A stretch of 64,000 nucleotides of DNA from an uncultured Acidobacteriota bacterium (GTDB lineage Bacteria > Acidobacteriota > UBA6911), in assembly GCA_963809485.1 (NCBI GenBank), contig CAWEJX010000004.1, positions 288,001 through 352,000 on the forward strand, written 5' to 3'. The notes below the pieces were generated by a model. The model was not told the origin of the DNA, made no database searches, and was given only the letters and a program-made list of their open reading frames with translations. Shown here one piece after another: positions 1 to 64,000 of the stretch (position 1 is the first letter of the stretch; the number at the start of each line of letters is the position of its first letter). Position numbers and translations under genes: made by a program.

Positions 1-339
1 CTGCGACATCGAAACTTGGATGCAAGGGTGATCCAGGTTCCTGCAACCGGTTTGATTTCCAAAATGCCGCATCTGTACACCTGCATTGATAGCGGTAGTA
101 CGGGATCAAAAACGAAGAGATCCTTTATGCTGATGCTTCCAAGCCAAGTTTAGCATTGTTTGCCCTTCGCCGGGAAAGCGTTTGACTGGATTTCAACAAC
201 CAACAGATGACTTATACGGCCTCTTCTGGCCTTCTCTCTCGGCGACATGATCATGGTGGGGCTAGCCCATGTTTGCGGGTCGTGTCGCTAAATTGTTGAA
301 AAGAAAAGACCGGGATTGGGGATGTGTCACTATGCGGCC

Positions 340-740
340 CTTTTCCGGTGGGGCGGATGTGGTGGGGCGGATGTGGACATCCACTTTTCGACCCGTTTTT
401 CAACGGACATGGAACGGCTGTGGACGAATGGATCGGGCGGGGAGACGGATGTGGACACCCATTTCCCCTCCCATTTTCCCCCCACCTTCCCGCGATCTGA
501 TGTGATGGGGATTTGGAGGGGGATTTGGAAGGAATTTGAGGAATTTGGACACCCACTTTTTATGGTCACACACAATCCGCGATAGGTGGAGAAAAATTCG
601 GGAAACTCGGGGAAACTCACTTTTGGGGGGAATGCGGGGGCATCCGGGGTTCTGGAGGGGATTCCCGGAGGGGGTTCCGGGGACGGGGCTCCGGAGGGCA
701 CTTTTTATGGTTACCCATAATCCACGATAGGTGGAGACTG
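340..740 (-). repeat. Degenerate GGGTGTCC/GGATGTCC-anchored short tandem 'stutter' array with a 39-bp direct repeat (554-592 / 699-737)
   Basis: GGACATCC at 375, GGACACCC at 453 and 547, each preceded by reiterated 7-12-mers (GGCGGATGTGG, GGAATTT/GGATTTGG). The 39-bp repeat cactttttatggt...gataggtggaga has 4 mismatches between copies. Confidence 0.75.
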
Positions 741-1026
741 CGAAGCAAAAATGGCCCAAGGAGCGCGATACCGCCAATGGCCTATGGCAGCTATATCAGC
801 CGGGCCGGCGACGGCCATCTCAGGCACTCAAAGCGCCATCGATTTCACCGGTTACAGGCCATCGGCCGCCGCGGCAATAACCGAGTTACTTTTCAATTTC
901 CCAAAACAGTCTAACGAGTTTGAACTGCAGCAAGGGGTAGACGGGGCGATGGATACCCTCCAATAAACTCAGAATTGACAACCCAGGACACCCGTCCATC
1001 GCCCTTCTTCAATCGCCATTCGGCAA

Positions 1027-2129
1027 TTACTTGATATTCTGAATCTCCTCCGACAATCCCTGCTCGTAGGTGCTCCAGCCAGAGTTCATCCCATACGGGC
1101 TTCGATGAAGAACCGCCTCGATGCGCCGTATATTGCCCTTCTCAATCTTGAACAATTCCGCCTGTTGCCAGGTCCATGGCTCTGTGGGCCCTGAAACCAC
1201 ATCGCGGCCGTCGGGCGTCTTCCAATATCGGGTTTTGCCCGCGCCATGATCGAAGAAGTTGAAGGTAAAAACGACACCACGTTCGCGGTCCACTGCCACA
1301 AAACGACGGTCCCGGATTCGTGAAACAAAATGCATCAGGCCGGACTGAAACTGTTCTTTGCAGCCCCATGCGTTCGAATACACCGCGTCTCTTTGGTGGA
1401 TCCGGTCTTTTCTGCCCCGGCTTTAATGGAACATTGGTGGCGCGGTTGCCGTTCTCATAGCGATCGCAGTCATCGGTAAAAGGATAAACGCCTTTCCCGT
1501 CATTCCGCTGCAATCCTGAAAAATACATGTTGGCGATCCTGATCATCTCATCGCGAGAGGGCCGTTCTTCAGGGGGAATCACTTCCATGTAATACGGGAT
1601 GCGGCGCGCCCATTTTTTCGATATTTTCGCCAGCCGATGTTGCCGGCCGACTGTTTGGATCGATTAGATTGCTCTCCGGCCGTATTACGAGTTGCTCCGC
1701 CTCGGTGATCAGCCCGTTTCTTATCTTCAGGCGAAGCGCGATGAGCCACGGGATTACCCACTCCCGGGCTTGCGCGTCTCTTCCCTGGCTGTCCCGATAT
1801 ACGCAACCTGCTGAGTCTCGATGTCGGGAACATAGAATTTATATGTTCCCTTCGCCAACCATGCTGGCCCAAAGCCCCTCATTGCCCAAAGGCAGCTGCA
1901 CTCCGTTCTCAGTGAATTTGCAGTTTTCGGCAAAGAGGGTCTTGTTCGGATCATGGGCCAGCATCGCGTCCATGTATTTGTCGACGTAACCCTCCAGGCA
2001 TGCGCGGTCGCAGGTGCTTTGAGTCGCGGCGCTCTCGGGAACGTTTTTTTCGGGGGCAGTGCTTTGACAGGCCATGGCAACAGACAGCAAAAGCGCAATC
2101 ACAGTGATGGCAAATAGTTTCACCCTCAT
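1027..2129 (-). pseudogene. Exported (lipo)protein of an uncharacterised NTF2/SnoaL-like family, split by about 4 frameshifts; paralog of 20151..21032
   Basis: ORF pieces 1839-2129, 1754-2098, 1142-1588 and 1027-1383 join into one protein: signal peptide/lipobox (VAMAC), CDRACLEG..KFTENG, DCDRYENG, RRFVAVDRERGVV. The same motifs occur in the 20151 ORF. May be an intact gene with assembly indels. Confidence 0.7.
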
Positions 2130-2584
2130 GAAATTCTCCTTTTTCTGTTACGAAGATTTTAGATTCAAGACATATTAGCTTCTGTACGCCGGCTGCCATA
2201 CTCAGCGCGTTCGGATCGATCCTTCTCGAAGGCTCAAAGCATCCAACATTCACAGCCACTCGAAATGCGACAAAGTTTCGGACTTTGAGGCTGGAATCCT
2301 GGGGAAAGGCAGCCTATTTTCCTGAATGCCTGCCGCCGCCTAGAAAGTGGCTCGATTTTTCCCACACCCCCGGATAGCCGTGCCGGTATCCGATCCATTC
2401 TATTGTCCAGCCTGAATTTCTCGCTGAATTTTTGATGATGAGGCGCATTCCGGCATCTACCGTCATGTTGCAGACCTCAGCCACGGGTCGCAGGCCGCTT
2501 GCGGCTTGGGACCGGCAACCCAAGATGGATAATCCCCCTGCCCGTCCGTAACAGCTCTCCGCAAAATCCCGCGAGTAATCCGGG

Positions 2585-3202
2585 CTAGGACTTTATGCCG
2601 GCCAAAAGCTCTTTCCCGAATGCCAGACAATCGGTGCGTTTTAGAAGGTCGTAATCTTCAAGCTGCTTATTCGCAAACTTGGGATAATTTTCTTCCATCA
2701 TTTTGCGCGTCTGAGGATCGAGCAGGGATTTTGTTATCCTGCCGTTAAACACCCTCGCCGGGATATTGGCGGCCTCGCACAGTTTGGCCAGGTGATTATC
2801 AATATACATGGTCTTTTGCTCCGGCCCGACCGGCCGTTCACCGTTTCCGCAAACGGCGAAAAACCCTCTAACCTTGCTCTTCAGAGATTCCTTATTCTTT
2901 GCGATGTAGTCCTGCAACTCTTTGGGAGTTACGGCAGACCGGATAGAGCCGCCGACGACAACGTGATCAAACGCCTTCAGATCAGGGCTTTCGCGCACAT
3001 CAAAGACATTTGCAATGCCGCCCATCCCTTCCGAGATCCATACTGCGGCGTCGCGGGAGCTTCCGCACCAGGTCCCGTAAATCACAGCACATTTTTTGTC
3101 CGAAGGCATGGGATAGTACTCCAGTGCCCACGAATCGCCGGCCGAAGCCATCGTGCCGACTCCGGCTGCCAATCCCAATTTAAAAAAATCTCTTCTTTCC
3201 AT
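2585..3202 (-). CDS. Tat-exported flavodoxin-domain protein (HemG/Flavodoxin_5-like)
   Basis: N-terminal ERRDFFK twin-arginine motif; VIYGTWCGSS and VVVGGSI flavodoxin motifs; GGAG RBS upstream. Confidence 0.8.
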   Translation of the reverse strand: MERRDFFKLGLAAGVGTMASAGDSWALEYYPMPSDKKCAVIYGTWCGSSRDAAVWISEGMGGIANVFDVRESPDLKAFDHVVVGGSIRSAVTPKELQDYIAKNKESLKSKVRGFFAVCGNGERPVGPEQKTMYIDNHLAKLCEAANIPARVFNGRITKSLLDPQTRKMMEENYPKFANKQLEDYDLLKRTDCLAFGKELLAGIKS

Positions 3203-3438
3203 AATCTATCTCCTCCGTCTGAGATCCAGTTCAATACAAGATCGGTTTTTTAAACGCTCAAACGCCACAAAACTCATCCTAGATGCCCCAGTCTCCTGAA
3301 GTGCGGGCATCCAGAAGAAATAAGACCCATGAATCTGACAACCAGTAGACACCTTCCGCCGCAGCGGACTTGGTGAGTTTAACATTGATTTGCCGCCACC
3401 GGGCAAGCGTTTTCCTTTTGACTTCACCTCTAGGGGCA

Positions 3439-3565
3439 AACCTGGGAGAAGAAAACCTGGAGAACCTGAGAACCTGGATATCCAATAAAGAAAAGGAGAA
3501 CACATGAGAAATCCGAAAAACCCGAATAACCCCTGGGAATAAAGCGGATAACGCGGACACCCATC
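3439..3565 (-). repeat. Second GGGTGTCC/GGATATCC-anchored stutter array, downstream of the RAYT
   Basis: Minus strand reads GGGTGTCC-gcgttatc-cgctttattc-...-gggtttttc-ggatttctc and GGATATCC-aggttctc-aggttctcc-aggttttc. Confidence 0.65.
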
Positions 3566-3793
3566 ATTCAATTATTCACCTATCACTTGACCAAGCCTGC
3601 AAATCCTCCATTCAGAATTCTTTCTGATGCAGGTAGAAGCCTCTCTGAAAACAAGGGCGATCAAGCGTTGCGGAACAGAGTATGGCCGCCGAACATAACA
3701 ATTCAAGTGGCATCATTGAGAGAACGGGACAAAAGCGCGAAAAAAATCAATTATTGCGGAGGTGATTGATTAACTACATGGAGCGGTATCGGG

Positions 3794-4931
3794 TCAGGCT
3801 AATTCCAGCGACTGCGAAGCGAAGGTAGTTCGAGCCGCCGCAATTCCTTTAAGCCACCGCCTGCCCACCTGATCTGCAAAATGGCGCAGATTGGATACAA
3901 GCCCCGCAGCAAGATGGAATTTGCTTTCGAAGTGTGAGATGGTTTCTACCCACATCGCCGGATTGGCCTTGATCCGTATCAGGATCGGCTCAAGATTGGC
4001 ATTGATGGCGCCTCGTTTGTCCAACCGAATCATGCGTCCGGATTGGTCCACTAGATTGATATATTCCGCGGCTGTCATTTGCAGGATTCCACGTCGTTGG
4101 GAGTCCGATGAAATGGGACACAGCCAGCAGGCTGAAAGAGCTTCAGCATCAAGAGAACTGCTCCCCGTAGACACGCCTTTTGCTGTTTTACTCGAATTTT
4201 CCGGAATGGGCATGTCCATGCAGGTGGTGACGGAGTGGTTTTCTTGCCCAGCCTATATCGAAATTGGGCCCGCCGCCATCCCTTCCTGCTGCCACGCGCG
4301 TATCCGTTCCTGGATGCTGGTGAAGTCGCTTTCCTCCGGAGTTGACGCTCGACCGGCTCGGACCGGGTTTAGATCCACATATACCATACAGGCGGCGATC
4401 GCCGCCTCATCGAGCAGGGCCTGGCATTTGAAGCGCGATTCCCAGAAACGGCCCTTCACCCCATCTTCTTTGTTGGCTGCGCGGGCAATGAATTCGTTGA
4501 GCCGGCCCATGAACCAGCTCAGACTGCACAACCGTTGGCGCAGCTGGGCAATACGTTCCGGACATTGCGTCAAAGCGCGGATTTCCTCTTCGGCAGGCAG
4601 CGCTGCCGCACCCCCCAATGCCCGATGCCCGGGGAAGAGCATCAGCCAGCGCCTCGCCACTTCCAGGTCCGACCAACTGGCAACCAGGCCAGGGATTAGG
4701 CGCAAAATGACATGGTAATGGTTGTCCATGACGGCGTATGCACAGACCTCGATGGCAAAGACGGCCGCGAGATATTGCAGCCTCTCGACCAGCCATGCTT
4801 TTCGGTGCGAGTAGTCCTGGTTTGTGTGGTGGATCGATTCCGTACAGGAACGCCCGGCGGACACACCGGCTAAAGCAGTGATACACCCCTTCCTCTCCAT
4901 CCTTGACATATTTGCTGCGCGGTAACCCCAT
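3794..4931 (-). pseudogene. REP-associated tyrosine (Y1 HUH, IS200-like) transposase, RAYT; one frameshift (~4830) and one in-frame TAG (4253-4255)
   Basis: YHCFSRCVRRAFLYG, CAYAVMDNHYHVIL (HUH), GRFWESRFKCQALLDE and YVDLNPVRAG motifs. The 3794-4219 ORF is in frame past the TAG. Confidence 0.85.
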
Positions 4932-4994
4932 AGCTCATCCCTTTCCATATTTCTAATGGTGAACTCATGGAAAGTGCCAATAAAATTGTCTCAA

Positions 4995-5400
4995 AAAAAT
5001 GGGTGTCCACGCTTGTCCTCCCACGCTTTCCCTTGTCCTGGTGTCCTGGGGCTTGGTGGGTGTCCACGCTTGTCTCCGCGCTTGTCCTTGTCCGTGGGTG
5101 TCCACGCTTGCCCCACGCTTGCCACGCGCTTCCCTTGTCCGCACGATTGGTGGGACTTGGTGAGTGTCCACGTTTGGGTGAGTGTTTGTGGTGGTGGTGT
5201 GGGGCTTGGTGGGTGTCCGCGCTTGTCCCCCGCGCTTGTCCCCGCGCTTGTCCTTGTCCTCCACGTTTGTCCCGCGCTTGTCACGCTTGCCACATGTGCA
5301 CGCTTGCCACGCTTTGTTTCCCTCCACGATTGTTTCTCCCTCAAACAATGGGTGTCCATACCTGCCCATACCTGCCCATACCTGCTACATACTTGCCCTC
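4995..5400 (+). repeat. Large GGGTGTCC-anchored stutter array upstream of the RAYT
   Basis: GGGTGTCC at 5001, 5058, 5096, 5211 and 5350 (GAGTGTCC at 5162), each followed by reiterated C(A/G)CGCTTG(T)CC units; CATACCTGCC x3-4 follows 5350. Confidence 0.8.
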
Positions 5401-5881
5401 TGATTCTCTGCCGCGGATGAGTTAGACGTGCTATGAGCCGCCAATGCTGATATCATATGAGGCGATTTCCTGCTCACGAATTCGAATTACGGTTGATTGA
5501 GGCAAACCATGATCTGCCTGACCAGAACTTCTCGTAGAATTTCCGGTGCTTCGGCCAATCTAAGCATTTCCGTTCAAGTTGCCGGTCACGAGTTGCAGGT
5601 CCCGGATGTCCATGTGCGACACGCGACCTGCGACCTTGAGCTGACACCAACCATGCCCGTCTGCGCCGTCTCGCTATGAGGAACTGTGAGAAACCTGTTC
5701 CAGGCATCTGCGCGTGTCCGTCTGAAAACATCCGTCTGAAAACAGGGCTAGAAGGGTGCCGCACGGACTGAAAATGAAAGGATTCGCGAGTATCAGATGT
5801 CAAACCACAGATAACCCGATTGATTAAATGCAAGGCCAAGTGAGTCCTTGCCGCTTTTCCAGATATACCAAGGAGAAACCG

Positions 5882-7591
5882 ATGAGAGAAAAAGCTGGTG
5901 ATAACAAGACAGTTCCCAGGAGAGCTTTTCTGAGAGATGCCGGCCTGGCTATTGGCGCTCCGGTTGTCGCTTCAAAAGCGTTCGCGGCTCCCAATGCAAT
6001 ATCTAAAGCAGAACCAATGCCATTAGGAGGCATTGAACTGGAGCTATTGAATCCAAAAGGTGTCATCGACCCTCCCCCGATGTTAGGAATATCACCCCGC
6101 GTCGCTTCCCTGGAAGGCAAAAAAATCGCCATGATTCACAATAACAAACCTGGCGCCAAAACTTTCCTTGAAGCGGTCGAGGAGTTGCTGAAGGTCAAAT
6201 ATCCCGGAATTACATTTGTTCATTTCGACACAACTATCAACCTGGCAGATAAGCCGGAAAAATACGCGGCGATGGCAAATTCGTGCGACGCCTTTATTCT
6301 CGGTTCGGGAGACTGAGGGACCTGCACGTGGTGGGGTGCCTACCACGCGATACAGATCGAAAAGAATGGCAAACCGGGAATCTACTTTGTAAGCTCGAAT
6401 TTTCTTAAAGACGGCAAGTCCGCATCTGCTGATTGGGGCATGCCGGGACTGCGTATGCTCTCTATCCCTTCCCAGGAATGGTATACCTACAGGAGGACAC
6501 TCGAGGAGATCCGTCCAACAGCAGCCAAACTGCTTGATACCATCATTGATGGATTAACGCGGCCCGCCACCCAGGAGGAGATAAAACCAAGGCAACTGAA
6601 GAGGGAAGAGCATTCGAATATAAAGGTGAGCGCGGATAGCTATGAATCTGCACTGGAGAAATTCAACCAGGTCTTCCTCGATAATCACCTGGGGGACGGA
6701 TTGCCTCTCGTTCCCCCCACCGCGGAGCGGGTGAAATGGATCCTTTCCGGAACAAGTCGGCGTCCCGAGGAAATGCTGGGCAAGTGCCCGATGAAGTTCG
6801 GGAATGTGACGGTTGAAAAACTCGCCATCAACGCCGTAATGGCAGGAGCCAAACCGGAGTACTTCCCCGCCATCATCACCGCAATGGAATGTTTTGTGGG
6901 AGAAAGCGGCCCCGGCCAGAAGGGAGAGTACTTTTTCCACACTCTTGGCTCATCCGGGGCTTTCAACCTGGTGATTTTTATGAATGGGCCGATGGCCAAG
7001 GAGATCAACATGAACTCCGGAATGGGCTTGTTCGGCCATGGATGGCGGGCAAACAACACGATCGGCCGCGCGGTCCGATTAAGCACTATCACCATCGGCC
7101 AGACGTGGCCGAGGGAAAACGACATGGCACTCACCGGCAGGGTCTCGGCCCATACATGGTTTACTTTTGCCGAAAACGAGGAGGCCAGTCTCTGGGAGCC
7201 GTTCCATGTGAGCCTGGGCTTTAATAAAGACGACAGCGTCATGACGGTTGCGAAAGTGAATAACATCTTTTCCACGTTCGGAGGAGGAGCCGTGGCATTC
7301 TGGACCGCTCAGTCGATCCTGGATCAAATGGCGGCAAGGATGACCAAAAACTTCGGCTATGTCGCGGTCTTTGATCCGGAAGTCGTCGATGAGCTGAAGA
7401 AACTCGGATTCACCAGGAAGGACGTGCAGGAGTGGTTTGGGCAAAAGGCCGGTATAAAGCCTGAGAATCTGACGGTCGTGGTCGCAGGCGGTGTTCCCGG
7501 TTATTGCCTGCTCTATACGGTTATGATGGTAAATGCAAATGTGTCTAAAAAAATCACAGGGGCGACCTTAACAAAGGCCGGCCGTGTTTGA
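5882..7591 (+). CDS. Tat-exported UGSC-family selenoprotein (569 aa; Sec at TGA 6314-6316, motif SGD-U-GTC)
   Basis: AAGGAG RBS; PRRAFLRD Tat motif. The frame stays open past the TGA (GTCTWWGAYHAIQIEKNGKPG...) into the 6440 ORF. C-terminal domain has GDGLPLVPPT, VEKLAINAVMAGAKPEY and RANNTIGRA, typical of UGSC-associated domains. Hairpin at 6327-6347. Confidence 0.85.
6327..6347 (+). promoter_or_regulatory. Bacterial SECIS-like hairpin
   Basis: CGTGGTGGG-GTG-CCTACCACG; stem starts +11 after the TGA, apical GUG loop at +20. Confidence 0.7.
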
Positions 7592-7723
7592 TCGTTGACA
7601 ATGTCGATTTCCAACATCCCCTTTGGGCCGGTCTGCGTGTGATCGGTACGGGAGACAGAAGCGCTTTTATCCCGGTCTGATTACGTCCAGAGCCGGCCCT
7701 GCGGGATCTCGGGGGCATTCCAG

Positions 7724-8197
7724 ATGATATTCAGAAGGCGTGCGATCCAGGTGGCAGTTGCTATTCTGATGGTTGTTCCTGTCTATTCCGAGGACTTGCT
7801 GAAAGTAAAAAATGCTGCCGAGGCCAGAGATGCGTCGGTTGCTTACCTGCGCAACCTGGACTCTCGCACGTTCCCGAACCAGGATGCTCAGTGGCAGGAA
7901 AAAACTACCTTCTCAGGCGGTCCCCAGGACATGGTGACGACGGCCAAGCAGTTCACGTCGGATGCTTGGATCATTGAGATTTACCAGGAGCTGGCGCCTT
8001 TGAGAAACACCGTCTATCAAGTCACGGCATTCAGCTCCGCCGAAGGATGGTACTGGAAAGGGAACATTAAAGCTGATGGAAGTGTCAGCGAGTCCAGTCC
8101 TCTCAGGAAACTGCCTGAGGAAGAAAAGCGCCGGACGGCAGAAGAGCTCTTGAAAAAAAGCAGAACTGCTGCTCCCCTCGGCGGGTATGGTCACTAA
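7724..8197 (+). CDS. Exported hypothetical protein
   Basis: 157-aa ORF with a hydrophobic N-terminal signal and plausible composition. Confidence 0.65.
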   Translation: MIFRRRAIQVAVAILMVVPVYSEDLLKVKNAAEARDASVAYLRNLDSRTFPNQDAQWQEKTTFSGGPQDMVTTAKQFTSDAWIIEIYQELAPLRNTVYQVTAFSSAEGWYWKGNIKADGSVSESSPLRKLPEEEKRRTAEELLKKSRTAAPLGGYGH

Positions 8198-8608
8198 TGG
8201 ATCAGGCCAGGCTGACTGGCATGAGTGGCCGCATGCGATCCAGATTGCATCGATATCGTTCAAGAGTCGGGATCGCTGTATAGGTCGCAGGCTGATCCAT
8301 GTATATAAATGTTAGTTTTTCATACCCTGCCAAGGGAGGTTTGAAGCCCGGTCGCATCTATGGATGGCCGACGTCCTATCGCCAGATGGACAGCTATCCA
8401 AGTCGCCTCCAATTACTCGTTGCCCCAAATTTCCGTTTTTTTGCGCCAACATGTAGTAAAATTCCAGCTGAAGATTCAAAAAGAGCTGCAAAAAGCATCC
8501 TATTGGAATCACCGGGGACGGCTCGATCGGTAAGGCCCTGTCAAAAACGGGGATTGATTCTTCCCGTCGGCGGCTCGGGGAAATACTTCCACGGGAAGGA
8601 GAGAGACG

Positions 8609-10636
8609 ATGCCTAACGGGTTCTGCGGAAAGATATTGAGAGTCAATCTGACGACCAAGGAAGTCAGCACCCTGGAAACCGCCAAGTACGAGGAGTTTGG
8701 GGGCGGTTACGGAATGGGAGAAGCCATCTTCTGGGACCTGGCGGTAGCTCCGGGCGAATGGGATATGAAGGATGCTTACGATCCCCGTAATGTCCTCTCT
8801 CTCATGGTCGGTCCTCTGGCCGCCACCGGCGTGCCGAGCGCGGGAAGAACCAGCGTTTGCGGGCTTTCTCCGGAGACGTTTCCTACCTGCGAATTCTGGC
8901 GGGGCAATTTCGGCGGCAGGTTTGGCAACACGCTGAAGCTTGCAGGTTGGGACGGAGTCGTGGTGGAAGGCAAGGCCGACAGGCCGGTTTGGATCAACAT
9001 TGTTAACGACCAGGTGAAGATCGAGGACGCCAAGGAGCTTTGGGGCCTGGATACCTATGAAACGCAGGACCGAATTACAAAAATGGTGGGCGGAAGGACC
9101 CGCTTCGGCGAAGAATGGCAGGAGATCGGGAGCTCCTATACCACTGCCCGCCCGCAGATCGTCTGCATCGGCCCGGCGGGCGAGGCCAAGTCAAGACTCG
9201 CTGCCCTGATCACCGGCAGCGGGGTCAGTGCACGGATCGGCGGCCACGCCGCAGTCTTCGGGGCCAAAAATTTGAAAGCCATCAGCGTGACCGGGACCGG
9301 CAGCGTGCAGGTATCAGATCCCAAGGGAGTCGTGGATGTAAGGCTCCGCCACCTGCAAGCCAACCAGACCGGGGCGATCGGATTCGCTTCCGGGCCCGGG
9401 GCGGCATCCTGCATGCCATGCCTGCGCGGCGACCGGCGCAGAAGCAACTACAATGGCGGCGAAACCATGTGCGCCTGTCAGGGGTGGCTCTTCGGCGGCA
9501 AGGATCCGACAGCTTCAGATAAGGCCGCCGAAGCCCTGATACGATATGGCGTCAGCAGCTGGTCGGCCCATTTCCACGCGTTTTCAACCGAAATTGCCGG
9601 GGCACCGCCGATATTCCACGGAAAGGTGCCGGTAGATTCCGGGCTTGGCTGGTATCTCCAAACCCTTTACGAGCAGGGAGTGCTGGGTCCGGGAAAGCAG
9701 ATCGACTCGGCGCCGCTGCCCATGGATCACTGGGGCGAACTGAGTTTCCGACTGGCTCTGCTGGACGCCATTGCCCGGCGCGCCGGGATTGGCGATGCCC
9801 TGGCCGAAGGCTGCTGCCGGGCCGCTCAGAAATGGGGACGGCTGGAAATCGACAAGGAAAGCGGCGCTCTGCGTCTCCCTGCCTGGGGAGCCAGCAGCCA
9901 CTGGACAATGCCCTTCATCGATTGGGCGTATTCTTATATCCTCGGAGCGGGAGATCCTACCTGGCATGGATTCATGGCTCCTACCGGTGTTCCCCGCGAT
10001 GGCACGTCGCTGGAGAAGGCTTTGGAAAACCTCTCCAAAAAGACAATTCCATATACCGATGATATCTTCATGTTCAACCATGCATGGAAGGGCGAAGAGG
10101 CCTGGAAAACCGGCATCTATTCGCCGCATAAGGCCAAGCAGGTGGCCTGGAGCCGTCATTATACGGGGTTCTGGAATGAGTCCATGGCTTTTTGTGAAAT
10201 GTTGATCCCCGAACTGGGCGGCGATAGTCCCGAGATTGAATTCATGTACTATCAGGCTGTCACCGGAAAGAAGGATTCGTTTGCCGATACCATGAGAATC
10301 GGCCAAAAGATCTGGACCCTGGAGCGCGCCATCCGTGTCATGCACGGAAGGAGCCGGCAGACAGAGGACTTTTTTCCCTACATGTATAAACCGGGAGCCT
10401 CAGGCTTCGCCGTCTATGGCGGAGTGCCCATTTATGAGAATGGCAAATGGCGTAACGACGCGGCCCCGGACATGTACCTTGACAGGAAGGGCGTGGACGA
10501 CTTCAAGACCCACTTCTATGCGCTGGAAGGCTGGGACAAGGAACACGGCTGGCCGACCCGAAAGACGCTCGATGACTTCGGCCTGAAGAAAGTCGCCGAC
10601 ACGCTGGCAGCCAGCGGAAAGCTGGGAGCCGCTTAA
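8609..10636 (+). CDS. Aldehyde:ferredoxin oxidoreductase family (W/Mo-pterin) protein, divergent
   Basis: GFCGKILRVNLT, GGRFGNTLKLAGWDGVVVEGKA, IGPAGE, VFGAKNLKAISV, DALAEG and C-terminal YALEGWDKEHGWPTRKTL motifs. Confidence 0.92.
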   Translation: MPNGFCGKILRVNLTTKEVSTLETAKYEEFGGGYGMGEAIFWDLAVAPGEWDMKDAYDPRNVLSLMVGPLAATGVPSAGRTSVCGLSPETFPTCEFWRGNFGGRFGNTLKLAGWDGVVVEGKADRPVWINIVNDQVKIEDAKELWGLDTYETQDRITKMVGGRTRFGEEWQEIGSSYTTARPQIVCIGPAGEAKSRLAALITGSGVSARIGGHAAVFGAKNLKAISVTGTGSVQVSDPKGVVDVRLRHLQANQTGAIGFASGPGAASCMPCLRGDRRRSNYNGGETMCACQGWLFGGKDPTASDKAAEALIRYGVSSWSAHFHAFSTEIAGAPPIFHGKVPVDSGLGWYLQTLYEQGVLGPGKQIDSAPLPMDHWGELSFRLALLDAIARRAGIGDALAEGCCRAAQKWGRLEIDKESGALRLPAWGASSHWTMPFIDWAYSYILGAGDPTWHGFMAPTGVPRDGTSLEKALENLSKKTIPYTDDIFMFNHAWKGEEAWKTGIYSPHKAKQVAWSRHYTGFWNESMAFCEMLIPELGGDSPEIEFMYYQAVTGKKDSFADTMRIGQKIWTLERAIRVMHGRSRQTEDFFPYMYKPGASGFAVYGGVPIYENGKWRNDAAPDMYLDRKGVDDFKTHFYALEGWDKEHGWPTRKTLDDFGLKKVADTLAASGKLGAA

Positions 10637-10849
10637 GGCGTCAAGCTGGCGCTTAAGCCGCACACGCCTGAGAATTTCGTGGTTGTCGGTTCCGGCCATT
10701 TCTTCATAGGGCCAAAACCGACGCCGACTCGATCGATGCAGCGCACAAGATTTGCCCAGTCACCGCAAAGGTGTCGCAGGCTGTGTTAGATTTTTGCCTC
10801 CGCAACGATCCTCCCGGCCTCCTCTTTGGTGAAACTGCAGACTTCCTCC

Positions 10850-10965
10850 CGCCATTGGGATTTTATGGACGACCAGTAGCTGTGGATGATTCTCCACTTC
10901 CCGCTGATGCTGTAGTACCCTTCAGTGGAATTCCAGCGCGCTACGACGCTTTCTCCTGCATCCAC
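10850..10965 (-). pseudogene. C-terminal fragment of an NTF2/SnoaL (DUF4440-like) protein
   Basis: RWNSTEGYYSISGKWRIIHSYWS resembles the conserved C-terminal strands of this family; no matching N-terminus is visible. Confidence 0.4.
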
Positions 10966-11039
10966 ACTGCGCCACTGTTTTGTCCGAATTCCCAGGGCGC
11001 GGGTGCCCCTCGAATTCAAAACCGGTCGTCCCATCGTGA

Positions 11040-12485
11040 CTAGGAATACGCTGTGCAGATAAATTTCAGGTCGGTAAATTCCTCCATGCCGCACACGGAA
11101 TCTGATTTGCCAATCCCGCTCTCTTTGACATTGCCGCCCCAGGGGAATTCGGGAGCCATTATTCTCGGCATATTGATGAAAACGCTGTCGACGCGAATTT
11201 CGTTGGCCAGCCGCAGCGCTTTGCTTCCGTCTTTTGTCCAGACTCCCGCGCACAACCCATAGCTTGAATCGTTGGCAAGCGTTATTGCTTCGTCCTCTGT
11301 CGAGAACTTCAGGATGGGGGCGGCAGGCCCGAATATTTCTTCCCTCACAATAGTCATATCGTGTTTGCAGTCCGTCACCACCGTAGGCATCAGGAAATAT
11401 CCTTTATCGAGCGGAGGAGTCTTCGGCCGCTCGCCGCCACATACGATCCTGGCGCCTTGTTCCCGCGCAGTTTTGATGTAATATTCCACTTTTTCAAGCT
11501 GCTGGAGGTTGGCCATAGGCCCCATGGTGGTGGATTCTTCCCATGGCAATCCGACTTTGATTTTATTTGCTTCCTCGACAAATACCTCCACGAATCTATC
11601 GTATACCTTTTCCTGAACATAATACCTTCCGGGCGTTGAGCAGTTCTGAGCACTGTTGCCGTAATGCCTTCCCGCCTGCAATCTGGCGGCCTTTTCCACA
11701 TCGGCATCTTCGCATACGATGATCGGATTGTTGCCGCCGAGTTCCATAATGCATTTTTTAACGGTCTGGCTTGCCGCTTGAAGAATCACTTGCCCGGTGT
11801 CGGTCGCTCCCGTGAAACGCACCACATCCACTCCCCGATGAGTGGCAAGTGCATTCCCCACATTTCCGCCCGGACCCGTAACCAGATTCACGACCCCTTT
11901 GGGAAGGTCCGCCTTTTCGAGTATCTCCATGAATTTGACCCCGAGGATGGAATTGACGCTGGCGGGTTTGAGGATGCATGTGTTGCCCGTTACAATTGCC
12001 GGGCCAACCATGCTCAGCATCATCATCAGGGGGACATTCCACGGAGTGATGACGGCGCACACGCCGATCGGCACTCTCTGAAGATATCCGATGGTATTCG
12101 GCATGGACTGAGGCAGAACCTGCCCCATAATACCCCGGCTGATGGAGGCAATATACTCGAGCTGATCCACGGCAGCTGCCGCAAACCCTCTCGCGAGCAT
12201 GACGGGAGTGCCGTGCTCGTTAACTTCAAGGTCAACCAGCTCTTTGGAGTGTTCTTTGACCATAGCCGCGAAACGCAGAATGGCTTTTGCCCTGTCCGCC
12301 TGCATCCTCCTGGACCAGCCGGGCAAAGCTTCATTCGCGGCTTTTACCGCCTCATCTACATCCTCCTTGCCTGCAAGAGGCACTCTTCCAAGTGCTTCCC
12401 CTGTGCTGGGATTTACGGTCGCGAATGTCCTGCCTGATAAGGCATCGACCCATTTGCCGTTGATATACATTTTGCAGTTCAGCAT
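11040..12485 (-). CDS. NAD(P)-dependent aldehyde dehydrogenase
   Basis: ITPWNVP, FTGAT, MELGGNNP, catalytic QNC, EEIFGP and YGLCAGVW motifs. Confidence 0.95.
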   Translation of the reverse strand: MLNCKMYINGKWVDALSGRTFATVNPSTGEALGRVPLAGKEDVDEAVKAANEALPGWSRRMQADRAKAILRFAAMVKEHSKELVDLEVNEHGTPVMLARGFAAAAVDQLEYIASISRGIMGQVLPQSMPNTIGYLQRVPIGVCAVITPWNVPLMMMLSMVGPAIVTGNTCILKPASVNSILGVKFMEILEKADLPKGVVNLVTGPGGNVGNALATHRGVDVVRFTGATDTGQVILQAASQTVKKCIMELGGNNPIIVCEDADVEKAARLQAGRHYGNSAQNCSTPGRYYVQEKVYDRFVEVFVEEANKIKVGLPWEESTTMGPMANLQQLEKVEYYIKTAREQGARIVCGGERPKTPPLDKGYFLMPTVVTDCKHDMTIVREEIFGPAAPILKFSTEDEAITLANDSSYGLCAGVWTKDGSKALRLANEIRVDSVFINMPRIMAPEFPWGGNVKESGIGKSDSVCGMEEFTDLKFICTAYS

Positions 12486-12599
12486 TTTTGTCTCCGAAAA
12501 TTTGCGTTATATATGCATGGAGTCCATGCACGCCTTGCCCTTAATAGCTATGCTTTATGCACACATACTTCAATTGTGCGTACCCTTCCGGTCCGATGA

Positions 12600-12743
12600 C
12601 CCGCTTTCCATGTCCTGCTCCAGCCATCCCCACTTCTGGGCGGCGCGGCAGCATCCTTCGGCCAGAGCATCGCGGATTCCCGCGTGCCGGGAAGCTGCAT
12701 CCAAAAGAGCTTCGCGGAAGGCCAGTTCGCCCCATTGATCGAT
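12600..12743 (-). pseudogene. Isolated internal fragment of an AOR paralog
   Basis: Translates IDQWGELAFREALLDAASRHAGIRDALAEGCCRAAQKWGWLEQDMESG, matching the AOR segment encoded at 9722-9865. Confidence 0.85.
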
Positions 12744-13435
12744 GAGCGAGAGAAAATTGCCTTTTTGCTTTCTCCGGCCTTTTTGGATTTGGGCACAGAG
12801 TGGTCTCTTTCTGAATAATCAACAACATGTAGAATCAGGCCCTATTAATACTCGATCTTAAATGGCATTTTCGAGCATAATCTAACAAATTATGACAAAT
12901 AATAACCAATTTCATAATGTTTCACGATCGAGATTCGACGGTAAGGGCATAACTGCCCCGGCTATATTAAGATAAAATTCAATTCCAACCCGGTTGGCTC
13001 CATTTCTCAAACGACCTGATCACAATAAATAGCCGCTGGCGGCTGAGAAGGGGATGTCCGCAAACTCGGCAAACTCGATCCGGCGGGATTGGAAACATCA
13101 CCCACAATGAATCTTGTCAAGCCTAACCCGGAAGGCGGCGTTGACAATACTGCGGAATTGCCGGCAGGAGCGGCCCGATTGGGCTTGTTCACTTTTCGGG
13201 GGCCAGAATGCCAGCCCGAGGTTAAGCCTAATGGATATACAAACAGGCCGATTTCCTATATCGCCATTTGCAGACAATAATGCGGCGCAAACGAACTGGG
13301 AATCATTTGCGCGAGAGGGCGGTACCTCCACTGCCGAAAAATTTCGAGCAAATCCACACAGGAGCTCTGACCTTTTTCCGGGCATTGGCTTAAAAACGGA
13401 CAGTGGAGATACTGCCCCGATTCCGTCCGGAGTTT

Positions 13436-14128
13436 CTATTTCTTTTTGGGCGGACCAAACGTTTTCAGGTTAACAGGTCCTTCCCAATTAAATTTGGTCA
13501 AATCAAAGTTCTTGACGGTGTCTTGCCGGTCCAGGTTTGGCCCAAGGTACAGCGCATGGAAGAGAACGGGCTTTCTGATGGCTCTGAAATTCAGCGGGCA
13601 ATGCTCCACACCTTTGGGAATGAAGACAACGGTTGTCGAGGTGATGGTATGCTTCTCCATCTCTGGCCCCATCCACAGGTCAATCTCCGCATCGAAGCTT
13701 TTGCACAGGTCCGGCAACTCCGCTCCGAGGAAAATCAAAAATTCATCATATTTGTGGAGGTGGGGAGTTTCCCAGCAAACCGGCGCCTTGAACACCTGCC
13801 ATCCTATGGTGGCGGTTGCCCCGGGCAATGCCGAAGCGCCTCTAAAGTAGGTCTGGGGACTGGCTATTTCCGGAAAGGGAGGCAGGCTGTTGAGGGAAGT
13901 AAAATCATTTGCTTTCGGCGGTTGGCGGTTGTCGCTTAGAAAATACTTCCCATATTTGGTCCCGTCGGCTGACGGTATTGCCTCCGGAGCCGCAAACAAT
14001 CCACTTTGATTGGGCGTCAACGCTTCCCGCAAGGAGCTTGCGAGAGCTATGCTGCCGGCGCCTGCGGCGATATTCTTAACGAATCCTCTGCGTGTCGTAC
14101 CCTTTCCCTTCGTGCGGACATGACTCAT
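13436..14128 (-). CDS. Tat-exported cupin-like protein
   Basis: AAGGAG RBS before MSHV; TRRGFVK Tat motif; PHLHKYDEFL and FIPKGVEHCPL cupin motifs. Confidence 0.8.
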   Translation of the reverse strand: MSHVRTKGKGTTRRGFVKNIAAGAGSIALASSLREALTPNQSGLFAAPEAIPSADGTKYGKYFLSDNRQPPKANDFTSLNSLPPFPEIASPQTYFRGASALPGATATIGWQVFKAPVCWETPHLHKYDEFLIFLGAELPDLCKSFDAEIDLWMGPEMEKHTITSTTVVFIPKGVEHCPLNFRAIRKPVLFHALYLGPNLDRQDTVKNFDLTKFNWEGPVNLKTFGPPKKK

Positions 14129-14329
14129 GGCTGACTCTCCTTTGTGTGAATTCTCGTCAATAATACCCATGGAATGACCGTGTCATCTTAGCACCGTGTG
14201 GCCAAGGCGATATAGCGGCTTTTGTGATTCTTCAGGCCTTTGAGAAACAGACTCCCCCAGCTTTGAGCGGTGTGCGGATCTTTGTGGAGTCCGGATCCTT
14301 GCCAATGGTTCGTTAAACCGCTTCGTCCT

Positions 14330-14396
14330 GGGTTTCTCGTTTCCCGCAAAAAGCCTTTTTGAACGGGAAACGGGAAACCCGAAACGGGAAACGCTT
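14330..14396. repeat. Inverted heptamer (GAAACGG-type) repeat hairpin downstream of the Mo-subunit gene; possible terminator or REP-like element
   Basis: GGGTTTC TCGTTTC CCG ... CGG GAAACGG GAAACCC GAAACGG GAAACGC. Confidence 0.5.
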
Positions 14397-14397
14397 T

Positions 14398-16764
14398 TTA
14401 AGCTTTGCCCAGCGCTTTGAGAACCTTTTCAGGCGTGGCCGGCGGATCGACCCACTTGCCAATAGCGTTTTGAATGGCACAGACGATTAGATACGTGTTC
14501 CCCAACGAATGACTGATGCCGTTGGAACCATAGGCGGCATTGCCGGCGCGGGTTTCCAGCAAATCCATCTCTGTGGGTGCGAGATCCGCAATCGTGGGTT
14601 TTTTGTATTCAAACAGGTTGTTGTTCAATTTCACGCCGGTCGCCTTGTCGTAGAAGTAATCCTCGGCCAATTGGGATCCCTGGCTGAAAAACATTACCTG
14701 GTGGATCTGGCTCTCCAGCGACGTGCGGCGCATGATTTTCCCGGTGTCTGCGACTACGCCGAACCGGAGTATTTCCACTTCCCCGGTTTCCGTGTCTACG
14801 GCGACCTCGCACATGGCCACGTTCATGGTATCCAGCTTTTTGCCCCGGGTAGTCCAGAAGGCTGCCGGCGGCCTTCCTGAGTATGTCGCAAACAGATTGG
14901 CCCGAACAGCCTCTGCGAGCGGAACCGCGATACCGGGGTCGGATTTCACGATCACTTTCCCACCCTGCAGATCCAACTCTTCGGGCTTCCGGCCCTTCAA
15001 GGGACTGGGAGCAGGTTTTTTTGCAGGAGCGCCGAATCCGGCGGGAGCAGGAGGATTATGGGCTTCCTCAACTGCAGCTTCCAGGATCAGCTTTTTCAGT
15101 TTGTGCGCGCACTCTTTCAGCGCCCAGGCAGAAGCGGTTGTCCCGTCGCTGCCTCCCCCATAGGGCCTGTAGATTTCATGGTGATCAAGCCCGGTTTTGA
15201 TATCCTCGTACTCGAGGCCCAGTTCTTCGGCCACTACCATCGCATTCGCTTCCATGATGTAGTTGCCGATTACGGGCCCCTTGGACGGCAGATATACAAC
15301 CCCATTCCTGAGCTCAAGCTTGGGGTTGTAGCCTGAAACGGAATGGCGTGGACACATCTGGTACCGGAAACTTGCCCCGTGCAGCCTGCCGTCGGAAAGC
15401 TTTTTTTCTCCCGTTCCATGCCACTTCCAGTCAAACATCTTCTTTGCAGCCTTGACACATGCTTCATAGCTGGGCACGGGATTGGGATCGGTCTGGGATT
15501 CCGGCCCGTGAAGATTCAGGGTCGCGATGTCGATCGGGTCCTTGCCCAGCTTTTCAGCGATCAGATGTATTCCCATCATCATGGCATCCCAGCCCACCGG
15601 ATCATGCTGGCCGCTGACCCATAGCTTTCCGCGGTTGCTGTCGACGACATCCATATTCTGTTTGACGTTCTGGCACCGGGTGGTGAAATAGGGGCCAAAG
15701 GTCTGTGGCGTGGTGGTACCAAAATTGGAGCTTCCCCGGACCCCGCCGTCCGCAATCGTAAAATCGTCTATCGCCGTAATCAGGCCATCCTTTTTAAACC
15801 CGACCTTCAGATGCATGAAGCGCTGGCTCAATCCGAAATCGTACTGCTCATAGCGGCTGTTGACGCACCGGACCGGCCTTCCGGTTCTTCTGGCGAGCAG
15901 CGGGGTAACCAGCTGGGTTTTGCGGATACCCCAGTCGCAGTACCTGCCGCCCACGAACATGCACTCCTGAAAGACCTTTTCCGCCGGCATTCGGTACAGG
16001 CCGACCACCTGGTCGTGTCCCCATGGAGCTCCTTCGATTCTCAGGCTCTTTCCTTCACCGTGGTATGGATCATCGAACCACCAGGCGACAGAACCGACAG
16101 GGTTCGGGATATGGCTGGAAAAGGTGGAGGAATTCATGTTGTATTCGATAATATGATCCGCCTCCCTGAAACCGGCTTCGATATCGCCTTCGCTGGTATT
16201 GGAGTAGGAGACATTCCCTTTCTTGGGAGGATTCTTACCTCCCCCCATTCCCGGCCCTCCCGTACTGCCGCCTCCACCCGGAGAAGCCGGGCGAATTACC
16301 GGCGCATCCGGTTTTCTCCCCTCGAGCAGGTCAACGACGTGCGGCAGCACCTCCCATTTGACATCGAGCTGCCTTAAAGCCTCTTCGCAGATGTCTTCAT
16401 TTTCGGCCACGACAATTACCGCGACCTCGGCCCCTTCCTGGTCTGCGATGTTGTCAAGAAAAGGCTGGGCAGGGCCTCTGGATCCACTGCCGGAGCTCAG
16501 GTTTTTGATGTCCTCATCTTCCCATGTAACGACATCGACCACTCCCTGTATCTTCCTGGCCTTTGCGGTATCCACGCTGACAACCTTTGCATTCGCGTAG
16601 GGGCTCCTCAAAAATTTCGCGTGGAGCATATCCGGAAAAACATAATCTGCTCCGTATTTTGCGATTCCTGAGGCTATTGCATGAGACAGCCTGCCGGGAA
16701 CGCTGGGCTTTCCCAAAACCCTGAAATTTTCTCTCTGTCCGTTGACTCCTTCAATGTCCGCCAT
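14398..16764 (-). CDS. Xanthine dehydrogenase/CO dehydrogenase-family molybdopterin-binding large subunit
   Basis: MLHAKFLRSPYANAK hammerhead domain, EVAVDTETGEVEI, ESQIHQ and PPATPEKVLKALG. Confidence 0.92.
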   Translation of the reverse strand: MADIEGVNGQRENFRVLGKPSVPGRLSHAIASGIAKYGADYVFPDMLHAKFLRSPYANAKVVSVDTAKARKIQGVVDVVTWEDEDIKNLSSGSGSRGPAQPFLDNIADQEGAEVAVIVVAENEDICEEALRQLDVKWEVLPHVVDLLEGRKPDAPVIRPASPGGGGSTGGPGMGGGKNPPKKGNVSYSNTSEGDIEAGFREADHIIEYNMNSSTFSSHIPNPVGSVAWWFDDPYHGEGKSLRIEGAPWGHDQVVGLYRMPAEKVFQECMFVGGRYCDWGIRKTQLVTPLLARRTGRPVRCVNSRYEQYDFGLSQRFMHLKVGFKKDGLITAIDDFTIADGGVRGSSNFGTTTPQTFGPYFTTRCQNVKQNMDVVDSNRGKLWVSGQHDPVGWDAMMMGIHLIAEKLGKDPIDIATLNLHGPESQTDPNPVPSYEACVKAAKKMFDWKWHGTGEKKLSDGRLHGASFRYQMCPRHSVSGYNPKLELRNGVVYLPSKGPVIGNYIMEANAMVVAEELGLEYEDIKTGLDHHEIYRPYGGGSDGTTASAWALKECAHKLKKLILEAAVEEAHNPPAPAGFGAPAKKPAPSPLKGRKPEELDLQGGKVIVKSDPGIAVPLAEAVRANLFATYSGRPPAAFWTTRGKKLDTMNVAMCEVAVDTETGEVEILRFGVVADTGKIMRRTSLESQIHQVMFFSQGSQLAEDYFYDKATGVKLNNNLFEYKKPTIADLAPTEMDLLETRAGNAAYGSNGISHSLGNTYLIVCAIQNAIGKWVDPPATPEKVLKALGKA

Positions 16765-17264
16765 TTCATGCTCCTTTCACTACGCCCGCCGCCTATGCGA
16801 TGGCGGCCGGATGGCCGGGATGGGCCGCGCAACAGCAGATATTGCCGGCCAGGGCTTGTATGCAAACTTCTTATAATGAATAAATCCAGATGGCGATTCC
16901 CAAATTGGACAGTCTGCGCTGTAATTGGATATTCAAAGACTCAAAGAGTGTGTCACCGGAGAAATGCCGGACGCAAGCCTTTTTTGAAAGCAGTAGCCTT
17001 ATTGCAGCAATTGCGCTTCGATGGCCGGTTGCCGGTATCTTGAGTTTTTCATTTTCCCGTAGAACAGGCCGCTGACGCAAGCCGGCGGTTAGCGTCCCTC
17101 GGCATAGGTCAGCAGCCACATTCATACTGCGGCGCCTGCACAATTGCCTGAAGCGAAAAATTCGGTTCAGGCAATTCTCAAAATGATTTATTGTCTGCTT
17201 AGGACATTAAATATAACTACGTTGCCTTTTAACCGTTGATCCCTGGTAAAAAGGAGAAAATGCC

Positions 17265-17864
17265 ATGCGTATCGCCAAAAAAGAAAAACAGACATCGTCG
17301 AGAAGAAAATTTTTCAGGGACGCAGCAGCCGGAATTGCAGGCGCGGCTGTTTTGGGTTCGCTATCCTGCAGCCAAGGGAATCCGCCCGTCAGTGAAGCTC
17401 CAAAAGCCGAGCCGAAAAACCATGCCATGACCAGAGAGGAGTTTCTGGAATACGTTGCCTGTTTCAACCGCAAGGATTTTGAGGCGGTTGCAGGCTATTT
17501 CACGCCTGACATAACCGTGGAGTATTACGACAATGCCACCGGCCCCCGCGTGGAGCCCAGGACGCTCCACGGCCCCAAGGAGTTTATAGAAAACTACAAA
17601 GCGCTTACTGCCATGGTGAAAGAAGTCCTGGAGCTCCGGGATTATCTGTCCACCGAAGACCGGGTGTTTGCGGAACTCTATACGGAATTTCACCCCTACA
17701 ATGATTCCAAGCCGGTCAAGGGCCGGCAGCAGTGGAAAAAGGGCGAGCCCGTGCTTTCGACCAACTGGGTCATGTACGACATGAAGGACGGCAAAATGGG
17801 CCGCATACGGATCGCGCATTGGCGGCTTCACGATTCCAGGACCGCAAAATACTCGCTGGATTAG
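17265..17864 (+). CDS. Tat-exported SnoaL/NTF2-like protein
   Basis: AAGGAG RBS; SRRKFFRD Tat motif; EYVACFNRKDFEAV...YDMKDGKMGRIRIA NTF2 pattern. Confidence 0.8.
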   Translation: MRIAKKEKQTSSRRKFFRDAAAGIAGAAVLGSLSCSQGNPPVSEAPKAEPKNHAMTREEFLEYVACFNRKDFEAVAGYFTPDITVEYYDNATGPRVEPRTLHGPKEFIENYKALTAMVKEVLELRDYLSTEDRVFAELYTEFHPYNDSKPVKGRQQWKKGEPVLSTNWVMYDMKDGKMGRIRIAHWRLHDSRTAKYSLD

Positions 17865-18193
17865 CAGGTGGATCCGTCACCTGTAGCCCAGGCGCGAAAA
17901 GAATAACCATAATGCGCGTCGCCGTGCAGCTTGAGGGGGGATGGCCGCGGGGGGAGACGCACCGATTTTAGCGTCAAAGCAACGAGCTTCCTGGAAAAGC
18001 TTAGTGACGTTTTGCCGCGCACCATCCTCCCGTTTAATGGCCGAAACATCGAGGAAGCTGTCGCCATGTAATCAACCACCGCTTTAGGCGTGGATTTGGC
18101 CTGCTCCGCACAGCGGATCGATCACGCATCGGATGGACCCGCTGGGGCCTTTCCCATCGGGAAAACCTTTGGACTTGAGCATCAAATAATTAG

Positions 18194-18340
18194 GAAGCGC
18201 CTCATCGGCTTTTGCTCGCCGACCCTCGCCGAACAAATCGGTGTCTGTCAGCGCTTTTGTCAGCGTATCTCAGCGTTTCAAAATGCAGAGCTGTCAAACT
18301 CTATGAGTCTCCCGGCAGAGCCGGGGGTTTACCAATAGAA
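18194..18340. mobile_element. Non-autonomous IS200/IS605-end-like (MITE/REP-like) element, uninterrupted copy
   Basis: Shares TCAGCGTATCTCAGCGTTTCAAAAT..GAGCTGTCAA.CTCTATGAG..CCCGGCAGAGCCGGG with 50283-50398 plus 52782-52800; GC hairpin end. Confidence 0.6.
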
Positions 18341-18835
18341 TTACTTTCGTCGGGTCCATTCTTCCCTGGTGATCTCAAGCTCGCCTTTATCCTTCACATT
18401 CCTGTTGATAAAGCCCAGCGACAGGAGGGGCGCGAGCTGCGCGGCGTGGTCTGAGGCATTGTTCGTGATCACCGACAGCACACCTTCGGCGTCGAAACAA
18501 TGCTGAATGAGAGCCTCGATGCCCTCCCGGCCATGATCGTTGTCTTGATATTTCGACAGGATCACATGTCCCAGGTTCAGCTGCTTCCCGTCGTCGATTC
18601 CATTGATCACCAGCAAACCTACCACCTTGCCGGATCCGCGCAGGCACATCGCGATATACTTGTCCCTCGTCGACATATACTCCACGGACTTCCTGGACGC
18701 CTCCTCGGAAGTCGGCCATTTGTCGAACTCCGGGCCGGGCGCAGCTTTCCAGTCAAGAGACAACTCCTGGAAATCCCGCCAGTCGTCGGCAGTGAAAGGT
18801 CTCAGGACGAGCCGCTTCGTCTCAATCCTCCGCAT
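18341..18835 (-). CDS. GNAT (RimJ/RimL-type) N-acetyltransferase
   Basis: IETKRLVLRPFTADD N-terminus, LGHVILSKYQ, LSLGF; AAGGAGG RBS. Confidence 0.8.
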   Translation of the reverse strand: MRRIETKRLVLRPFTADDWRDFQELSLDWKAAPGPEFDKWPTSEEASRKSVEYMSTRDKYIAMCLRGSGKVVGLLVINGIDDGKQLNLGHVILSKYQDNDHGREGIEALIQHCFDAEGVLSVITNNASDHAAQLAPLLSLGFINRNVKDKGELEITREEWTRRK

Positions 18836-18906
18836 GCTGTCCCTCCTTTATTAGCATGGGTACAATATCCTTTTCCCCATGTCGGCACCCTGGCAGAAAT
18901 AGGGAA

Positions 18907-19869
18907 TCAGGCAGCTTGTACCCGCAACTTGCTGCATAGCTTTTCAAGGGATTTCAGTCCCGCTTCCTCAGCTTTGATTGCATTTCTTAAATGTGCAATT
19001 GCCTTTTCGCTGAGCTCCGAGTTTTTGATGGGCTCGTTCGCAGTATGGAGATGAATTGGAAAAAGTTCAGCTACCTTGTGCAGGCTATCACGCTCAGTTT
19101 CATAATGGCCGGCTGCCTCATCGAACAGTCTGTTTGTTTCGCCGCCGATGCGCTCTTTTGCTTCCTTCAGGAATTGAACTCCGAACGTGCGGCACTCGGC
19201 CCAACAACCCGCATTCAGCGCCGTACCTATCGTGCTGGCGGTACCGGCTTCCAGCGCTTTGATCCAGTTTTCGAAACCATTCGTGCCCTGCTGATCATTT
19301 TGGGATTGCTTCAGCACGAATTCAATGGATTCCCTGACGGCTTGGGTATCAGCTGCGGCTTTTCCAGGCCTGACAGTGTACATTTCCAGCAAGCCGACGC
19401 TGTCGCCGAGTTCATCCCACTTTCGGGGCTTCATCAACTGAAACGCGGAAGCGCCGCCTGAAAACCAGTATCCAACATCATTATATCCGTTGACGACAAA
19501 GTACTCCGGCCCTGCAAGATCGAAACCGAAACAGGGCATCTCCCGGTCGATTGCCGCTCTGCACAATTCCCAGGCTTTCTTCCGCTTCTCATCAAAATCG
19601 CGGTCGGTTTTTAGTCCGGATATTCCTTCGGCAACAAAGCCGATATTGTTCCCGAGTTTAAAAAGCATTTGTGAATTCTGCGCGTCCCACGCAGTAGGCC
19701 CGCTCGGTCACGCACCTTTTGGCAAATTCAATGCGAAGGCGTGTCCGGTAGCCCCATACAGCCAGGCGTCCGAAACATCCAGTTTCAAGTATTCAAGACA
19801 GCCCTTTATGCAGCCGAGGAACGATATCCATCTCGGCTGCCATTTCAAATTTTCCAGCTTCTTTTCCAT
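18907..19869 (-). CDS. Hypothetical protein (320 aa), candidate selenoprotein with in-frame TGA at 19708-19710 (KGA-U-PSGPTAW)
   Basis: GGGAG RBS and ATG at 19869; 53 open codons (MEKKLENLKWQPRWISFLGCIKGCLEYL...GHAFALNLPKGA), then TGA, then in frame into the 19668 ORF. Hairpin at 19678-19694. Confidence 0.7.
19678..19694 (-). promoter_or_regulatory. SECIS-like hairpin
   Basis: mRNA CUGCGU-GGG-ACGCGCAG; apical loop at +20..+22 from the UGA. Confidence 0.5.
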
Positions 19870-20150
19870 ACTTGTCTCCCTTCAAGCAGACAGGCGGAAC
19901 AAGCCGCATCTTCTGGAAATCCTTCGGCGCCGTCCCTCTGATCGGAAGTCTTAGTTGTTTAGAAGCTTGTTCCCTAAAGCTCAAAAATGCCGATTTTAGG
20001 TGAATTTTACTACCATATCGCGGCGTGGGGGCAGAAATTCGTGTGCAGCAGTTGCCTGCTCATTTAAAGCTCCTCCCGGTCTCCCGTATCGCGGCGGCAT
20101 TGGGACCAAAAAACATTCGCGTTAGTTCGCAGCTGCTCCTGATCAAAAAA

Positions 20151-21032
20151 CTATTTGCACGCCGGTTCGTCCGGCCAGCCTATCGTTTTGTATTCTTTGC
20201 TGTACTCAAAATATGCCTGGATCCACTGTACCTGGCCGTTTCTCATCTTGAACATGTGGAAGTCGGGCCAGACGTTGTTAAAAAGGGTGTATGCAACCAC
20301 GACACCAGTTTCGACATCTGCAAGGAATCGCCGGGGGCTGTGTGTCATGTCGGCGAAGCCCACTGGCGAACAATTGTGCGCAGGCATTGTCACCCCCTGA
20401 TTTGTTCCCCCTTTGGTTGTCTGCATGCCGTTTTCCCACCGGTCGCAGAAATTGGCGAAGGGAAGAACGGCGACTTTCCGCGGTTGCTTTTGGACGAACA
20501 ACTCAAAATAATCGTCGGCCGCGGCCAGCATCGTCAGGCGGGAACTCCGCTGCTCGGGTGGAAGGATCTCTTCCCAATCCTGGTCTTTTGTATTTAAAAT
20601 GGCCGGAACGTCGAGCACTTCCTTTCCGCGAACAACAATGGCCTCGATCTCGGAAATCTTGTCCCGGTCGAATTTGAGGCGAACGCCGTAAAGCATCGGC
20701 TTGCCGTTTTCATCAATTATTGCTTGCGTATGCGTTCCGCATTTCTGGGTGTCGATCATGCCACGTTTGAACGTCAGTTTGCCCGCGGTTTCCCAAGAAC
20801 CTTTTCCTACCGCAACATCGATGCCGTTTTCTGTGTATCTCGCGCCGGAAGCGAGCGGCAGGCTGGATGGATTATGAGCTTCAAGAGCGGCAAAGAACTT
20901 GTCGGTGATGCCTTTCAGGCCTTCGCGTGTGCAAGCCTGGCCGCTTGATTGCGCCATTGCCGCTGCATGGCTTCCCAAAACCAACAAGCAAATTGATCCC
21001 CCTAATAGGGCCCATCGCAGTATGCTTTTCAT
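20151..21032 (-). CDS. Exported hypothetical protein (NTF2-like), paralog of the 1027-2129 gene
   Basis: GGAGG RBS; signal peptide MKSILRWALL...AAAMA; CTREGL, RYTENG, FCDRWENG and RRFLADVETGVV. Confidence 0.8.
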   Translation of the reverse strand: MKSILRWALLGGSICLLVLGSHAAAMAQSSGQACTREGLKGITDKFFAALEAHNPSSLPLASGARYTENGIDVAVGKGSWETAGKLTFKRGMIDTQKCGTHTQAIIDENGKPMLYGVRLKFDRDKISEIEAIVVRGKEVLDVPAILNTKDQDWEEILPPEQRSSRLTMLAAADDYFELFVQKQPRKVAVLPFANFCDRWENGMQTTKGGTNQGVTMPAHNCSPVGFADMTHSPRRFLADVETGVVVAYTLFNNVWPDFHMFKMRNGQVQWIQAYFEYSKEYKTIGWPDEPACK

Positions 21033-21476
21033 TATGGAATCCTCCTGACTTGGTTCATCTGGATCCGATATCCCCGCGGAAAAGAACTCTTCGCACTCGT
21101 CGAGCTCAAATTCCCGGAAACAGCAAATCCACATCGAGACATAGGCCAGATCGTTGTGCCCCGCGTCTGTCGTGAAACTGCAAATCCGCTCCACGCCGGC
21201 CTCAAAGTTTGTATATCCTACTACAAAAAAGACTATGCCGATATTAGGAAGCCATTCCGGCCTGCAGCAAAATCGCATTCGAAGAAATGCCAAAGCTCCA
21301 AGAGAATTGATAGAACATTTATAATTGATATCGGAAATGGGGACACTTTCTGGATTTGTATCCGGATGGATTTTAGTCAGAGGCCGGACACGTCAAAGAT
21401 CTCCATTGCACCGTCCATGCAATCCGATATTCTACGGGTGGCCACCAAAGAAAACTCCGATCCATAGATGGAATGT

Positions 21477-21516
21477 AAAAAACAGGAGGCCGGGGGCGTC
21501 ATTTTCCCCAGCCTCC
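21477..21516 (-). terminator. Rho-independent terminator after the ferredoxin gene
   Basis: Minus strand GGAGGCTGGGG-loop-CCCCGGCCTCC followed by TGTTTTTT. Confidence 0.7.
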
Positions 21517-21543
21517 AAATACCGGTACCGGGTTGGGTATCAG

Positions 21544-21837
21544 CTAGATCTGATGTATTTCGCCGGTGGCCTTGTTTTTCCAGTAGCCTCTCGCCTGAAG
21601 GGGCCAGTTAAATTCAATGGCGCCGGGGCGCGGGCAATCGTTGGCGCAGCAGCCGCAGTACCAACACTCTTCCGGATGCAGGATAATCGGCGGTTGTCCT
21701 TTCTTTGGATTAGGAACAAAGACATCTATCTGACAGACCTCAACACAATGGTTACAGCCGTTGCATTTATCCGTGAAAAGCACCGGGTTATTCGGTGTCT
21801 GGGGGTTCGGCATAGCTTTTATTTTCTTTGTTGCCAT
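21544..21837 (-). CDS. 2x[4Fe-4S] ferredoxin, AprB-like
   Basis: CNGCNHCVEVC and ECWYCGCCANDCP motifs, then WPL. Confidence 0.9.
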   Translation of the reverse strand: MATKKIKAMPNPQTPNNPVLFTDKCNGCNHCVEVCQIDVFVPNPKKGQPPIILHPEECWYCGCCANDCPRPGAIEFNWPLQARGYWKNKATGEIHQI

Positions 21838-21890
21838 CTTTTCCTCCGATATTCAGTCCATATTCGAAGACACTGTGCGTGTTCAAATAC

Positions 21891-23834
21891 CTATTTCTCT
21901 TTATAGACGCCGGTGTAATCTTTGTTGTGGGCTTCATACTTTTTCTGCATGTTGCCCCAGAAGGTCATCGGCAGGAAACCGGTCACGATCTTGCCGTCCA
22001 CCTGCTTGATGGTGAGCCACTTCTTCCATTCCGGCGGGTCAAGCTCCGGGTAGTCTATGCGGCGGAGGTTAAGCGGCATGCTGCTGGCCTTGCGCGCCTT
22101 CATGGCCTGGATGACAATTTTCGCCACGTTCAATATGCTGACATCCTCCAGGCTGCGCATCAGTTTATGCGGATCCATCGCATAAAGCATGGGCACGGAT
22201 TCCGCCTCTATCTTATCCAGGGCCTGGAGGGCCATATTGAACATCCTCTCAGTCTTGAATTCGCTAACGTAATACTGCATTACGCGGTTAATACCGATGT
22301 TTAGCTCCTTCCATTCCAGGCCGCTGGTCCGTTTGGTCGGGGCCAGAATGCGGGCCTTTTCTTTCGCAATCTGCCCGCGGGAGACCTTGCCCTGCTTTAT
22401 TTCCCTGGCGTAAGCGACTGCCTTGCGCCCGGCATATCGGCCAGTGGCCGCGCAGAAGCTATGGTCTTCCGGCGAGAACATGGAACCCCCGGCGGCGTAC
22501 AGCCCGTCGAGCGAGGTCTTCAGATTCCAGTCCACAACAAGAGCACCGCTTCCCGCTGCTTCGCCCCACTGTGGGAGGCTTCTGCCTTCGATGAATTTGT
22601 AGCTCTGGAGCAGGTCGCGGCTTCCGTCGTAGCCGTGCTTGTTCAGCTGGTCGATGATGATCCTGGTGGTTGACTCTTCGCCAAGCATCAGGTTCCAGGT
22701 GGCTCTTCTTTCCACATCGCTCATGGCGGGGAAATCGCCGTAGAAGGGCAGTTCATACTCGCCTTTCATGACGCCTTCACGGATTTTATCTTCCGCGCCG
22801 AACATCGGGACCATGGCGCCCCAGTCTTCCCAGCCCTGGGTGGGCAGCGGAAGCCGTTTGCCTTTGGCATCTATCAGCGGGACGTTTTCGTAGCTGGCAT
22901 CTCCGGCGCCGGAATACCACTTGTGCTTGAAACCGGTGGCGATCATGAGTTGCCCGGAAGCTTCCATCTTGGTCAGTTCCGCTCCGGCATTCCAGGCCAT
23001 AACGATGCCTTCGCCGGTGGCTGTGCGGGACATCATGCTGGAATACCCGCAAAGCTCCGTGTTGAAGTGCCATATGCCGCCGCCGCCGGCCGCGCCAAGG
23101 ATGGTTGCTTTTGCCTTGAAGATTATTACCTGGCCGGTACGGCTGCTGAAACCCATAGCACCGACGACCCTGCCGCCCTGGACGCCATTTTCCGTAAGCA
23201 AGGCAGTGGCCATAACGCGGTCAAAGATTTTGACGCCGAGGCGTTTGCACTCTTTTTTCAGGGCGGGCTTGAATGTGCTGCCCCAGACCCTGATGACGAC
23301 GTTATTCAGTTTTTCGCCATCTTTAGGCGGGCCGATTTTTTCATAATCCAATACATAGCTGTGGACTTTGGTATAACGGGGCGAAATCATCAGCTTGGTC
23401 TTGTCATCCCGGCCTTTGGCGCCTTTGTATTCATCCTTGGTATCGCGGATTTTGCCTCCCATCATCTCCATTTCCTGGAGCGTGTCCCAGTCCTCGCGGC
23501 ACTGGATCTGAATGCCGATACCGTTGCAGTAAGGCCGGCCTGCCATATGTATGGCCCATTCATCGGGATCCACATTGGATAGAGGGTTGGCCGGCGCATT
23601 GCACCAGTGGTCGCAGCCCGGACCGCCGGCGCCGCTGCGCTGCACATCAGCCTTTTCCACCAGCGCAACGCTTAACCCAGACCGTGCCGCGCTGATGGCC
23701 GCCCAGCAGCCGCCGATTCCGCCGCCGACCACCAGGATGTCGGTCACGATTTCCTGGTCCTCGTCATATTTAATAGGATACGGCCAGTCAGGCGGGCCTC
23801 CTTGTTCCTGCACATAGTCATGCCATCTTGTCAT
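21891..23834 (-). CDS. FAD-dependent oxidoreductase, AprA-like (SDH/FRD flavoprotein superfamily)
   Basis: VVGGGIGGCWAA FAD motif, RSGAGGPGCDHW, TSLDGLYAAG and RRIDYPE; GGAGG RBS. Confidence 0.9.
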   Translation of the reverse strand: MTRWHDYVQEQGGPPDWPYPIKYDEDQEIVTDILVVGGGIGGCWAAISAARSGLSVALVEKADVQRSGAGGPGCDHWCNAPANPLSNVDPDEWAIHMAGRPYCNGIGIQIQCREDWDTLQEMEMMGGKIRDTKDEYKGAKGRDDKTKLMISPRYTKVHSYVLDYEKIGPPKDGEKLNNVVIRVWGSTFKPALKKECKRLGVKIFDRVMATALLTENGVQGGRVVGAMGFSSRTGQVIIFKAKATILGAAGGGGIWHFNTELCGYSSMMSRTATGEGIVMAWNAGAELTKMEASGQLMIATGFKHKWYSGAGDASYENVPLIDAKGKRLPLPTQGWEDWGAMVPMFGAEDKIREGVMKGEYELPFYGDFPAMSDVERRATWNLMLGEESTTRIIIDQLNKHGYDGSRDLLQSYKFIEGRSLPQWGEAAGSGALVVDWNLKTSLDGLYAAGGSMFSPEDHSFCAATGRYAGRKAVAYAREIKQGKVSRGQIAKEKARILAPTKRTSGLEWKELNIGINRVMQYYVSEFKTERMFNMALQALDKIEAESVPMLYAMDPHKLMRSLEDVSILNVAKIVIQAMKARKASSMPLNLRRIDYPELDPPEWKKWLTIKQVDGKIVTGFLPMTFWGNMQKKYEAHNKDYTGVYKEK

Positions 23835-24484
23835 GGACGAACCTCCTTGTTATCCGGTAACCGTTTGTTTTATGCATGTTCAGTTTTCATGAATCTCTTC
23901 TGCCATGGTCCGTACGTGTCCGAAATACCTTCATCAACACGCGCCCCGGCGGTGAGAATATTGGCAGACAGGAAAAATTATCCGCGGTATTGCGGAATTC
24001 TTCCCCTGTTGAGGCCGCACTCACTTACTGATTCAGCACGTTGTGAAAATTATCGGGATGTCTTCCGGATCTTCGGAGTGAGATTTTAATACAAATTGGA
24101 ACGGGAAACGCTGAATTTTGTGTGCTTTCCCCTTTCCGCTGCTTCCGGCCTCCGTTATGATCGGAACATTACCTGATAGTTGAAGGCGCAACCCGATACC
24201 GGAACATCCAGCGTTGGAGAAAGGGAAAATGGACTGGAGTGGGCGAGTGCTGAAGGACGGCCTTATGCTTGATCCCCCATGCAGAATGATCGCCGCCGAG
24301 GCTGGTTTCCGCGCAATTATGTTTGGTATATCATGGCAAAAACGAAACCCTTCGCTGGTTCCGTCTAAAGGCCTGAGGCGAAACAGACGTGAAAGCCGCA
24401 GAAAGACATGACATCAACGCGGAGTACAACGTCGAAGCCGAATTTTATCGACGGAAAATATCCGTTCCGAAAGGATATTGCTCA

Positions 24485-25039
24485 ATGAACGATCTCAAGT
24501 ATGAAAAACTGGTATATCGGTTCCAGCCGGAATACCTGGCCAGGTCCATCGACGGCAAGGAAATCCGGGACGGGATCCCTCGTGCCTATTTCAGGGGCGC
24601 CTGTCAGATTCCCGGGTCGCAGTTCAACGTCGGCTATGGGTTGATCACGGGTCCGGTGCTGCTCGATCCCTATCCGCATAAGCATCAGGCGGACGAATAC
24701 CTGGTTTTCGGCGCCGGCTCACTGGACAATGCGTTCGATTGGGACGCTCATGTCGAGTTTACGCTCGGCCTGGGCGACGATGCCGAGAAGTATGATATCG
24801 ACCAGCCCACGATCGTCCGGATCCCCGCCGACACCTGGCATTGCCCGCTGAACTTCGTGCGGATCGGGAAACCCGTGTTTTTCCAGGTCGCGCTGATGCA
24901 GGGCATGTTCGGCGGCACCTACATGATGCCCGAGGGCACCCGTGAAATCGCCTATAACGGACAGATCGAGTGCATCATGGAGCCGGGCAAGAATTGCGAC
25001 TGCTGCCAGAAGTGTCTTTCGATGGACTGGAGAAAGTAG
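24485..25039 (+). CDS. Cupin-like protein with a C-terminal Cys cluster
   Basis: PHKHQADEYL and RIPADTWHCPL (same family as the 13436 gene); tail ECIMEPGKNCDCCQKC. Start placed after AAAGGA. Confidence 0.75.
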   Translation: MNDLKYEKLVYRFQPEYLARSIDGKEIRDGIPRAYFRGACQIPGSQFNVGYGLITGPVLLDPYPHKHQADEYLVFGAGSLDNAFDWDAHVEFTLGLGDDAEKYDIDQPTIVRIPADTWHCPLNFVRIGKPVFFQVALMQGMFGGTYMMPEGTREIAYNGQIECIMEPGKNCDCCQKCLSMDWRK

Positions 25040-25222
25040 CGGCTCCAGCGGAAATATGAGAGAAGTCATAAAAGGCTCCGCGTCGCTTTAGAGTGGTCTC
25101 CCTGTCAAAGACAATTTGCAGAAGAGCCTGGTCACGACCTCTCATTTGATCCATGCTCGCGCCGCCGGAAATATAAAGGCCCTCCTTCAACTCAATGCCG
25201 ACATACCGCGCAAATCCTTCAG

Positions 25223-26294
25223 CTATTCGCCTGGATTGCACTTTCTCACCGCTTTTGCCACTTTCTTCCAGCGCTCCTTTTCCACCCAGCTCGCGCTATG
25301 GGTTTTTTTTAGCTCGATATAATGTGCCTCATTGCGAATTTTGAAATAGTTGGCCAATCGACGCGCGTCCAGCTCATCCTGGAGAACCGCAGCCCGGACG
25401 CGGCAGCCCGGCTCGCTTTGATGGCTGCAATCCCGGAAGCGGCATCCCTCCGCAAGAGCCTTGATATCTTCGAAAGCCGTATCGAGGCCCCCATCAACGG
25501 ACCAGACCTGAAGCTCCCGCATTCCGGGCGTATCCATGATCAGGCCGCCGGAGGGGAGAAGAAAAAGCTGCCGGGCGGAAGTGGTATGCAACCCTCGCCC
25601 GGTATATGAGTCGGTTTCGCGAACTTCCTGAGCGGATCGCCCGAGCAACCGGTTCACAATGGACGATTTGCCAACCCCTGAAGATCCCAGGAAGGCAATG
25701 GTTTGTCCTCGTTCGTTGTAGTTCAGAATATCCTCAATCCCCCAGCCCGCAGTTGCACTTACGGCAAGCACGGGGACTCCAGGAGCCAGAGACCTTGCCT
25801 CCCTGATGCGGCCGGAGACTTCGGGGCAGATGTCCGCTTTGTTCAGGACTATCACAGGACGGGCGCCGCTCTCCCATGCAATGGCAAGATACCGCTCCAT
25901 CCGGCGTGGATTGAAATCGGAATCGAGTCCGCTTACCAGGCACACGGTGTCGATGTTGGACACAATCACCTGTCGATCCACGGCGGTCCCCGCCTGTTTT
26001 CTCGAGAAGGAGGTTCTGCGCGGCAGGACAAATCGTATGACCGTACGGTCGCTGCCCGCGGGATTGTCCACCAGCACCCAATCCCCGCACGCCGGCAGAT
26101 CTCCTGGGTCTAGGGCGACCATGCCTGAGCGCCCCGCCGATCTCCGCCCACAACTCTCCGCCCTCCGAGATGAGGCGGTACATTCCCCTGCCCTGAAATG
26201 ACACGCGGGCCGGAGCGAGATTGTCATTCCGATAATTCGCGCAATGGTTTTCGAAGAAGGAGTTCCAACCAAAATCCTCTAGATTCAATGCCAT
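25223..26294 (-). CDS. rsgA: Ribosome small subunit-dependent GTPase A (one frameshift near 26118, likely an assembly error)
   Basis: PACGDWV, VSNIDTV, NKAD, GSSGVGKSS, HTT, DTPGMRE and CRFRDCSHQSEPGC zinc finger. The N-terminus MALNLEDFGW lies in a different frame. Confidence 0.9.
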
Positions 26295-26469
26295 ATCCTC
26301 TTGGAAATTGCGCAGACCGTCATGAACGCAGGCAAGTCCTGGTTCAAAAAATGGACATGAGAAACTGGGAAACAGTCTGTGCGGATTTTGAGTCAAGAGT
26401 GCGCACACGTATCCGCAATGTTATCGGATCGCGCACTCGCTCGACGCATTGAATTTAGAGGACAATCAT
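26275..26469 (-). promoter_or_regulatory. Putative uORF-controlled translational attenuator (uORF MIVL, 26469..26455)
   Basis: 16/17-nt inverted repeat between the uORF region (26446-26462) and the start of rsgA (26275-26291); internal hairpin at 26397-26438. Confidence 0.6.
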
Positions 26470-26961
26470 AGGCTACCAGTGGCTATGCTACCACTGTCGT
26501 ATTTGGTCAACAAGCGGGAATGAAATGAGAAAGAAACAAAATGATGTTTATCTACCAGGGGTACGGCAGGGGCAAGAATAAAGAGAGGCGGATAGTATTA
26601 CCCAAAGGAAAATCATGGGAATGAAAGCAACCTCAAGAGAATAAGTAAAACTGACCTCAGCTTCTCAGCTCCGGCGCCCGGCTCATTATGGTGGATATAG
26701 TGATGGAAGGCGCTGGCTAATGATTCCGGCTTATGCCGTATGCGAAGCCATTCTGATTATTGCCGGAATCGGATTTCTCAAGCGTGAGACCGATGAAATG
26801 ATGCCTTACAAAAGGTTCTTCATCCTTTTGTGGATCAGAAAATCCCTCCTGGATGCTGCAGTGTCTATTTCATACGAGGCATGAAAAATCCTGGAAATTT
26901 CCAATTTCAAATTTCCAATTGGATTAGATGGTAATTGGAATTAATCAATTTTTTCTGCGTT

Positions 26962-29369
26962 TTATATTTTCCCAAGCGCCTTCAGGACTTTATCCGGAGT
27001 CGTCGGATAATCCAGGACCCATTTGCCTGTCGCATTGTGGATCGCGGAGACGGTGACTCCCGACATGCTGGCCCCGATGTTTTCGCCAATGCCACAGGCG
27101 CCATAGGCTGCGTATCCCAAGTGGCTTTCGTTGATCAGGCACTGGGTGTCCGGATAGTCATTCATCGTCCCTATGTGGTACCCGATCAAATCGTAATTGA
27201 GGGCTACTCCGGTGCGGGGACAGAAGATATGCTCCTCGGTGCCGCTTCGGCCCAGCCCCATAACAGCGCCGCCGTATTGCTGGGCATAGGCTCCTTCGGG
27301 ATTGAACAGGTGGCCGACATCGTTGACGCAGACTATATTGGTCACATCGACCATTCCCGTTTCGGTGTCTACCTCGACTTCGATGAAGTGCGCCTGCCTG
27401 GGCATCGCATACGATTGAGGGTCCGGTCGTCCCGTCGGATTCATATCCATGGACGCTGCCGGGTACAGGAGGATGGAAGATTGCAGGATCCTGCGCCCAC
27501 CAAGTATCCGCCACCTCTCTCACTGTCTTTCGGTTGCCTGGGTTCGCTTTCTCGAAAACCATGCTGTCTTTGATATCCAGATCTTCGGGCTTCTTATTGG
27601 GGAAGAGGGAAGGCTGTGCAGGACTGGCAAACAAAGCCGGCCTCGGCCTTACGGCGTATTCAAGAATTTTCTGCTTTAATTCTCTGGCGGCGGGGATTAG
27701 CTGGGTATTGATATAACATGTTCCAAAGGAACCTCCCGGTTGCCAGAGGTGGTAATTCGTATTGTCGGAACGGCGCTCCAGTATGACAGTATCTTCGTAC
27801 TTGAGTCCGGCTTCCGAGGCTACCGCAAGACGCGCGCCCGACTCCGTATCGACCCCCATATCGCTGCGGGCTCCTATAATCGCGGCTTTACCCTCGACGC
27901 AGCGTAACGCATGCGAAGGAGCTGCCGGGAGTGGGCGCGTGCCAGTGCCATTCATTCACGTGGATGAAACCAAGCCCATGCATTTTTCCGTTCGGGAGCT
28001 TTTTGGTTCCGGGCGGATGCCATTTCTCATCCCATCCTATCGCCTTCTTGCCTTTGTCGAGTACTTCCTTGAGGCTCCATCTTTGGGGGAATCCATTTTC
28101 CTTCTGGTACCGCGTGACCCATTCCCAGTCATGGCCGGCGCAGCCGTCGTTTTTCAGGGCGACTTCTGTCGGGTCCAACCCCATTTCCGCAGCAACACGG
28201 GCAAACATTACGTTGTGCGGGACGCAGGTATGGGATCCATGCCGGAAACACATATTGTGCCCTGTATTGACCAGAGCCCATTCCTGTGTGCCCAGGATGT
28301 TGGGAATTTTGGTGCTGACACGCGTCTTATCAATCGCGGGATTTCGAATCCCAAGCATGTGCCAATGCAACGAGGTGATAGTGCCGTCCTTCTTGACTCC
28401 AACCTTGCACCTATAGGTCCCTGCATCGTCGCCGCCGCAGTAATAGCCGCTCTCGTCCCAAAGCAGTTTCACGGGTTTCCCCGCCGCTCTTTTGGCGAGG
28501 ATCGCGGTGAGGCGGATAAAGGCATAGGAGTAGGAAAGCCATGAAAAGCCGCCGTACCACGAACCCTGGTAGGGCATCGTGACGGTGATCTTGGCCCACT
28601 CGGCAAGAGGAGCTCGGGGCTTTTCACGGACCGTGTTCGGAGTGGTAACCGTAGCTTGAGGAAGATCCTGGTGATGAACCCAGAGATCGAGAAAATCGCC
28701 TCTCCACTGGGCAACGCACACAATGGGCTCAACACCTGCCGGCGTATTCCGGGCGCGAGTGATGGTGTATTCAATCACTTTGTCGGCTTCCGCGAAACCT
28801 TTCTCGACATTGCCGAATTCGGCGCGATCGGTCAGAACCGTATTGGGCTCTTTGGCCTTCGGGTTCATGAACTTCACCTCAGGCATGATCTTTGGCGCGT
28901 CCGGCTTGAGGGATTCCGCCATATCGAGGATGAACGGCCGTTCTTCCCATTCTATTTTCAGGAGCCGCAGCGCGCGGTCGCATATTTCTTCGGTGTCGGC
29001 CACGACCACGACACCCATCGGGTGCTGGAAGAATTCGGAGGTCCGGGGCAGGGTCAGCAGGTTGTAGTTGCGGGAAACCTCAAAGCCCGGCAGGGTCTCG
29101 TTGTCGAACTCGATGTCCGGGTCATCGTATCTCAAGATGTCCCGCACGCCCACGAGAGCTTCGGCCTGGCTCGTGTCAATGCTCTTGATGCGCGCATGCG
29201 CGTAGGGGGAAAGGAGGATTTTCGCGTAGAGCATTCCGGGGAGATTGACATCTCTTGTAAAAACCGCCTGTCCGCTGACTCTCTCGAATGCGTCCTGCCG
29301 GTTGATCGTGCGGCTCATGTCTTTGCTGGTTTCGGGTATTTTCCACGTCCATGGTCGATATTCCACCAT
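26962..29369 (-). CDS. Second XDH-family molybdopterin-binding large subunit (two frameshifts, ~27905 and ~27460)
   Basis: MLYAKILLSPYAHARIK, EVEVDTETGMVDV, YAQQYGG, GACGIGE and YPTTPDKVLKALG, spread across three overlapping ORFs. Confidence 0.85.
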
Positions 29370-29420
29370 CTCAAGCCTCCGTTGACGGTCTCAGCCCTGC
29401 TCTGGTTTTCGCTTCGCCAG

Positions 29421-29454
29421 ATTGTACATTGGGACAGGCGAGGCATTGTACAAT
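29421..29454. promoter_or_regulatory. Paired ATTGTACAAT-type palindromes (GntR-like operator candidate) upstream of the XDH gene
   Basis: Perfect ATTGTACAAT at 29445-29454 and ATTGTACATT at 29421-29430. Confidence 0.4.
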
Positions 29455-29474
29455 TTTCGCGCTGAGGACGGATT

Positions 29475-29701
29475 GCGGTGGCACCGGCGAGCCGGCAGTG
29501 GCCTTGCTCTCGTCGTAGTTGGCGTGGTTGGGCGGAACTGTGCCATCGGCATTCAACCAAACCGGGTCGCAATGGCGAGGTGATCTTGAGCTTCGCCAGC
29601 ATTTGCTGATGATCGGAGTTGCCCTCGGCGGGCTGGGCCGCGATGCCAACCATTGGAACCGCACTCAACATGGCGAGCACGGTAAGCGTTGCGGCTTTCA
29701 T
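29475..29701 (-). pseudogene. 5' fragment of a secreted CE15/acetylxylan-esterase-like protein
   Basis: Signal peptide MKAATLTVL..., DHQQMLAKLKITS.LRPG, and PNHANYDESKA in a shifted frame; truncated before the XDH upstream region. Confidence 0.55.
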
Positions 29702-29708
29702 CTCCCGT

Positions 29709-30695
29709 TCACCGTGCCGGAAAATTCTTCCGTTCGATGGTCCACTTCTCATCCGTGCACAGGCCGCATTGGTCGCCCACGAAGCGGGCAGCGGCCTTGG
29801 CATCACCGCGCAATTGCCAGTTCAGCCAGTCCACCGCTACCTGCGCGGCGGCGCCACCATTGGGCTCGTGGTAGGTGCCGCCATGACCTACAGGCAGGTT
29901 GGCCACTGCGACGGGAACATGGTCGATCAGGTGGAAGTCTTCCATGCCATTTTTATAGGCGACGTCGGTCGGCCCACCCAGTATGTAGAGAACGGGCGTG
30001 TGATAGGTCTTCACCGTCGACTTGGGTACCTTGAGGCCGGGCATGGTGGCGCGCTCACCGTCATAGGTGCCCGTGTTCTGCATGATCAAGGTCTTCACGC
30101 GCGGGTCCCTGGCGACCAGAGCCGCCTGCAGGCCTCCACAGCTGAAGCCCGAGACAGCCACCTGTTGCGGATCAATGCGCCCGAAATACGGGCTGCCCTG
30201 ACGGGTGTTCTCGGCCAGCGCCCAGTCGATGGCTTTGGTGAGATCCGATGTTTCGGTGCGCGGGAAAGGCTTTTGCTCCGTGGTAGCTGCATGTGCGCCC
30301 GGGCCACTGAGTATGCGACCGGAGGCAATCACCAGATAACCGTGGGACGCCAGCTCGAGCAGATGAAAGCGGGTGCTAGCCGCATCGTCCGAACAGCCGC
30401 CGTTTCCCCACGCGACCACTCCCAGCTTCTGCGAACCCATCGCCGCCAAGTTGGCCGGTCGATACACCACATGCCGGGGGAGCGCGGGAATCTCCTCCTT
30501 CATCGCCGGGTAGGCGCCGGTTCCCGGGGTGTCCGGACTGTTGTTCTGTCCCGTTCCTGGCGGACCCATCGCTGCCCGATTGGGCCCACCGGCGCGGGGC
30601 GCAGGTGGCTGCTGGGCAGTGACTGCCTGCGCGCCGAGCAGAGCGCCAGCCAGGACCATGATGGTTATCACACGGTTTGCCGCGCAAATGATCAT
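29709..30695 (-). CDS. Secreted alpha/beta hydrolase (esterase)
   Basis: Signal peptide, VAWGNGGC, SGFSCGG nucleophile elbow, GGPTDVAY and GHGGTY. Confidence 0.85.
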   Translation of the reverse strand: MIICAANRVITIMVLAGALLGAQAVTAQQPPAPRAGGPNRAAMGPPGTGQNNSPDTPGTGAYPAMKEEIPALPRHVVYRPANLAAMGSQKLGVVAWGNGGCSDDAASTRFHLLELASHGYLVIASGRILSGPGAHAATTEQKPFPRTETSDLTKAIDWALAENTRQGSPYFGRIDPQQVAVSGFSCGGLQAALVARDPRVKTLIMQNTGTYDGERATMPGLKVPKSTVKTYHTPVLYILGGPTDVAYKNGMEDFHLIDHVPVAVANLPVGHGGTYHEPNGGAAAQVAVDWLNWQLRGDAKAAARFVGDQCGLCTDEKWTIERKNFPAR

Positions 30696-31289
30696 TGATA
30701 GCCCCCCAATGTGTATTGCCCCGCCCGGATTGTAAGGCGGATATTCCTGCCGCACTTGACGATAGGAAGAATGAACATGTTTTTTCAGAAACCTAATAGC
30801 CTCTTCCTGTGCCGCTTCTGGACCTTTGAGCTGCTTTACCTCCTGATTGTACTACCCTCGTTAAAAGACCCACCTATAGAAATTGAATCTGGAGCCGCCC
30901 CCCCAAATAAACCTTCGCCAATCAAGGCTCCAGCCCTCCCCGCTGACACCTACATCGAAATCCAGCCAGCCCTATCCCCTAATCCCTCCTGACTGTGAAT
31001 GATTTACAAACGCCCGAGTTTTTCTGAGGTATGCTGAGTTTCTTTGAAGCTGCCACCAGAACTGCCACCAAAGATGAAGTATCATTTCATTTGAAATTCT
31101 CAAATGGCTGGGTGTTAGGGACGCGTTTCGCAACTGAATGCTGGAAACGGTTTGATTCCAATTTTTGATAAGCTGACAATAAGTCCAAGTGGCAGGGAAC
31201 AGGGTATGTGAAACTTCCTCGAACGGGACTTATGGCTCGGAATGCAAACCCAAACCGGCCCCCGGTCTCCCATGCTCGGCAGGGATCTA

Positions 31290-31318
31290 TTGACACTTGT
31301 CACGTGACAGATTACACT
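31290..31318 (+). promoter_or_regulatory. Sigma70 promoter with an internal palindromic operator
   Basis: TTGACA (31290)-17 bp-TACACT (31313); TGTCACGTGACA palindrome at 31298-31309; GTG start 7 nt after the -10. Confidence 0.8.
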
Positions 31319-31325
31319 TCTCGTT

Positions 31326-31607
31326 GTGATCAAGACATTTGCCGATCGACACACTCGGGACTTGTACGTGCAAGGAAAGTCGAAGCGATTCCCGCCTGAA
31401 ATCACCCGAAGGGCGATACGGAAGCTCGAGTACGTGGATCTGGCGACTGGGCTTGACGATTTGAAGGTACCTCCAAGCAACCGGCTGCATGAACTGGAGC
31501 GGGAGAGAAACGGACAGTTTTCAATCTCCGTAAACGATCAGTGGCGTATCTGCTTCCGGTTCGTGGACGGCGATGCCTTTGATGTCGAACTCACAGATTA
31601 TCATTAG
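31326..31607 (+). CDS. higB: HigB/RelE-family toxin
   Basis: MIKTFAD..., DLKVPPSNRLHEL, SISVNDQWRICFRF, VELTDYH. Confidence 0.92.
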   Translation: MIKTFADRHTRDLYVQGKSKRFPPEITRRAIRKLEYVDLATGLDDLKVPPSNRLHELERERNGQFSISVNDQWRICFRFVDGDAFDVELTDYH

Positions 31608-31618
31608 GTCACATTTTT

Positions 31619-31934
31619 ATGAGCATTGAAAACACGCGAGAAAGAAAGATCCGCCCAACGCATCCTGGCGAAATGCTACGGGAGGATTTCTTGACAGATT
31701 ACGGGCTGACCGTATCGAGGGCTAGCGAAGGCATTAGGGGTTTCGCGCCAGACTGTCAACGAACTGCTTCGAGAGCGGCGCGCTGTCACGCCGGAGATGG
31801 CTCTTCGGCTTGCGCGCCTGTTCGGCAACACGCCGGAGTTCTGGCTCAATGCTCAGCGTGCAGTCGATCTCTGGGATGCCGAGAGAGCTCTCAAGAAAAG
31901 CGTCCAACGGATCAAACCCCTCACCGCGGCATAG
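31619..31934 (+). CDS. higA: HigA-family antitoxin (one extra base near 31720)
   Basis: PTHPGEMLREDFL, then after the shift LAKALGVSRQTVNELLRERRAVTPEMALRLARLFGNTPEFWLNAQ...LTAA-TAG. Confidence 0.85.
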
Positions 31935-32196
31935 AAATGAACCGGCACTCTGGCTGCAGCTATTTCCCAGATCGGGACTTATGGCCCGGAATGATGGGCG
32001 AACAGCTCTCGCTACGGATTACTTGTGGTATGGCCTGTTTTCAATACCTATCTGGGAGCGACGATTGGGGGATTCACAACAACATCTTCATTTCGTAGGG
32101 TCGAGGACTGGCGCCATACTGCGGGGTGCGGCCTATCCGTTGGCTCCCCGTTTCCTCTGGGAGTGCCTCACTAGCCCGAAGTTAGCGTCTTACCGA

Positions 32197-35052
32197 TCAT
32201 TGCGATTCCGCTTTGATAAGTTTCGCGTATTCCGCTTTTGCCTCCCTGAGGATGGGGATGTCGGGATCGGCGTCCTTCCACAGGGCCAGGAAATCCTGAT
32301 AGGACTTGCGCGCCTTTGCCGTGTCGCCCTGCAGGGCATGGGCGCGACCGAGGCCAAGATGAGGCAGTGTGTTCCTAAGAACGTCATTAAAGTTAACCGT
32401 TGGGTGATCAAGCATCTTCTGAAACTCTGCGGCGGCTTTTGCACCCTGTTGAGCTGCAAGGTAAGCTTTACCGCGAAGATAAACGGTAACCATGTTCTGC
32501 ATCATTTCATACCGAACAGTTTCAGCAAGAATATCGATGGCCTCTTGCGGCTTGCCGTCCTCTAAAGCCAAAAGCGCTCGAACTGAGGGCACATAGCAAT
32601 GTCGGACATAGGTGGATTCAGGAAAGCGCTTGCTCAAATCGGCAGCCAGATTCTGCGCTCCCTCCTTATCTCCAGCGAGGCACAAAGTGATCGCTGCATT
32701 TCCCCGAAGATCTCTGTCGTTCGACATTTTGATAGTATTGATCGCAGCGGCCTTTGCTTCGGCAGCATAGCCTACCAAAGCCAATGTTCGAGCACCCCAG
32801 GTCATTTCTGACAGCGACATTGTGTTACGTGGTAGGGCATCCCGGAGAGAAGACAGGCGGCCCCTATAAACATCATGATAAATTTCCAATACCTCAGGTT
32901 TCACATATCGGAGCGCTGCCGTTTCATTCGCGGCCATCTCGGCCTTATTCTTTTGATTGAAGGCAATCAAATAAAGCGTATATGGGTACCATGGTTGGTC
33001 CATCTTTCGCGCCTGGGCCTCCTGAATCATTGCCCGCGCTTCATCCAAGCGATTCAGTGCAAGGTAGTTGTTTATAGCACCTGCATAGGAAATGACCGTC
33101 GGCTCCAGCCTGATGGATTCGAGCATCGATGCGAGAGCTTCTTCGTGTCGGCCAAGCATCCTTTGAAGGTAACCGATTTCAAATGAGGTCAGTGCCCTGT
33201 TTGGATAGGCTTGGTTGCATCGCTGTTCAATCTCAAGTGCCTTCTCCACGTCCCCTATGGCATCGCGGTAATAAACGAAGGAAACAGAATAGTTCTCAGC
33301 ATCACTGACGCGATCTCGCAGCTCATAGGCTCTCTTAATGTTCTTGAGTGCCTCATCGCCGCTTTTGCCTGTGCTCCACTGAAGGCCTCCAAGCAAGGAA
33401 TAGGCTTTGGTGAAAGTTGGATCCAGACTGATAGCCCGTTCCAGGAATGGTATTGCCGAATTGAAGTCGTTTCTGAAAAAACACTGCTCGCCACGGCTGA
33501 AAGCTTGCAGCGCCTCCAAAGAGGATGTGGTCGCCCGGACTAACGGTACATCGTGAACTTCGAGCGAAGCATGGGATTCGCCGAGTTCCGACCGCAGCCT
33601 GGATGCAGCGCTGCCCAGCGCACCTAGGACCTTTTCCTTCCCCTCGGCAGTGACCTGTTCCCGGGCGAACGTTTCCCCAGTACCGCAATTCACGGCGTTA
33701 AGGCCAACGACATACTGATTCCCGAGAGCGGAGATCGAACCCTCGATTGTCACAGTCGCGCTTACACGCTGGCATATCTCGCGGGCAACTTCGCGTGTGA
33801 GCCGTGCATCGGGCGGCTTTCCCATCAGGCGTAGAGTCTGGACGATCATGTCTCCCGAGATGATCTTGAGGAAAGGCGACTGTTCGAGCTGCGCGGAAAG
33901 ACCCTGCCGCAGCGTTCCGTCGAATACCGGATCGCCTGTTGTGTTCGTGAAATCGGCAAGGATGATGGGGTCCTTCTCCGTCAGCTTCTGCGCGCGATTA
34001 AAATAGAAATATCCGCCCGCCGCCAGCGCCAGGACTGCGATGAAGACCAATGCGCCGATTATTGCAGGGCGTTTGTTCTTCCGAAGCGGCGCCGCAGAGC
34101 GAGGAGAAGACACGACGGTTGCCGGCTCGGCAACTAATGGACGATCCGACGATTCTTCAGCCGGTTCAGCAGCACTTGCCGCACGCTTTGAATCGGAATC
34201 CCTTTTAAGTCGTTTTAAGTCAGCCCGGATTTCGGAAGCACTCTGGCAACGAAGCTCGCGGTCTTTCTCCAGAGCCTTGTTGATGATCCGCTCCAATTCA
34301 GCGGGCAAGTCGGGGTTGATGCGCACTGGCGCCGTAGGTGCTTTATGCAATATAGCGTCAAAAGTAGCTGCTGATGTTGCTCCACGAAATGGCGTCACGC
34401 CCGTTGCCATCTCGTAGAGAACCACACCAAACGAAAACAGATCAGTGCGTACATCGAGTTCTTTTCCCAGTGCTTGCTCCGGAGACATATAAGAGACTGT
34501 CCCGACGGCAGTTCCGGGACTGGTAACTGCCTCCTGCGTAGTGGCAGCAGTGGGAACATCCGTGCGGGATCTCTCGGCCAGGAGCTTTGCTAATCCGAAA
34601 TCCAGTATCTTCGCGTGGCCCCGTTTCGTTATGAAGATATTGGCAGGCTTCAAATCCCGATGGATGATTCCTTCCGAATGCGCGGCATCAAGACCATCCG
34701 TGACCTGAATGGCTATATCAAGAGTCTCATCCGTCTGGAGCGGCTTCCCCAGAATGCGCTGTTTGAGGGTCTGGCCCTCCAGATACTCCATGGCAATGAA
34801 GTGCTGGCCTTCATGTTCGTCGATCTCGTAAATTGTGCAGATATTGGGATGATTGAGGGCTGAAGCGGAACGAGCCTCTCGTTGGAATCGTTCGATTGCC
34901 TTGCGATCACGGAACAGATCTTCCGGCAGAAATTTCAGCGCGACAGGACGGCCCAGCTTGTCGTCTTCCGCCTTGTAGACGACACCCATTCCGCCGCCGC
35001 CGATTTTTTCGACGATCCTGAAGTGAGAAATCGTCTGACCAATTTCAGGCAT
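32197..35052 (-). CDS. Membrane-anchored Ser/Thr protein kinase with an extracytoplasmic TPR region
   Basis: [30 protein letters not shown] and YMSPEQ; TM segment; TPR-like C-terminus. Confidence 0.95.
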
Positions 35053-35436
35053 GTGTTCCTTCTCCTAAAGGAGACCTACATGCTGCTTGGTTTTGAAGAG
35101 CGAATCTTTGGATTGATTATAAGCACCGGAGGCCAATATCTAAAGGGAAATCCAAGAGTAACCGACAATAGACTGAACGGCGCAAGTACTGGAATGGATT
35201 GACTTAAGAGATCCGTTTCCCACCTTTACCGGCGTTACGATCCAGAAACGGCCATCCGGGAAATTGAGTTCTCCCGGCTGACAACATTCCCGATTGCGGC
35301 ATTGAGGAGGCATTTGATTCGCCAATATGGTAGAGCGGTTGGCTTAAGAACATTTTTGGCTAAGGGCACTGCATTCACCGCCGGTTTGGACTTCTGGGAA
35401 GGATGAACATGTAGATGTAAGAAGCACAAGGAAACG

Positions 35437-35892
35437 ATGGTTCCACTGAAAAGCCAAATTTCCCCAGACTCTGGGATGCGGCGGTTTTGGTAAAAGATAT
35501 AGATAGAACCGCGAAACGTTTGAAGGAACTGGGTATCGGCACATTCGTTCAGGGGGCCTCCTGCCGGAGCCGAAGGCCTGTTTTTCCAGGGCAAGCCGTT
35601 GACGTCAAACTTCAAGGCGTCTCTCTTCCGAATCGGAAATATGCAGCTGGAATTGATACAGCCGGATGATAAACCCAATCCCTGGACAGAATTCCTGAAC
35701 ACCAGAGGCGAAGGGATACACCCTATAGGATTCCAGCTAAGCGACGTCGAGAAGGAAGTAAAACGGCTGACCAGCCCGGGCGCTGAGGTGCCATTCCATG
35801 CAAAAATGGGCTGCAAAATGGGAGCGGCATACGTGGACCTGAAAACCGCCAACCTGTTCATTGAATTTACAGGCTTTTCCACCGTAGCCTAA
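35437..35892 (+). pseudogene. VOC/glyoxalase (methylmalonyl-CoA epimerase-like) protein, frameshifted
   Basis: VKDIDRTAKRLKELGIG and QLELIQP..NPWTEFLNTRGEGIH.IGF lie in different frames. Confidence 0.65.
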
Positions 35893-36000
35893 TCGGACCG
35901 ACAGACTCGGCAATTTTGCCTTTCGGCAGGGCCAGGCGCCTCCCTGACCATTCGAATGGCCTTGACCATGTACCTGCTTCCCTGGCGCGATAGACTTCTC

Positions 36001-36678
36001 CTATGCCCCTTTGTCGAAAACGGATGGACCGCTCCGAGATTGGATTTCGCCTATTTGAGAAAGCGGGCTTGACTCATTATTCCTGGTCGCTTCTTTGGTT
36101 TTTCGCAGAACGCCAATTCTCTTCAACAGCGGCGAAGCGGCGATATCGCCCGGGGACATGAATCGATCGCCGACTCCCTTTTTCAGATCCCTGCCAATCG
36201 CGTTGTAGGTTTCGGCCACATAATGGAAGCAGAACAGCCGTTCTTCCCGTCGCAGTTTGTCTTTTGACTGCAGATCCCGCTGGCAGAGCGCGCGAATCCC
36301 GAAAAAGAGCGTCCGCCAGAGCGCATATTCCTTTCCCAATTCCCTTTGCGCGAACTCGACCATCTGCAACCGCTGAACATCCGGAATTTGCTCGGTGCTC
36401 GTAAACCACTCCACTCGGCCATGATAGGAACGGATGTTCTGGGGAATTGGACTCACAACCACGCCCCTCCCCACAGCTTCCATGACCATGAGACGGCTAT
36501 TCCACCAGGCCGCGAGCCCTGCATGAGAATAGCGGGAGCCGGTCGCCCATCGGATGATCCTTGAGGGCAACGTGCGGCCCTGGTACATGAGCACATCGCC
36601 GCTCTTGATCTCCGACCGGCTCTTGTCGTAATCAATGGCTGGAATTGCGGCCGATGGTTTTCTTGATCCAATACGCAT
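36001..36678 (-). CDS. Permuted papain-like (YiiX/YebB, NlpC/P60) amidase
   Basis: KSGDVL, YSHAG (His), MEAV, LGKEY and LFC (Cys) in circularly permuted order; AAGGAG RBS. Confidence 0.75.
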   Translation of the reverse strand: MRIGSRKPSAAIPAIDYDKSRSEIKSGDVLMYQGRTLPSRIIRWATGSRYSHAGLAAWWNSRLMVMEAVGRGVVVSPIPQNIRSYHGRVEWFTSTEQIPDVQRLQMVEFAQRELGKEYALWRTLFFGIRALCQRDLQSKDKLRREERLFCFHYVAETYNAIGRDLKKGVGDRFMSPGDIAASPLLKRIGVLRKTKEATRNNESSPLSQIGEIQSRSGPSVFDKGA

Positions 36679-37564
36679 GGCGGCTCCTTCAAAAGCGGAA
36701 ATTGCAGGTCGTTTGCATATCAGGATTCTGATAGGCGAGAAATCCGCAGACGGAAGTCATTCGGGAAGGCACAGTGCATACCAGGCAGGATAACATGTCA
36801 GGGTTCCCTCGCAGACACTGGCAACGTATCGATTCTGACAGCTGAATTGCATCACGCGCTCCCCTTCCCGCTCCAGGGCAGCCCGCTGTGAGGTTGCTGC
36901 CGGATTCTATCAGTTGCCCTCCCCATGACGGCGATCATGATTCTGTTCCATGGCGTTGATCGAATTAAGGAGGCGGTTCCAATTAAATAGGTTCCTATCC
37001 TCTTACGCGCAGCGCAGGATGCCTCTGGCCCACAGGCAGTCGCCGTAGACGGGGAAAGGGTTACCCTGGCAATCCGCTTCGTTTTTCTCCGCGAATTCAC
37101 AGCCGCAGCAATCGGTGCAGGGGGAAAAATCAAATTATCTCACGCGCTCCCGAAAAATCGAATAGTCAGGCTGCAGCCAAATGGACTTCAGGGAATGTTG
37201 CTGCAGGTTTCCACATTCATAGCGGCGGAAAAACTTCTTCCAGCCCCTGATATAGCATGTGTACGAATGCAGCAATAAGACGCGCGGCATGACGCAGCGC
37301 CTTTCGGAACTCCACCGAAAGATGCCCTGCCTGCTTTGCCGCAGAAAACAGCACCGGGAAGACATTGATGGATAAGAAATGGAATTCGTCAAAATATCAA
37401 AACGCGCGCTATGGGATCGACAAACATTCGCAGGACAATGCCGGAGCAAATCGCGTTCCTCTGAATGTGCATTATTTCGATTCCCTTTAAATAGTAGTAG
37501 GATAGGGCGCGTCAGCTGGACTGCCTGAAAGCTAACAGGACGAATCCGTAAGTGGAGGTGCAAC

Positions 37565-39310
37565 TTGAAAAAAGAGATACGGTTGGCGACTTTGATTCTA
37601 ATAGTGGCTGCCCTATTTTCATCCGCATGTTCTTCGGGGAAGATGACGGTGGGGAAGATGACGGTATTGAATCCATCAGCGGCCAATAAAATGGTGGACC
37701 GGGTGCCGCTTTCGCCCCGCCTTGATGCATTGGAAGGGAAAACCATATTCCTGGTGGATATCGGTTGGGGTGGCCCCCAGGCAGCGCCCAGTGTTTACGA
37801 AGAAATGAAGGCCTGGCTTGCCCAAAACAAGCCCAGTGTGAAAGTGGAGATTCGGAAAATCAAAGGCTCCTACATGGAGGACCAGCCCGAGCTATGGAAG
37901 GAGATTTCCGAAAAAGGTCAGGCGGTAATGATTGGAATATCCGGCTGAGACGGCTGCACGTCGGCCGTGAGCCGTTACTGCAAAACTCTGGAACAGAAAT
38001 TTAACATTCCGACCGTGGGTGGAGCAGCATCCAACATCGTGAAATATGCCCTGGGATACGACTTTGAATTTACCAACGGCATGCCCATCCGCTACATCTC
38101 CTTCCCTTTCCCGGTGGCCGGTCAGCCGCAATCGGTTCACCACCAATACGTTTTCGACGGCAAAGATGTCGTCAGCGGAAAACCGATGATGCAGGCATTT
38201 ATCGATGCGTTGACTCTTCCTCTGACGGAAAAAGAGAAACATAAGGGAGCGGCTCCTGAGTCCGAACCCGCGCCTCGACTTCTTGGACCGGATACCGAGG
38301 ACAATTTGCAGCGCCTTTTCAAGGACCGCGACTGGACTGACTATAATCCGATCATCCTTCCTACCGAGGCAAGGGTAGCCGAGATGCTGAAAGGCACCTC
38401 TCATAAACCGGAAGAAGTCATTAAGACCGTGAACTGGCCCGGAGGCAATCGGGACCTTACCGTGGAAAAAGCCGCTATCTGCGCCGTAATGGCCGGCGCC
38501 AAAAAGGAATACCTGCCGGTTATCCTGGCTCTGGCAAAATCGGTACCGTTCGGCAACTCCACATCCTCCATGGCCAACATGATCCTGGTCAATGGCCCCA
38601 TACGGAAGCAGATCGGCATGAATTCCGGCGCCAATGTCATGGGGCCCCATAATGAGGCTAATTCGGTTATCGGCAGGACCTTCACGCTGATGTCGAAAAC
38701 CGTAGGAGGCCTGCATAGTGAAAAGACCACCTGGAGCACTTTGGGAAGCACCATGCAGTACAACAATGTGTGTATTGCCGAAAACGAGGAGGCTTTGCCC
38801 GAAGGCTGGGAGCCTTTTCATGTGCAAATGGGATTCAAGCCGGAAGACAGCGTTATAAACGTCGCCACCGGATGGACGTATATTTCCAGCGTGGGCGAAG
38901 CACAACGGAACTATCCGCCCCACATGTTGATGCGCGATTACATGAAGGCTCTTTCCGGAATGGGGTCGAGGGCCACCGTCATCATGGACCCCACGGTTGC
39001 AAGACTCCTCAAGGAAGGCCAGGGCTTTCAGACAAAGGATCAGCTGAGCCAGTGGTTTTCGGATAATGTTGAAAAACCTCTCGCCAGTTACCTGGGCAAC
39101 GGTGTGCTCTCGGGAACTCTTACCAATTACGGCGCCCAGGGAATGGAACCCTATGCAACATGGGCGAAATATCCGCTGGATAAAATGATTAAGCCGTTCC
39201 ACCAGGCTTCGGGCATCAAGATCCTTGTAGCCGGTGGGGGAATCCAGACAACCTGGTTTGTGACGGATTTCATGCTGGGCCGGGGTACGCTCATCGACGA
39301 ATGGCGCTAG
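37565..39310 (+). CDS. Lipoprotein UGSC-family selenoprotein (581 aa; Sec at TGA 37946-37948, ISG-U-DGC)
   Basis: GGAGGT RBS with TTG start; lipobox SSAC. The TGA is followed in frame by DGCTSAV into the 37967 ORF. TDYNPIILPT and VEKAAICAVMAGA motifs; hairpin at 37949-37976. Confidence 0.85.
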
Positions 39311-39330
39311 GGCGCATCCTGATACAAATT

Positions 39331-39356
39331 GAGAGGCACGGCATGCCGTGCCTCTC
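39331..39356. repeat. Perfect 26-bp palindrome (REP-like or bidirectional terminator) between convergent genes
   Basis: GAGAGGCACGGC-AT-GCCGTGCCTCTC. Confidence 0.7.
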
Positions 39357-39360
39357 GCAC

Positions 39361-39612
39361 TTACCATTCAAGACTGTTGCTCTGCTCCATGCTCTTCTTC
39401 AGATACTCCATATGCTTCCGAATGTAGCGCATGAACAGGATGGCGCGGTCTTCCGCAAAGAAGGTGGCGGTTCCGGCTTCCGACGTAGGGACTGGAAATT
39501 CAAAACCGCACTCGGTCGCATACCATAGCTGGCCATCCCGATAAAACCTGAACCGGACTTTCTGGTTGTTCTGCACCATTTCTTTTATGGTTCTTGTATT
39601 CAAGGCTTTCAT
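39361..39612 (-). CDS. Small conserved hypothetical protein (83 aa)
   Basis: AAAGGAG RBS; IKEMVQNNQKVRFRFYRDGQLWYATECGFEFPVP...FMRYIRKH. Confidence 0.75.
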   Translation of the reverse strand: MKALNTRTIKEMVQNNQKVRFRFYRDGQLWYATECGFEFPVPTSEAGTATFFAEDRAILFMRYIRKHMEYLKKSMEQSNSLEW

Positions 39613-39734
39613 AAATCCTCTCCTTTCTGAATTTTCGCGTTGCTTCACATGCAGGCAGAAGGGACTGCGCTGGCGGCAAAGTGCCTCAGTCTGAATTCAT
39701 CGGATCTTATGATGGTTACCCGGGCGAGAGGCGA

Positions 39735-39859
39735 CTAAGCCGCCTTGGAATCCAGAAAGTCGTCCAGGCGGACGACGATACCTCGGACAAAGATAGAAAT
39801 ATTGCGAATAGTAGCGCACATAAGGCGACTACCTTACATGAGGACGGACCGGCTGTCAA
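39735..39859 (-). promoter_or_regulatory. Sigma70 promoter plus 28-aa leader peptide upstream of the small protein
   Basis: TTGACA (39859-39854)-17 bp-TAAGGT (39836-39831); ATG 39821 to TAG 39735; hairpin over the stop codon. Confidence 0.5.
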
Positions 39860-39942
39860 CGGTGCTGCATTTTTCCCGGCGCCCGGGATTGCCCAAAAAA
39901 CCTATTTTAAAAACCGCTCTCGATCGACTACTGCCCTCCGTC

Positions 39943-41499
39943 TTATTTCGCCTGCTCTCTGAGCCAGGAGATATAGGCATCGAATGCTTTCAGCTTGTCC
40001 AGGTTAGGCACGGGTCTGGCGCCGGGAGCCGCGTCGAAGACCATCACCTGCTGGTCGTTCTCCGCGAATGCAGGCCACCTGGGAAGACCGGGGCCGTTCG
40101 GATCGCCCGATTTGGCGAAGTTGACCCAATAGGAACTGATCCTATCGGAGAGTTTCAAATCCTCCGGTTTGGGCGCACCCTGGCGTCCGCCCAGGGTCTG
40201 GAATGCATACGGAACATCGCTGCCGTGGCCGGAGCCGCCATCGGGAGAAGCGGGATGGTAATCGAAGACGTATTCGAAGGCCTTGCCTTTCCCTTTCCGC
40301 GATTGTAGACGAGCCCAGGTCCAGGTGTTCCAGGAAAACGTGCTCTCGCGCATGATCCCTCTTGATGCCTTCGCTGCCTCGGCGTCCGTAGAATGAGGAT
40401 ACACGCTCAGAATGGCATCGGCATGAGGACCGTATTGCGATCGAATCTGTTTCTCAAATTCCTCCGGCGTGACCTTCCGACTGCCACCGAACGATGCGGC
40501 TTCATCCGAGGTGTTGCCAAGCAAAACAGGCGTATCGTTAAAGCGGCCCGCCTGGTATAGCGAGTAAAGGTCGCTTGGAACAATATACCCGTCCGCCACG
40601 GGCCGGAAACCTCCGCCTCCCATTCCGCCTGCAACGCTTTTCTGGATTTCCTCGGCGCTTAATGCCCGTGCCGCCTTGATGTCGGCAGCTCCCAATTTTT
40701 TCAGAAATTCCTCGCCTCTCGACTCTGCCAGCTTGAGAGTTGGGATGCCCATGCCCGTGCCCGCCTGGTTTGAACTCTGCAGCGGAGCAAACGATCCTCC
40801 GCTCATGCAGATAGCACGATGGAAAAGGCCCCTGGTAGCCGGGGAAGCTGCAAGCATGCTAACCGCCATGCCACCGGCCGAGTGGCCGAAAATTGTCACG
40901 TTGGAGGGATTGCCTCCAAACCGGGCAATATTCTCCTTTACCCACTTCAGCCCCGCAATCATATCCTCCAGCCCATAGTTCCCCGATCCCTTGCCGCTCT
41001 CACGGCTGAGTTCGGGGTGTGCAAGAAAACCAAAGGGGCCGACTCGGTAGGCAACGCTTACCAGCACTACTCCCTTTTTGGCAAAATTCATCCCGTCGTA
41101 CATGGGAGCGCTGGTCGAGCCGCCGCTAAAGCCTCCTCCATAGATCCAAAAGATCACCGGGAGTTTTTTGCCCGGCTTTTTGGCGGGCGTCCACACATTC
41201 AGGTACAGACAGTCCTCGCCGACCTGCGCCGTGTTCCCCATTGCGCCGGTGGCTTGCATGCAGGCGAGCCCAAAGGCATCGGCCTTTTTGATGCCGGTCC
41301 AGGCCTGCACCGGTGCGGGCGCCTTCCAGCGCAGATCGCCCACCGGACGCGCCGCAAACGGGATCCCTTTGTATATCGAGATGCCATCGGTCACGACACC
41401 CTGCACTTCTCCGCCGGTTACCTTTGCGGTTTGAATTTGGGAAAACGCAAGCTGCGCGAAAATGCTTGTCACAAAAAAAGCGATCCAGACCTTCTTCAT
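39943..41499 (-). CDS. Secreted type-B carboxylesterase (pNB esterase family)
   Basis: GGAGGT RBS; signal peptide; YKGIPFA, EDCLYLNVW, IYGGGF and FGHSAGG. Confidence 0.93.
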   Translation of the reverse strand: MKKVWIAFFVTSIFAQLAFSQIQTAKVTGGEVQGVVTDGISIYKGIPFAARPVGDLRWKAPAPVQAWTGIKKADAFGLACMQATGAMGNTAQVGEDCLYLNVWTPAKKPGKKLPVIFWIYGGGFSGGSTSAPMYDGMNFAKKGVVLVSVAYRVGPFGFLAHPELSRESGKGSGNYGLEDMIAGLKWVKENIARFGGNPSNVTIFGHSAGGMAVSMLAASPATRGLFHRAICMSGGSFAPLQSSNQAGTGMGIPTLKLAESRGEEFLKKLGAADIKAARALSAEEIQKSVAGGMGGGGFRPVADGYIVPSDLYSLYQAGRFNDTPVLLGNTSDEAASFGGSRKVTPEEFEKQIRSQYGPHADAILSVYPHSTDAEAAKASRGIMRESTFSWNTWTWARLQSRKGKGKAFEYVFDYHPASPDGGSGHGSDVPYAFQTLGGRQGAPKPEDLKLSDRISSYWVNFAKSGDPNGPGLPRWPAFAENDQQVMVFDAAPGARPVPNLDKLKAFDAYISWLREQAK

Positions 41500-41774
41500 C
41501 ACTACCTCCACTGTGAGCACTGATGGTGGTGTTCCCGGATTGATTTCAGCCAAATTCCTCCTTGGGATGAATGCGATTATATACGCTATCAGAATTTCCA
41601 TCATTACGTATCCGTCCGTTGTGAAGTGTTTTTTCTTTGCAGATAACCTGAGTTCATAAGATAAACTCCCTTCAGGTGCGAAGGGCAAGTTTCCGCCGCA
41701 GCGGCTGCGAGCGATCCTGCCCGATAAAAGGCTTTCTCCATAATTCTTTATGCCTGAGCCAATGGAGGAACACG

Positions 41775-43706
41775 ATGACCAACTGGCATGATTTCTATCA
41801 AAAACAAAACACGGCGCCACCCTGGCCCTATGATGTGGACTACGAAAAAGAGCATGAAATCGAAACGGACGTACTGGTCATTGGCGGAGGCATTGCCGGG
41901 TGTTGGGCAGCAATCAGCGCCGCCAGAAAGGGAGTCCGGGTGGCACTGGTGGAGAAGGGCGACACCATTAGAAGCGGCTCCGGAGGGCCGGGCTGTGATC
42001 ATTGGTGCCAGTGTCCGGGCAATCCGCATTCCAAAGTCGATCCGGATGAGTGGGCTAAAGTGCTGGCCCTGCACCCGGGGACCATGTCGGAGCTGCCGAA
42101 AGGCACTCCCAGGTTTTCCTATGGAAACGGCATCGGAGCTCAGATTACGTGCCGGGAAAATTACGACACACTCCTCGAACTGGAACAAATGGGGGGTCAA
42201 ATCAGGGATATCCATGAGGAATATGTTGGGGCAGAAGGCAGGTACGACGACACAAAGTTCATGATTTCACCCCGCACCAGCCCAAATCACGAAACCGAAA
42301 TTGTCTTGCGCGTCTGGGGAGTTACATTCAAACCCGCTCTAAAAAAGGAATGTCAGAGACTGGGCGTCCGAATTTACGACCGGGTTATGGTTACCAGTCT
42401 CCTGACGGAAGGAGGCATCCAGGGAGCGCGGGTGATCGGCGCGACGGGATTTAATAACCGCACCGGCGAGTTCATGATTTTTAAGTCGAAAGCTGCAGTG
42501 CTCGCAACCGCAGGGGACTTTTACATGTGGATGTTGAATACAGAGCACGCAGGGTGCAGACAGTTCCGTTCCCGCTGTGCGACTGGAGATGGATTGGCCA
42601 TGGCCTGGAAAGCAGGGGCAGAGCTCGTTTTGATGGAGCAGACAGTACCCCTGATGCTGGGCACGGGATACAAGCATAACTGGTATGGCGGCGCAGGCGA
42701 TGCCAGCTATGAAAATGTTCAAATTGTCGACGCAAACGGAAAAAAGCTGCCCTGGCCTGCCCAGGGATGGCAGGATGGCGGCGCGATGAGGCCTCCGCCG
42801 GACGTGGGGGAATCCATCCGTAAAGGAATCTTCAAAGGCGAATGGGCCCTGCCTTTCTACGGCGACTTCCCCGCAATGCCCGATATCGAGCGCCGTGCGA
42901 CCTGGGATCTCATGCTGGGACAGGAATCCACCACCAAAATCATCACCAGCACTTATGAGAGGGCTGGATTCGACCCGAAAAAACACCTGCTTCAAAACTA
43001 TGCCTTCATAGAAGGTGAAACCCATTCCCAGTGGCGGACTGCAAGGGGAGGCGGGCCTGTGGTCGATTGGGATCTGAAATCGACGCTGGACGGATTGTAT
43101 GTCGCCGGCGAACAGCTTTTCTCTCATCTCGATCACAGCTTCGCGGCAGCTACGGGAAGATATGCCGGGAGAAAAGCCGCCGATTACTCGAGGCAGGCAA
43201 ATGAATCCGGCGTGTCCCGCGAGCAGATCACCCGGGAGAAAGCCCGCATCTACGCCCCAATTAGGCGTACGGGCGGCATTGAGTGGAAGGAGCTGAATGC
43301 CGGCATCGCCAGGACGATGCAATACTTTTGCAGCGAATTCAAAACGGAGTCACTTCTTAACATGGGGTTGGACGCTCTGAAGGAAATGGAAGAGGTGTTT
43401 GTGCCGAGGCTATACGCCCTCGATCCGCACAAGTTGATGCGCAGCATCGAGGACCTGAGCATGCTGGCGCACGCCCAGATGGTCCTGAACGCCTCCCTGG
43501 CACGGAAGGCCAGCAGCGCGCCTCTCAATTTCCGCAGAATCGACTATCCTGACGTGGACCCGCCCGAATGGAATAAATACCTGACGATAAAGCTGGAGAA
43601 CGGCAAGGTCCAATCCGGCGAATTGCCTTTGTATTTTTGGGGAGACATGAAGTCCAATTACGAGGCTCATAACCGGGACTACACAGGGGTTTATAAAGGA
43701 AAGTAG
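41775..43706 (+). CDS. AprA-like FAD-dependent oxidoreductase, paralog of 21891..23834
   Basis: GGAGG RBS; VIGGGIAGCWAA, RSGSGGPGCDHW and RRIDYPD. Confidence 0.9.
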   Translation: MTNWHDFYQKQNTAPPWPYDVDYEKEHEIETDVLVIGGGIAGCWAAISAARKGVRVALVEKGDTIRSGSGGPGCDHWCQCPGNPHSKVDPDEWAKVLALHPGTMSELPKGTPRFSYGNGIGAQITCRENYDTLLELEQMGGQIRDIHEEYVGAEGRYDDTKFMISPRTSPNHETEIVLRVWGVTFKPALKKECQRLGVRIYDRVMVTSLLTEGGIQGARVIGATGFNNRTGEFMIFKSKAAVLATAGDFYMWMLNTEHAGCRQFRSRCATGDGLAMAWKAGAELVLMEQTVPLMLGTGYKHNWYGGAGDASYENVQIVDANGKKLPWPAQGWQDGGAMRPPPDVGESIRKGIFKGEWALPFYGDFPAMPDIERRATWDLMLGQESTTKIITSTYERAGFDPKKHLLQNYAFIEGETHSQWRTARGGGPVVDWDLKSTLDGLYVAGEQLFSHLDHSFAAATGRYAGRKAADYSRQANESGVSREQITREKARIYAPIRRTGGIEWKELNAGIARTMQYFCSEFKTESLLNMGLDALKEMEEVFVPRLYALDPHKLMRSIEDLSMLAHAQMVLNASLARKASSAPLNFRRIDYPDVDPPEWNKYLTIKLENGKVQSGELPLYFWGDMKSNYEAHNRDYTGVYKGK

Positions 43707-43716
43707 GAAGACTGCG

Positions 43717-44019
43717 ATGGCTCAGACAAAAATAAGCGCTTTGCCCAATATCACAACTCCGAATACGCCTGTAATTTTCAACCCCGACATCTGCAAAGGA
43801 TGCAACACGTGTGTGAATGTATGCCAGGTTGACGTCTTCATTCCCAATCCCGAGAAGGGCAGTCCACCAATAATCCTGCACCCCGATGAGTGCTGGTACT
43901 GCGGCTGCTGCGTCATTGACTGCCAGCACCCTGGCGCGATTTCCTTCAATTGGCCGCTGCAACAAAGAGGCTCGTGGAAAGACAAAATTACAGGCAAGGT
44001 CATGAGGGACAACGTTTAG
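43717..44019 (+). CDS. AprB-like 2x[4Fe-4S] ferredoxin
   Basis: CKGCNTCVNVC, ECWYCGCCVIDC and WPL. Confidence 0.9.
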   Translation: MAQTKISALPNITTPNTPVIFNPDICKGCNTCVNVCQVDVFIPNPEKGSPPIILHPDECWYCGCCVIDCQHPGAISFNWPLQQRGSWKDKITGKVMRDNV

Positions 44020-44043
44020 GTTTACGGTTCCCGGCGGGGCATC

Positions 44044-45750
44044 CTAGTCGGTGAGAGCGGCACCTGAGGAAGGACTCGATTGCCCCTGAGTCTGCGCACG
44101 ACCATTTGGATTTTTCGGAGATGCCAGGAACGATTCCTTGCTGATGACCTCCTGCAGGCGACAGAAGTGCCACTCCGGAGCAGTCGGCGTCCATTTCCCG
44201 TTCTTGTAGTTAACGCAGCTCTCGGGCTTTACCAAGGGATATTCTTCGAGCGGGTCGTTCATCAGGTTATAGAACGCACAACTTGCCGTTTCCGCGGTCT
44301 CAGTGCAGAGGACTTTGTATGTTGCGTTCCGTGCGGCGACCTGCCGCTGGTTGTTCTTTATGGGATTTATGGTCTCCGTAAGCAGATAGCCCTTATTGGG
44401 ATCGCGCAAGCCTTTGGCGCCCTTGAAAAGAATCGGGGTGAGGGAAACGGAGTCGAGGGCTACGGTGCCGTCGCCGGTCCTGTTGGGAACGGTTTTGGGC
44501 ACATCAAGGCCCGCCAGCTCCAGAATGGTGGAGAACAGATCCACACAATGGATCGGCTCGTCGCTTTTGGACCCGGCCTTGATGCGCGGTCCCCGGACCG
44601 CCATCGAGACTCGCACGCCGCTTTCAAAGGCCGTGCCCTTGCTGCGCTCCCGCCGGGTGATATACATGTTGTCGATGAACTCGCGTTGGGGGCCGAACAT
44701 CCACGTGCCGTTGTCGCCGAGGTAGATGACGTAGGCGTTCGGATCTATCTTGTCGACCACTTCGAGCACCTTGCCGATGATGGTATCCATCGAATTGGTC
44801 ATCGCCCGCATGAGAGCCTCTGAGGAGCAGGAACCGACGATGGCCGAACCGAATGTGCCGCCGCAGGCCTTCATCTCTTTGACGGATACCTCGTCCATCG
44901 TGTCGATGTTCGGCACAATCATCGGATTCGGTTTCTGATTGCCCGAGATATGCGACAGGTTGAACGCCAGCCAAACGAACCATGGCTTGTTGGGATTCTT
45001 CGATTCCTGCCCATTGATCCATTGGATGGCGTCGGCGGCATTCACTACCGGCGCATAGGTGGTCGGCTTAACACCGGGCAGGGATCGTGTGGGCGGCCTT
45101 TCGGTGCGATACTTGTCCGGAGCGTCCGTGCTGTCCTGGACATGATAGTCCCATTCCCAGTACGTGTCGACACCGCCATGGAGATTGCCAAGGAATAGAT
45201 CAAAACCCGCCTCTTTGGGTTTCATGCCGGGGTACACACCCAGGCCCGCCATGTGATATTTGCCGAATACCGCGGTGCTGTAGCCGCCCATTTCCTTCAG
45301 GTCCCGGACGAAGGAGTGATGGTTTTGGGACAGCCAGTTCGTATAATCCAGCACTCCCGTCTTGGCGGAATAAAGGCCGGTGAGAATCGATGTGCGCGTG
45401 GGAGAGCAGAACGGTTGTGTCCATGCCTGGGTGAACCTCATGCCTGCCCTGGCAAGGGAGTTGAGGGTAGGAGTGGACGCGGGGCGGCCGTTGATTTCCT
45501 GATATTTGGGATGATTATGCCCCGAAGGTCCGTATTGCTTGACTAGGCTGTCGATCAGGCCGGGATACATATCGGTGGTCACGTCGATGCCGATGTCGTC
45601 GCCGATGATCAGCAGGATATTGGGCCGTGGAAACTTCCCGCTGCCGCGTGTTCCCTGTTCGTCCGCCGCGGACACGGACGCTGCCGCGACCATAAGCGCA
45701 GCCAGTACCGCGAATCCACGCATTGCTATCATAACGGCTCTATTGATCAT
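44044..45750 (-). CDS. Secreted Cys-type (formylglycine) sulfatase
   Basis: PNILLIIGDD, FCSPTR (CxPxR), GKYH, GDNG and KGTAFESG. Start position uncertain. Confidence 0.9.
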   Translation of the reverse strand: MINRAVMIAMRGFAVLAALMVAAASVSAADEQGTRGSGKFPRPNILLIIGDDIGIDVTTDMYPGLIDSLVKQYGPSGHNHPKYQEINGRPASTPTLNSLARAGMRFTQAWTQPFCSPTRTSILTGLYSAKTGVLDYTNWLSQNHHSFVRDLKEMGGYSTAVFGKYHMAGLGVYPGMKPKEAGFDLFLGNLHGGVDTYWEWDYHVQDSTDAPDKYRTERPPTRSLPGVKPTTYAPVVNAADAIQWINGQESKNPNKPWFVWLAFNLSHISGNQKPNPMIVPNIDTMDEVSVKEMKACGGTFGSAIVGSCSSEALMRAMTNSMDTIIGKVLEVVDKIDPNAYVIYLGDNGTWMFGPQREFIDNMYITRRERSKGTAFESGVRVSMAVRGPRIKAGSKSDEPIHCVDLFSTILELAGLDVPKTVPNRTGDGTVALDSVSLTPILFKGAKGLRDPNKGYLLTETINPIKNNQRQVAARNATYKVLCTETAETASCAFYNLMNDPLEEYPLVKPESCVNYKNGKWTPTAPEWHFCRLQEVISKESFLASPKNPNGRAQTQGQSSPSSGAALTD

Positions 45751-45840
45751 GTTCCCTATCCCCCGCTTCGCGGCAATTTTACACAATGAATGCTTCTGCG
45801 CACATTATTATACTGTCAATTCCAAACAACGGAAGCATAG

Positions 45841-48231
45841 CTATTTTGAAAGAGCCTTGATCCTGCTTTCGAGCAACTCACTTTCTTCGGTGGAAAGCCG
45901 GCCGCTCTCCAGAGCGCCCTGATACAGCGTCCTGGCCTCTTTTGTCTTTCCCTGTTTGAAATAGATCTCTCCCAGCAGGGAGATTGCATCGATATAAGGC
46001 GCTTTCTGTCGAACAATGCGCTGCAATATGGAGACCGAATTCGAGCTGTTTCCGCTCTGCAGAAGGTAAAAAGCCAGCGAGTAGCCGTACTGGGGATTTT
46101 CCGGCTGCAGTCCGTAGGCACGACGCAAATAATCGATCGCGGAATCCATTCTTCCCAGCTTTGCGTGGATTACGCCCAGGTTATAGGCCGCCACGGCGGA
46201 TTCCGGGTCCAGTTCTGCAGCTTTTTGCAGATGCGAGGCGGCCTCTTCATAGCGTCCCATCTCTCCAAGCAGTAAACCGAGGTTTAGATTCGCCTCCAGG
46301 CTTTTCGGCTGCAATTCACGGGCCTTGCGCAGACTTTGAACGGCCTTGTCGTTCAAGCCGAGCCCGTTATAGGCGAAGGAGATATTGACATAAGGCTGTA
46401 TAGCGCGCGGTTGCAGCCGAATGGCGGTTTCGTAGAACGCCGAGGCTTGACCGTAGTCGCGCTGCGAGAGGTAAAAGCTGCCCATATTGTAGTGGGAAGC
46501 CCAATGATCGGGCCGGGCTTCCAGAGTTGATTTGAATTCCCCGGCAGCTTTATCAAAGGCCGCCGCAGTTCCGGCATCCAGCAAATCCCGCGGTATTGCC
46601 GCCATGGCGGAAGCGGCGCGAACGCGCACAAGCCGGGATCTATCCTGAATCGCGACGCTCAGCGCTTTCATTGTCTCATTGTCGATCCGGTCTCCCAAAG
46701 ATTCGGCGGCACTGGCGCGAACCAGTGGCGAAGGATCCTCCAGTGCCCGGATAAGTACCGGCCATTTACGGTCGTCCTCACAAGGACGGAGCAAACGGAT
46801 CAGCGATGCGGTGAAAACCGCATCATGATCCTTACGCTCCAGGTATTCCAGCATGGCCGGAAGCTTTTTCCAGTCACGCCTGCGCGCCGCATCAATGAGA
46901 GAAGCCCGATGGAGAACCGGCGCCTGATAGTCCCTGTTTCGCCACTTACGCACCCATCCATCGGCCCATGCGGCATCCCTGTCCGTATGACAGATGTTGC
47001 AGGCATTGGGGGACTTGTAAGCGATGGTCGCCGCAGGAATCGGCGGCAACATCGAATGATCGCTGCGGCGCATTCGGGCAAATTCGGTCTTCGGCATATG
47101 GCAGGAAATGCACTGACTCCCGGCGCTCCCTTCCGGATGGTGCGAATGGGCGGAGGCATTTTCCACTCTCACGGCATGACAGGGCAGACAGGCCTTGTTT
47201 TTCATATTGGCAGCGAACAGAAAACGCCCGCTCGATGTGTGGCAATGCAGGCAGTCCATCTGTCCCGATTGCGCACAAGGGCTCAACAACCACTGCGTAT
47301 AGGTGTAATTTTCACCCAGGTCCCGCCCATCGGGATAATAATCAGGCAAATCGAAAGCACCCAAGTCAAAATGGTCAAAGAAATCATCCCCGGGGATATA
47401 GGAAACTGTCAGGGGGGAAGCTTTGGCGTGGCATGAAGCACAGGAATCGCCCGCAATTTTCCTGCTATATTTCGGCGAACGGATCACATCAATTTTAAGA
47501 TCTTCGGGAGGCTTGTCCTTCGCAGCCTGGCGGCAGACACGAATATGCTCGACCGCGGATCCATGGCAGGCTTCGCAGTTAATGCCCGGCTCGCGCCAGA
47601 CGGAACTGTAGCTGTCGGTTTTAAGATCGTAATTGCGCGCAAACTGGCTGACATGGCATCCATAGCAGGAAGTATTGAAAGTGTACTCCGGATCTTTCCA
47701 TCCTACCGGCTCTTCCTCGATGTCCTGAAAATGGCGGATCCCGCTTGCCGCCGTGTCGAACCAGGATTTTCTCTGCACATCGTAAGCCAGGGGAAGAACC
47801 TGCAGGCGGCCGCGGTCCATGGGAGTAAGGAAGTAATAGACGTTTTTCCCTCCCATTGCATGAACTATCGGATATTTGCTGTTTCCTTTCGGTCCACTCT
47901 CGCTGATCCAGCCCCGTTTGCCATCAAATTCCACACCATAATCGGCGTCTCCAATCACCAGATTTTGAGGCTGAACGGTCAGCTTTGTTTGAAACAATTC
48001 CGCCGTAAAAGGCTGCATGGCCAGGCCATGATGCGAAGGAGCCCAAAGCCGGTAAAACTTTTCATGGCATTCCCGGCATGACTGCGTACCGGAATAGCCG
48101 GAGGAACCCGCATATCCATCTTTCGTACGCCCGGAAGACGGTCCATATAGCTTGAGCCGATAAAAGGCCAGGGCTGCGGCGATAAGCGCAACAACCAGCA
48201 AAGCTGTCACAATCCATGGCCTTCTCTTCAT
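45841..48231 (-). CDS. Membrane-anchored multiheme (8 CxxCH) cytochrome c with HEAT and TPR repeats
   Basis: CRECH, CYGCH, CEACH, CASCH, CLHCH, CLPCH, CISCH, CNICH; N-terminal TM segment; HEAT/TPR C-terminus. Confidence 0.9.
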   Translation of the reverse strand: MKRRPWIVTALLVVALIAAALAFYRLKLYGPSSGRTKDGYAGSSGYSGTQSCRECHEKFYRLWAPSHHGLAMQPFTAELFQTKLTVQPQNLVIGDADYGVEFDGKRGWISESGPKGNSKYPIVHAMGGKNVYYFLTPMDRGRLQVLPLAYDVQRKSWFDTAASGIRHFQDIEEEPVGWKDPEYTFNTSCYGCHVSQFARNYDLKTDSYSSVWREPGINCEACHGSAVEHIRVCRQAAKDKPPEDLKIDVIRSPKYSRKIAGDSCASCHAKASPLTVSYIPGDDFFDHFDLGAFDLPDYYPDGRDLGENYTYTQWLLSPCAQSGQMDCLHCHTSSGRFLFAANMKNKACLPCHAVRVENASAHSHHPEGSAGSQCISCHMPKTEFARMRRSDHSMLPPIPAATIAYKSPNACNICHTDRDAAWADGWVRKWRNRDYQAPVLHRASLIDAARRRDWKKLPAMLEYLERKDHDAVFTASLIRLLRPCEDDRKWPVLIRALEDPSPLVRASAAESLGDRIDNETMKALSVAIQDRSRLVRVRAASAMAAIPRDLLDAGTAAAFDKAAGEFKSTLEARPDHWASHYNMGSFYLSQRDYGQASAFYETAIRLQPRAIQPYVNISFAYNGLGLNDKAVQSLRKARELQPKSLEANLNLGLLLGEMGRYEEAASHLQKAAELDPESAVAAYNLGVIHAKLGRMDSAIDYLRRAYGLQPENPQYGYSLAFYLLQSGNSSNSVSILQRIVRQKAPYIDAISLLGEIYFKQGKTKEARTLYQGALESGRLSTEESELLESRIKALSK

Positions 48232-48528
48232 ATCAGGCTCTTTTCTTTGCCGACAGACGGCGTATTGATCCGCGGCTCTTAGGATTCCGGCATATTCCAA
48301 ATCAACCGGCGCGACGCATGAAATGCGGAGACATCGTCGATAACGGGAAACGCAGAGACCGCAGGCCAAGCCATGCGCGCGGCCTATTGTACTTCACCAC
48401 AGGGCCTTCAATCCGAAAAAATGGCGCTGCCCGATTTGTCTTGCATAAGCCCCGGTAAACCATGGATAAAGTATGTGCCGGAAGCAAAGAATCTCGTTAC
48501 GATGATCCTTGCGAGGGGGGCCTGATCC

Positions 48529-50160
48529 ATGAAATCCATCTTGAAGACGGCTTTGATTTTGGCTGCGATCTTACTCTGGATGTATTCATCTGTAGCGAAA
48601 GAAAAAGGCGGTAAAGCCGGCACCTCCGGTCGCCCCAACATCCTGCTTGTCATCGCCGACGATATCGGCATGGATACAACCACCAACATGTATCCGGGCA
48701 TGATTGACGATCTGGTCAGGAAATACGGACCTTCCGGACGCAACCACGCCGATTACGGGAAAATTGCCGGCAAACCGGCTTCTACACCCGTCATGGATAA
48801 GTTTGCAAAGCAGGGCATGAGATTCGCGCACGTTTGGGCTCACCCGTTCTGCTCTCCCACGCGCGCGGCGGTGCTTACCGGGTTGTATGCGGCTAAGACC
48901 AGGGTCACCACGTACGCGGATGCGCTGTCCCCGAAGCACACAAGCTTCGTCCAGAAACTGAAAAACGAGGGCGGCTACCGAACGGCGGTATTCGGCAAAT
49001 GGCACATGGCCGGGCTGCCCGGTAAACCCGTGGACTACCCCGGCATGAAGCCGAAGCAGGCGGGATTCGAGCTTTTCAAGGGGAACCTCCATGCCGCCAT
49101 CAATTCGTACTGGGACTACGACTACGTTGTGCAGGACGCTGACACTCCCGCTGATAAGTGGCGCACCGAGCCCATGCCGACGAAATCCCTTCCCGGCATT
49201 GCTCCGACGAATTATGCCCCGGTGGTCAAAGTAGCCGACACGATAGAATGGATACGGGCGAAAGAAGCGGAGAACCCGAACAAGCCGTGGTTCGTCTGGC
49301 TGGCCTTCAACTTGGCACACACCACGATCAAACAGCAGCCGAGCGCCATGGCCGTGCCGAATGCTGACACGCTCGACGCGGTAAGCTACAACGAGATGAA
49401 GGAATGCGGAGGCACCTTCGGATCGAACAATCCGGGCTCATGCAGCGGCGAAGCGCTCAATCGGGCTATGACCAATTCTTTGGATACGATCTTCGGCAAG
49501 CTGCTGGACGCAGTCGACGCCATGGATCCCAACACCTATGTCATCCTCGTCAGCGACAACGGCACGCCTATGTATAACAGGCCTGGCCAGGACTTCATCG
49601 ATAACATGTACCTCACCAGAAAAGGCCGCGGGAAAGGAACGGCATATGAAAGCGGCGCCCTTGTGCCGATGGCCATCAGGGGGCCCAATATAGCTGCCAA
49701 TACCCAGAGCAACGGATACGTCCACGTAGTGGACCTTTTCTCCACCATCCTGGGGTTGGCGGGGTTCACTCCCCCGAAGGCGGTCGCCGATAGCGAAGGC
49801 ACCCGTACAGTGCCGCTTGACAGCGTGTCGCTCCTGCCGATTCTCTTCAACAAGGCAAAAGCCGTACGCGATCCGAACAAGGGCTACATACTGACGGAGA
49901 CAAAAAACCTCATGACCGGCGGCACTCGGATGGTTGGAGCCCGGAACGCGACCTACAAGGTCGTCTGCACCGAGAGCCCGGACAACTGCCAATTCTATAA
50001 TCTGGTCGACGATCCGCTGGAAGAATTTCCGCTCGCCAAACCCGACAGCTGCGCCGACTATGCGAAGGGAAAGTGGACGCCCGCGGATCCGCGATGGCAC
50101 TATTGCCGGTTAACGGATGTTGTTGCCAAGGAATCTTTCTTTTCGGTAGATAGGAAATAG
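48529..50160 (+). CDS. Secreted Cys-type sulfatase, paralog of 44044..45750
   Basis: PNILLVIADD, FCSPTR, GKWH, SDNG and KGTAYESG. Confidence 0.92.
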   Translation: MKSILKTALILAAILLWMYSSVAKEKGGKAGTSGRPNILLVIADDIGMDTTTNMYPGMIDDLVRKYGPSGRNHADYGKIAGKPASTPVMDKFAKQGMRFAHVWAHPFCSPTRAAVLTGLYAAKTRVTTYADALSPKHTSFVQKLKNEGGYRTAVFGKWHMAGLPGKPVDYPGMKPKQAGFELFKGNLHAAINSYWDYDYVVQDADTPADKWRTEPMPTKSLPGIAPTNYAPVVKVADTIEWIRAKEAENPNKPWFVWLAFNLAHTTIKQQPSAMAVPNADTLDAVSYNEMKECGGTFGSNNPGSCSGEALNRAMTNSLDTIFGKLLDAVDAMDPNTYVILVSDNGTPMYNRPGQDFIDNMYLTRKGRGKGTAYESGALVPMAIRGPNIAANTQSNGYVHVVDLFSTILGLAGFTPPKAVADSEGTRTVPLDSVSLLPILFNKAKAVRDPNKGYILTETKNLMTGGTRMVGARNATYKVVCTESPDNCQFYNLVDDPLEEFPLAKPDSCADYAKGKWTPADPRWHYCRLTDVVAKESFFSVDRK

Positions 50161-50199
50161 CGTACATACAGGTTCCGGAACAGACACTGAGGTCAGGTA

Positions 50200-50398
50200 C
50201 CTCCGGCATAGCCGGAGGCTTGAAGGATTTGAACCGCTCAAAGCGATTGGACTAGTTACGCCGGTCTTGAACGCTGACTTACGCGGGCAAAAGCCGATGA
50301 GGCGCTTCCGATCCCCGCCGAACAGATCGGCGTTTGTCAGCGTATCTCAGCGTTTCAAAATACGGAGCTGTCAACTCTATGAGACCCCCGGCAGAGCC
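50200..50398. mobile_element. IS200/IS605-end-like non-autonomous element, interrupted by the IS4 element and resuming at 52782
   Basis: CCTCCGGCATAGCCGGAGG hairpin at 50200-50218; homology to 18194-18340. Confidence 0.55.
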
Positions 50399-52781
50399 CT
50401 CGCTGCGGGACACAGTTGACACTGTGGGTGTTTGATGCTATACATAACCCATGCGACTGTGTGGGCGCGAGTTCAGCGCGGAGGTAATTGCCCAGATTGG
50501 AGGGATCTTGAGTGCCAATCCCTCTTTGTCTCGTTGTGCCCTGTCTCAGCGCGTTTGCGAGCTTCTGCAGTGGAAATCGCCTAACGGCAAAATCAAGGAG
50601 GTTAGTTGCAGAAAAGCGCTGCTTGAATTGCACCGCCGCGGTTTTCTCAATCTGCCGGCGGCTGCGGAATCCTGTTTCAATCGATCTAGCTCCAAGCCGC
50701 CGCCTGATCTAATGGCTGATGTGTCTGAGCTAGAATGCACTCTGGATGAACTCGGTAAGATAAGCATTGCTCCTGTCTCCAGCCGCTACAGCAAGGCGTC
50801 GAAGATATGGAATACTCTCGTGGAGCAATTCCATTATTTGGGCAAAGGGCCTCTGTGCGGCGCACAGATTCGCTACTTGGTAGAGAGTTCAGAACATGGG
50901 TTTGTTGGAGCACTGGCTTTCAGCGCTGCACAGTGGCGGTTGAAGAAACGAGATAAATATATTGGCTGGACCGAGGCAGCTCGACGTGCCAATCTGAATC
51001 TGGTTGTTTGTAATAGCCGATTTCTGATTTTGCCCGGCGTGCACGTTCCGAACCTGGCTTCGCATGTACTGAGCCAGTGTCTGGGCCGGCTGGCGGATGA
51101 CTGGGTAGACCGCTATAATTACCGGCCGGTGTTGGTCGAGACCTTTGTGGACCCGAGCCGTTTTGTCGGGACGTGCTATCGAGCGGCTAATTGGTTGCAT
51201 GTCGGGCAGACAGCGGCGGAGGATACGGCGTATCCCAACGGGAAGGTAGCAAAAGGGCCCAAAGACATCTACTTGTATCCGCTCCGTGGCGATTGGCAAA
51301 AGGTGCTAAGTACGGAGCCGAAGGTAGTGCTGGGAAACACGCCGCAGTTCGAAGCCCCAGACGACTGGACCGAAGAAGAATTCGGGCGGGTGCAGTTTTT
51401 CGATCAACGGCTCAAATCCCGGCTGTTCACGTTGGCGGCGGATTTTTTTGCGCAACCTGGGGAACTGATTCCGCAGGCATCCAGCGGCTCGAAAGCAAAG
51501 ACAAAAGCAGCGTACCGATTTTTTCAGAATGACAACGTGGATATGCAGAAGCTACTCAGACCGCACATTGAGTCGACCATTGAACGGCTGCGTACGCATA
51601 AGGTGATACTGGCGGTACAGGACACGAGTTCGCTGAACTACACCGCGCACCCACCTGAGGGAGTCGGTCCAATCAATAACAGTCAGAATAGCGCCATGGG
51701 GCTGGAGCTTCACGACACGATGGCGTTTACTCCCGAGGGCATACCGCTGGGACTGCTCGACGTGCAATGTTGGGCGCGGGATCCGAACGACGTGGGCAAA
51801 AAGCGCCGCCGCCACCAACTGCCGATCGAAGCCAAAGAAAGCAAGAAATGGCTGGTGAGTTACCGAGCCGTAAGCGAGGTACAAAAGATCTGCTCGGATA
51901 CGATGCTTGTGAGCGTCGGCGATCGAGAGGCCGACATCTACGAGCTGTTCCATGAAGCCGCACAGGATACATCAGGTGCGAAGCTGCTAATCCGTGCCGA
52001 TCGCGCTCGAAATCGAGCGGTCATCGAGGAGGACAATAAGGAAGAACTGTGGAAGAAGATGGAGGGAGAGCCCGTAGCCGGATTGGTCGATGTCGCAGTC
52101 CCGCGTCGAGGTTCGAGCCCAGCTCGGACAGCTAAGATTCAAGTGAGGTTTTCCCGAATAATGCTCAACCCACCGTCAAAAAGCAAGCTCCCAGCCTTGA
52201 GCGTATGGGCGGTGTATGCGCGGGAAGTCGACTATGGCGTCGAAGTCAAAGAACCTATTGATTGGATGCTTTTGACTTCAGTCAAGACAGAGAGCTTTGA
52301 AGATGCTTGCGAGCGACTGAGTTGGTATGCCCGACGTTGGGGAATTGAAGTATATCATCGCACGATAAAAAGCGGATGCCGTATCGAGGATCGTCGGTTG
52401 GATGATGCCGAGAGCATTCAGGCTTGCCTAGCAATCGACCTTGTGGTGGCTTGGCGAGTCTACTGGCTTACTATGGTGGGCCGAGAAAAACCGGAGACAC
52501 CGTGCAATCAAATACTCAGTGAAGATGAATGGCATGTGCTGAGCGCCTGGGCAACAGGCAAGATTGCCGATACAGTTCCCAGTACCAAACAGGCGATGCA
52601 CTGGATTGGCAAACTGGGTGGTTGGCTGAGCAGAGGGAAAACTGACAATCCGGGCACAACATGTATGTGGAGGGGGCTGGGCCGTCTGCCAAGCATGGCG
52701 CAAGGATATCGGCTGGCTCTACAGATTCATGGAGTGAGGGCTGGCCCTTGAGCCACAGTCTCACCTGTGGGGTACAGCGAG
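50399..52781 (+). mobile_element. Complete IS4-family (IS50/Tn5-like) insertion sequence, 2383 bp
   Basis: Imperfect 29-bp TIRs (CTCGCTG.....CACAG.TGA.ACTGTGG, 22/29); 9-bp TSD GGCAGAGCC at 50390-50398 and 52782-52790. Confidence 0.92.
50451..52751 (+). CDS. IS4-family transposase with an N-terminal DUF4338 (DruA-like) domain
   Basis: HYLG, NSRFLILP and VETFVDP (DUF4338); AVQDTS, VGDREADI, YARRWGIEVYHRTIKSGCRIE (YREK) and LGGWL..PG..MWRGL dimerisation domain. Confidence 0.93.
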   Translation: MRLCGREFSAEVIAQIGGILSANPSLSRCALSQRVCELLQWKSPNGKIKEVSCRKALLELHRRGFLNLPAAAESCFNRSSSKPPPDLMADVSELECTLDELGKISIAPVSSRYSKASKIWNTLVEQFHYLGKGPLCGAQIRYLVESSEHGFVGALAFSAAQWRLKKRDKYIGWTEAARRANLNLVVCNSRFLILPGVHVPNLASHVLSQCLGRLADDWVDRYNYRPVLVETFVDPSRFVGTCYRAANWLHVGQTAAEDTAYPNGKVAKGPKDIYLYPLRGDWQKVLSTEPKVVLGNTPQFEAPDDWTEEEFGRVQFFDQRLKSRLFTLAADFFAQPGELIPQASSGSKAKTKAAYRFFQNDNVDMQKLLRPHIESTIERLRTHKVILAVQDTSSLNYTAHPPEGVGPINNSQNSAMGLELHDTMAFTPEGIPLGLLDVQCWARDPNDVGKKRRRHQLPIEAKESKKWLVSYRAVSEVQKICSDTMLVSVGDREADIYELFHEAAQDTSGAKLLIRADRARNRAVIEEDNKEELWKKMEGEPVAGLVDVAVPRRGSSPARTAKIQVRFSRIMLNPPSKSKLPALSVWAVYAREVDYGVEVKEPIDWMLLTSVKTESFEDACERLSWYARRWGIEVYHRTIKSGCRIEDRRLDDAESIQACLAIDLVVAWRVYWLTMVGREKPETPCNQILSEDEWHVLSAWATGKIADTVPSTKQAMHWIGKLGGWLSRGKTDNPGTTCMWRGLGRLPSMAQGYRLALQIHGVRAGP

Positions 52782-52911
52782 GGCAGAGCCGGGGATTTAC
52801 TAATGTAATTATGTTGGAGCGGTAGAAGGCAGGGCTGTTCCGGAGAGTCCTAATCCGTTTGCACGCTTGTCCGTTACCAGGCCGCATCCCTGTCGGCTGC
52901 CTGTTGCTTCC

Positions 52912-53418
52912 TTACTGCATCTTTTCCCAGATGAGCGTCGCGACGATCTTCTTGCCGTCGCCCGAGATTGGGCCCGGGTCTGTCGAATAAATTAGTCTGC
53001 CGCCTTCCTTTCGGACATTCCGGACTGTAGTCATACCCGTCCACGACCCGTTCCATGAAATGTCTACATGATGCTCAACTTTTTTGCCGTCAAATTTATA
53101 GGTTCCGCCATAGGCGAGCATGGAGCGGAACAGGGCCGCCTGCTGCTCGGGCGTCGCTTTTTCGATGGCTTCAGGCCTCGGCCGGTCATCCCCCGTAACA
53201 AGCACAAGCATACGACCGTCTTTGCCATACATGATGTATCCTGATGGGTGTTTTCCATAAGGGTAGGACACCTCGCCGGTGCCCAGAACCTCCCGCGAAT
53301 CGCTAACGAGCTTGTATGTGCCGGAAATATCATCCTCCGTCGCAGACACTGCAATCATCGCAAGCACGATTGACAACGTTACTGCCAATGCAGCCCAGAG
53401 GAATCTTTTCTGAACCAT
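52912..53418 (-). CDS. Secreted lipocalin-like domain protein
   Basis: Signal peptide; GTYKLVS, GYIMYGKDGRM, AYGGTY and HHVDISWN. Confidence 0.8.
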   Translation of the reverse strand: MVQKRFLWAALAVTLSIVLAMIAVSATEDDISGTYKLVSDSREVLGTGEVSYPYGKHPSGYIMYGKDGRMLVLVTGDDRPRPEAIEKATPEQQAALFRSMLAYGGTYKFDGKKVEHHVDISWNGSWTGMTTVRNVRKEGGRLIYSTDPGPISGDGKKIVATLIWEKMQ

Positions 53419-53820
53419 TTTTCTACCCTCCCTTTGTTTGAATGGATAGCAGCCCGCTTTGGAGTATTTAAGGACCTTTATCGCAGGGATTCAGGCGGGA
53501 AAAGGGGCACGAACGTCAGCGCCATCCCTGCGGAGCCGGAGGCTTGACTGAATGCCGCAATTATTTCTTGTGCTCGAAATATAAATGCATATTATGGGAT
53601 CATAATATTTCCAAACGCATGAGGCGATTTATCGCCTGGTTCCAGGGCATTTGTTGAGATGGATGCTTTTGACAAAGTTCGCGGGCGAGCGCCAATTCTC
53701 CGCAAAGGTCGGGAAGAGGGCTTAAGGCCACAAATTTCTTTGAAGCTCATAAAGAAGGAATTGATGAAGGAGAAATGCGGGTTGCCGGATGCTTATCGAC
53801 GCTCTCGAAAGGAGATTCCG

Positions 53821-55668
53821 ATGAAGAGGCTTTTCGAAATAATTCTGACAATGTTGGCTGTGATGGGATTGACGCTGGTTTTTGCCGCACCTCCTCAAAA
53901 GGCAGGCAAAGCTTCACCTGCGAAACAGGCTGGTGGAACCAAAGAGCCGGTGTACCAGTTCCTGAACCCGAAGGGACTTCCGGGGCCGATCAAGGTACAG
54001 GGACTGGCACCCCGTCTTGACACGATCAAGGGCAAGACGATCTACGTTGTTGCCTGCGAAGCCGGTCCGCAGACCGGGCCGTATTTGTATAACTATTTGA
54101 AGAAGCAATACCCGGATACGAATTGGGTTCACATACAGCACAATGGCATGGGCCCTACCGATCCGAAAATCGAAGGGGACATGCTGCAAAAGGCCGACGG
54201 GCTGATAGGTGGGCAATCGTGGTGAGGGGCCGCCACCAGTGTTCAGTCTGAATACAATACAAAGGTAGAGAAAGCCGGAATCCCCACCGTCAGATTTGGT
54301 TTTGCCGACCAGAAGAAATATTTCGAGCGAACTGCCCGGCTCAATAATGTGCCCCAAATGCGATGGGTAAGCATCCCACGCACGGGCCCGCCGGAACAGC
54401 GCATATATCCCATTGCGCCGGCTCTCATTGAAGCCCTGACCAAACCTCTGACCAAAGAGGAGATGTATGTGGGCACGTACACGCCGGAAATGCCGCCGAG
54501 GTATATCTTCAAGGGCACCTATGATGAAGCCATTGAATTTTTCAATGCAACCGAGCATGTGGATTCAGCGGATGCCGATATCAGCATTTACAGCGACGGC
54601 TCCCCAATCATACCGCCAACCGAAGAGAAGGTGGCGAAGATGCTCACCGGCACCAGCCTCAAGCCCGATACTGTCGTAACGGATGCAAAAGGAAATCCCG
54701 TTCGATTTTCCAGGTACGAGACGGTCACGGTGGAAAAGGTGGCCATTATCGGCGCGATGGCCGGCTGCAAGCCGGAATACATGCCCGTCCTGCTCGGGAT
54801 AGCTGAACTGGGCGGCGCCAGCACCAATTGCCCCGGCACCAGCAGTTCCGAGGGCACGCTGTATGTTGTCGACGGTCCCGTTGCCAAGGAGGTGGGTATT
54901 GGAGCCAGGCACGAATTCCTGGACTGGGGGAACCGGGCGAATGTGAGCCTTGCCAAAGCAGCCCGGCTCATGACGATCAATTTTGGCGGCTGCGTTGCGG
55001 GCATCGTCCGCACGGATGCCGGCAATCCGATATCTTCAGTCATTGCTGAGGATAGAGATGGCTTGCCTCCAGGCTGGGAAACCGTTGGAGAGGATTTTGG
55101 TTTCAAGAAAAATGACAGTGTTCTTGTTAAACTCGGAACGCGCGGTTTTGGGGTCAACGAGTTTGCCCCGGGCGCGTCCCGAAGGCTCCAGGACGGCATC
55201 GGAAGCTTAGCGGATGACCTGGGCGTGCTGGGAAAACCCGGGCCGCATAACATTCTTGCCTGGCTCGTTCCCCGCATCGCTCCTTTATACATAAACTTGG
55301 GGCACGTCTTCGTCATGGTGCCCAATCTGGCCAGGCCGGTCGGACAGATATACCCGACCAAGGCCGCTGTCTATGAATGGCTGTTCAACGATTTCAAGGC
55401 CACCATCCGCGACTATCAGCATCACGGCTGGTGGGAATTTAATACAGGGAACGGCGATCAGAAGGAAGGTACCAATAAAGAGGGTCTTTCGTTTAATCAG
55501 CTGATTGAAAAGTATGGTCTTGATTACAAAATCCCCGTCTTTGGCTCGAGAAGCCCCAAAGAAAACCTCATCATCGTGGGCGGCGGCGGAGCGGATGAAT
55601 CGATCTGGCATTTCGGCCTCCAATTTGGCGGTCGAGGCCGGGCTGTCACCATAGATAGATGGCGGTAA
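53821..55668 (+). CDS. Sec-pathway-exported UGSC-like selenoprotein, tandem copy 1 (615 aa; TGA 54223-54225, QSW-U-GAAT)
   Basis: AAAGGAG RBS; signal peptide; reads in frame past the TGA (GAATSVQSEYNTKVEKAGIPTV) into the 54349 ORF; DGSPIIPPT and MAGCKPEY; hairpin at 54239-54255. Confidence 0.85.
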
Positions 55669-56191
55669 AGCAAGGCCAAATTAGCCTCAGTCATCGAATT
55701 GCGGCCGTCGAGCCGCAACCAAATTGAGCCTGCGGGTAGGTCCCGTCCGGCGGACGGGACCTACTTGGACGGATCTGGAGCAGCCGTCCGCACATTCGAA
55801 AAAGCAGGGGAGTGGAGGATCCGACCCCTTTCTCCTATCACGTCATTTACCGCCATTACAGGGCTTTGCCTTTTATTGCTTCCCTGCCCGGGGTTTCTCT
55901 GCGTCGCGTTTTCAGCGCTTCGTGCGCACCCTTTGAAGTCCGACTCACCTGATAAGAGCCTTGCGCAATTTTCCCTTGTGTGAAGATAACATTGCCCCTA
56001 TGATAAGCTCATTTCCTAAACAAATAGGACGCTTCACCGTCTGTTCCACAAAATTGCTTGGTTTGGCCCTTTTGACGAAGTTCACGAGCCAACGCGAAGA
56101 AACTTCTTTGAAGTTCAAGAAGAATGAAGGGATTAAAGGGCGATACGCATTGCCGCACATATAAACTACCTGTTTCGAAAGGAGATTTCTT

Positions 56192-58030
56192 ATGAAGAGG
56201 CTTTTCGAAATTGTTTCGATGGCATTGGTTGCGGTGTGGTTGACCTTCGCTTTTGCCGCACCTCCTCAAAAAGCAGGCAAAGCTTCACCTGCGAAACAGG
56301 CAGGTGAAACTAAAGAGCCGGTGTACCAGTTCCTCAATCCAAAGGGAATTCCGGGTCCGATAAAGGTACAAGGACTGGCACCACGTCTTGACACGATCAA
56401 GGGCAAGACGATTTACGTTGTTGCCTGCGAAGCCGGCCCGCAGACCGGGCCGTATTTGTATAACTACTTGAAGGAGCACTATCCGGACACGAATTGGGTT
56501 CACATACAGCACAATGGCATGGGCCCGACCGATCCAAAAACCGAAGGGGAAATGCTGCAAAAGGCCCAGGGTTTGATCGGAGGGCAATCGTGGTGAGGGG
56601 CCGCTACAAGTGTTCAGTCTGAATACAATACAAATGTAGAGAAGGCCGGAATCCCCACCGTGAGATTTGGTTTTGCAGACCAGAAGAAATACTTTGAGCG
56701 AACTGCTCGGCTCAATAATGTACCCAAATTGCGCTGGGTAGACATTCCACGCACGGGCACACCGGAAACGAGGCTATATCCGATTGTTCCGGCTCTGATT
56801 GAAGCCTTGACCAAGCCTCTGACCCAAGAGGAGATGTATGTGGGCACGTACACGCCGGATCCACCGGAAAGGTATATCTTCAAGGGCACCTATGATGAAG
56901 CCATAGAATTCTTCAACTCGACCGAGCATGTGGATTCGGCCGATGCCGATATCGGCATCTACAACGACGGCTCCCCCATAATCCCGCCGACCGAGGAGAA
57001 GGTGGCGAAGATGCTCGCCGGCACCAGCCTCAAGCCGGATACGGTAGTAAAGGATGCAAAAGGGAATCCGGTGAGATTTTCCAGATACGAAACCGTTACG
57101 GTGGAAAAGGTGGCCATTATCGGCGTCATGGCCGGCTGCAAGCCGGAATACATGCCGATCCTGCTGGCAATGGCCGAGCAAGGCGGAGGCAGCACGAATT
57201 GCCCGGGAACCAGCAGTTCTCCAGGAGTTTTGTATGTCGTCGACGGTCCCATTGCCAAGGAGATAGGCGTTGGTGCCAAACACGAATTCCTGGACTGGGG
57301 GAACCGGGCGAATGTGAGCCTTGCCAAAGCAGCACGGCTCATGACGATAAACTATGGCGGCTGCATTGCGGGTATCGTCCGCACGGATGCCGGCAATCCA
57401 TTGTTTTCAGTCATTGCCGAGGATAGAGACGGCTTGCCTCCGGGCTGGGAAACCGTTGCCGAAGATTTTGGCTTCAAGAAAAATGATAGTATTCTAGCCA
57501 AACTCGGAACGCGTGGCTTTGGGGTCAACGAGTTTGCCCCGGGCGCGTCGCGCAGGCTCCAGGACGGCATCGGAAGCCTGGCGGATGATCTTGGCGTGCT
57601 GGGGAAATCCGGGCCGCATAACATACTTTCGTGGCTCGTTCCCCGCATCGCTCCTCTATATATAAACACGGCTCATATCTTCGTCATGGTGCCCAATCTC
57701 GCCAAGCCGGTCGGACAGATGTACCCGACCAAGGCCGCCGTGTACGATTGGCTGTTCGGCAACTTCAAAGCAACCATCCGCGATTATCAGCATCACGGCT
57801 GGTGGGAATTTCAGACAGGAATCGGCAGCCAGGTCGAGGGAACCAACAAAGAGGGTCTGACGTTTAATCAGCTGGCTCAAAAGTACGGTAGCGATTACCA
57901 GATCCCCAGGTTCGGATCGAGAAGCCCTAAAGAAAACCTCATCATAGTAGGCGGCGGCGGAGCGGATGAGTGCATCTGGCACTTCGCAGGCGGCCGAGGC
58001 CCCGCGGTCAACCTGGATAAATATCGCTAG
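56192..58030 (+). CDS. UGSC-like selenoprotein, tandem copy 2 (612 aa; TGA 56594-56596)
   Basis: Same architecture, with TGA at codon 135 and an identical hairpin at 56610-56626. Confidence 0.85.
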
Positions 58031-58067
58031 AGCCTGGTTTCATTGAGCCATTATTCATCGGAAACAG

Positions 58068-58094
58068 GAAGGGGGTAAATTGGTTGCCCCCTTC
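58068..58094 (+). terminator. Strong hairpin between copies 2 and 3 (terminator or RNA stabiliser)
   Basis: GAAGGGGGTAA-ATTGG-TTGCCCCCTTC; weak U-tract. Confidence 0.45.
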
Positions 58095-58195
58095 TCCTCA
58101 TTGGTGTGATAAGTAAATTCATAGACTTTCACAAACCGAACCGCAGATTCCATGGGTATCAGGGTAATTTGCCTATTTCGAAAGGGAGATTTCGT

Positions 58196-60040
58196 ATGAA
58201 GAGGCTTTTCGAAATTGCTGCGATGGTATTGATTGCGGTGTGGTTGACCTTCGCTTTTGCCGCTCCGCCTCAAAAAGCTGGCAAAGCTTCACCTGCGATA
58301 AAGGCAGGTGAAACTCAAGAACCGGTGTACCAGTTCCTCAATCCGAAGGGAATTCCAGGCCCGATCAAGGTGCAGGGACTCGCGCCGCGTCTTGACACGA
58401 TCAAGGGCAAGACGATCTACGTTGTTGCATGCGAAGCCGGTCCGCAGACCGGGCCGTATTTGTATAGCTATTTGAAGAAGCAATACCCGGATACGAATTG
58501 GATTCACATTCAGCACAATGGCATGGGCCCGACCGATCCGAAAACCGAGGGCGAAATGCTGAAAAAAGCCCAGGGGTTGATAGGAGGGCAATCGTGGTGA
58601 GGGGCCGCCACCAGTGTTCAGTCTGAATACAATACAAATGTAGAGAAGGCCGGAATCCCCACCGTCAGATTCGGTTTTGCAGACCAGCAAAAATATTTTG
58701 AGCGAACTGCCCGGCTCAACAATGTGCCCAAATTGCGCTGGGTAAGCATCCCACGCACCGGCCCGCCGGAAACGAGGCTCTATCCCATTGTTCCGGCTCT
58801 GATCGAAGCCTTGACCAAACCTCTGACCAAAGATGAGATGTATGTGGGCACCTATACGCCCGACATGCCGCAAAGGTATGTCTTCAAAGGCACCTATGAC
58901 GAAGCCATTGAATTCTTCAACGCGAGCGAGCATGTAGATGTAGCCGATGCCGAAGTCAGCATTTACACCGACGGATCACCCATCATCCCTCCGACCGAGG
59001 AGAAGGTGGCGAAGATGCTCACCGGCACCAGCCTCAAGCCCAATACTGTCGTAACGGATGCAAAAGGGAATCCGGTGCGGTTTTCCAGATACGAAACCGT
59101 TACGGTGGAAAAGGTGGCCATTATCGGCGTTATGGCCGGCTGCAAACCGGAGTACATGCCGGTGCTGCTGGCAATAGCCGAGCAGGGCGGCGGCAGCACC
59201 AACTGCCCCGGCACCAGCAGTTCTCACGGCACCGTGTATGTTGTCGACGGTCCCATTGCCAAAGAGGTGGGTATCGGCGCCAGGCACGAATTCCTGGACT
59301 GGGGGAACCGGGCGAATGTGAGCCTTGCCAAAGCCGCCCGGCTCATGACAATCAACTTCGGCGGCTGCATTGCAGGCATCGTGCGCACCGATGCCGGCAA
59401 CCCGCTGTTTTCGGTCATTGCAGAGGATAGAGAGGGCTTGCCTCCAGGCTGGGAAACCGTTGGCGAGGATTTTGGTTTCCAGAGAAAAGATAGCGTTCTT
59501 GTAAAACTTGGAACGCGTGGTTTCGGTGTCAACGAGTTTGCCCCGGGCGCATCCCGCAGGCTCCAGGACGGTATTGGAAGTCTGGCGGATGACCTGGGCG
59601 TGGTGGGGAAACCCGGGCCGCATAACATACTTGCGTGGCTCGCTCCCCGCCTTGCTCCTTTGTATATAAACACGGGGCATGTTTTCATCATGGTGCCCAA
59701 TTTGGCCAAACCGGTCGGCCAGTTATACCCGACCAAGAATGCCGTCTACGAATGGCTGTTCAACAATTTCAAGGCCACCATCCGCGACTATCAACATCAT
59801 GGCTGGTGGGAATTTTTCACGGGGAATGGCGAACAGATAGAAGGAACCAACAAAGAGGGTCTCTCATTCAATCAAGTGGCCAAAAAGTATGGTCTTGACT
59901 ACAAGGTTCCCGTCTTCGGTTCAAGAAGCCCTAAGGAAAACCTAATCATAGTAGGTGGTGGAGGAGCGGATGAGTGCATCTGGCACATCCATCTCCTCGG
60001 TGGCCGAGGCTTCGCCGTCAACATAGACAGATGGCGGTAG
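58196..60040 (+). CDS. UGSC-like selenoprotein, tandem copy 3 (614 aa; TGA 58598-58600)
   Basis: Same architecture, with TGA at codon 135 and an identical hairpin at 58614-58630. Confidence 0.85.
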
Positions 60041-60453
60041 CCGTTCATCTGGGAAAGAACCTGGCAGTCCTCGAGATCAGCGGAGGGATTTGGGAAGCAT
60101 GCACCCGCACCAAGGAGGAACCGGGCTGGAGACCTGTCCTCATGCCCGAAGCCCGGACGGGGATTGCAACCGTGGATCAGGAGGCCTGCTTCCTGCCGGG
60201 CGCGAAGGCAATCAAGGACAAGACGAAGGCAACGGTCATTTTGGTAGGAGGGTTCAGGTCGTTCAGCAAAATTGAAGAGATGTTGCATACAAAGGCAGCA
60301 GATTTTGTAGCGCTTTGCCGGCCCCTCATCCGTCAGCCTGATCTTCCCAACTTGTGGCGTTCCGGAAAGGGACCGGACAAGGCGGAATGCATTTCCTGCA
60401 ATACCTGCCTTCCGATAGGCACCGCAGCTCCGGGCTGCAAGATGGATGTGTAG
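60041..60453 (+). pseudogene. 3' fragment of an NADH:flavin oxidoreductase (old yellow enzyme family)
   Basis: LEISGG, VILVGGFRS, ADFVALCRPLIRQPDLP and CISCNTC; N-terminal barrel missing. Confidence 0.8.
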
Positions 60454-60628
60454 ATAGTAATCGGGCAGAGCTGCAAGGATTTTGTGATGCTCCAGCCTAA
60501 TTGCTTACGGTCTTACATGCAAAAAATGGGTCTCCATAATGCGCCCAAGGCCCGTCTTCCATGGCAAAAACTGAGTTATCAATAATCCTTTGAAGGTCTT
60601 ATCGTGGTCCGACCCATTCACCCCCCAT

Positions 60629-60847
60629 TCACCCATTCACCAATAGGGAGAAAACGAGGCCGCCCAGCCAAAAGGACAGGACAAAGGCGATTGCCAGCGT
60701 AAGCATGGTTCCAAGCACCAAAAGCGTTGCTTTGGGCTTCCGCGGCCTGATTAAAAAAGCGGCAAGGATGGTGAGGAAAAGCGAGCCTGCAACGATCGCA
60801 AAGACAATCCATCCCAACCATTCGATGTGGCCGACCTGGTTCATCAT
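60629..60847 (-). CDS. Small two-TM membrane protein, translationally coupled to the NrfD-like gene
   Basis: ATGA overlap at 60844-60847; two hydrophobic segments. Confidence 0.65.
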   Translation of the reverse strand: MMNQVGHIEWLGWIVFAIVAGSLFLTILAAFLIRPRKPKATLLVLGTMLTLAIAFVLSFWLGGLVFSLLVNG

Positions 60848-62139
60848 TCCGGCTGCTCTTCCGCTTTCTCCATCTCGGTGAGAGGGATTATGGGAAAGAA
60901 TTTTGTGAACAGCATAAACAGCAGCGCCACCATGACGAATGTGCCCATCACCAGGGACCACTCCACCCACGTTGGGCTGTAGCTTCCCGGCGGATAGGGG
61001 AGGTAGGGCCGAGTCAGGGAAGGCACCACGATGAGGAACCGCGTAATCCAAAGGGTAACCACAACAAGGGCAGACGCAAAAACCGTAGTCCCTATTTTGA
61101 AGACGCGGGGAAAGACCGTGTTGAGGAAAAATATCGTAAACGCGATAAGCAACGCCGCAACCTGCACCCAATAGAGCCAGGCAAACTCAAGGTTCGACCA
61201 TGCCATCGAAACCTTAAGCTCCGGCACCGGGCCCGCATACTTTACCGTCACGAACTCCGACAGCATAAAATAGATGTAAAGAATGGACACCCAGGAAAGG
61301 AATTTCCCCATGCCCCGGAATATCCGGGGCTTTATATACTCCTGCCAACCGAATATCTGCCGACTGGCGGCGGCCATAACGACAACAGCGGCGACTCCGG
61401 ATAAAACCGCACCCACTACGTAATATGGGCCCATGATGGCGCCATACCAGCCCGGCCTCCCCACCATCAGGCCAAATACCCAGGCAACATTGGTGTGGAC
61501 CATGACCATGATCGGGAAATTGAAAACGCTTGCCCACCAGACGATCTTTTCAATTCGCTCCCGTTCGCCGGGTTCATAGGCCGGCAGCAACCGCTTATAC
61601 AGCCATTGCAGCCTGGGATGGCTATTCGCCAGCCTGGCCAGGTCCTCCCGCATCTCCAGGTATAGATAGGTAACGGAAAATATCAGGTAGGTCGCAATGG
61701 CAGTGATGTCCCAGACGAGGGGCGACGATGCCAGACGCTGAGGATAGTAAAGCAGCAGGTAAAAAATCCTGTCCGGCCGGCCGATGTCGAAAAGCAGAGA
61801 GAATCCCGCCATCAGCAGGCTGAAGACGGTTACCAGCTCGGCTATCCTGGCCAGCGGTATATAGTCTCTGAGTTTGAGCAGACGTATCGCTGAGGCGATG
61901 GCTATACCGGCGTGCGTAATCCCGATAAAGAAGATGAAGTTGGTCATATACACTCCCCAGGGCGAACCGCCGGGGATGTCTCTCATGCCCGTCACCTCCA
62001 GCCCGGTTCTAAGCTGGGTAATCCAGGCGAAAGCGAACCAGGCAAGGCCAAGGAGCAGAAGCCCCAGAAAAAGGTAGTACTTCCGGGTGGTATGGAGCAG
62101 AGGATACCAGAGCTTCTCCTCAAATGTTGCAGCGCGCAT
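60844..62139 (-). CDS. NrfD/PsrC-family membrane anchor
   Basis: PWGVYMTNFIFFIG, DIGRPDR, SPLVWD, VMVHT and YSPTWVEW. Confidence 0.92.
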   Translation of the reverse strand: MRAATFEEKLWYPLLHTTRKYYLFLGLLLLGLAWFAFAWITQLRTGLEVTGMRDIPGGSPWGVYMTNFIFFIGITHAGIAIASAIRLLKLRDYIPLARIAELVTVFSLLMAGFSLLFDIGRPDRIFYLLLYYPQRLASSPLVWDITAIATYLIFSVTYLYLEMREDLARLANSHPRLQWLYKRLLPAYEPGERERIEKIVWWASVFNFPIMVMVHTNVAWVFGLMVGRPGWYGAIMGPYYVVGAVLSGVAAVVVMAAASRQIFGWQEYIKPRIFRGMGKFLSWVSILYIYFMLSEFVTVKYAGPVPELKVSMAWSNLEFAWLYWVQVAALLIAFTIFFLNTVFPRVFKIGTTVFASALVVVTLWITRFLIVVPSLTRPYLPYPPGSYSPTWVEWSLVMGTFVMVALLFMLFTKFFPIIPLTEMEKAEEQPE

Positions 62140-62146
62140 GCCTGAT

Positions 62147-62890
62147 TCACCTTTTCAGCTGGTAGGGTATCTCCTCGATCTGCCTTGCTTTTTCCGTGGT
62201 CGGCATTTTGCCCAAATAGTAAACCTTCGGCTCCGTGCCCAGTTCTTCCAGCAGGCGATGGGAGGGCTTTTGTGCCAGCAGTCTGGAGATTTCGCTGTTC
62301 GGATCTGCAAGATCACCGAAGTGCAGCGCCTGGGTAGGGCAGTTGGCCACGCAGGCGGGATTCATTCCCTTCTCCACCTTATGGACGCAGAAGGTGCACT
62401 TCTCTGTGACGCCGATGCGCTGTCCTCCCCCGGAGATATGCCTCTTATCCCTGCCGCAGGCTTCGCTCAGGTCGGGATTTTTGTAAGGAGGCACGGCGCC
62501 ACCGGTGGCCGGGAGAAGCTCTTTGTCATGCCAGTCCAGATAGTAGTTGTCAGCCGGCTTTTTCCAGTTGAACTGATTAACTCCATAAGGACAGGCCACC
62601 TCGCAGTAACGGCAACCTATGCAGCGCTCAAAGTCAGTCGATACCAGGCCATCCTCGCGCATATATCGAGCCCCTACCGGGCAGACCTTCACGCATGGGG
62701 CATTGTGGCAATGCATACAGGGCCGAGGCATGAACGCGATCCGGACATTGGGATATTCGCCTTCCTCCAGCCGGAAGACATACATCCAGAAGATGCCCCG
62801 GGGCGTGTTGTTTTCAACCTTGCAGGCGAGCATGCAGGCCCGGCAGCCCGTACATCTATCCAGATCGATCACCATTCCGTATCTAGCCAT
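62147..62890 (-). CDS. Four-cluster 4Fe-4S subunit (DmsB/NrfC/PsrB type)
   Basis: CTGCRACMLAC, CMHCHNAPCVKVCP, CIGCRYCEVACP and KCTFC...PACVANCP. Confidence 0.95.
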   Translation of the reverse strand: MARYGMVIDLDRCTGCRACMLACKVENNTPRGIFWMYVFRLEEGEYPNVRIAFMPRPCMHCHNAPCVKVCPVGARYMREDGLVSTDFERCIGCRYCEVACPYGVNQFNWKKPADNYYLDWHDKELLPATGGAVPPYKNPDLSEACGRDKRHISGGGQRIGVTEKCTFCVHKVEKGMNPACVANCPTQALHFGDLADPNSEISRLLAQKPSHRLLEELGTEPKVYYLGKMPTTEKARQIEEIPYQLKR

Positions 62891-64000
62891 TTGGCGTTCC
62901 GCTCTTATACACCCGCACCTTCACGTGATAGGACTGATCCTGCGTATTTGCCACGTAGCCCTCTCCCGAGAAGTAGAGCGTGTTGGGGGTGGGTCCTTGT
63001 CCGCTTGCCCAAGGGTGGCGGGCCACTTCCCCAAAGTGATGCGGCATGGCCACGACATCCGGCCGGATACCCTCGGTGAACGCAACCTTCACCTCAACCC
63101 GGCGAGTCTCTCCGGTGACGGCATTATGGGACTCTACCCATACCCGGTCATTATCCTGGATTTGACGCCGGCGGGCGGTCCCGGGATTTATGCACAGCCG
63201 TTGCTCCGGTGCCAGCTCCGCAAGCAAGGGAATGTGCGATGAACGCGATTCCTTGAATTCCATCATCTTGTAGGTCACAAGGTAAAGGTCATATTCGGGA
63301 GGGGAATTTTCCATGCTGAGTGACCGCCAGACAGGAAAGGCGGTGTAGTCGCGCCAATAGACTTCTTCGACGCCCCTGGCTTGCATCTCCTCCCGATAGC
63401 GCAACAGGGACTCCCCATAGAGCCGGTGGCGGAGTCCTTCAAAAGGCGGCGTCTGGGCAGAGCCGTAGAATCTCTTCGCCGGGATTGGGCCGTGAACCTT
63501 TACTCCCTTCTTCTCAAAATACCCTATTCCCTCCTCAATCCCCCGCGACCTGGCCCAGCGGTCCAGGATCTCTCTGGCCGTGGGCTTGCGATTCAAATCC
63601 AGACTGTACGACTCCCACAAAGCCAGCGCCTTGTTGATCGCATCAAGGTAGCCTCCTTCACCGAACAGGAAGCCTGCCTTATCGCACAGGTCCAGGTAGA
63701 TTTCAATTTCTCCCCGGGACTGGAATAGGGGTTCCATGGGAGGCAGGCGCAGGGTGGTGGCGTCGGTATACTGGTCCGAAACAGACAACGGTCCTTCGAA
63801 CTTTTCTATGGTGGCTGCCGGCAGAACCACATCGGCGAAGTAATCTGCGGTCTTGCTCAGCCAGGGATCGATGGTAATGATGAACTTGAACTTCTTATAG
63901 GACTCCCAGACAGCTTTTTGATCGGGAAACGTCAGCGCTCCATTGTTCATGTGGATAATGAGCACCTCAGGGACGTAGTCCACGCCATACTTTTGAGGGT
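62883..64000 (-). CDS. DMSO-reductase-family bis-MGD catalytic subunit (5' end outside the window)
   Basis: IDPWLSKTADYFADVVLPAAT, INPGTA..DNDRVWVES and EGIRPDVVAMPHHFG. Confidence 0.9.
   Translation of the reverse strand, partial: PQKYGVDYVPEVLIIHMNNGALTFPDQKAVWESYKKFKFIITIDPWLSKTADYFADVVLPAATIEKFEGPLSVSDQYTDATTLRLPPMEPLFQSRGEIEIYLDLCDKAGFLFGEGGYLDAINKALALWESYSLDLNRKPTAREILDRWARSRGIEEGIGYFEKKGVKVHGPIPAKRFYGSAQTPPFEGLRHRLYGESLLRYREEMQARGVEEVYWRDYTAFPVWRSLSMENSPPEYDLYLVTYKMMEFKESRSSHIPLLAELAPEQRLCINPGTARRRQIQDNDRVWVESHNAVTGETRRVEVKVAFTEGIRPDVVAMPHHFGEVARHPWASGQGPTPNTLYFSGEGYVANTQDQSYHVKVRVYKSGTPNG

Follow-up and report, generated by a model that had tools for sequence, protein, structure and literature searches.

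Five genes within 55 kb of a soil or wetland Acidobacteriota genome are each interrupted by one TGA, which raises the question whether these codons end short proteins or are read as selenocysteine (Sec). In the 64-kb window (the whole stretch of DNA analysed) all five plus-strand frames are open across exactly one TGA each, at positions 6314, 37946, 54223, 56594 and 58598, and translation bore out the original prediction of five single frames, each split into an ORF pair, at every coordinate. The first gene, g1 (5882..7591, + strand; read-through frame of 569 aa), is composed of a twin-arginine signal RRAFLRDAG...AFA (5882-5986), the UGSC domain (6047-6559) and a C-terminal ‘Unknown_1’ domain (~6599-7588), and its stop codon at 7589 is itself a TGA. 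Its Sec codon (6314..6316, placed by alignment column) corresponds to U145 in the motif GSGD-U-GTC. The second gene, g2 (37565..39310, + strand; 581 aa), starts with TTG, and its Sec codon (37946..37948, likewise placed by alignment column) specifies U128 in GISG-U-DGC. The other three form a tandem trio on the + strand: g3 (53821..55668; 615 aa) with the Sec-type signal MKRLFEIILTMLAVMGLTLVFA, g4 (56192..58030; 612 aa) and g5 (58196..60040; 614 aa). Amino acid identity of g3 to g4 and g5 is 86.5-87.8%, and all three carry U135 in QSW-U-GAA, encoded at 54223..54225, 56594..56596 and 58598..58600, respectively. The anticipated shared motifs LNP, APR(L/V)..L.GK.I, (I/V)EK.G.P, DG.P..PPT and VEK.A...MAG.KPEY were present in all five translations. 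The expected U-x-x-C motif was recovered in g1 (UGTC) and g2 (UDGC); the trio (UGAA) departs from it because no Cys follows the U.

The Pfam UGSC model (PF24696; gathering score 25 bits) matched g1 (residues 56-226, 101.5 bits) and g2 (residues 34-191, 35.4 bits) across the TGA, while the trio stayed under the threshold (g3 19.1 bits; g4 and g5 no match). A family HMM built from alignment A1 gave 574, 470, 381, 403 and 398 bits for g1 to g5. The cut-off of the equivalog model NF041046 (125 bits) was reached by none of the five (g1 83 bits, the other four 21-23 bits); since its 147 positions cover the N-terminal domain only, the long fused forms are to be seen as related to the equivalog and not as members of it. 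All five TGAs share one alignment column (column 335), and because of this shared column and the UGSC model spanning the TGA, chance is ruled out as the source of the observation.

Homologues were expected to carry Cys at the U position, and such forms were found. Among 57 full-length representatives examined, 7 were gapped at the Sec column, and 26 of the 50 aligned relatives had Cys there; the other 24 had Ser, Ala, Thr, Gly or another residue. The TGA was kept in the g1 orthologues L051-L053, and L054 has Cys (GDCSTC). Relatives of the trio with Cys at this position were also detected (P0176 and P0237, FCGGAA; P0170, WCHGA). Gene calls from other metagenomes are broken at the TGA as well. 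According to the match tables, 39 of the best 150 homologue matches start at query residues 151-197, just past U145, and the closest 19 homologues of the trio, at 68-95% identity, span just 39-64% of the searched region; in the eight of these 19 that were inspected the gene calls begin right behind the TGA.

If the TGAs were ordinary stops, a short UGSC fragment and the downstream domain would be encoded separately at each locus. Standard ORF callers do split the loci in this manner, and elsewhere in the genome there are UGSC genes that stand alone as well as a C-terminal domain with a gene of its own. However, the UGSC model spans the TGA, so that a fragment ending at this codon would break off partway through the domain, ahead of its helix; in addition, all five TGAs fall in the Cys column, hairpins are found 3' of them and full-length Cys forms are common. 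We therefore regard a two-gene arrangement as highly improbable. As judged from the sequences, the five loci are single genes, each for a Sec-containing UGSC-family protein, and the prediction of UGSC-family selenoprotein genes fused to a large conserved domain is upheld by PF24696, the family HMM and the Cys column. Within this family, the trio is a subfamily with Sec but without a resolving Cys (U-G-A-A). The Cys of the MAG(C)KPEY block was considered as a substitute resolving Cys of the trio and rejected, as the pattern goes back in this genome to a single duplication that accounts for 3 loci, and elsewhere MAGC commonly co-occurs with CxxC.

The presence of selA, selB, selC and selD elsewhere in the genome had been proposed as a check, and the whole set was found: selA (564.7 bits), selB (391.3 bits), selD (345.5 bits), whose own gene holds one in-frame TGA, and a tRNA-Sec with anticodon tca (70.6 bits). 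Downstream of the UGA of g1 lies a SECIS-like hairpin with a 9-bp stem and the loop GUG (6327..6347, + strand; +14 to +34, counted from the U of the UGA), and the same hairpin is conserved in Dehalococcoidia orthologues. The hairpin of g2 (37949..37976, + strand; +4 to +31) abuts the UGA, and its apical loop UCGGC has no G in the first two positions. In g3 a SECIS-like hairpin with a 7-bp stem (GUGUUCA/UGAAUAC) and the loop GUC is located at 54239..54255 on the + strand (+17 to +33), and hairpins of identical sequence occur at 56610..56626 in g4 and 58614..58630 in g5 (both + strand). Over the whole genome, the 44 Sec loci averaged a folding energy of -15.7 kcal/mol 3' of the active-site codon, compared with -10.8 kcal/mol in the 13 non-Sec paralogues (Mann-Whitney p = 1.9e-5). 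Under strict criteria a hairpin was detected in 25/44 Sec loci, with a G early in the loop in 25/25, whereas it was seen in 2/13 non-Sec paralogues (0 with G) and at 62/285 control positions (28 with G). The per-locus folding z-scores of the five window genes were weak (-0.8 to -1.7), and covariation of the hairpins within subfamilies was modest, with double-sided changes at 1/5 and 3/4 pairs. No consensus structure was obtained for a third hairpin subfamily, and an Rfam scan of the window gave no match at the gathering score.

A census of UGSC fusions in the whole genome returned 57 loci, of which 44 have TGA, none has Cys and 13 have another residue at the Sec column. Thus, the five copies in 55 kb that had been pointed out are real, but represent a small sample of a genome-wide family. 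As read from the table, 36 of the Sec loci are single-frame and 8/44 are split or truncated; the latter may be pseudogenes or assembly errors. Could the TGAs as a whole be sequencing or assembly errors, pseudogene lesions or codons that specify a different amino acid throughout the genome? The source is a metagenome-assembled genome with 7.3% contamination, and some paralogues, like an XDH-like gene of the window (27161-29369), are frameshifted. Against this stand 44 independent loci with TGA in one column and 0 with Cys, the conservation of the TGA in other genomes and metagenomes, and g1 itself, which ends on TGA, so that this codon still functions as a stop. An explanation of this type is extremely improbable. 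The expansion is characteristic of the genus: each of the 29 congeneric genomes sampled carries 8-45 copies, whereas only 4/21 genomes from ten sister genera have any copy, with 1-2 each. Among the sequencing runs listed in a search there was no RNA run, and the DNA runs share <= 0.18 of sampled words. Altogether, single UGSC-fusion selenoprotein genes, apparently exported and derived from a genus-specific expansion, very probably account for the five loci.

Export was evaluated with our own N-terminal heuristic, by which about 38 of the 44 Sec loci have signal-peptide-like N-termini, compared with 1/26 full-length Cys relatives. By this measure the copies described here appear to have export signals, while most full-length Cys relatives are without one. 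Three different export routes had been suggested for the five proteins. The twin-arginine motif of g1 is clear and the Sec-type signals of the trio were recognized as well; the g2 signal ends ...LFSSAC, with a non-canonical ‘lipobox’ F-S-S-A-C, and is either a lipoprotein or an ordinary Sec signal. From their N-termini, the five proteins are apparently exported.

In the AF2 model of full-length g1 (pLDDT 89.7, pTM 0.88) the strand 137-143 leads to U145 and the helix 146-161, and the UGSC domain (PF24696) forms a parallel beta-alpha-beta structure fused to the conserved C-terminal domain of ~340 residues. Generic chains of flavodoxin-like or Rossmann-like type (Z 8.3-10.4) were the best structural matches of the UGSC domain; the 50 matches listed for the predicted model include no thioredoxin. 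The prediction for the domain is accordingly a three-layer alpha/beta fold of flavodoxin-like rather than thioredoxin-like type, with Sec opening a helix, which differs from the Trx-like fold guessed in 2008 (PMC2398784). Foldseek and VIA-align with the full model gave generic matches to the N-terminal domain only. The C-terminal domain modelled alone with high scores (pLDDT 92.7, pTM 0.93); its matches were weak in VIA-align (Z <= 6.0 over 78 residues, best the FakA C-terminal domain) and in Foldseek (E >= 6e-4, TM 0.23-0.26; class I fumarate hydratase, cyanuric acid hydrolase), and such weak matches of a predicted model do not establish the fold as new. For the C-terminal domains Pfam at E <= 5 returned nothing but a chance-level DUF5641 match, and no recognisable cofactor motif was found in the domain; like the weak fold matches, these results speak against ascribing a particular chemistry to it. 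A PDB sequence profile search with A1 gave nothing meaningful (best E 0.0087), and ESM Atlas with the homologue P0001 yielded UGSC-labelled or hypothetical clusters only.

A functional system with the neighbouring Mo/W enzymes, which the original prediction had raised, is not supported: the AFOR, the aldehyde dehydrogenase, the XDH-type large subunit and both FAD_binding_2 flavoproteins of the window have no signal peptides and, because of that, would occupy another compartment. The description of the flavoproteins as AprAB-like had to be dropped, as they score far under the NCBIfam AprA cut-offs (143 and 104 bits versus 557; 93-94 bits versus 641.75). Across the genome UGSC-fusion loci are recurrently co-located with XDH-type and AFOR genes; in the window no operon-level link to such genes was shown. 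The XDH-like gene at 27161-29369 is, as mentioned, frameshifted. The small gene 3' of g1 (orf7724) was considered as DUF4352-like and rejected because no similarity was found; DUF4352-like small genes follow 7 other paralogues. Elsewhere in the genome, a stand-alone UGSC Sec gene that has no signal is immediately preceded by a Pyr_redox_2 (TrxR-like) gene (162.5 bits).

How might these proteins work? The internal UGA would be read as Sec by SelB and tRNA-Sec via the hairpin just downstream, giving a product of about 570-615 residues in which an export signal and the UGSC domain would be followed by the tightly packed ‘Unknown_1’ domain of ~340 residues. The proteins would be oxidoreductases that react through the selenolate, which in g1 and g2 would be partnered by the Cys at +3; the trio has no such Cys. 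The C-terminal domain would bind the substrate, which may vary from one paralogue to another. For cytoplasmic relatives, the TrxR-like flavoprotein encoded directly upstream of one copy is the probable reductant. A selenol redox enzyme is our best guess. Counting against an obligatory redox role for the Sec site, 13/57 loci and 24/50 aligned full-length relatives have neither Sec nor Cys at this column but a different residue such as Ser, Ala, Thr or Gly, and the trio is without a resolving Cys.

The same gene structure would also fit a non-redox function, with the proteins acting as extracytoplasmic binders (solute receptors, or selenol-based binders of metal or metalloid) or as hydrolases or lyases in which U-x-x-C is a redox switch. 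Many family members have neither Cys nor Sec at the site, the flavodoxin-like or Rossmann-like N-terminal fold is generic and seen also in binding-protein halves, and hydro-lyases and cyclic amide hydrolases are among the weak fold matches. Substrate-binding families, moreover, typically comprise large sets of exported paralogues. On the other hand, wherever a copy in this genome has a reactive residue at the site, it is the costly Sec and never Cys (44 versus 0), a preference that speaks for demanding chemistry there; one operon is headed by a TrxR-like gene, and no transporter genes were seen directly paired with the five window genes. A non-redox function is possible, though we consider it rather unlikely.

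The UGSC-containing protein was described by Zhang and Gladyshev (2007/2008), and a ‘UGSC/Unknown_1’ fusion was noted in 2008 in the parts available of PMC2398784, the Figure S1A of which gives the motif AxNxVMAGCxPEYxP...VNGP for the Unknown_1 domain. The corresponding AxNxVMAG(C)xPEY...VNGP block is contained in the A1 and A2 consensus and in all five genes, and the window genes thus share with that fusion, as far as the accessible sections describe it, the N-terminal domain, the Sec/Cys column and the C-terminal domain block. In the sections available, PMC2398784, PMC1976440 and the 2026 review PMC13188914 list the function of UGSC as unknown, and with 255 Sec forms counted in the GOS data by PMC2398784, UGSC proteins rank among the commonest selenoproteins predicted from aquatic metagenomes. 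The Olavius delta-1 study reports, in the part consulted, 2-12 selenoprotein genes per multi-copy family and one UGSC-containing gene (PMC1976440), in contrast to 57 fusion loci in the present genome. Among the papers listed in literature searches on UGSC, Acidobacteriota, Methylomirabilota and periplasmic selenoproteins, none was found to describe UGSC proteins as exported or expanded. In the glycine reductase operon, trxB-trxA stand with the selenoproteins GrdA and GrdB. The operon headed by the TrxR-like gene, which includes a U-x-x-C selenoprotein, may be analogous, but unlike glycine reductase the exported UGSC copies cannot directly use cytoplasmic NADPH. Formate dehydrogenase is a Tat-exported bacterial selenoprotein. 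The UGSC copies resemble it, and the ABC-transport selenoproteins in the available part of Haft and Gwadz, in combining Sec with an export signal; these families are unrelated, however, and here dozens of apparently exported selenoproteins come from one family.

The export signals hint at a role beyond the cytoplasm. With 36 single-frame loci (44 with the split ones) plus selD, the present genome comes near the largest selenoproteomes that PMC13188914 cites for bacteria (57 and 63 genes). A Methylomirabilota MAG with 63 selenoprotein genes is reported by Deng et al. 2026 (Cell Rep). Annotation calls for caution because standard gene callers split every one of these genes. With 8-58 copies per genome, nearly every one of them a Sec form that carries an export signal, the lineage offers many natural variants to compare. 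Tentatively, and with less than even confidence, we see here the largely extracytoplasmic selenoproteome of one genus built from a single family, that is, Se-dependent periplasmic enzymes with a catalytic domain of an unseen fold acting on many substrates, the paralogues of which may have diversified over substrates in a manner comparable to sulfatases or glycoside hydrolases. If true, this would be the largest single-family selenoprotein expansion reported.

Each of the five loci of the window studied here (g1 to g5) is one gene on the + strand whose frame is open across exactly one TGA, as the original prediction had proposed. Gene g1 extends over 5882-7591 and encodes 569 aa when the TGA at 6314 is read through (selenocysteine, U, at position 145), and g2 starts with TTG, covers 37565-39310 and encodes 581 aa (TGA at 37946, U128). 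The tandem trio consists of g3 (53821-55668, TGA at 54223), g4 (56192-58030, TGA at 56594) and g5 (58196-60040, TGA at 58598), whose proteins of 612-615 aa all carry U135. The motifs reported for these genes were all found in the read-through translations, and the five U positions shared one column when aligned with 57 full-length relatives. As g1 itself terminates on TGA, this codon still serves as a stop in the organism. The ORF at 7724-8194 (+, 157 aa) begins 133 nt past g1, in the same orientation, and carries a signal peptide; it had no family match and is unlike the DUF4352-like small genes trailing seven other paralogues. About 1 kb upstream of the trio, with a lipocalin-like gene between, a 766-aa gene (50451-52748, +) encodes a DruA-like N-terminal part (122.9 bits) joined to the DNA-binding and dimerisation domains of a Tn5-type transposase.

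The source genome (6.04 Mb, 21 contigs, completeness 95.7%, contamination 7.3%) has the capacity to decode Sec, as selA (564.7 bits), selB (391.3 bits), selD (345.5 bits) and a tRNA-Sec with anticodon tca were detected. The selD gene (contig C8:80982-81905) itself contains one in-frame TGA, and SelD is probably a selenoprotein as well. Cys, the residue expected at the U position of homologues, occupied the Sec column in 26 of 57 full-length cluster representatives; the others had Ser (9), Ala (5), Thr (3), His (2), Gly (2), Met, Glu or Ile (1 each) or a gap (7). The g1 orthologues of two Dehalococcoidia MAGs retain both the TGA and the same hairpin, and a third has Cys at the Sec position (GDCSTC). 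The nearest homologues of the trio were 68-95% identical, 374-470 aa long and spanned only 39-64% of the region searched; all eight that were inspected begin just past the TGA, which is what gene callers would produce when they take a conserved Sec codon for a stop. In more distant full-length relatives of the trio, the column holds Cys but no resolving Cys follows (FCGGAA and WCHGA).

A hairpin follows the UGA in each of the five genes. In g1 it has a 9-bp stem with the loop GUG (+14 to +34), in g2 the stem lies immediately behind the UGA (+4 to +31), and the trio genes share an identical 7-bp stem with the loop GUC (+17 to +33). Folding z-scores of the single window loci were weak (-0.8 to -1.7). 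Over all UGSC-fusion loci of the genome, the 52 nt behind the active-site codon had a mean folding energy of -15.7 kcal/mol in the 44 loci with TGA at this codon (Sec loci), versus -10.8 kcal/mol in 13 non-Sec paralogues (Mann-Whitney p = 1.9e-5). When at least 6 perfect base pairs and a loop of 3-7 nt were required, a hairpin was present in 25 of the 44 Sec loci, always with a G within the first two loop positions. The controls had one in 2 of the 13 non-Sec paralogues, neither with such a G, and at 62 of 285 positions elsewhere in the same genes (28 with G). The stems are conserved inside subfamilies, with a few double-sided changes. Altogether, the finding is real, and reading these UGAs as Sec codons is about as secure as sequence analysis allows.

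The encoded proteins have two domains. PF24696, the Pfam model of the N-terminal UGSC domain, gave a match running through the TGA for g1 (101.5 bits, residues 56-226) and for g2 (35.4 bits); g3 stayed sub-threshold at 19.1 bits, and g4 and g5 gave no match to this model. NCBIfam NF041046 matched all five below its 125-bit cut-off (g1 83 bits, others 21-23), and an HMM built from our family alignment (A1) scored g1 to g5 with 574, 470, 381, 403 and 398 bits. For the C-terminal ~340 residues of the five proteins, no Pfam or NCBIfam match was obtained even at E <= 5. This domain contains the conserved blocks DGxPxxPPT, VEKxAxNAVMAG(C/A)xPEY, NGP and AENE and, in g1 numbering, the invariant residues P279, A321, G322, G369 and E431. 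A block of the VEKxAxNAVMAG(C/A)xPEY type is displayed by 'Unknown_1' fused to UGSC in Figure S1A of Zhang and Gladyshev 2008 (PMC2398784), and therefore this architecture is already in print; both the UGSC family and its fusion to Unknown_1 are known. The consulted sections of PMC2398784, PMC1976440 and the 2026 review PMC13188914 give no function for UGSC.

An AF2 model of g1 calculated with A1 (pLDDT 89.7, pTM 0.88) places Sec at a helix N-terminus, between strand 137-143 and helix 146-161, and its high pTM suggests that the two domains pack as a single unit. For residues 75-234, the matches were confined to flavodoxin-like or Rossmann-like chains of a generic kind (VIA Z up to 10.4, Foldseek E >= 2e-4), with no thioredoxin among the VIA and Foldseek matches listed; the prediction thus does not bear out the Trx-like fold guessed for UGSC in 2008 (PMC2398784). 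Modelled by itself, the C-terminal domain (pLDDT 92.7, pTM 0.93) had only weak matches, namely to the FakA C-terminal domain (VIA Z 6.0 over 78 residues) and, in Foldseek, to class I fumarate hydratase (E 6e-4, TM 0.23-0.26), followed by cyanuric acid hydrolases. This predicted fold has no convincing solved relative among the structures searched, and we do not claim a new fold.

Export was predicted with our own N-terminal heuristic, not SignalP. Three export routes had been proposed, of which Tat and Sec were recovered: g1 starts with a classical twin-arginine motif (RRAFLRDAG), after which come a hydrophobic segment and AFA, and the trio proteins with a short basic segment, a hydrophobic core and AFA. 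The lipoprotein route of g2 is uncertain. Its hydrophobic core ends with F-S-S-A-C, a possible but non-canonical lipobox: the Leu normally present at -3 is missing, and the Cys is absent from a close paralogue. Genome-wide, 44 of 57 loci were flagged as exported, including about 38 of the 44 Sec loci, and 7 of the 13 non-Sec loci did not look exported. Full-length Cys forms of the wider family mostly begin right at the LNP motif (1 of 26 flagged, plus one Tat-like by eye), and the Dehalococcoidia g1 orthologues have no signal, so the pairing of Sec with predicted export is typical of this lineage. Twin-arginine-like N-termini were also seen in a SnoaL-like protein (17265-17861, +; SRRKFFRDAAAG) and in a 244-aa protein of no known family (13439-14170, -; TRRGFVKNIAAGAG).

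The five genes are a small subset of those in the genome. PF24696 matched 58 places (E <= 0.01) and the g1 C-terminal domain 67, adjacent to each other at fused loci. After six-frame translation with TGA read through, hmmsearch and hmmalign gave 57 loci covering the active-site column, with TGA in 44, Cys in none and other residues in 13 (Ser 5, Ala 3, Gly, Met, Thr, Leu and Asn 1 each); 36 of the Sec loci are single-frame over nearly the whole model and the other eight split or truncated. Contig C12 alone harbours about 25 of the 57. All 29 sampled genomes of the same genus had matches (8-45 per genome), versus 4 of 21 from ten other genera of the family (1-2 matches; none in 17) and 2 of 16 from other families of the class (one each). 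Among the sampled genomes of family and class, the expansion is thus confined to one genus. A search of 1.84 billion cluster representatives returned 4156 clusters at E <= 1e-3, of which 467 reached E <= 1e-30; 39 of the best 150 of the 4156 start at query residues 151-197, just past U145. Of the named records, that of an uncultured Acidobacteriota MAG was closest (97% identity). According to the consulted parts of the sources, Olavius delta-1 has 2-12 selenoprotein genes per multi-copy family and one UGSC-containing gene (PMC1976440), and the largest bacterial selenoproteomes cited comprise 57 and 63 genes (PMC13188914). In the literature searched we found no account of how large the expansion is, of its all-Sec and mostly exported composition, of its limitation to one genus, of the subfamily with Sec but no Cys, or of a flavodoxin-like instead of a Trx-like prediction.

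The window also encodes AFOR, an aldehyde dehydrogenase, XDH-type molybdenum subunits, two FAD_binding_2 flavoproteins, a small ferredoxin, a molybdopterin gene, an NrfD-like gene, a Tn5-like transposase and two sulfatases; between the sulfatase genes lies an 842-aa protein with multihaem cytochrome c motifs and a long TPR run (45844-48369, -). A functional link of the UGSC proteins with the Mo/W oxidoreductases and flavoproteins, as originally suggested, was not supported: signal peptides are absent from AFOR, the aldehyde dehydrogenase, the XDH large subunit and the two flavoproteins, which are therefore unlikely to work beside exported UGSC proteins. Both flavoproteins, originally described as AprAB-like, score far under the AprA cut-offs. 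One XDH-type molybdenum-binding subunit (27161-29369, -) is split over two reading frames by a frameshift, not an in-frame TGA, so that either the gene is a pseudogene or the assembly is wrong there. Within 5 kb of UGSC-fusion loci across the genome, the recurring genes were XDH-type large subunits (11), a mixed flavoprotein cluster (CO-dehydrogenase-type FAD subunit, including a TrxR-like Pyr_redox_2 gene; 8), DUF4352-like small proteins (7), FAD_binding_2 and DHDPS-like genes (6 each), and TonB-like receptors, AFOR and carboxylesterases (5 each). No fixed partner gene was found in this range; the recurring neighbours are compatible with catabolic islands. On C12, at about 92.9-94.3 kb, this TrxR-like gene (C12:93354-94274; Pyr_redox_2 at 162.5 bits, 306 aa) immediately precedes a stand-alone UGSC Sec gene (137.4 bits) without an export signal. 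A gene for a PFL-like glycyl radical enzyme (529 bits; L069 12635-15004, +, corresponding to C12:96634-99003) lies near this operon and DHDPS-like genes. A single TGA interrupts its frame before a weak Gly_radical match (25 bits) and may represent a Sec codon, a frameshift or a genuine stop.

The use of Sec 44 times and of Cys not once in this genome argues for demanding chemistry at the site, and we tentatively regard the UGSC-fusion proteins as redox enzymes, a reading close to but short of an even chance. That they are instead binding proteins, or regulated hydrolases or lyases, is somewhat less likely. Many relatives have Ser, Ala or Gly at the site, which suggests that the core function of the family does not always depend on it. 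In a redox enzyme, the selenolate at the helix N-terminus would be the reactive centre; Sec of g1 and g2 could form a selenenylsulfide with the resolving Cys at +3, whereas that of the trio would have to use another partner or none. Cytoplasmic relatives would probably take electrons from NAD(P)H via the TrxR-like flavoprotein. The conserved C-terminal domain may bind the substrate, and the many paralogues would then differ in the substrate on which they act.
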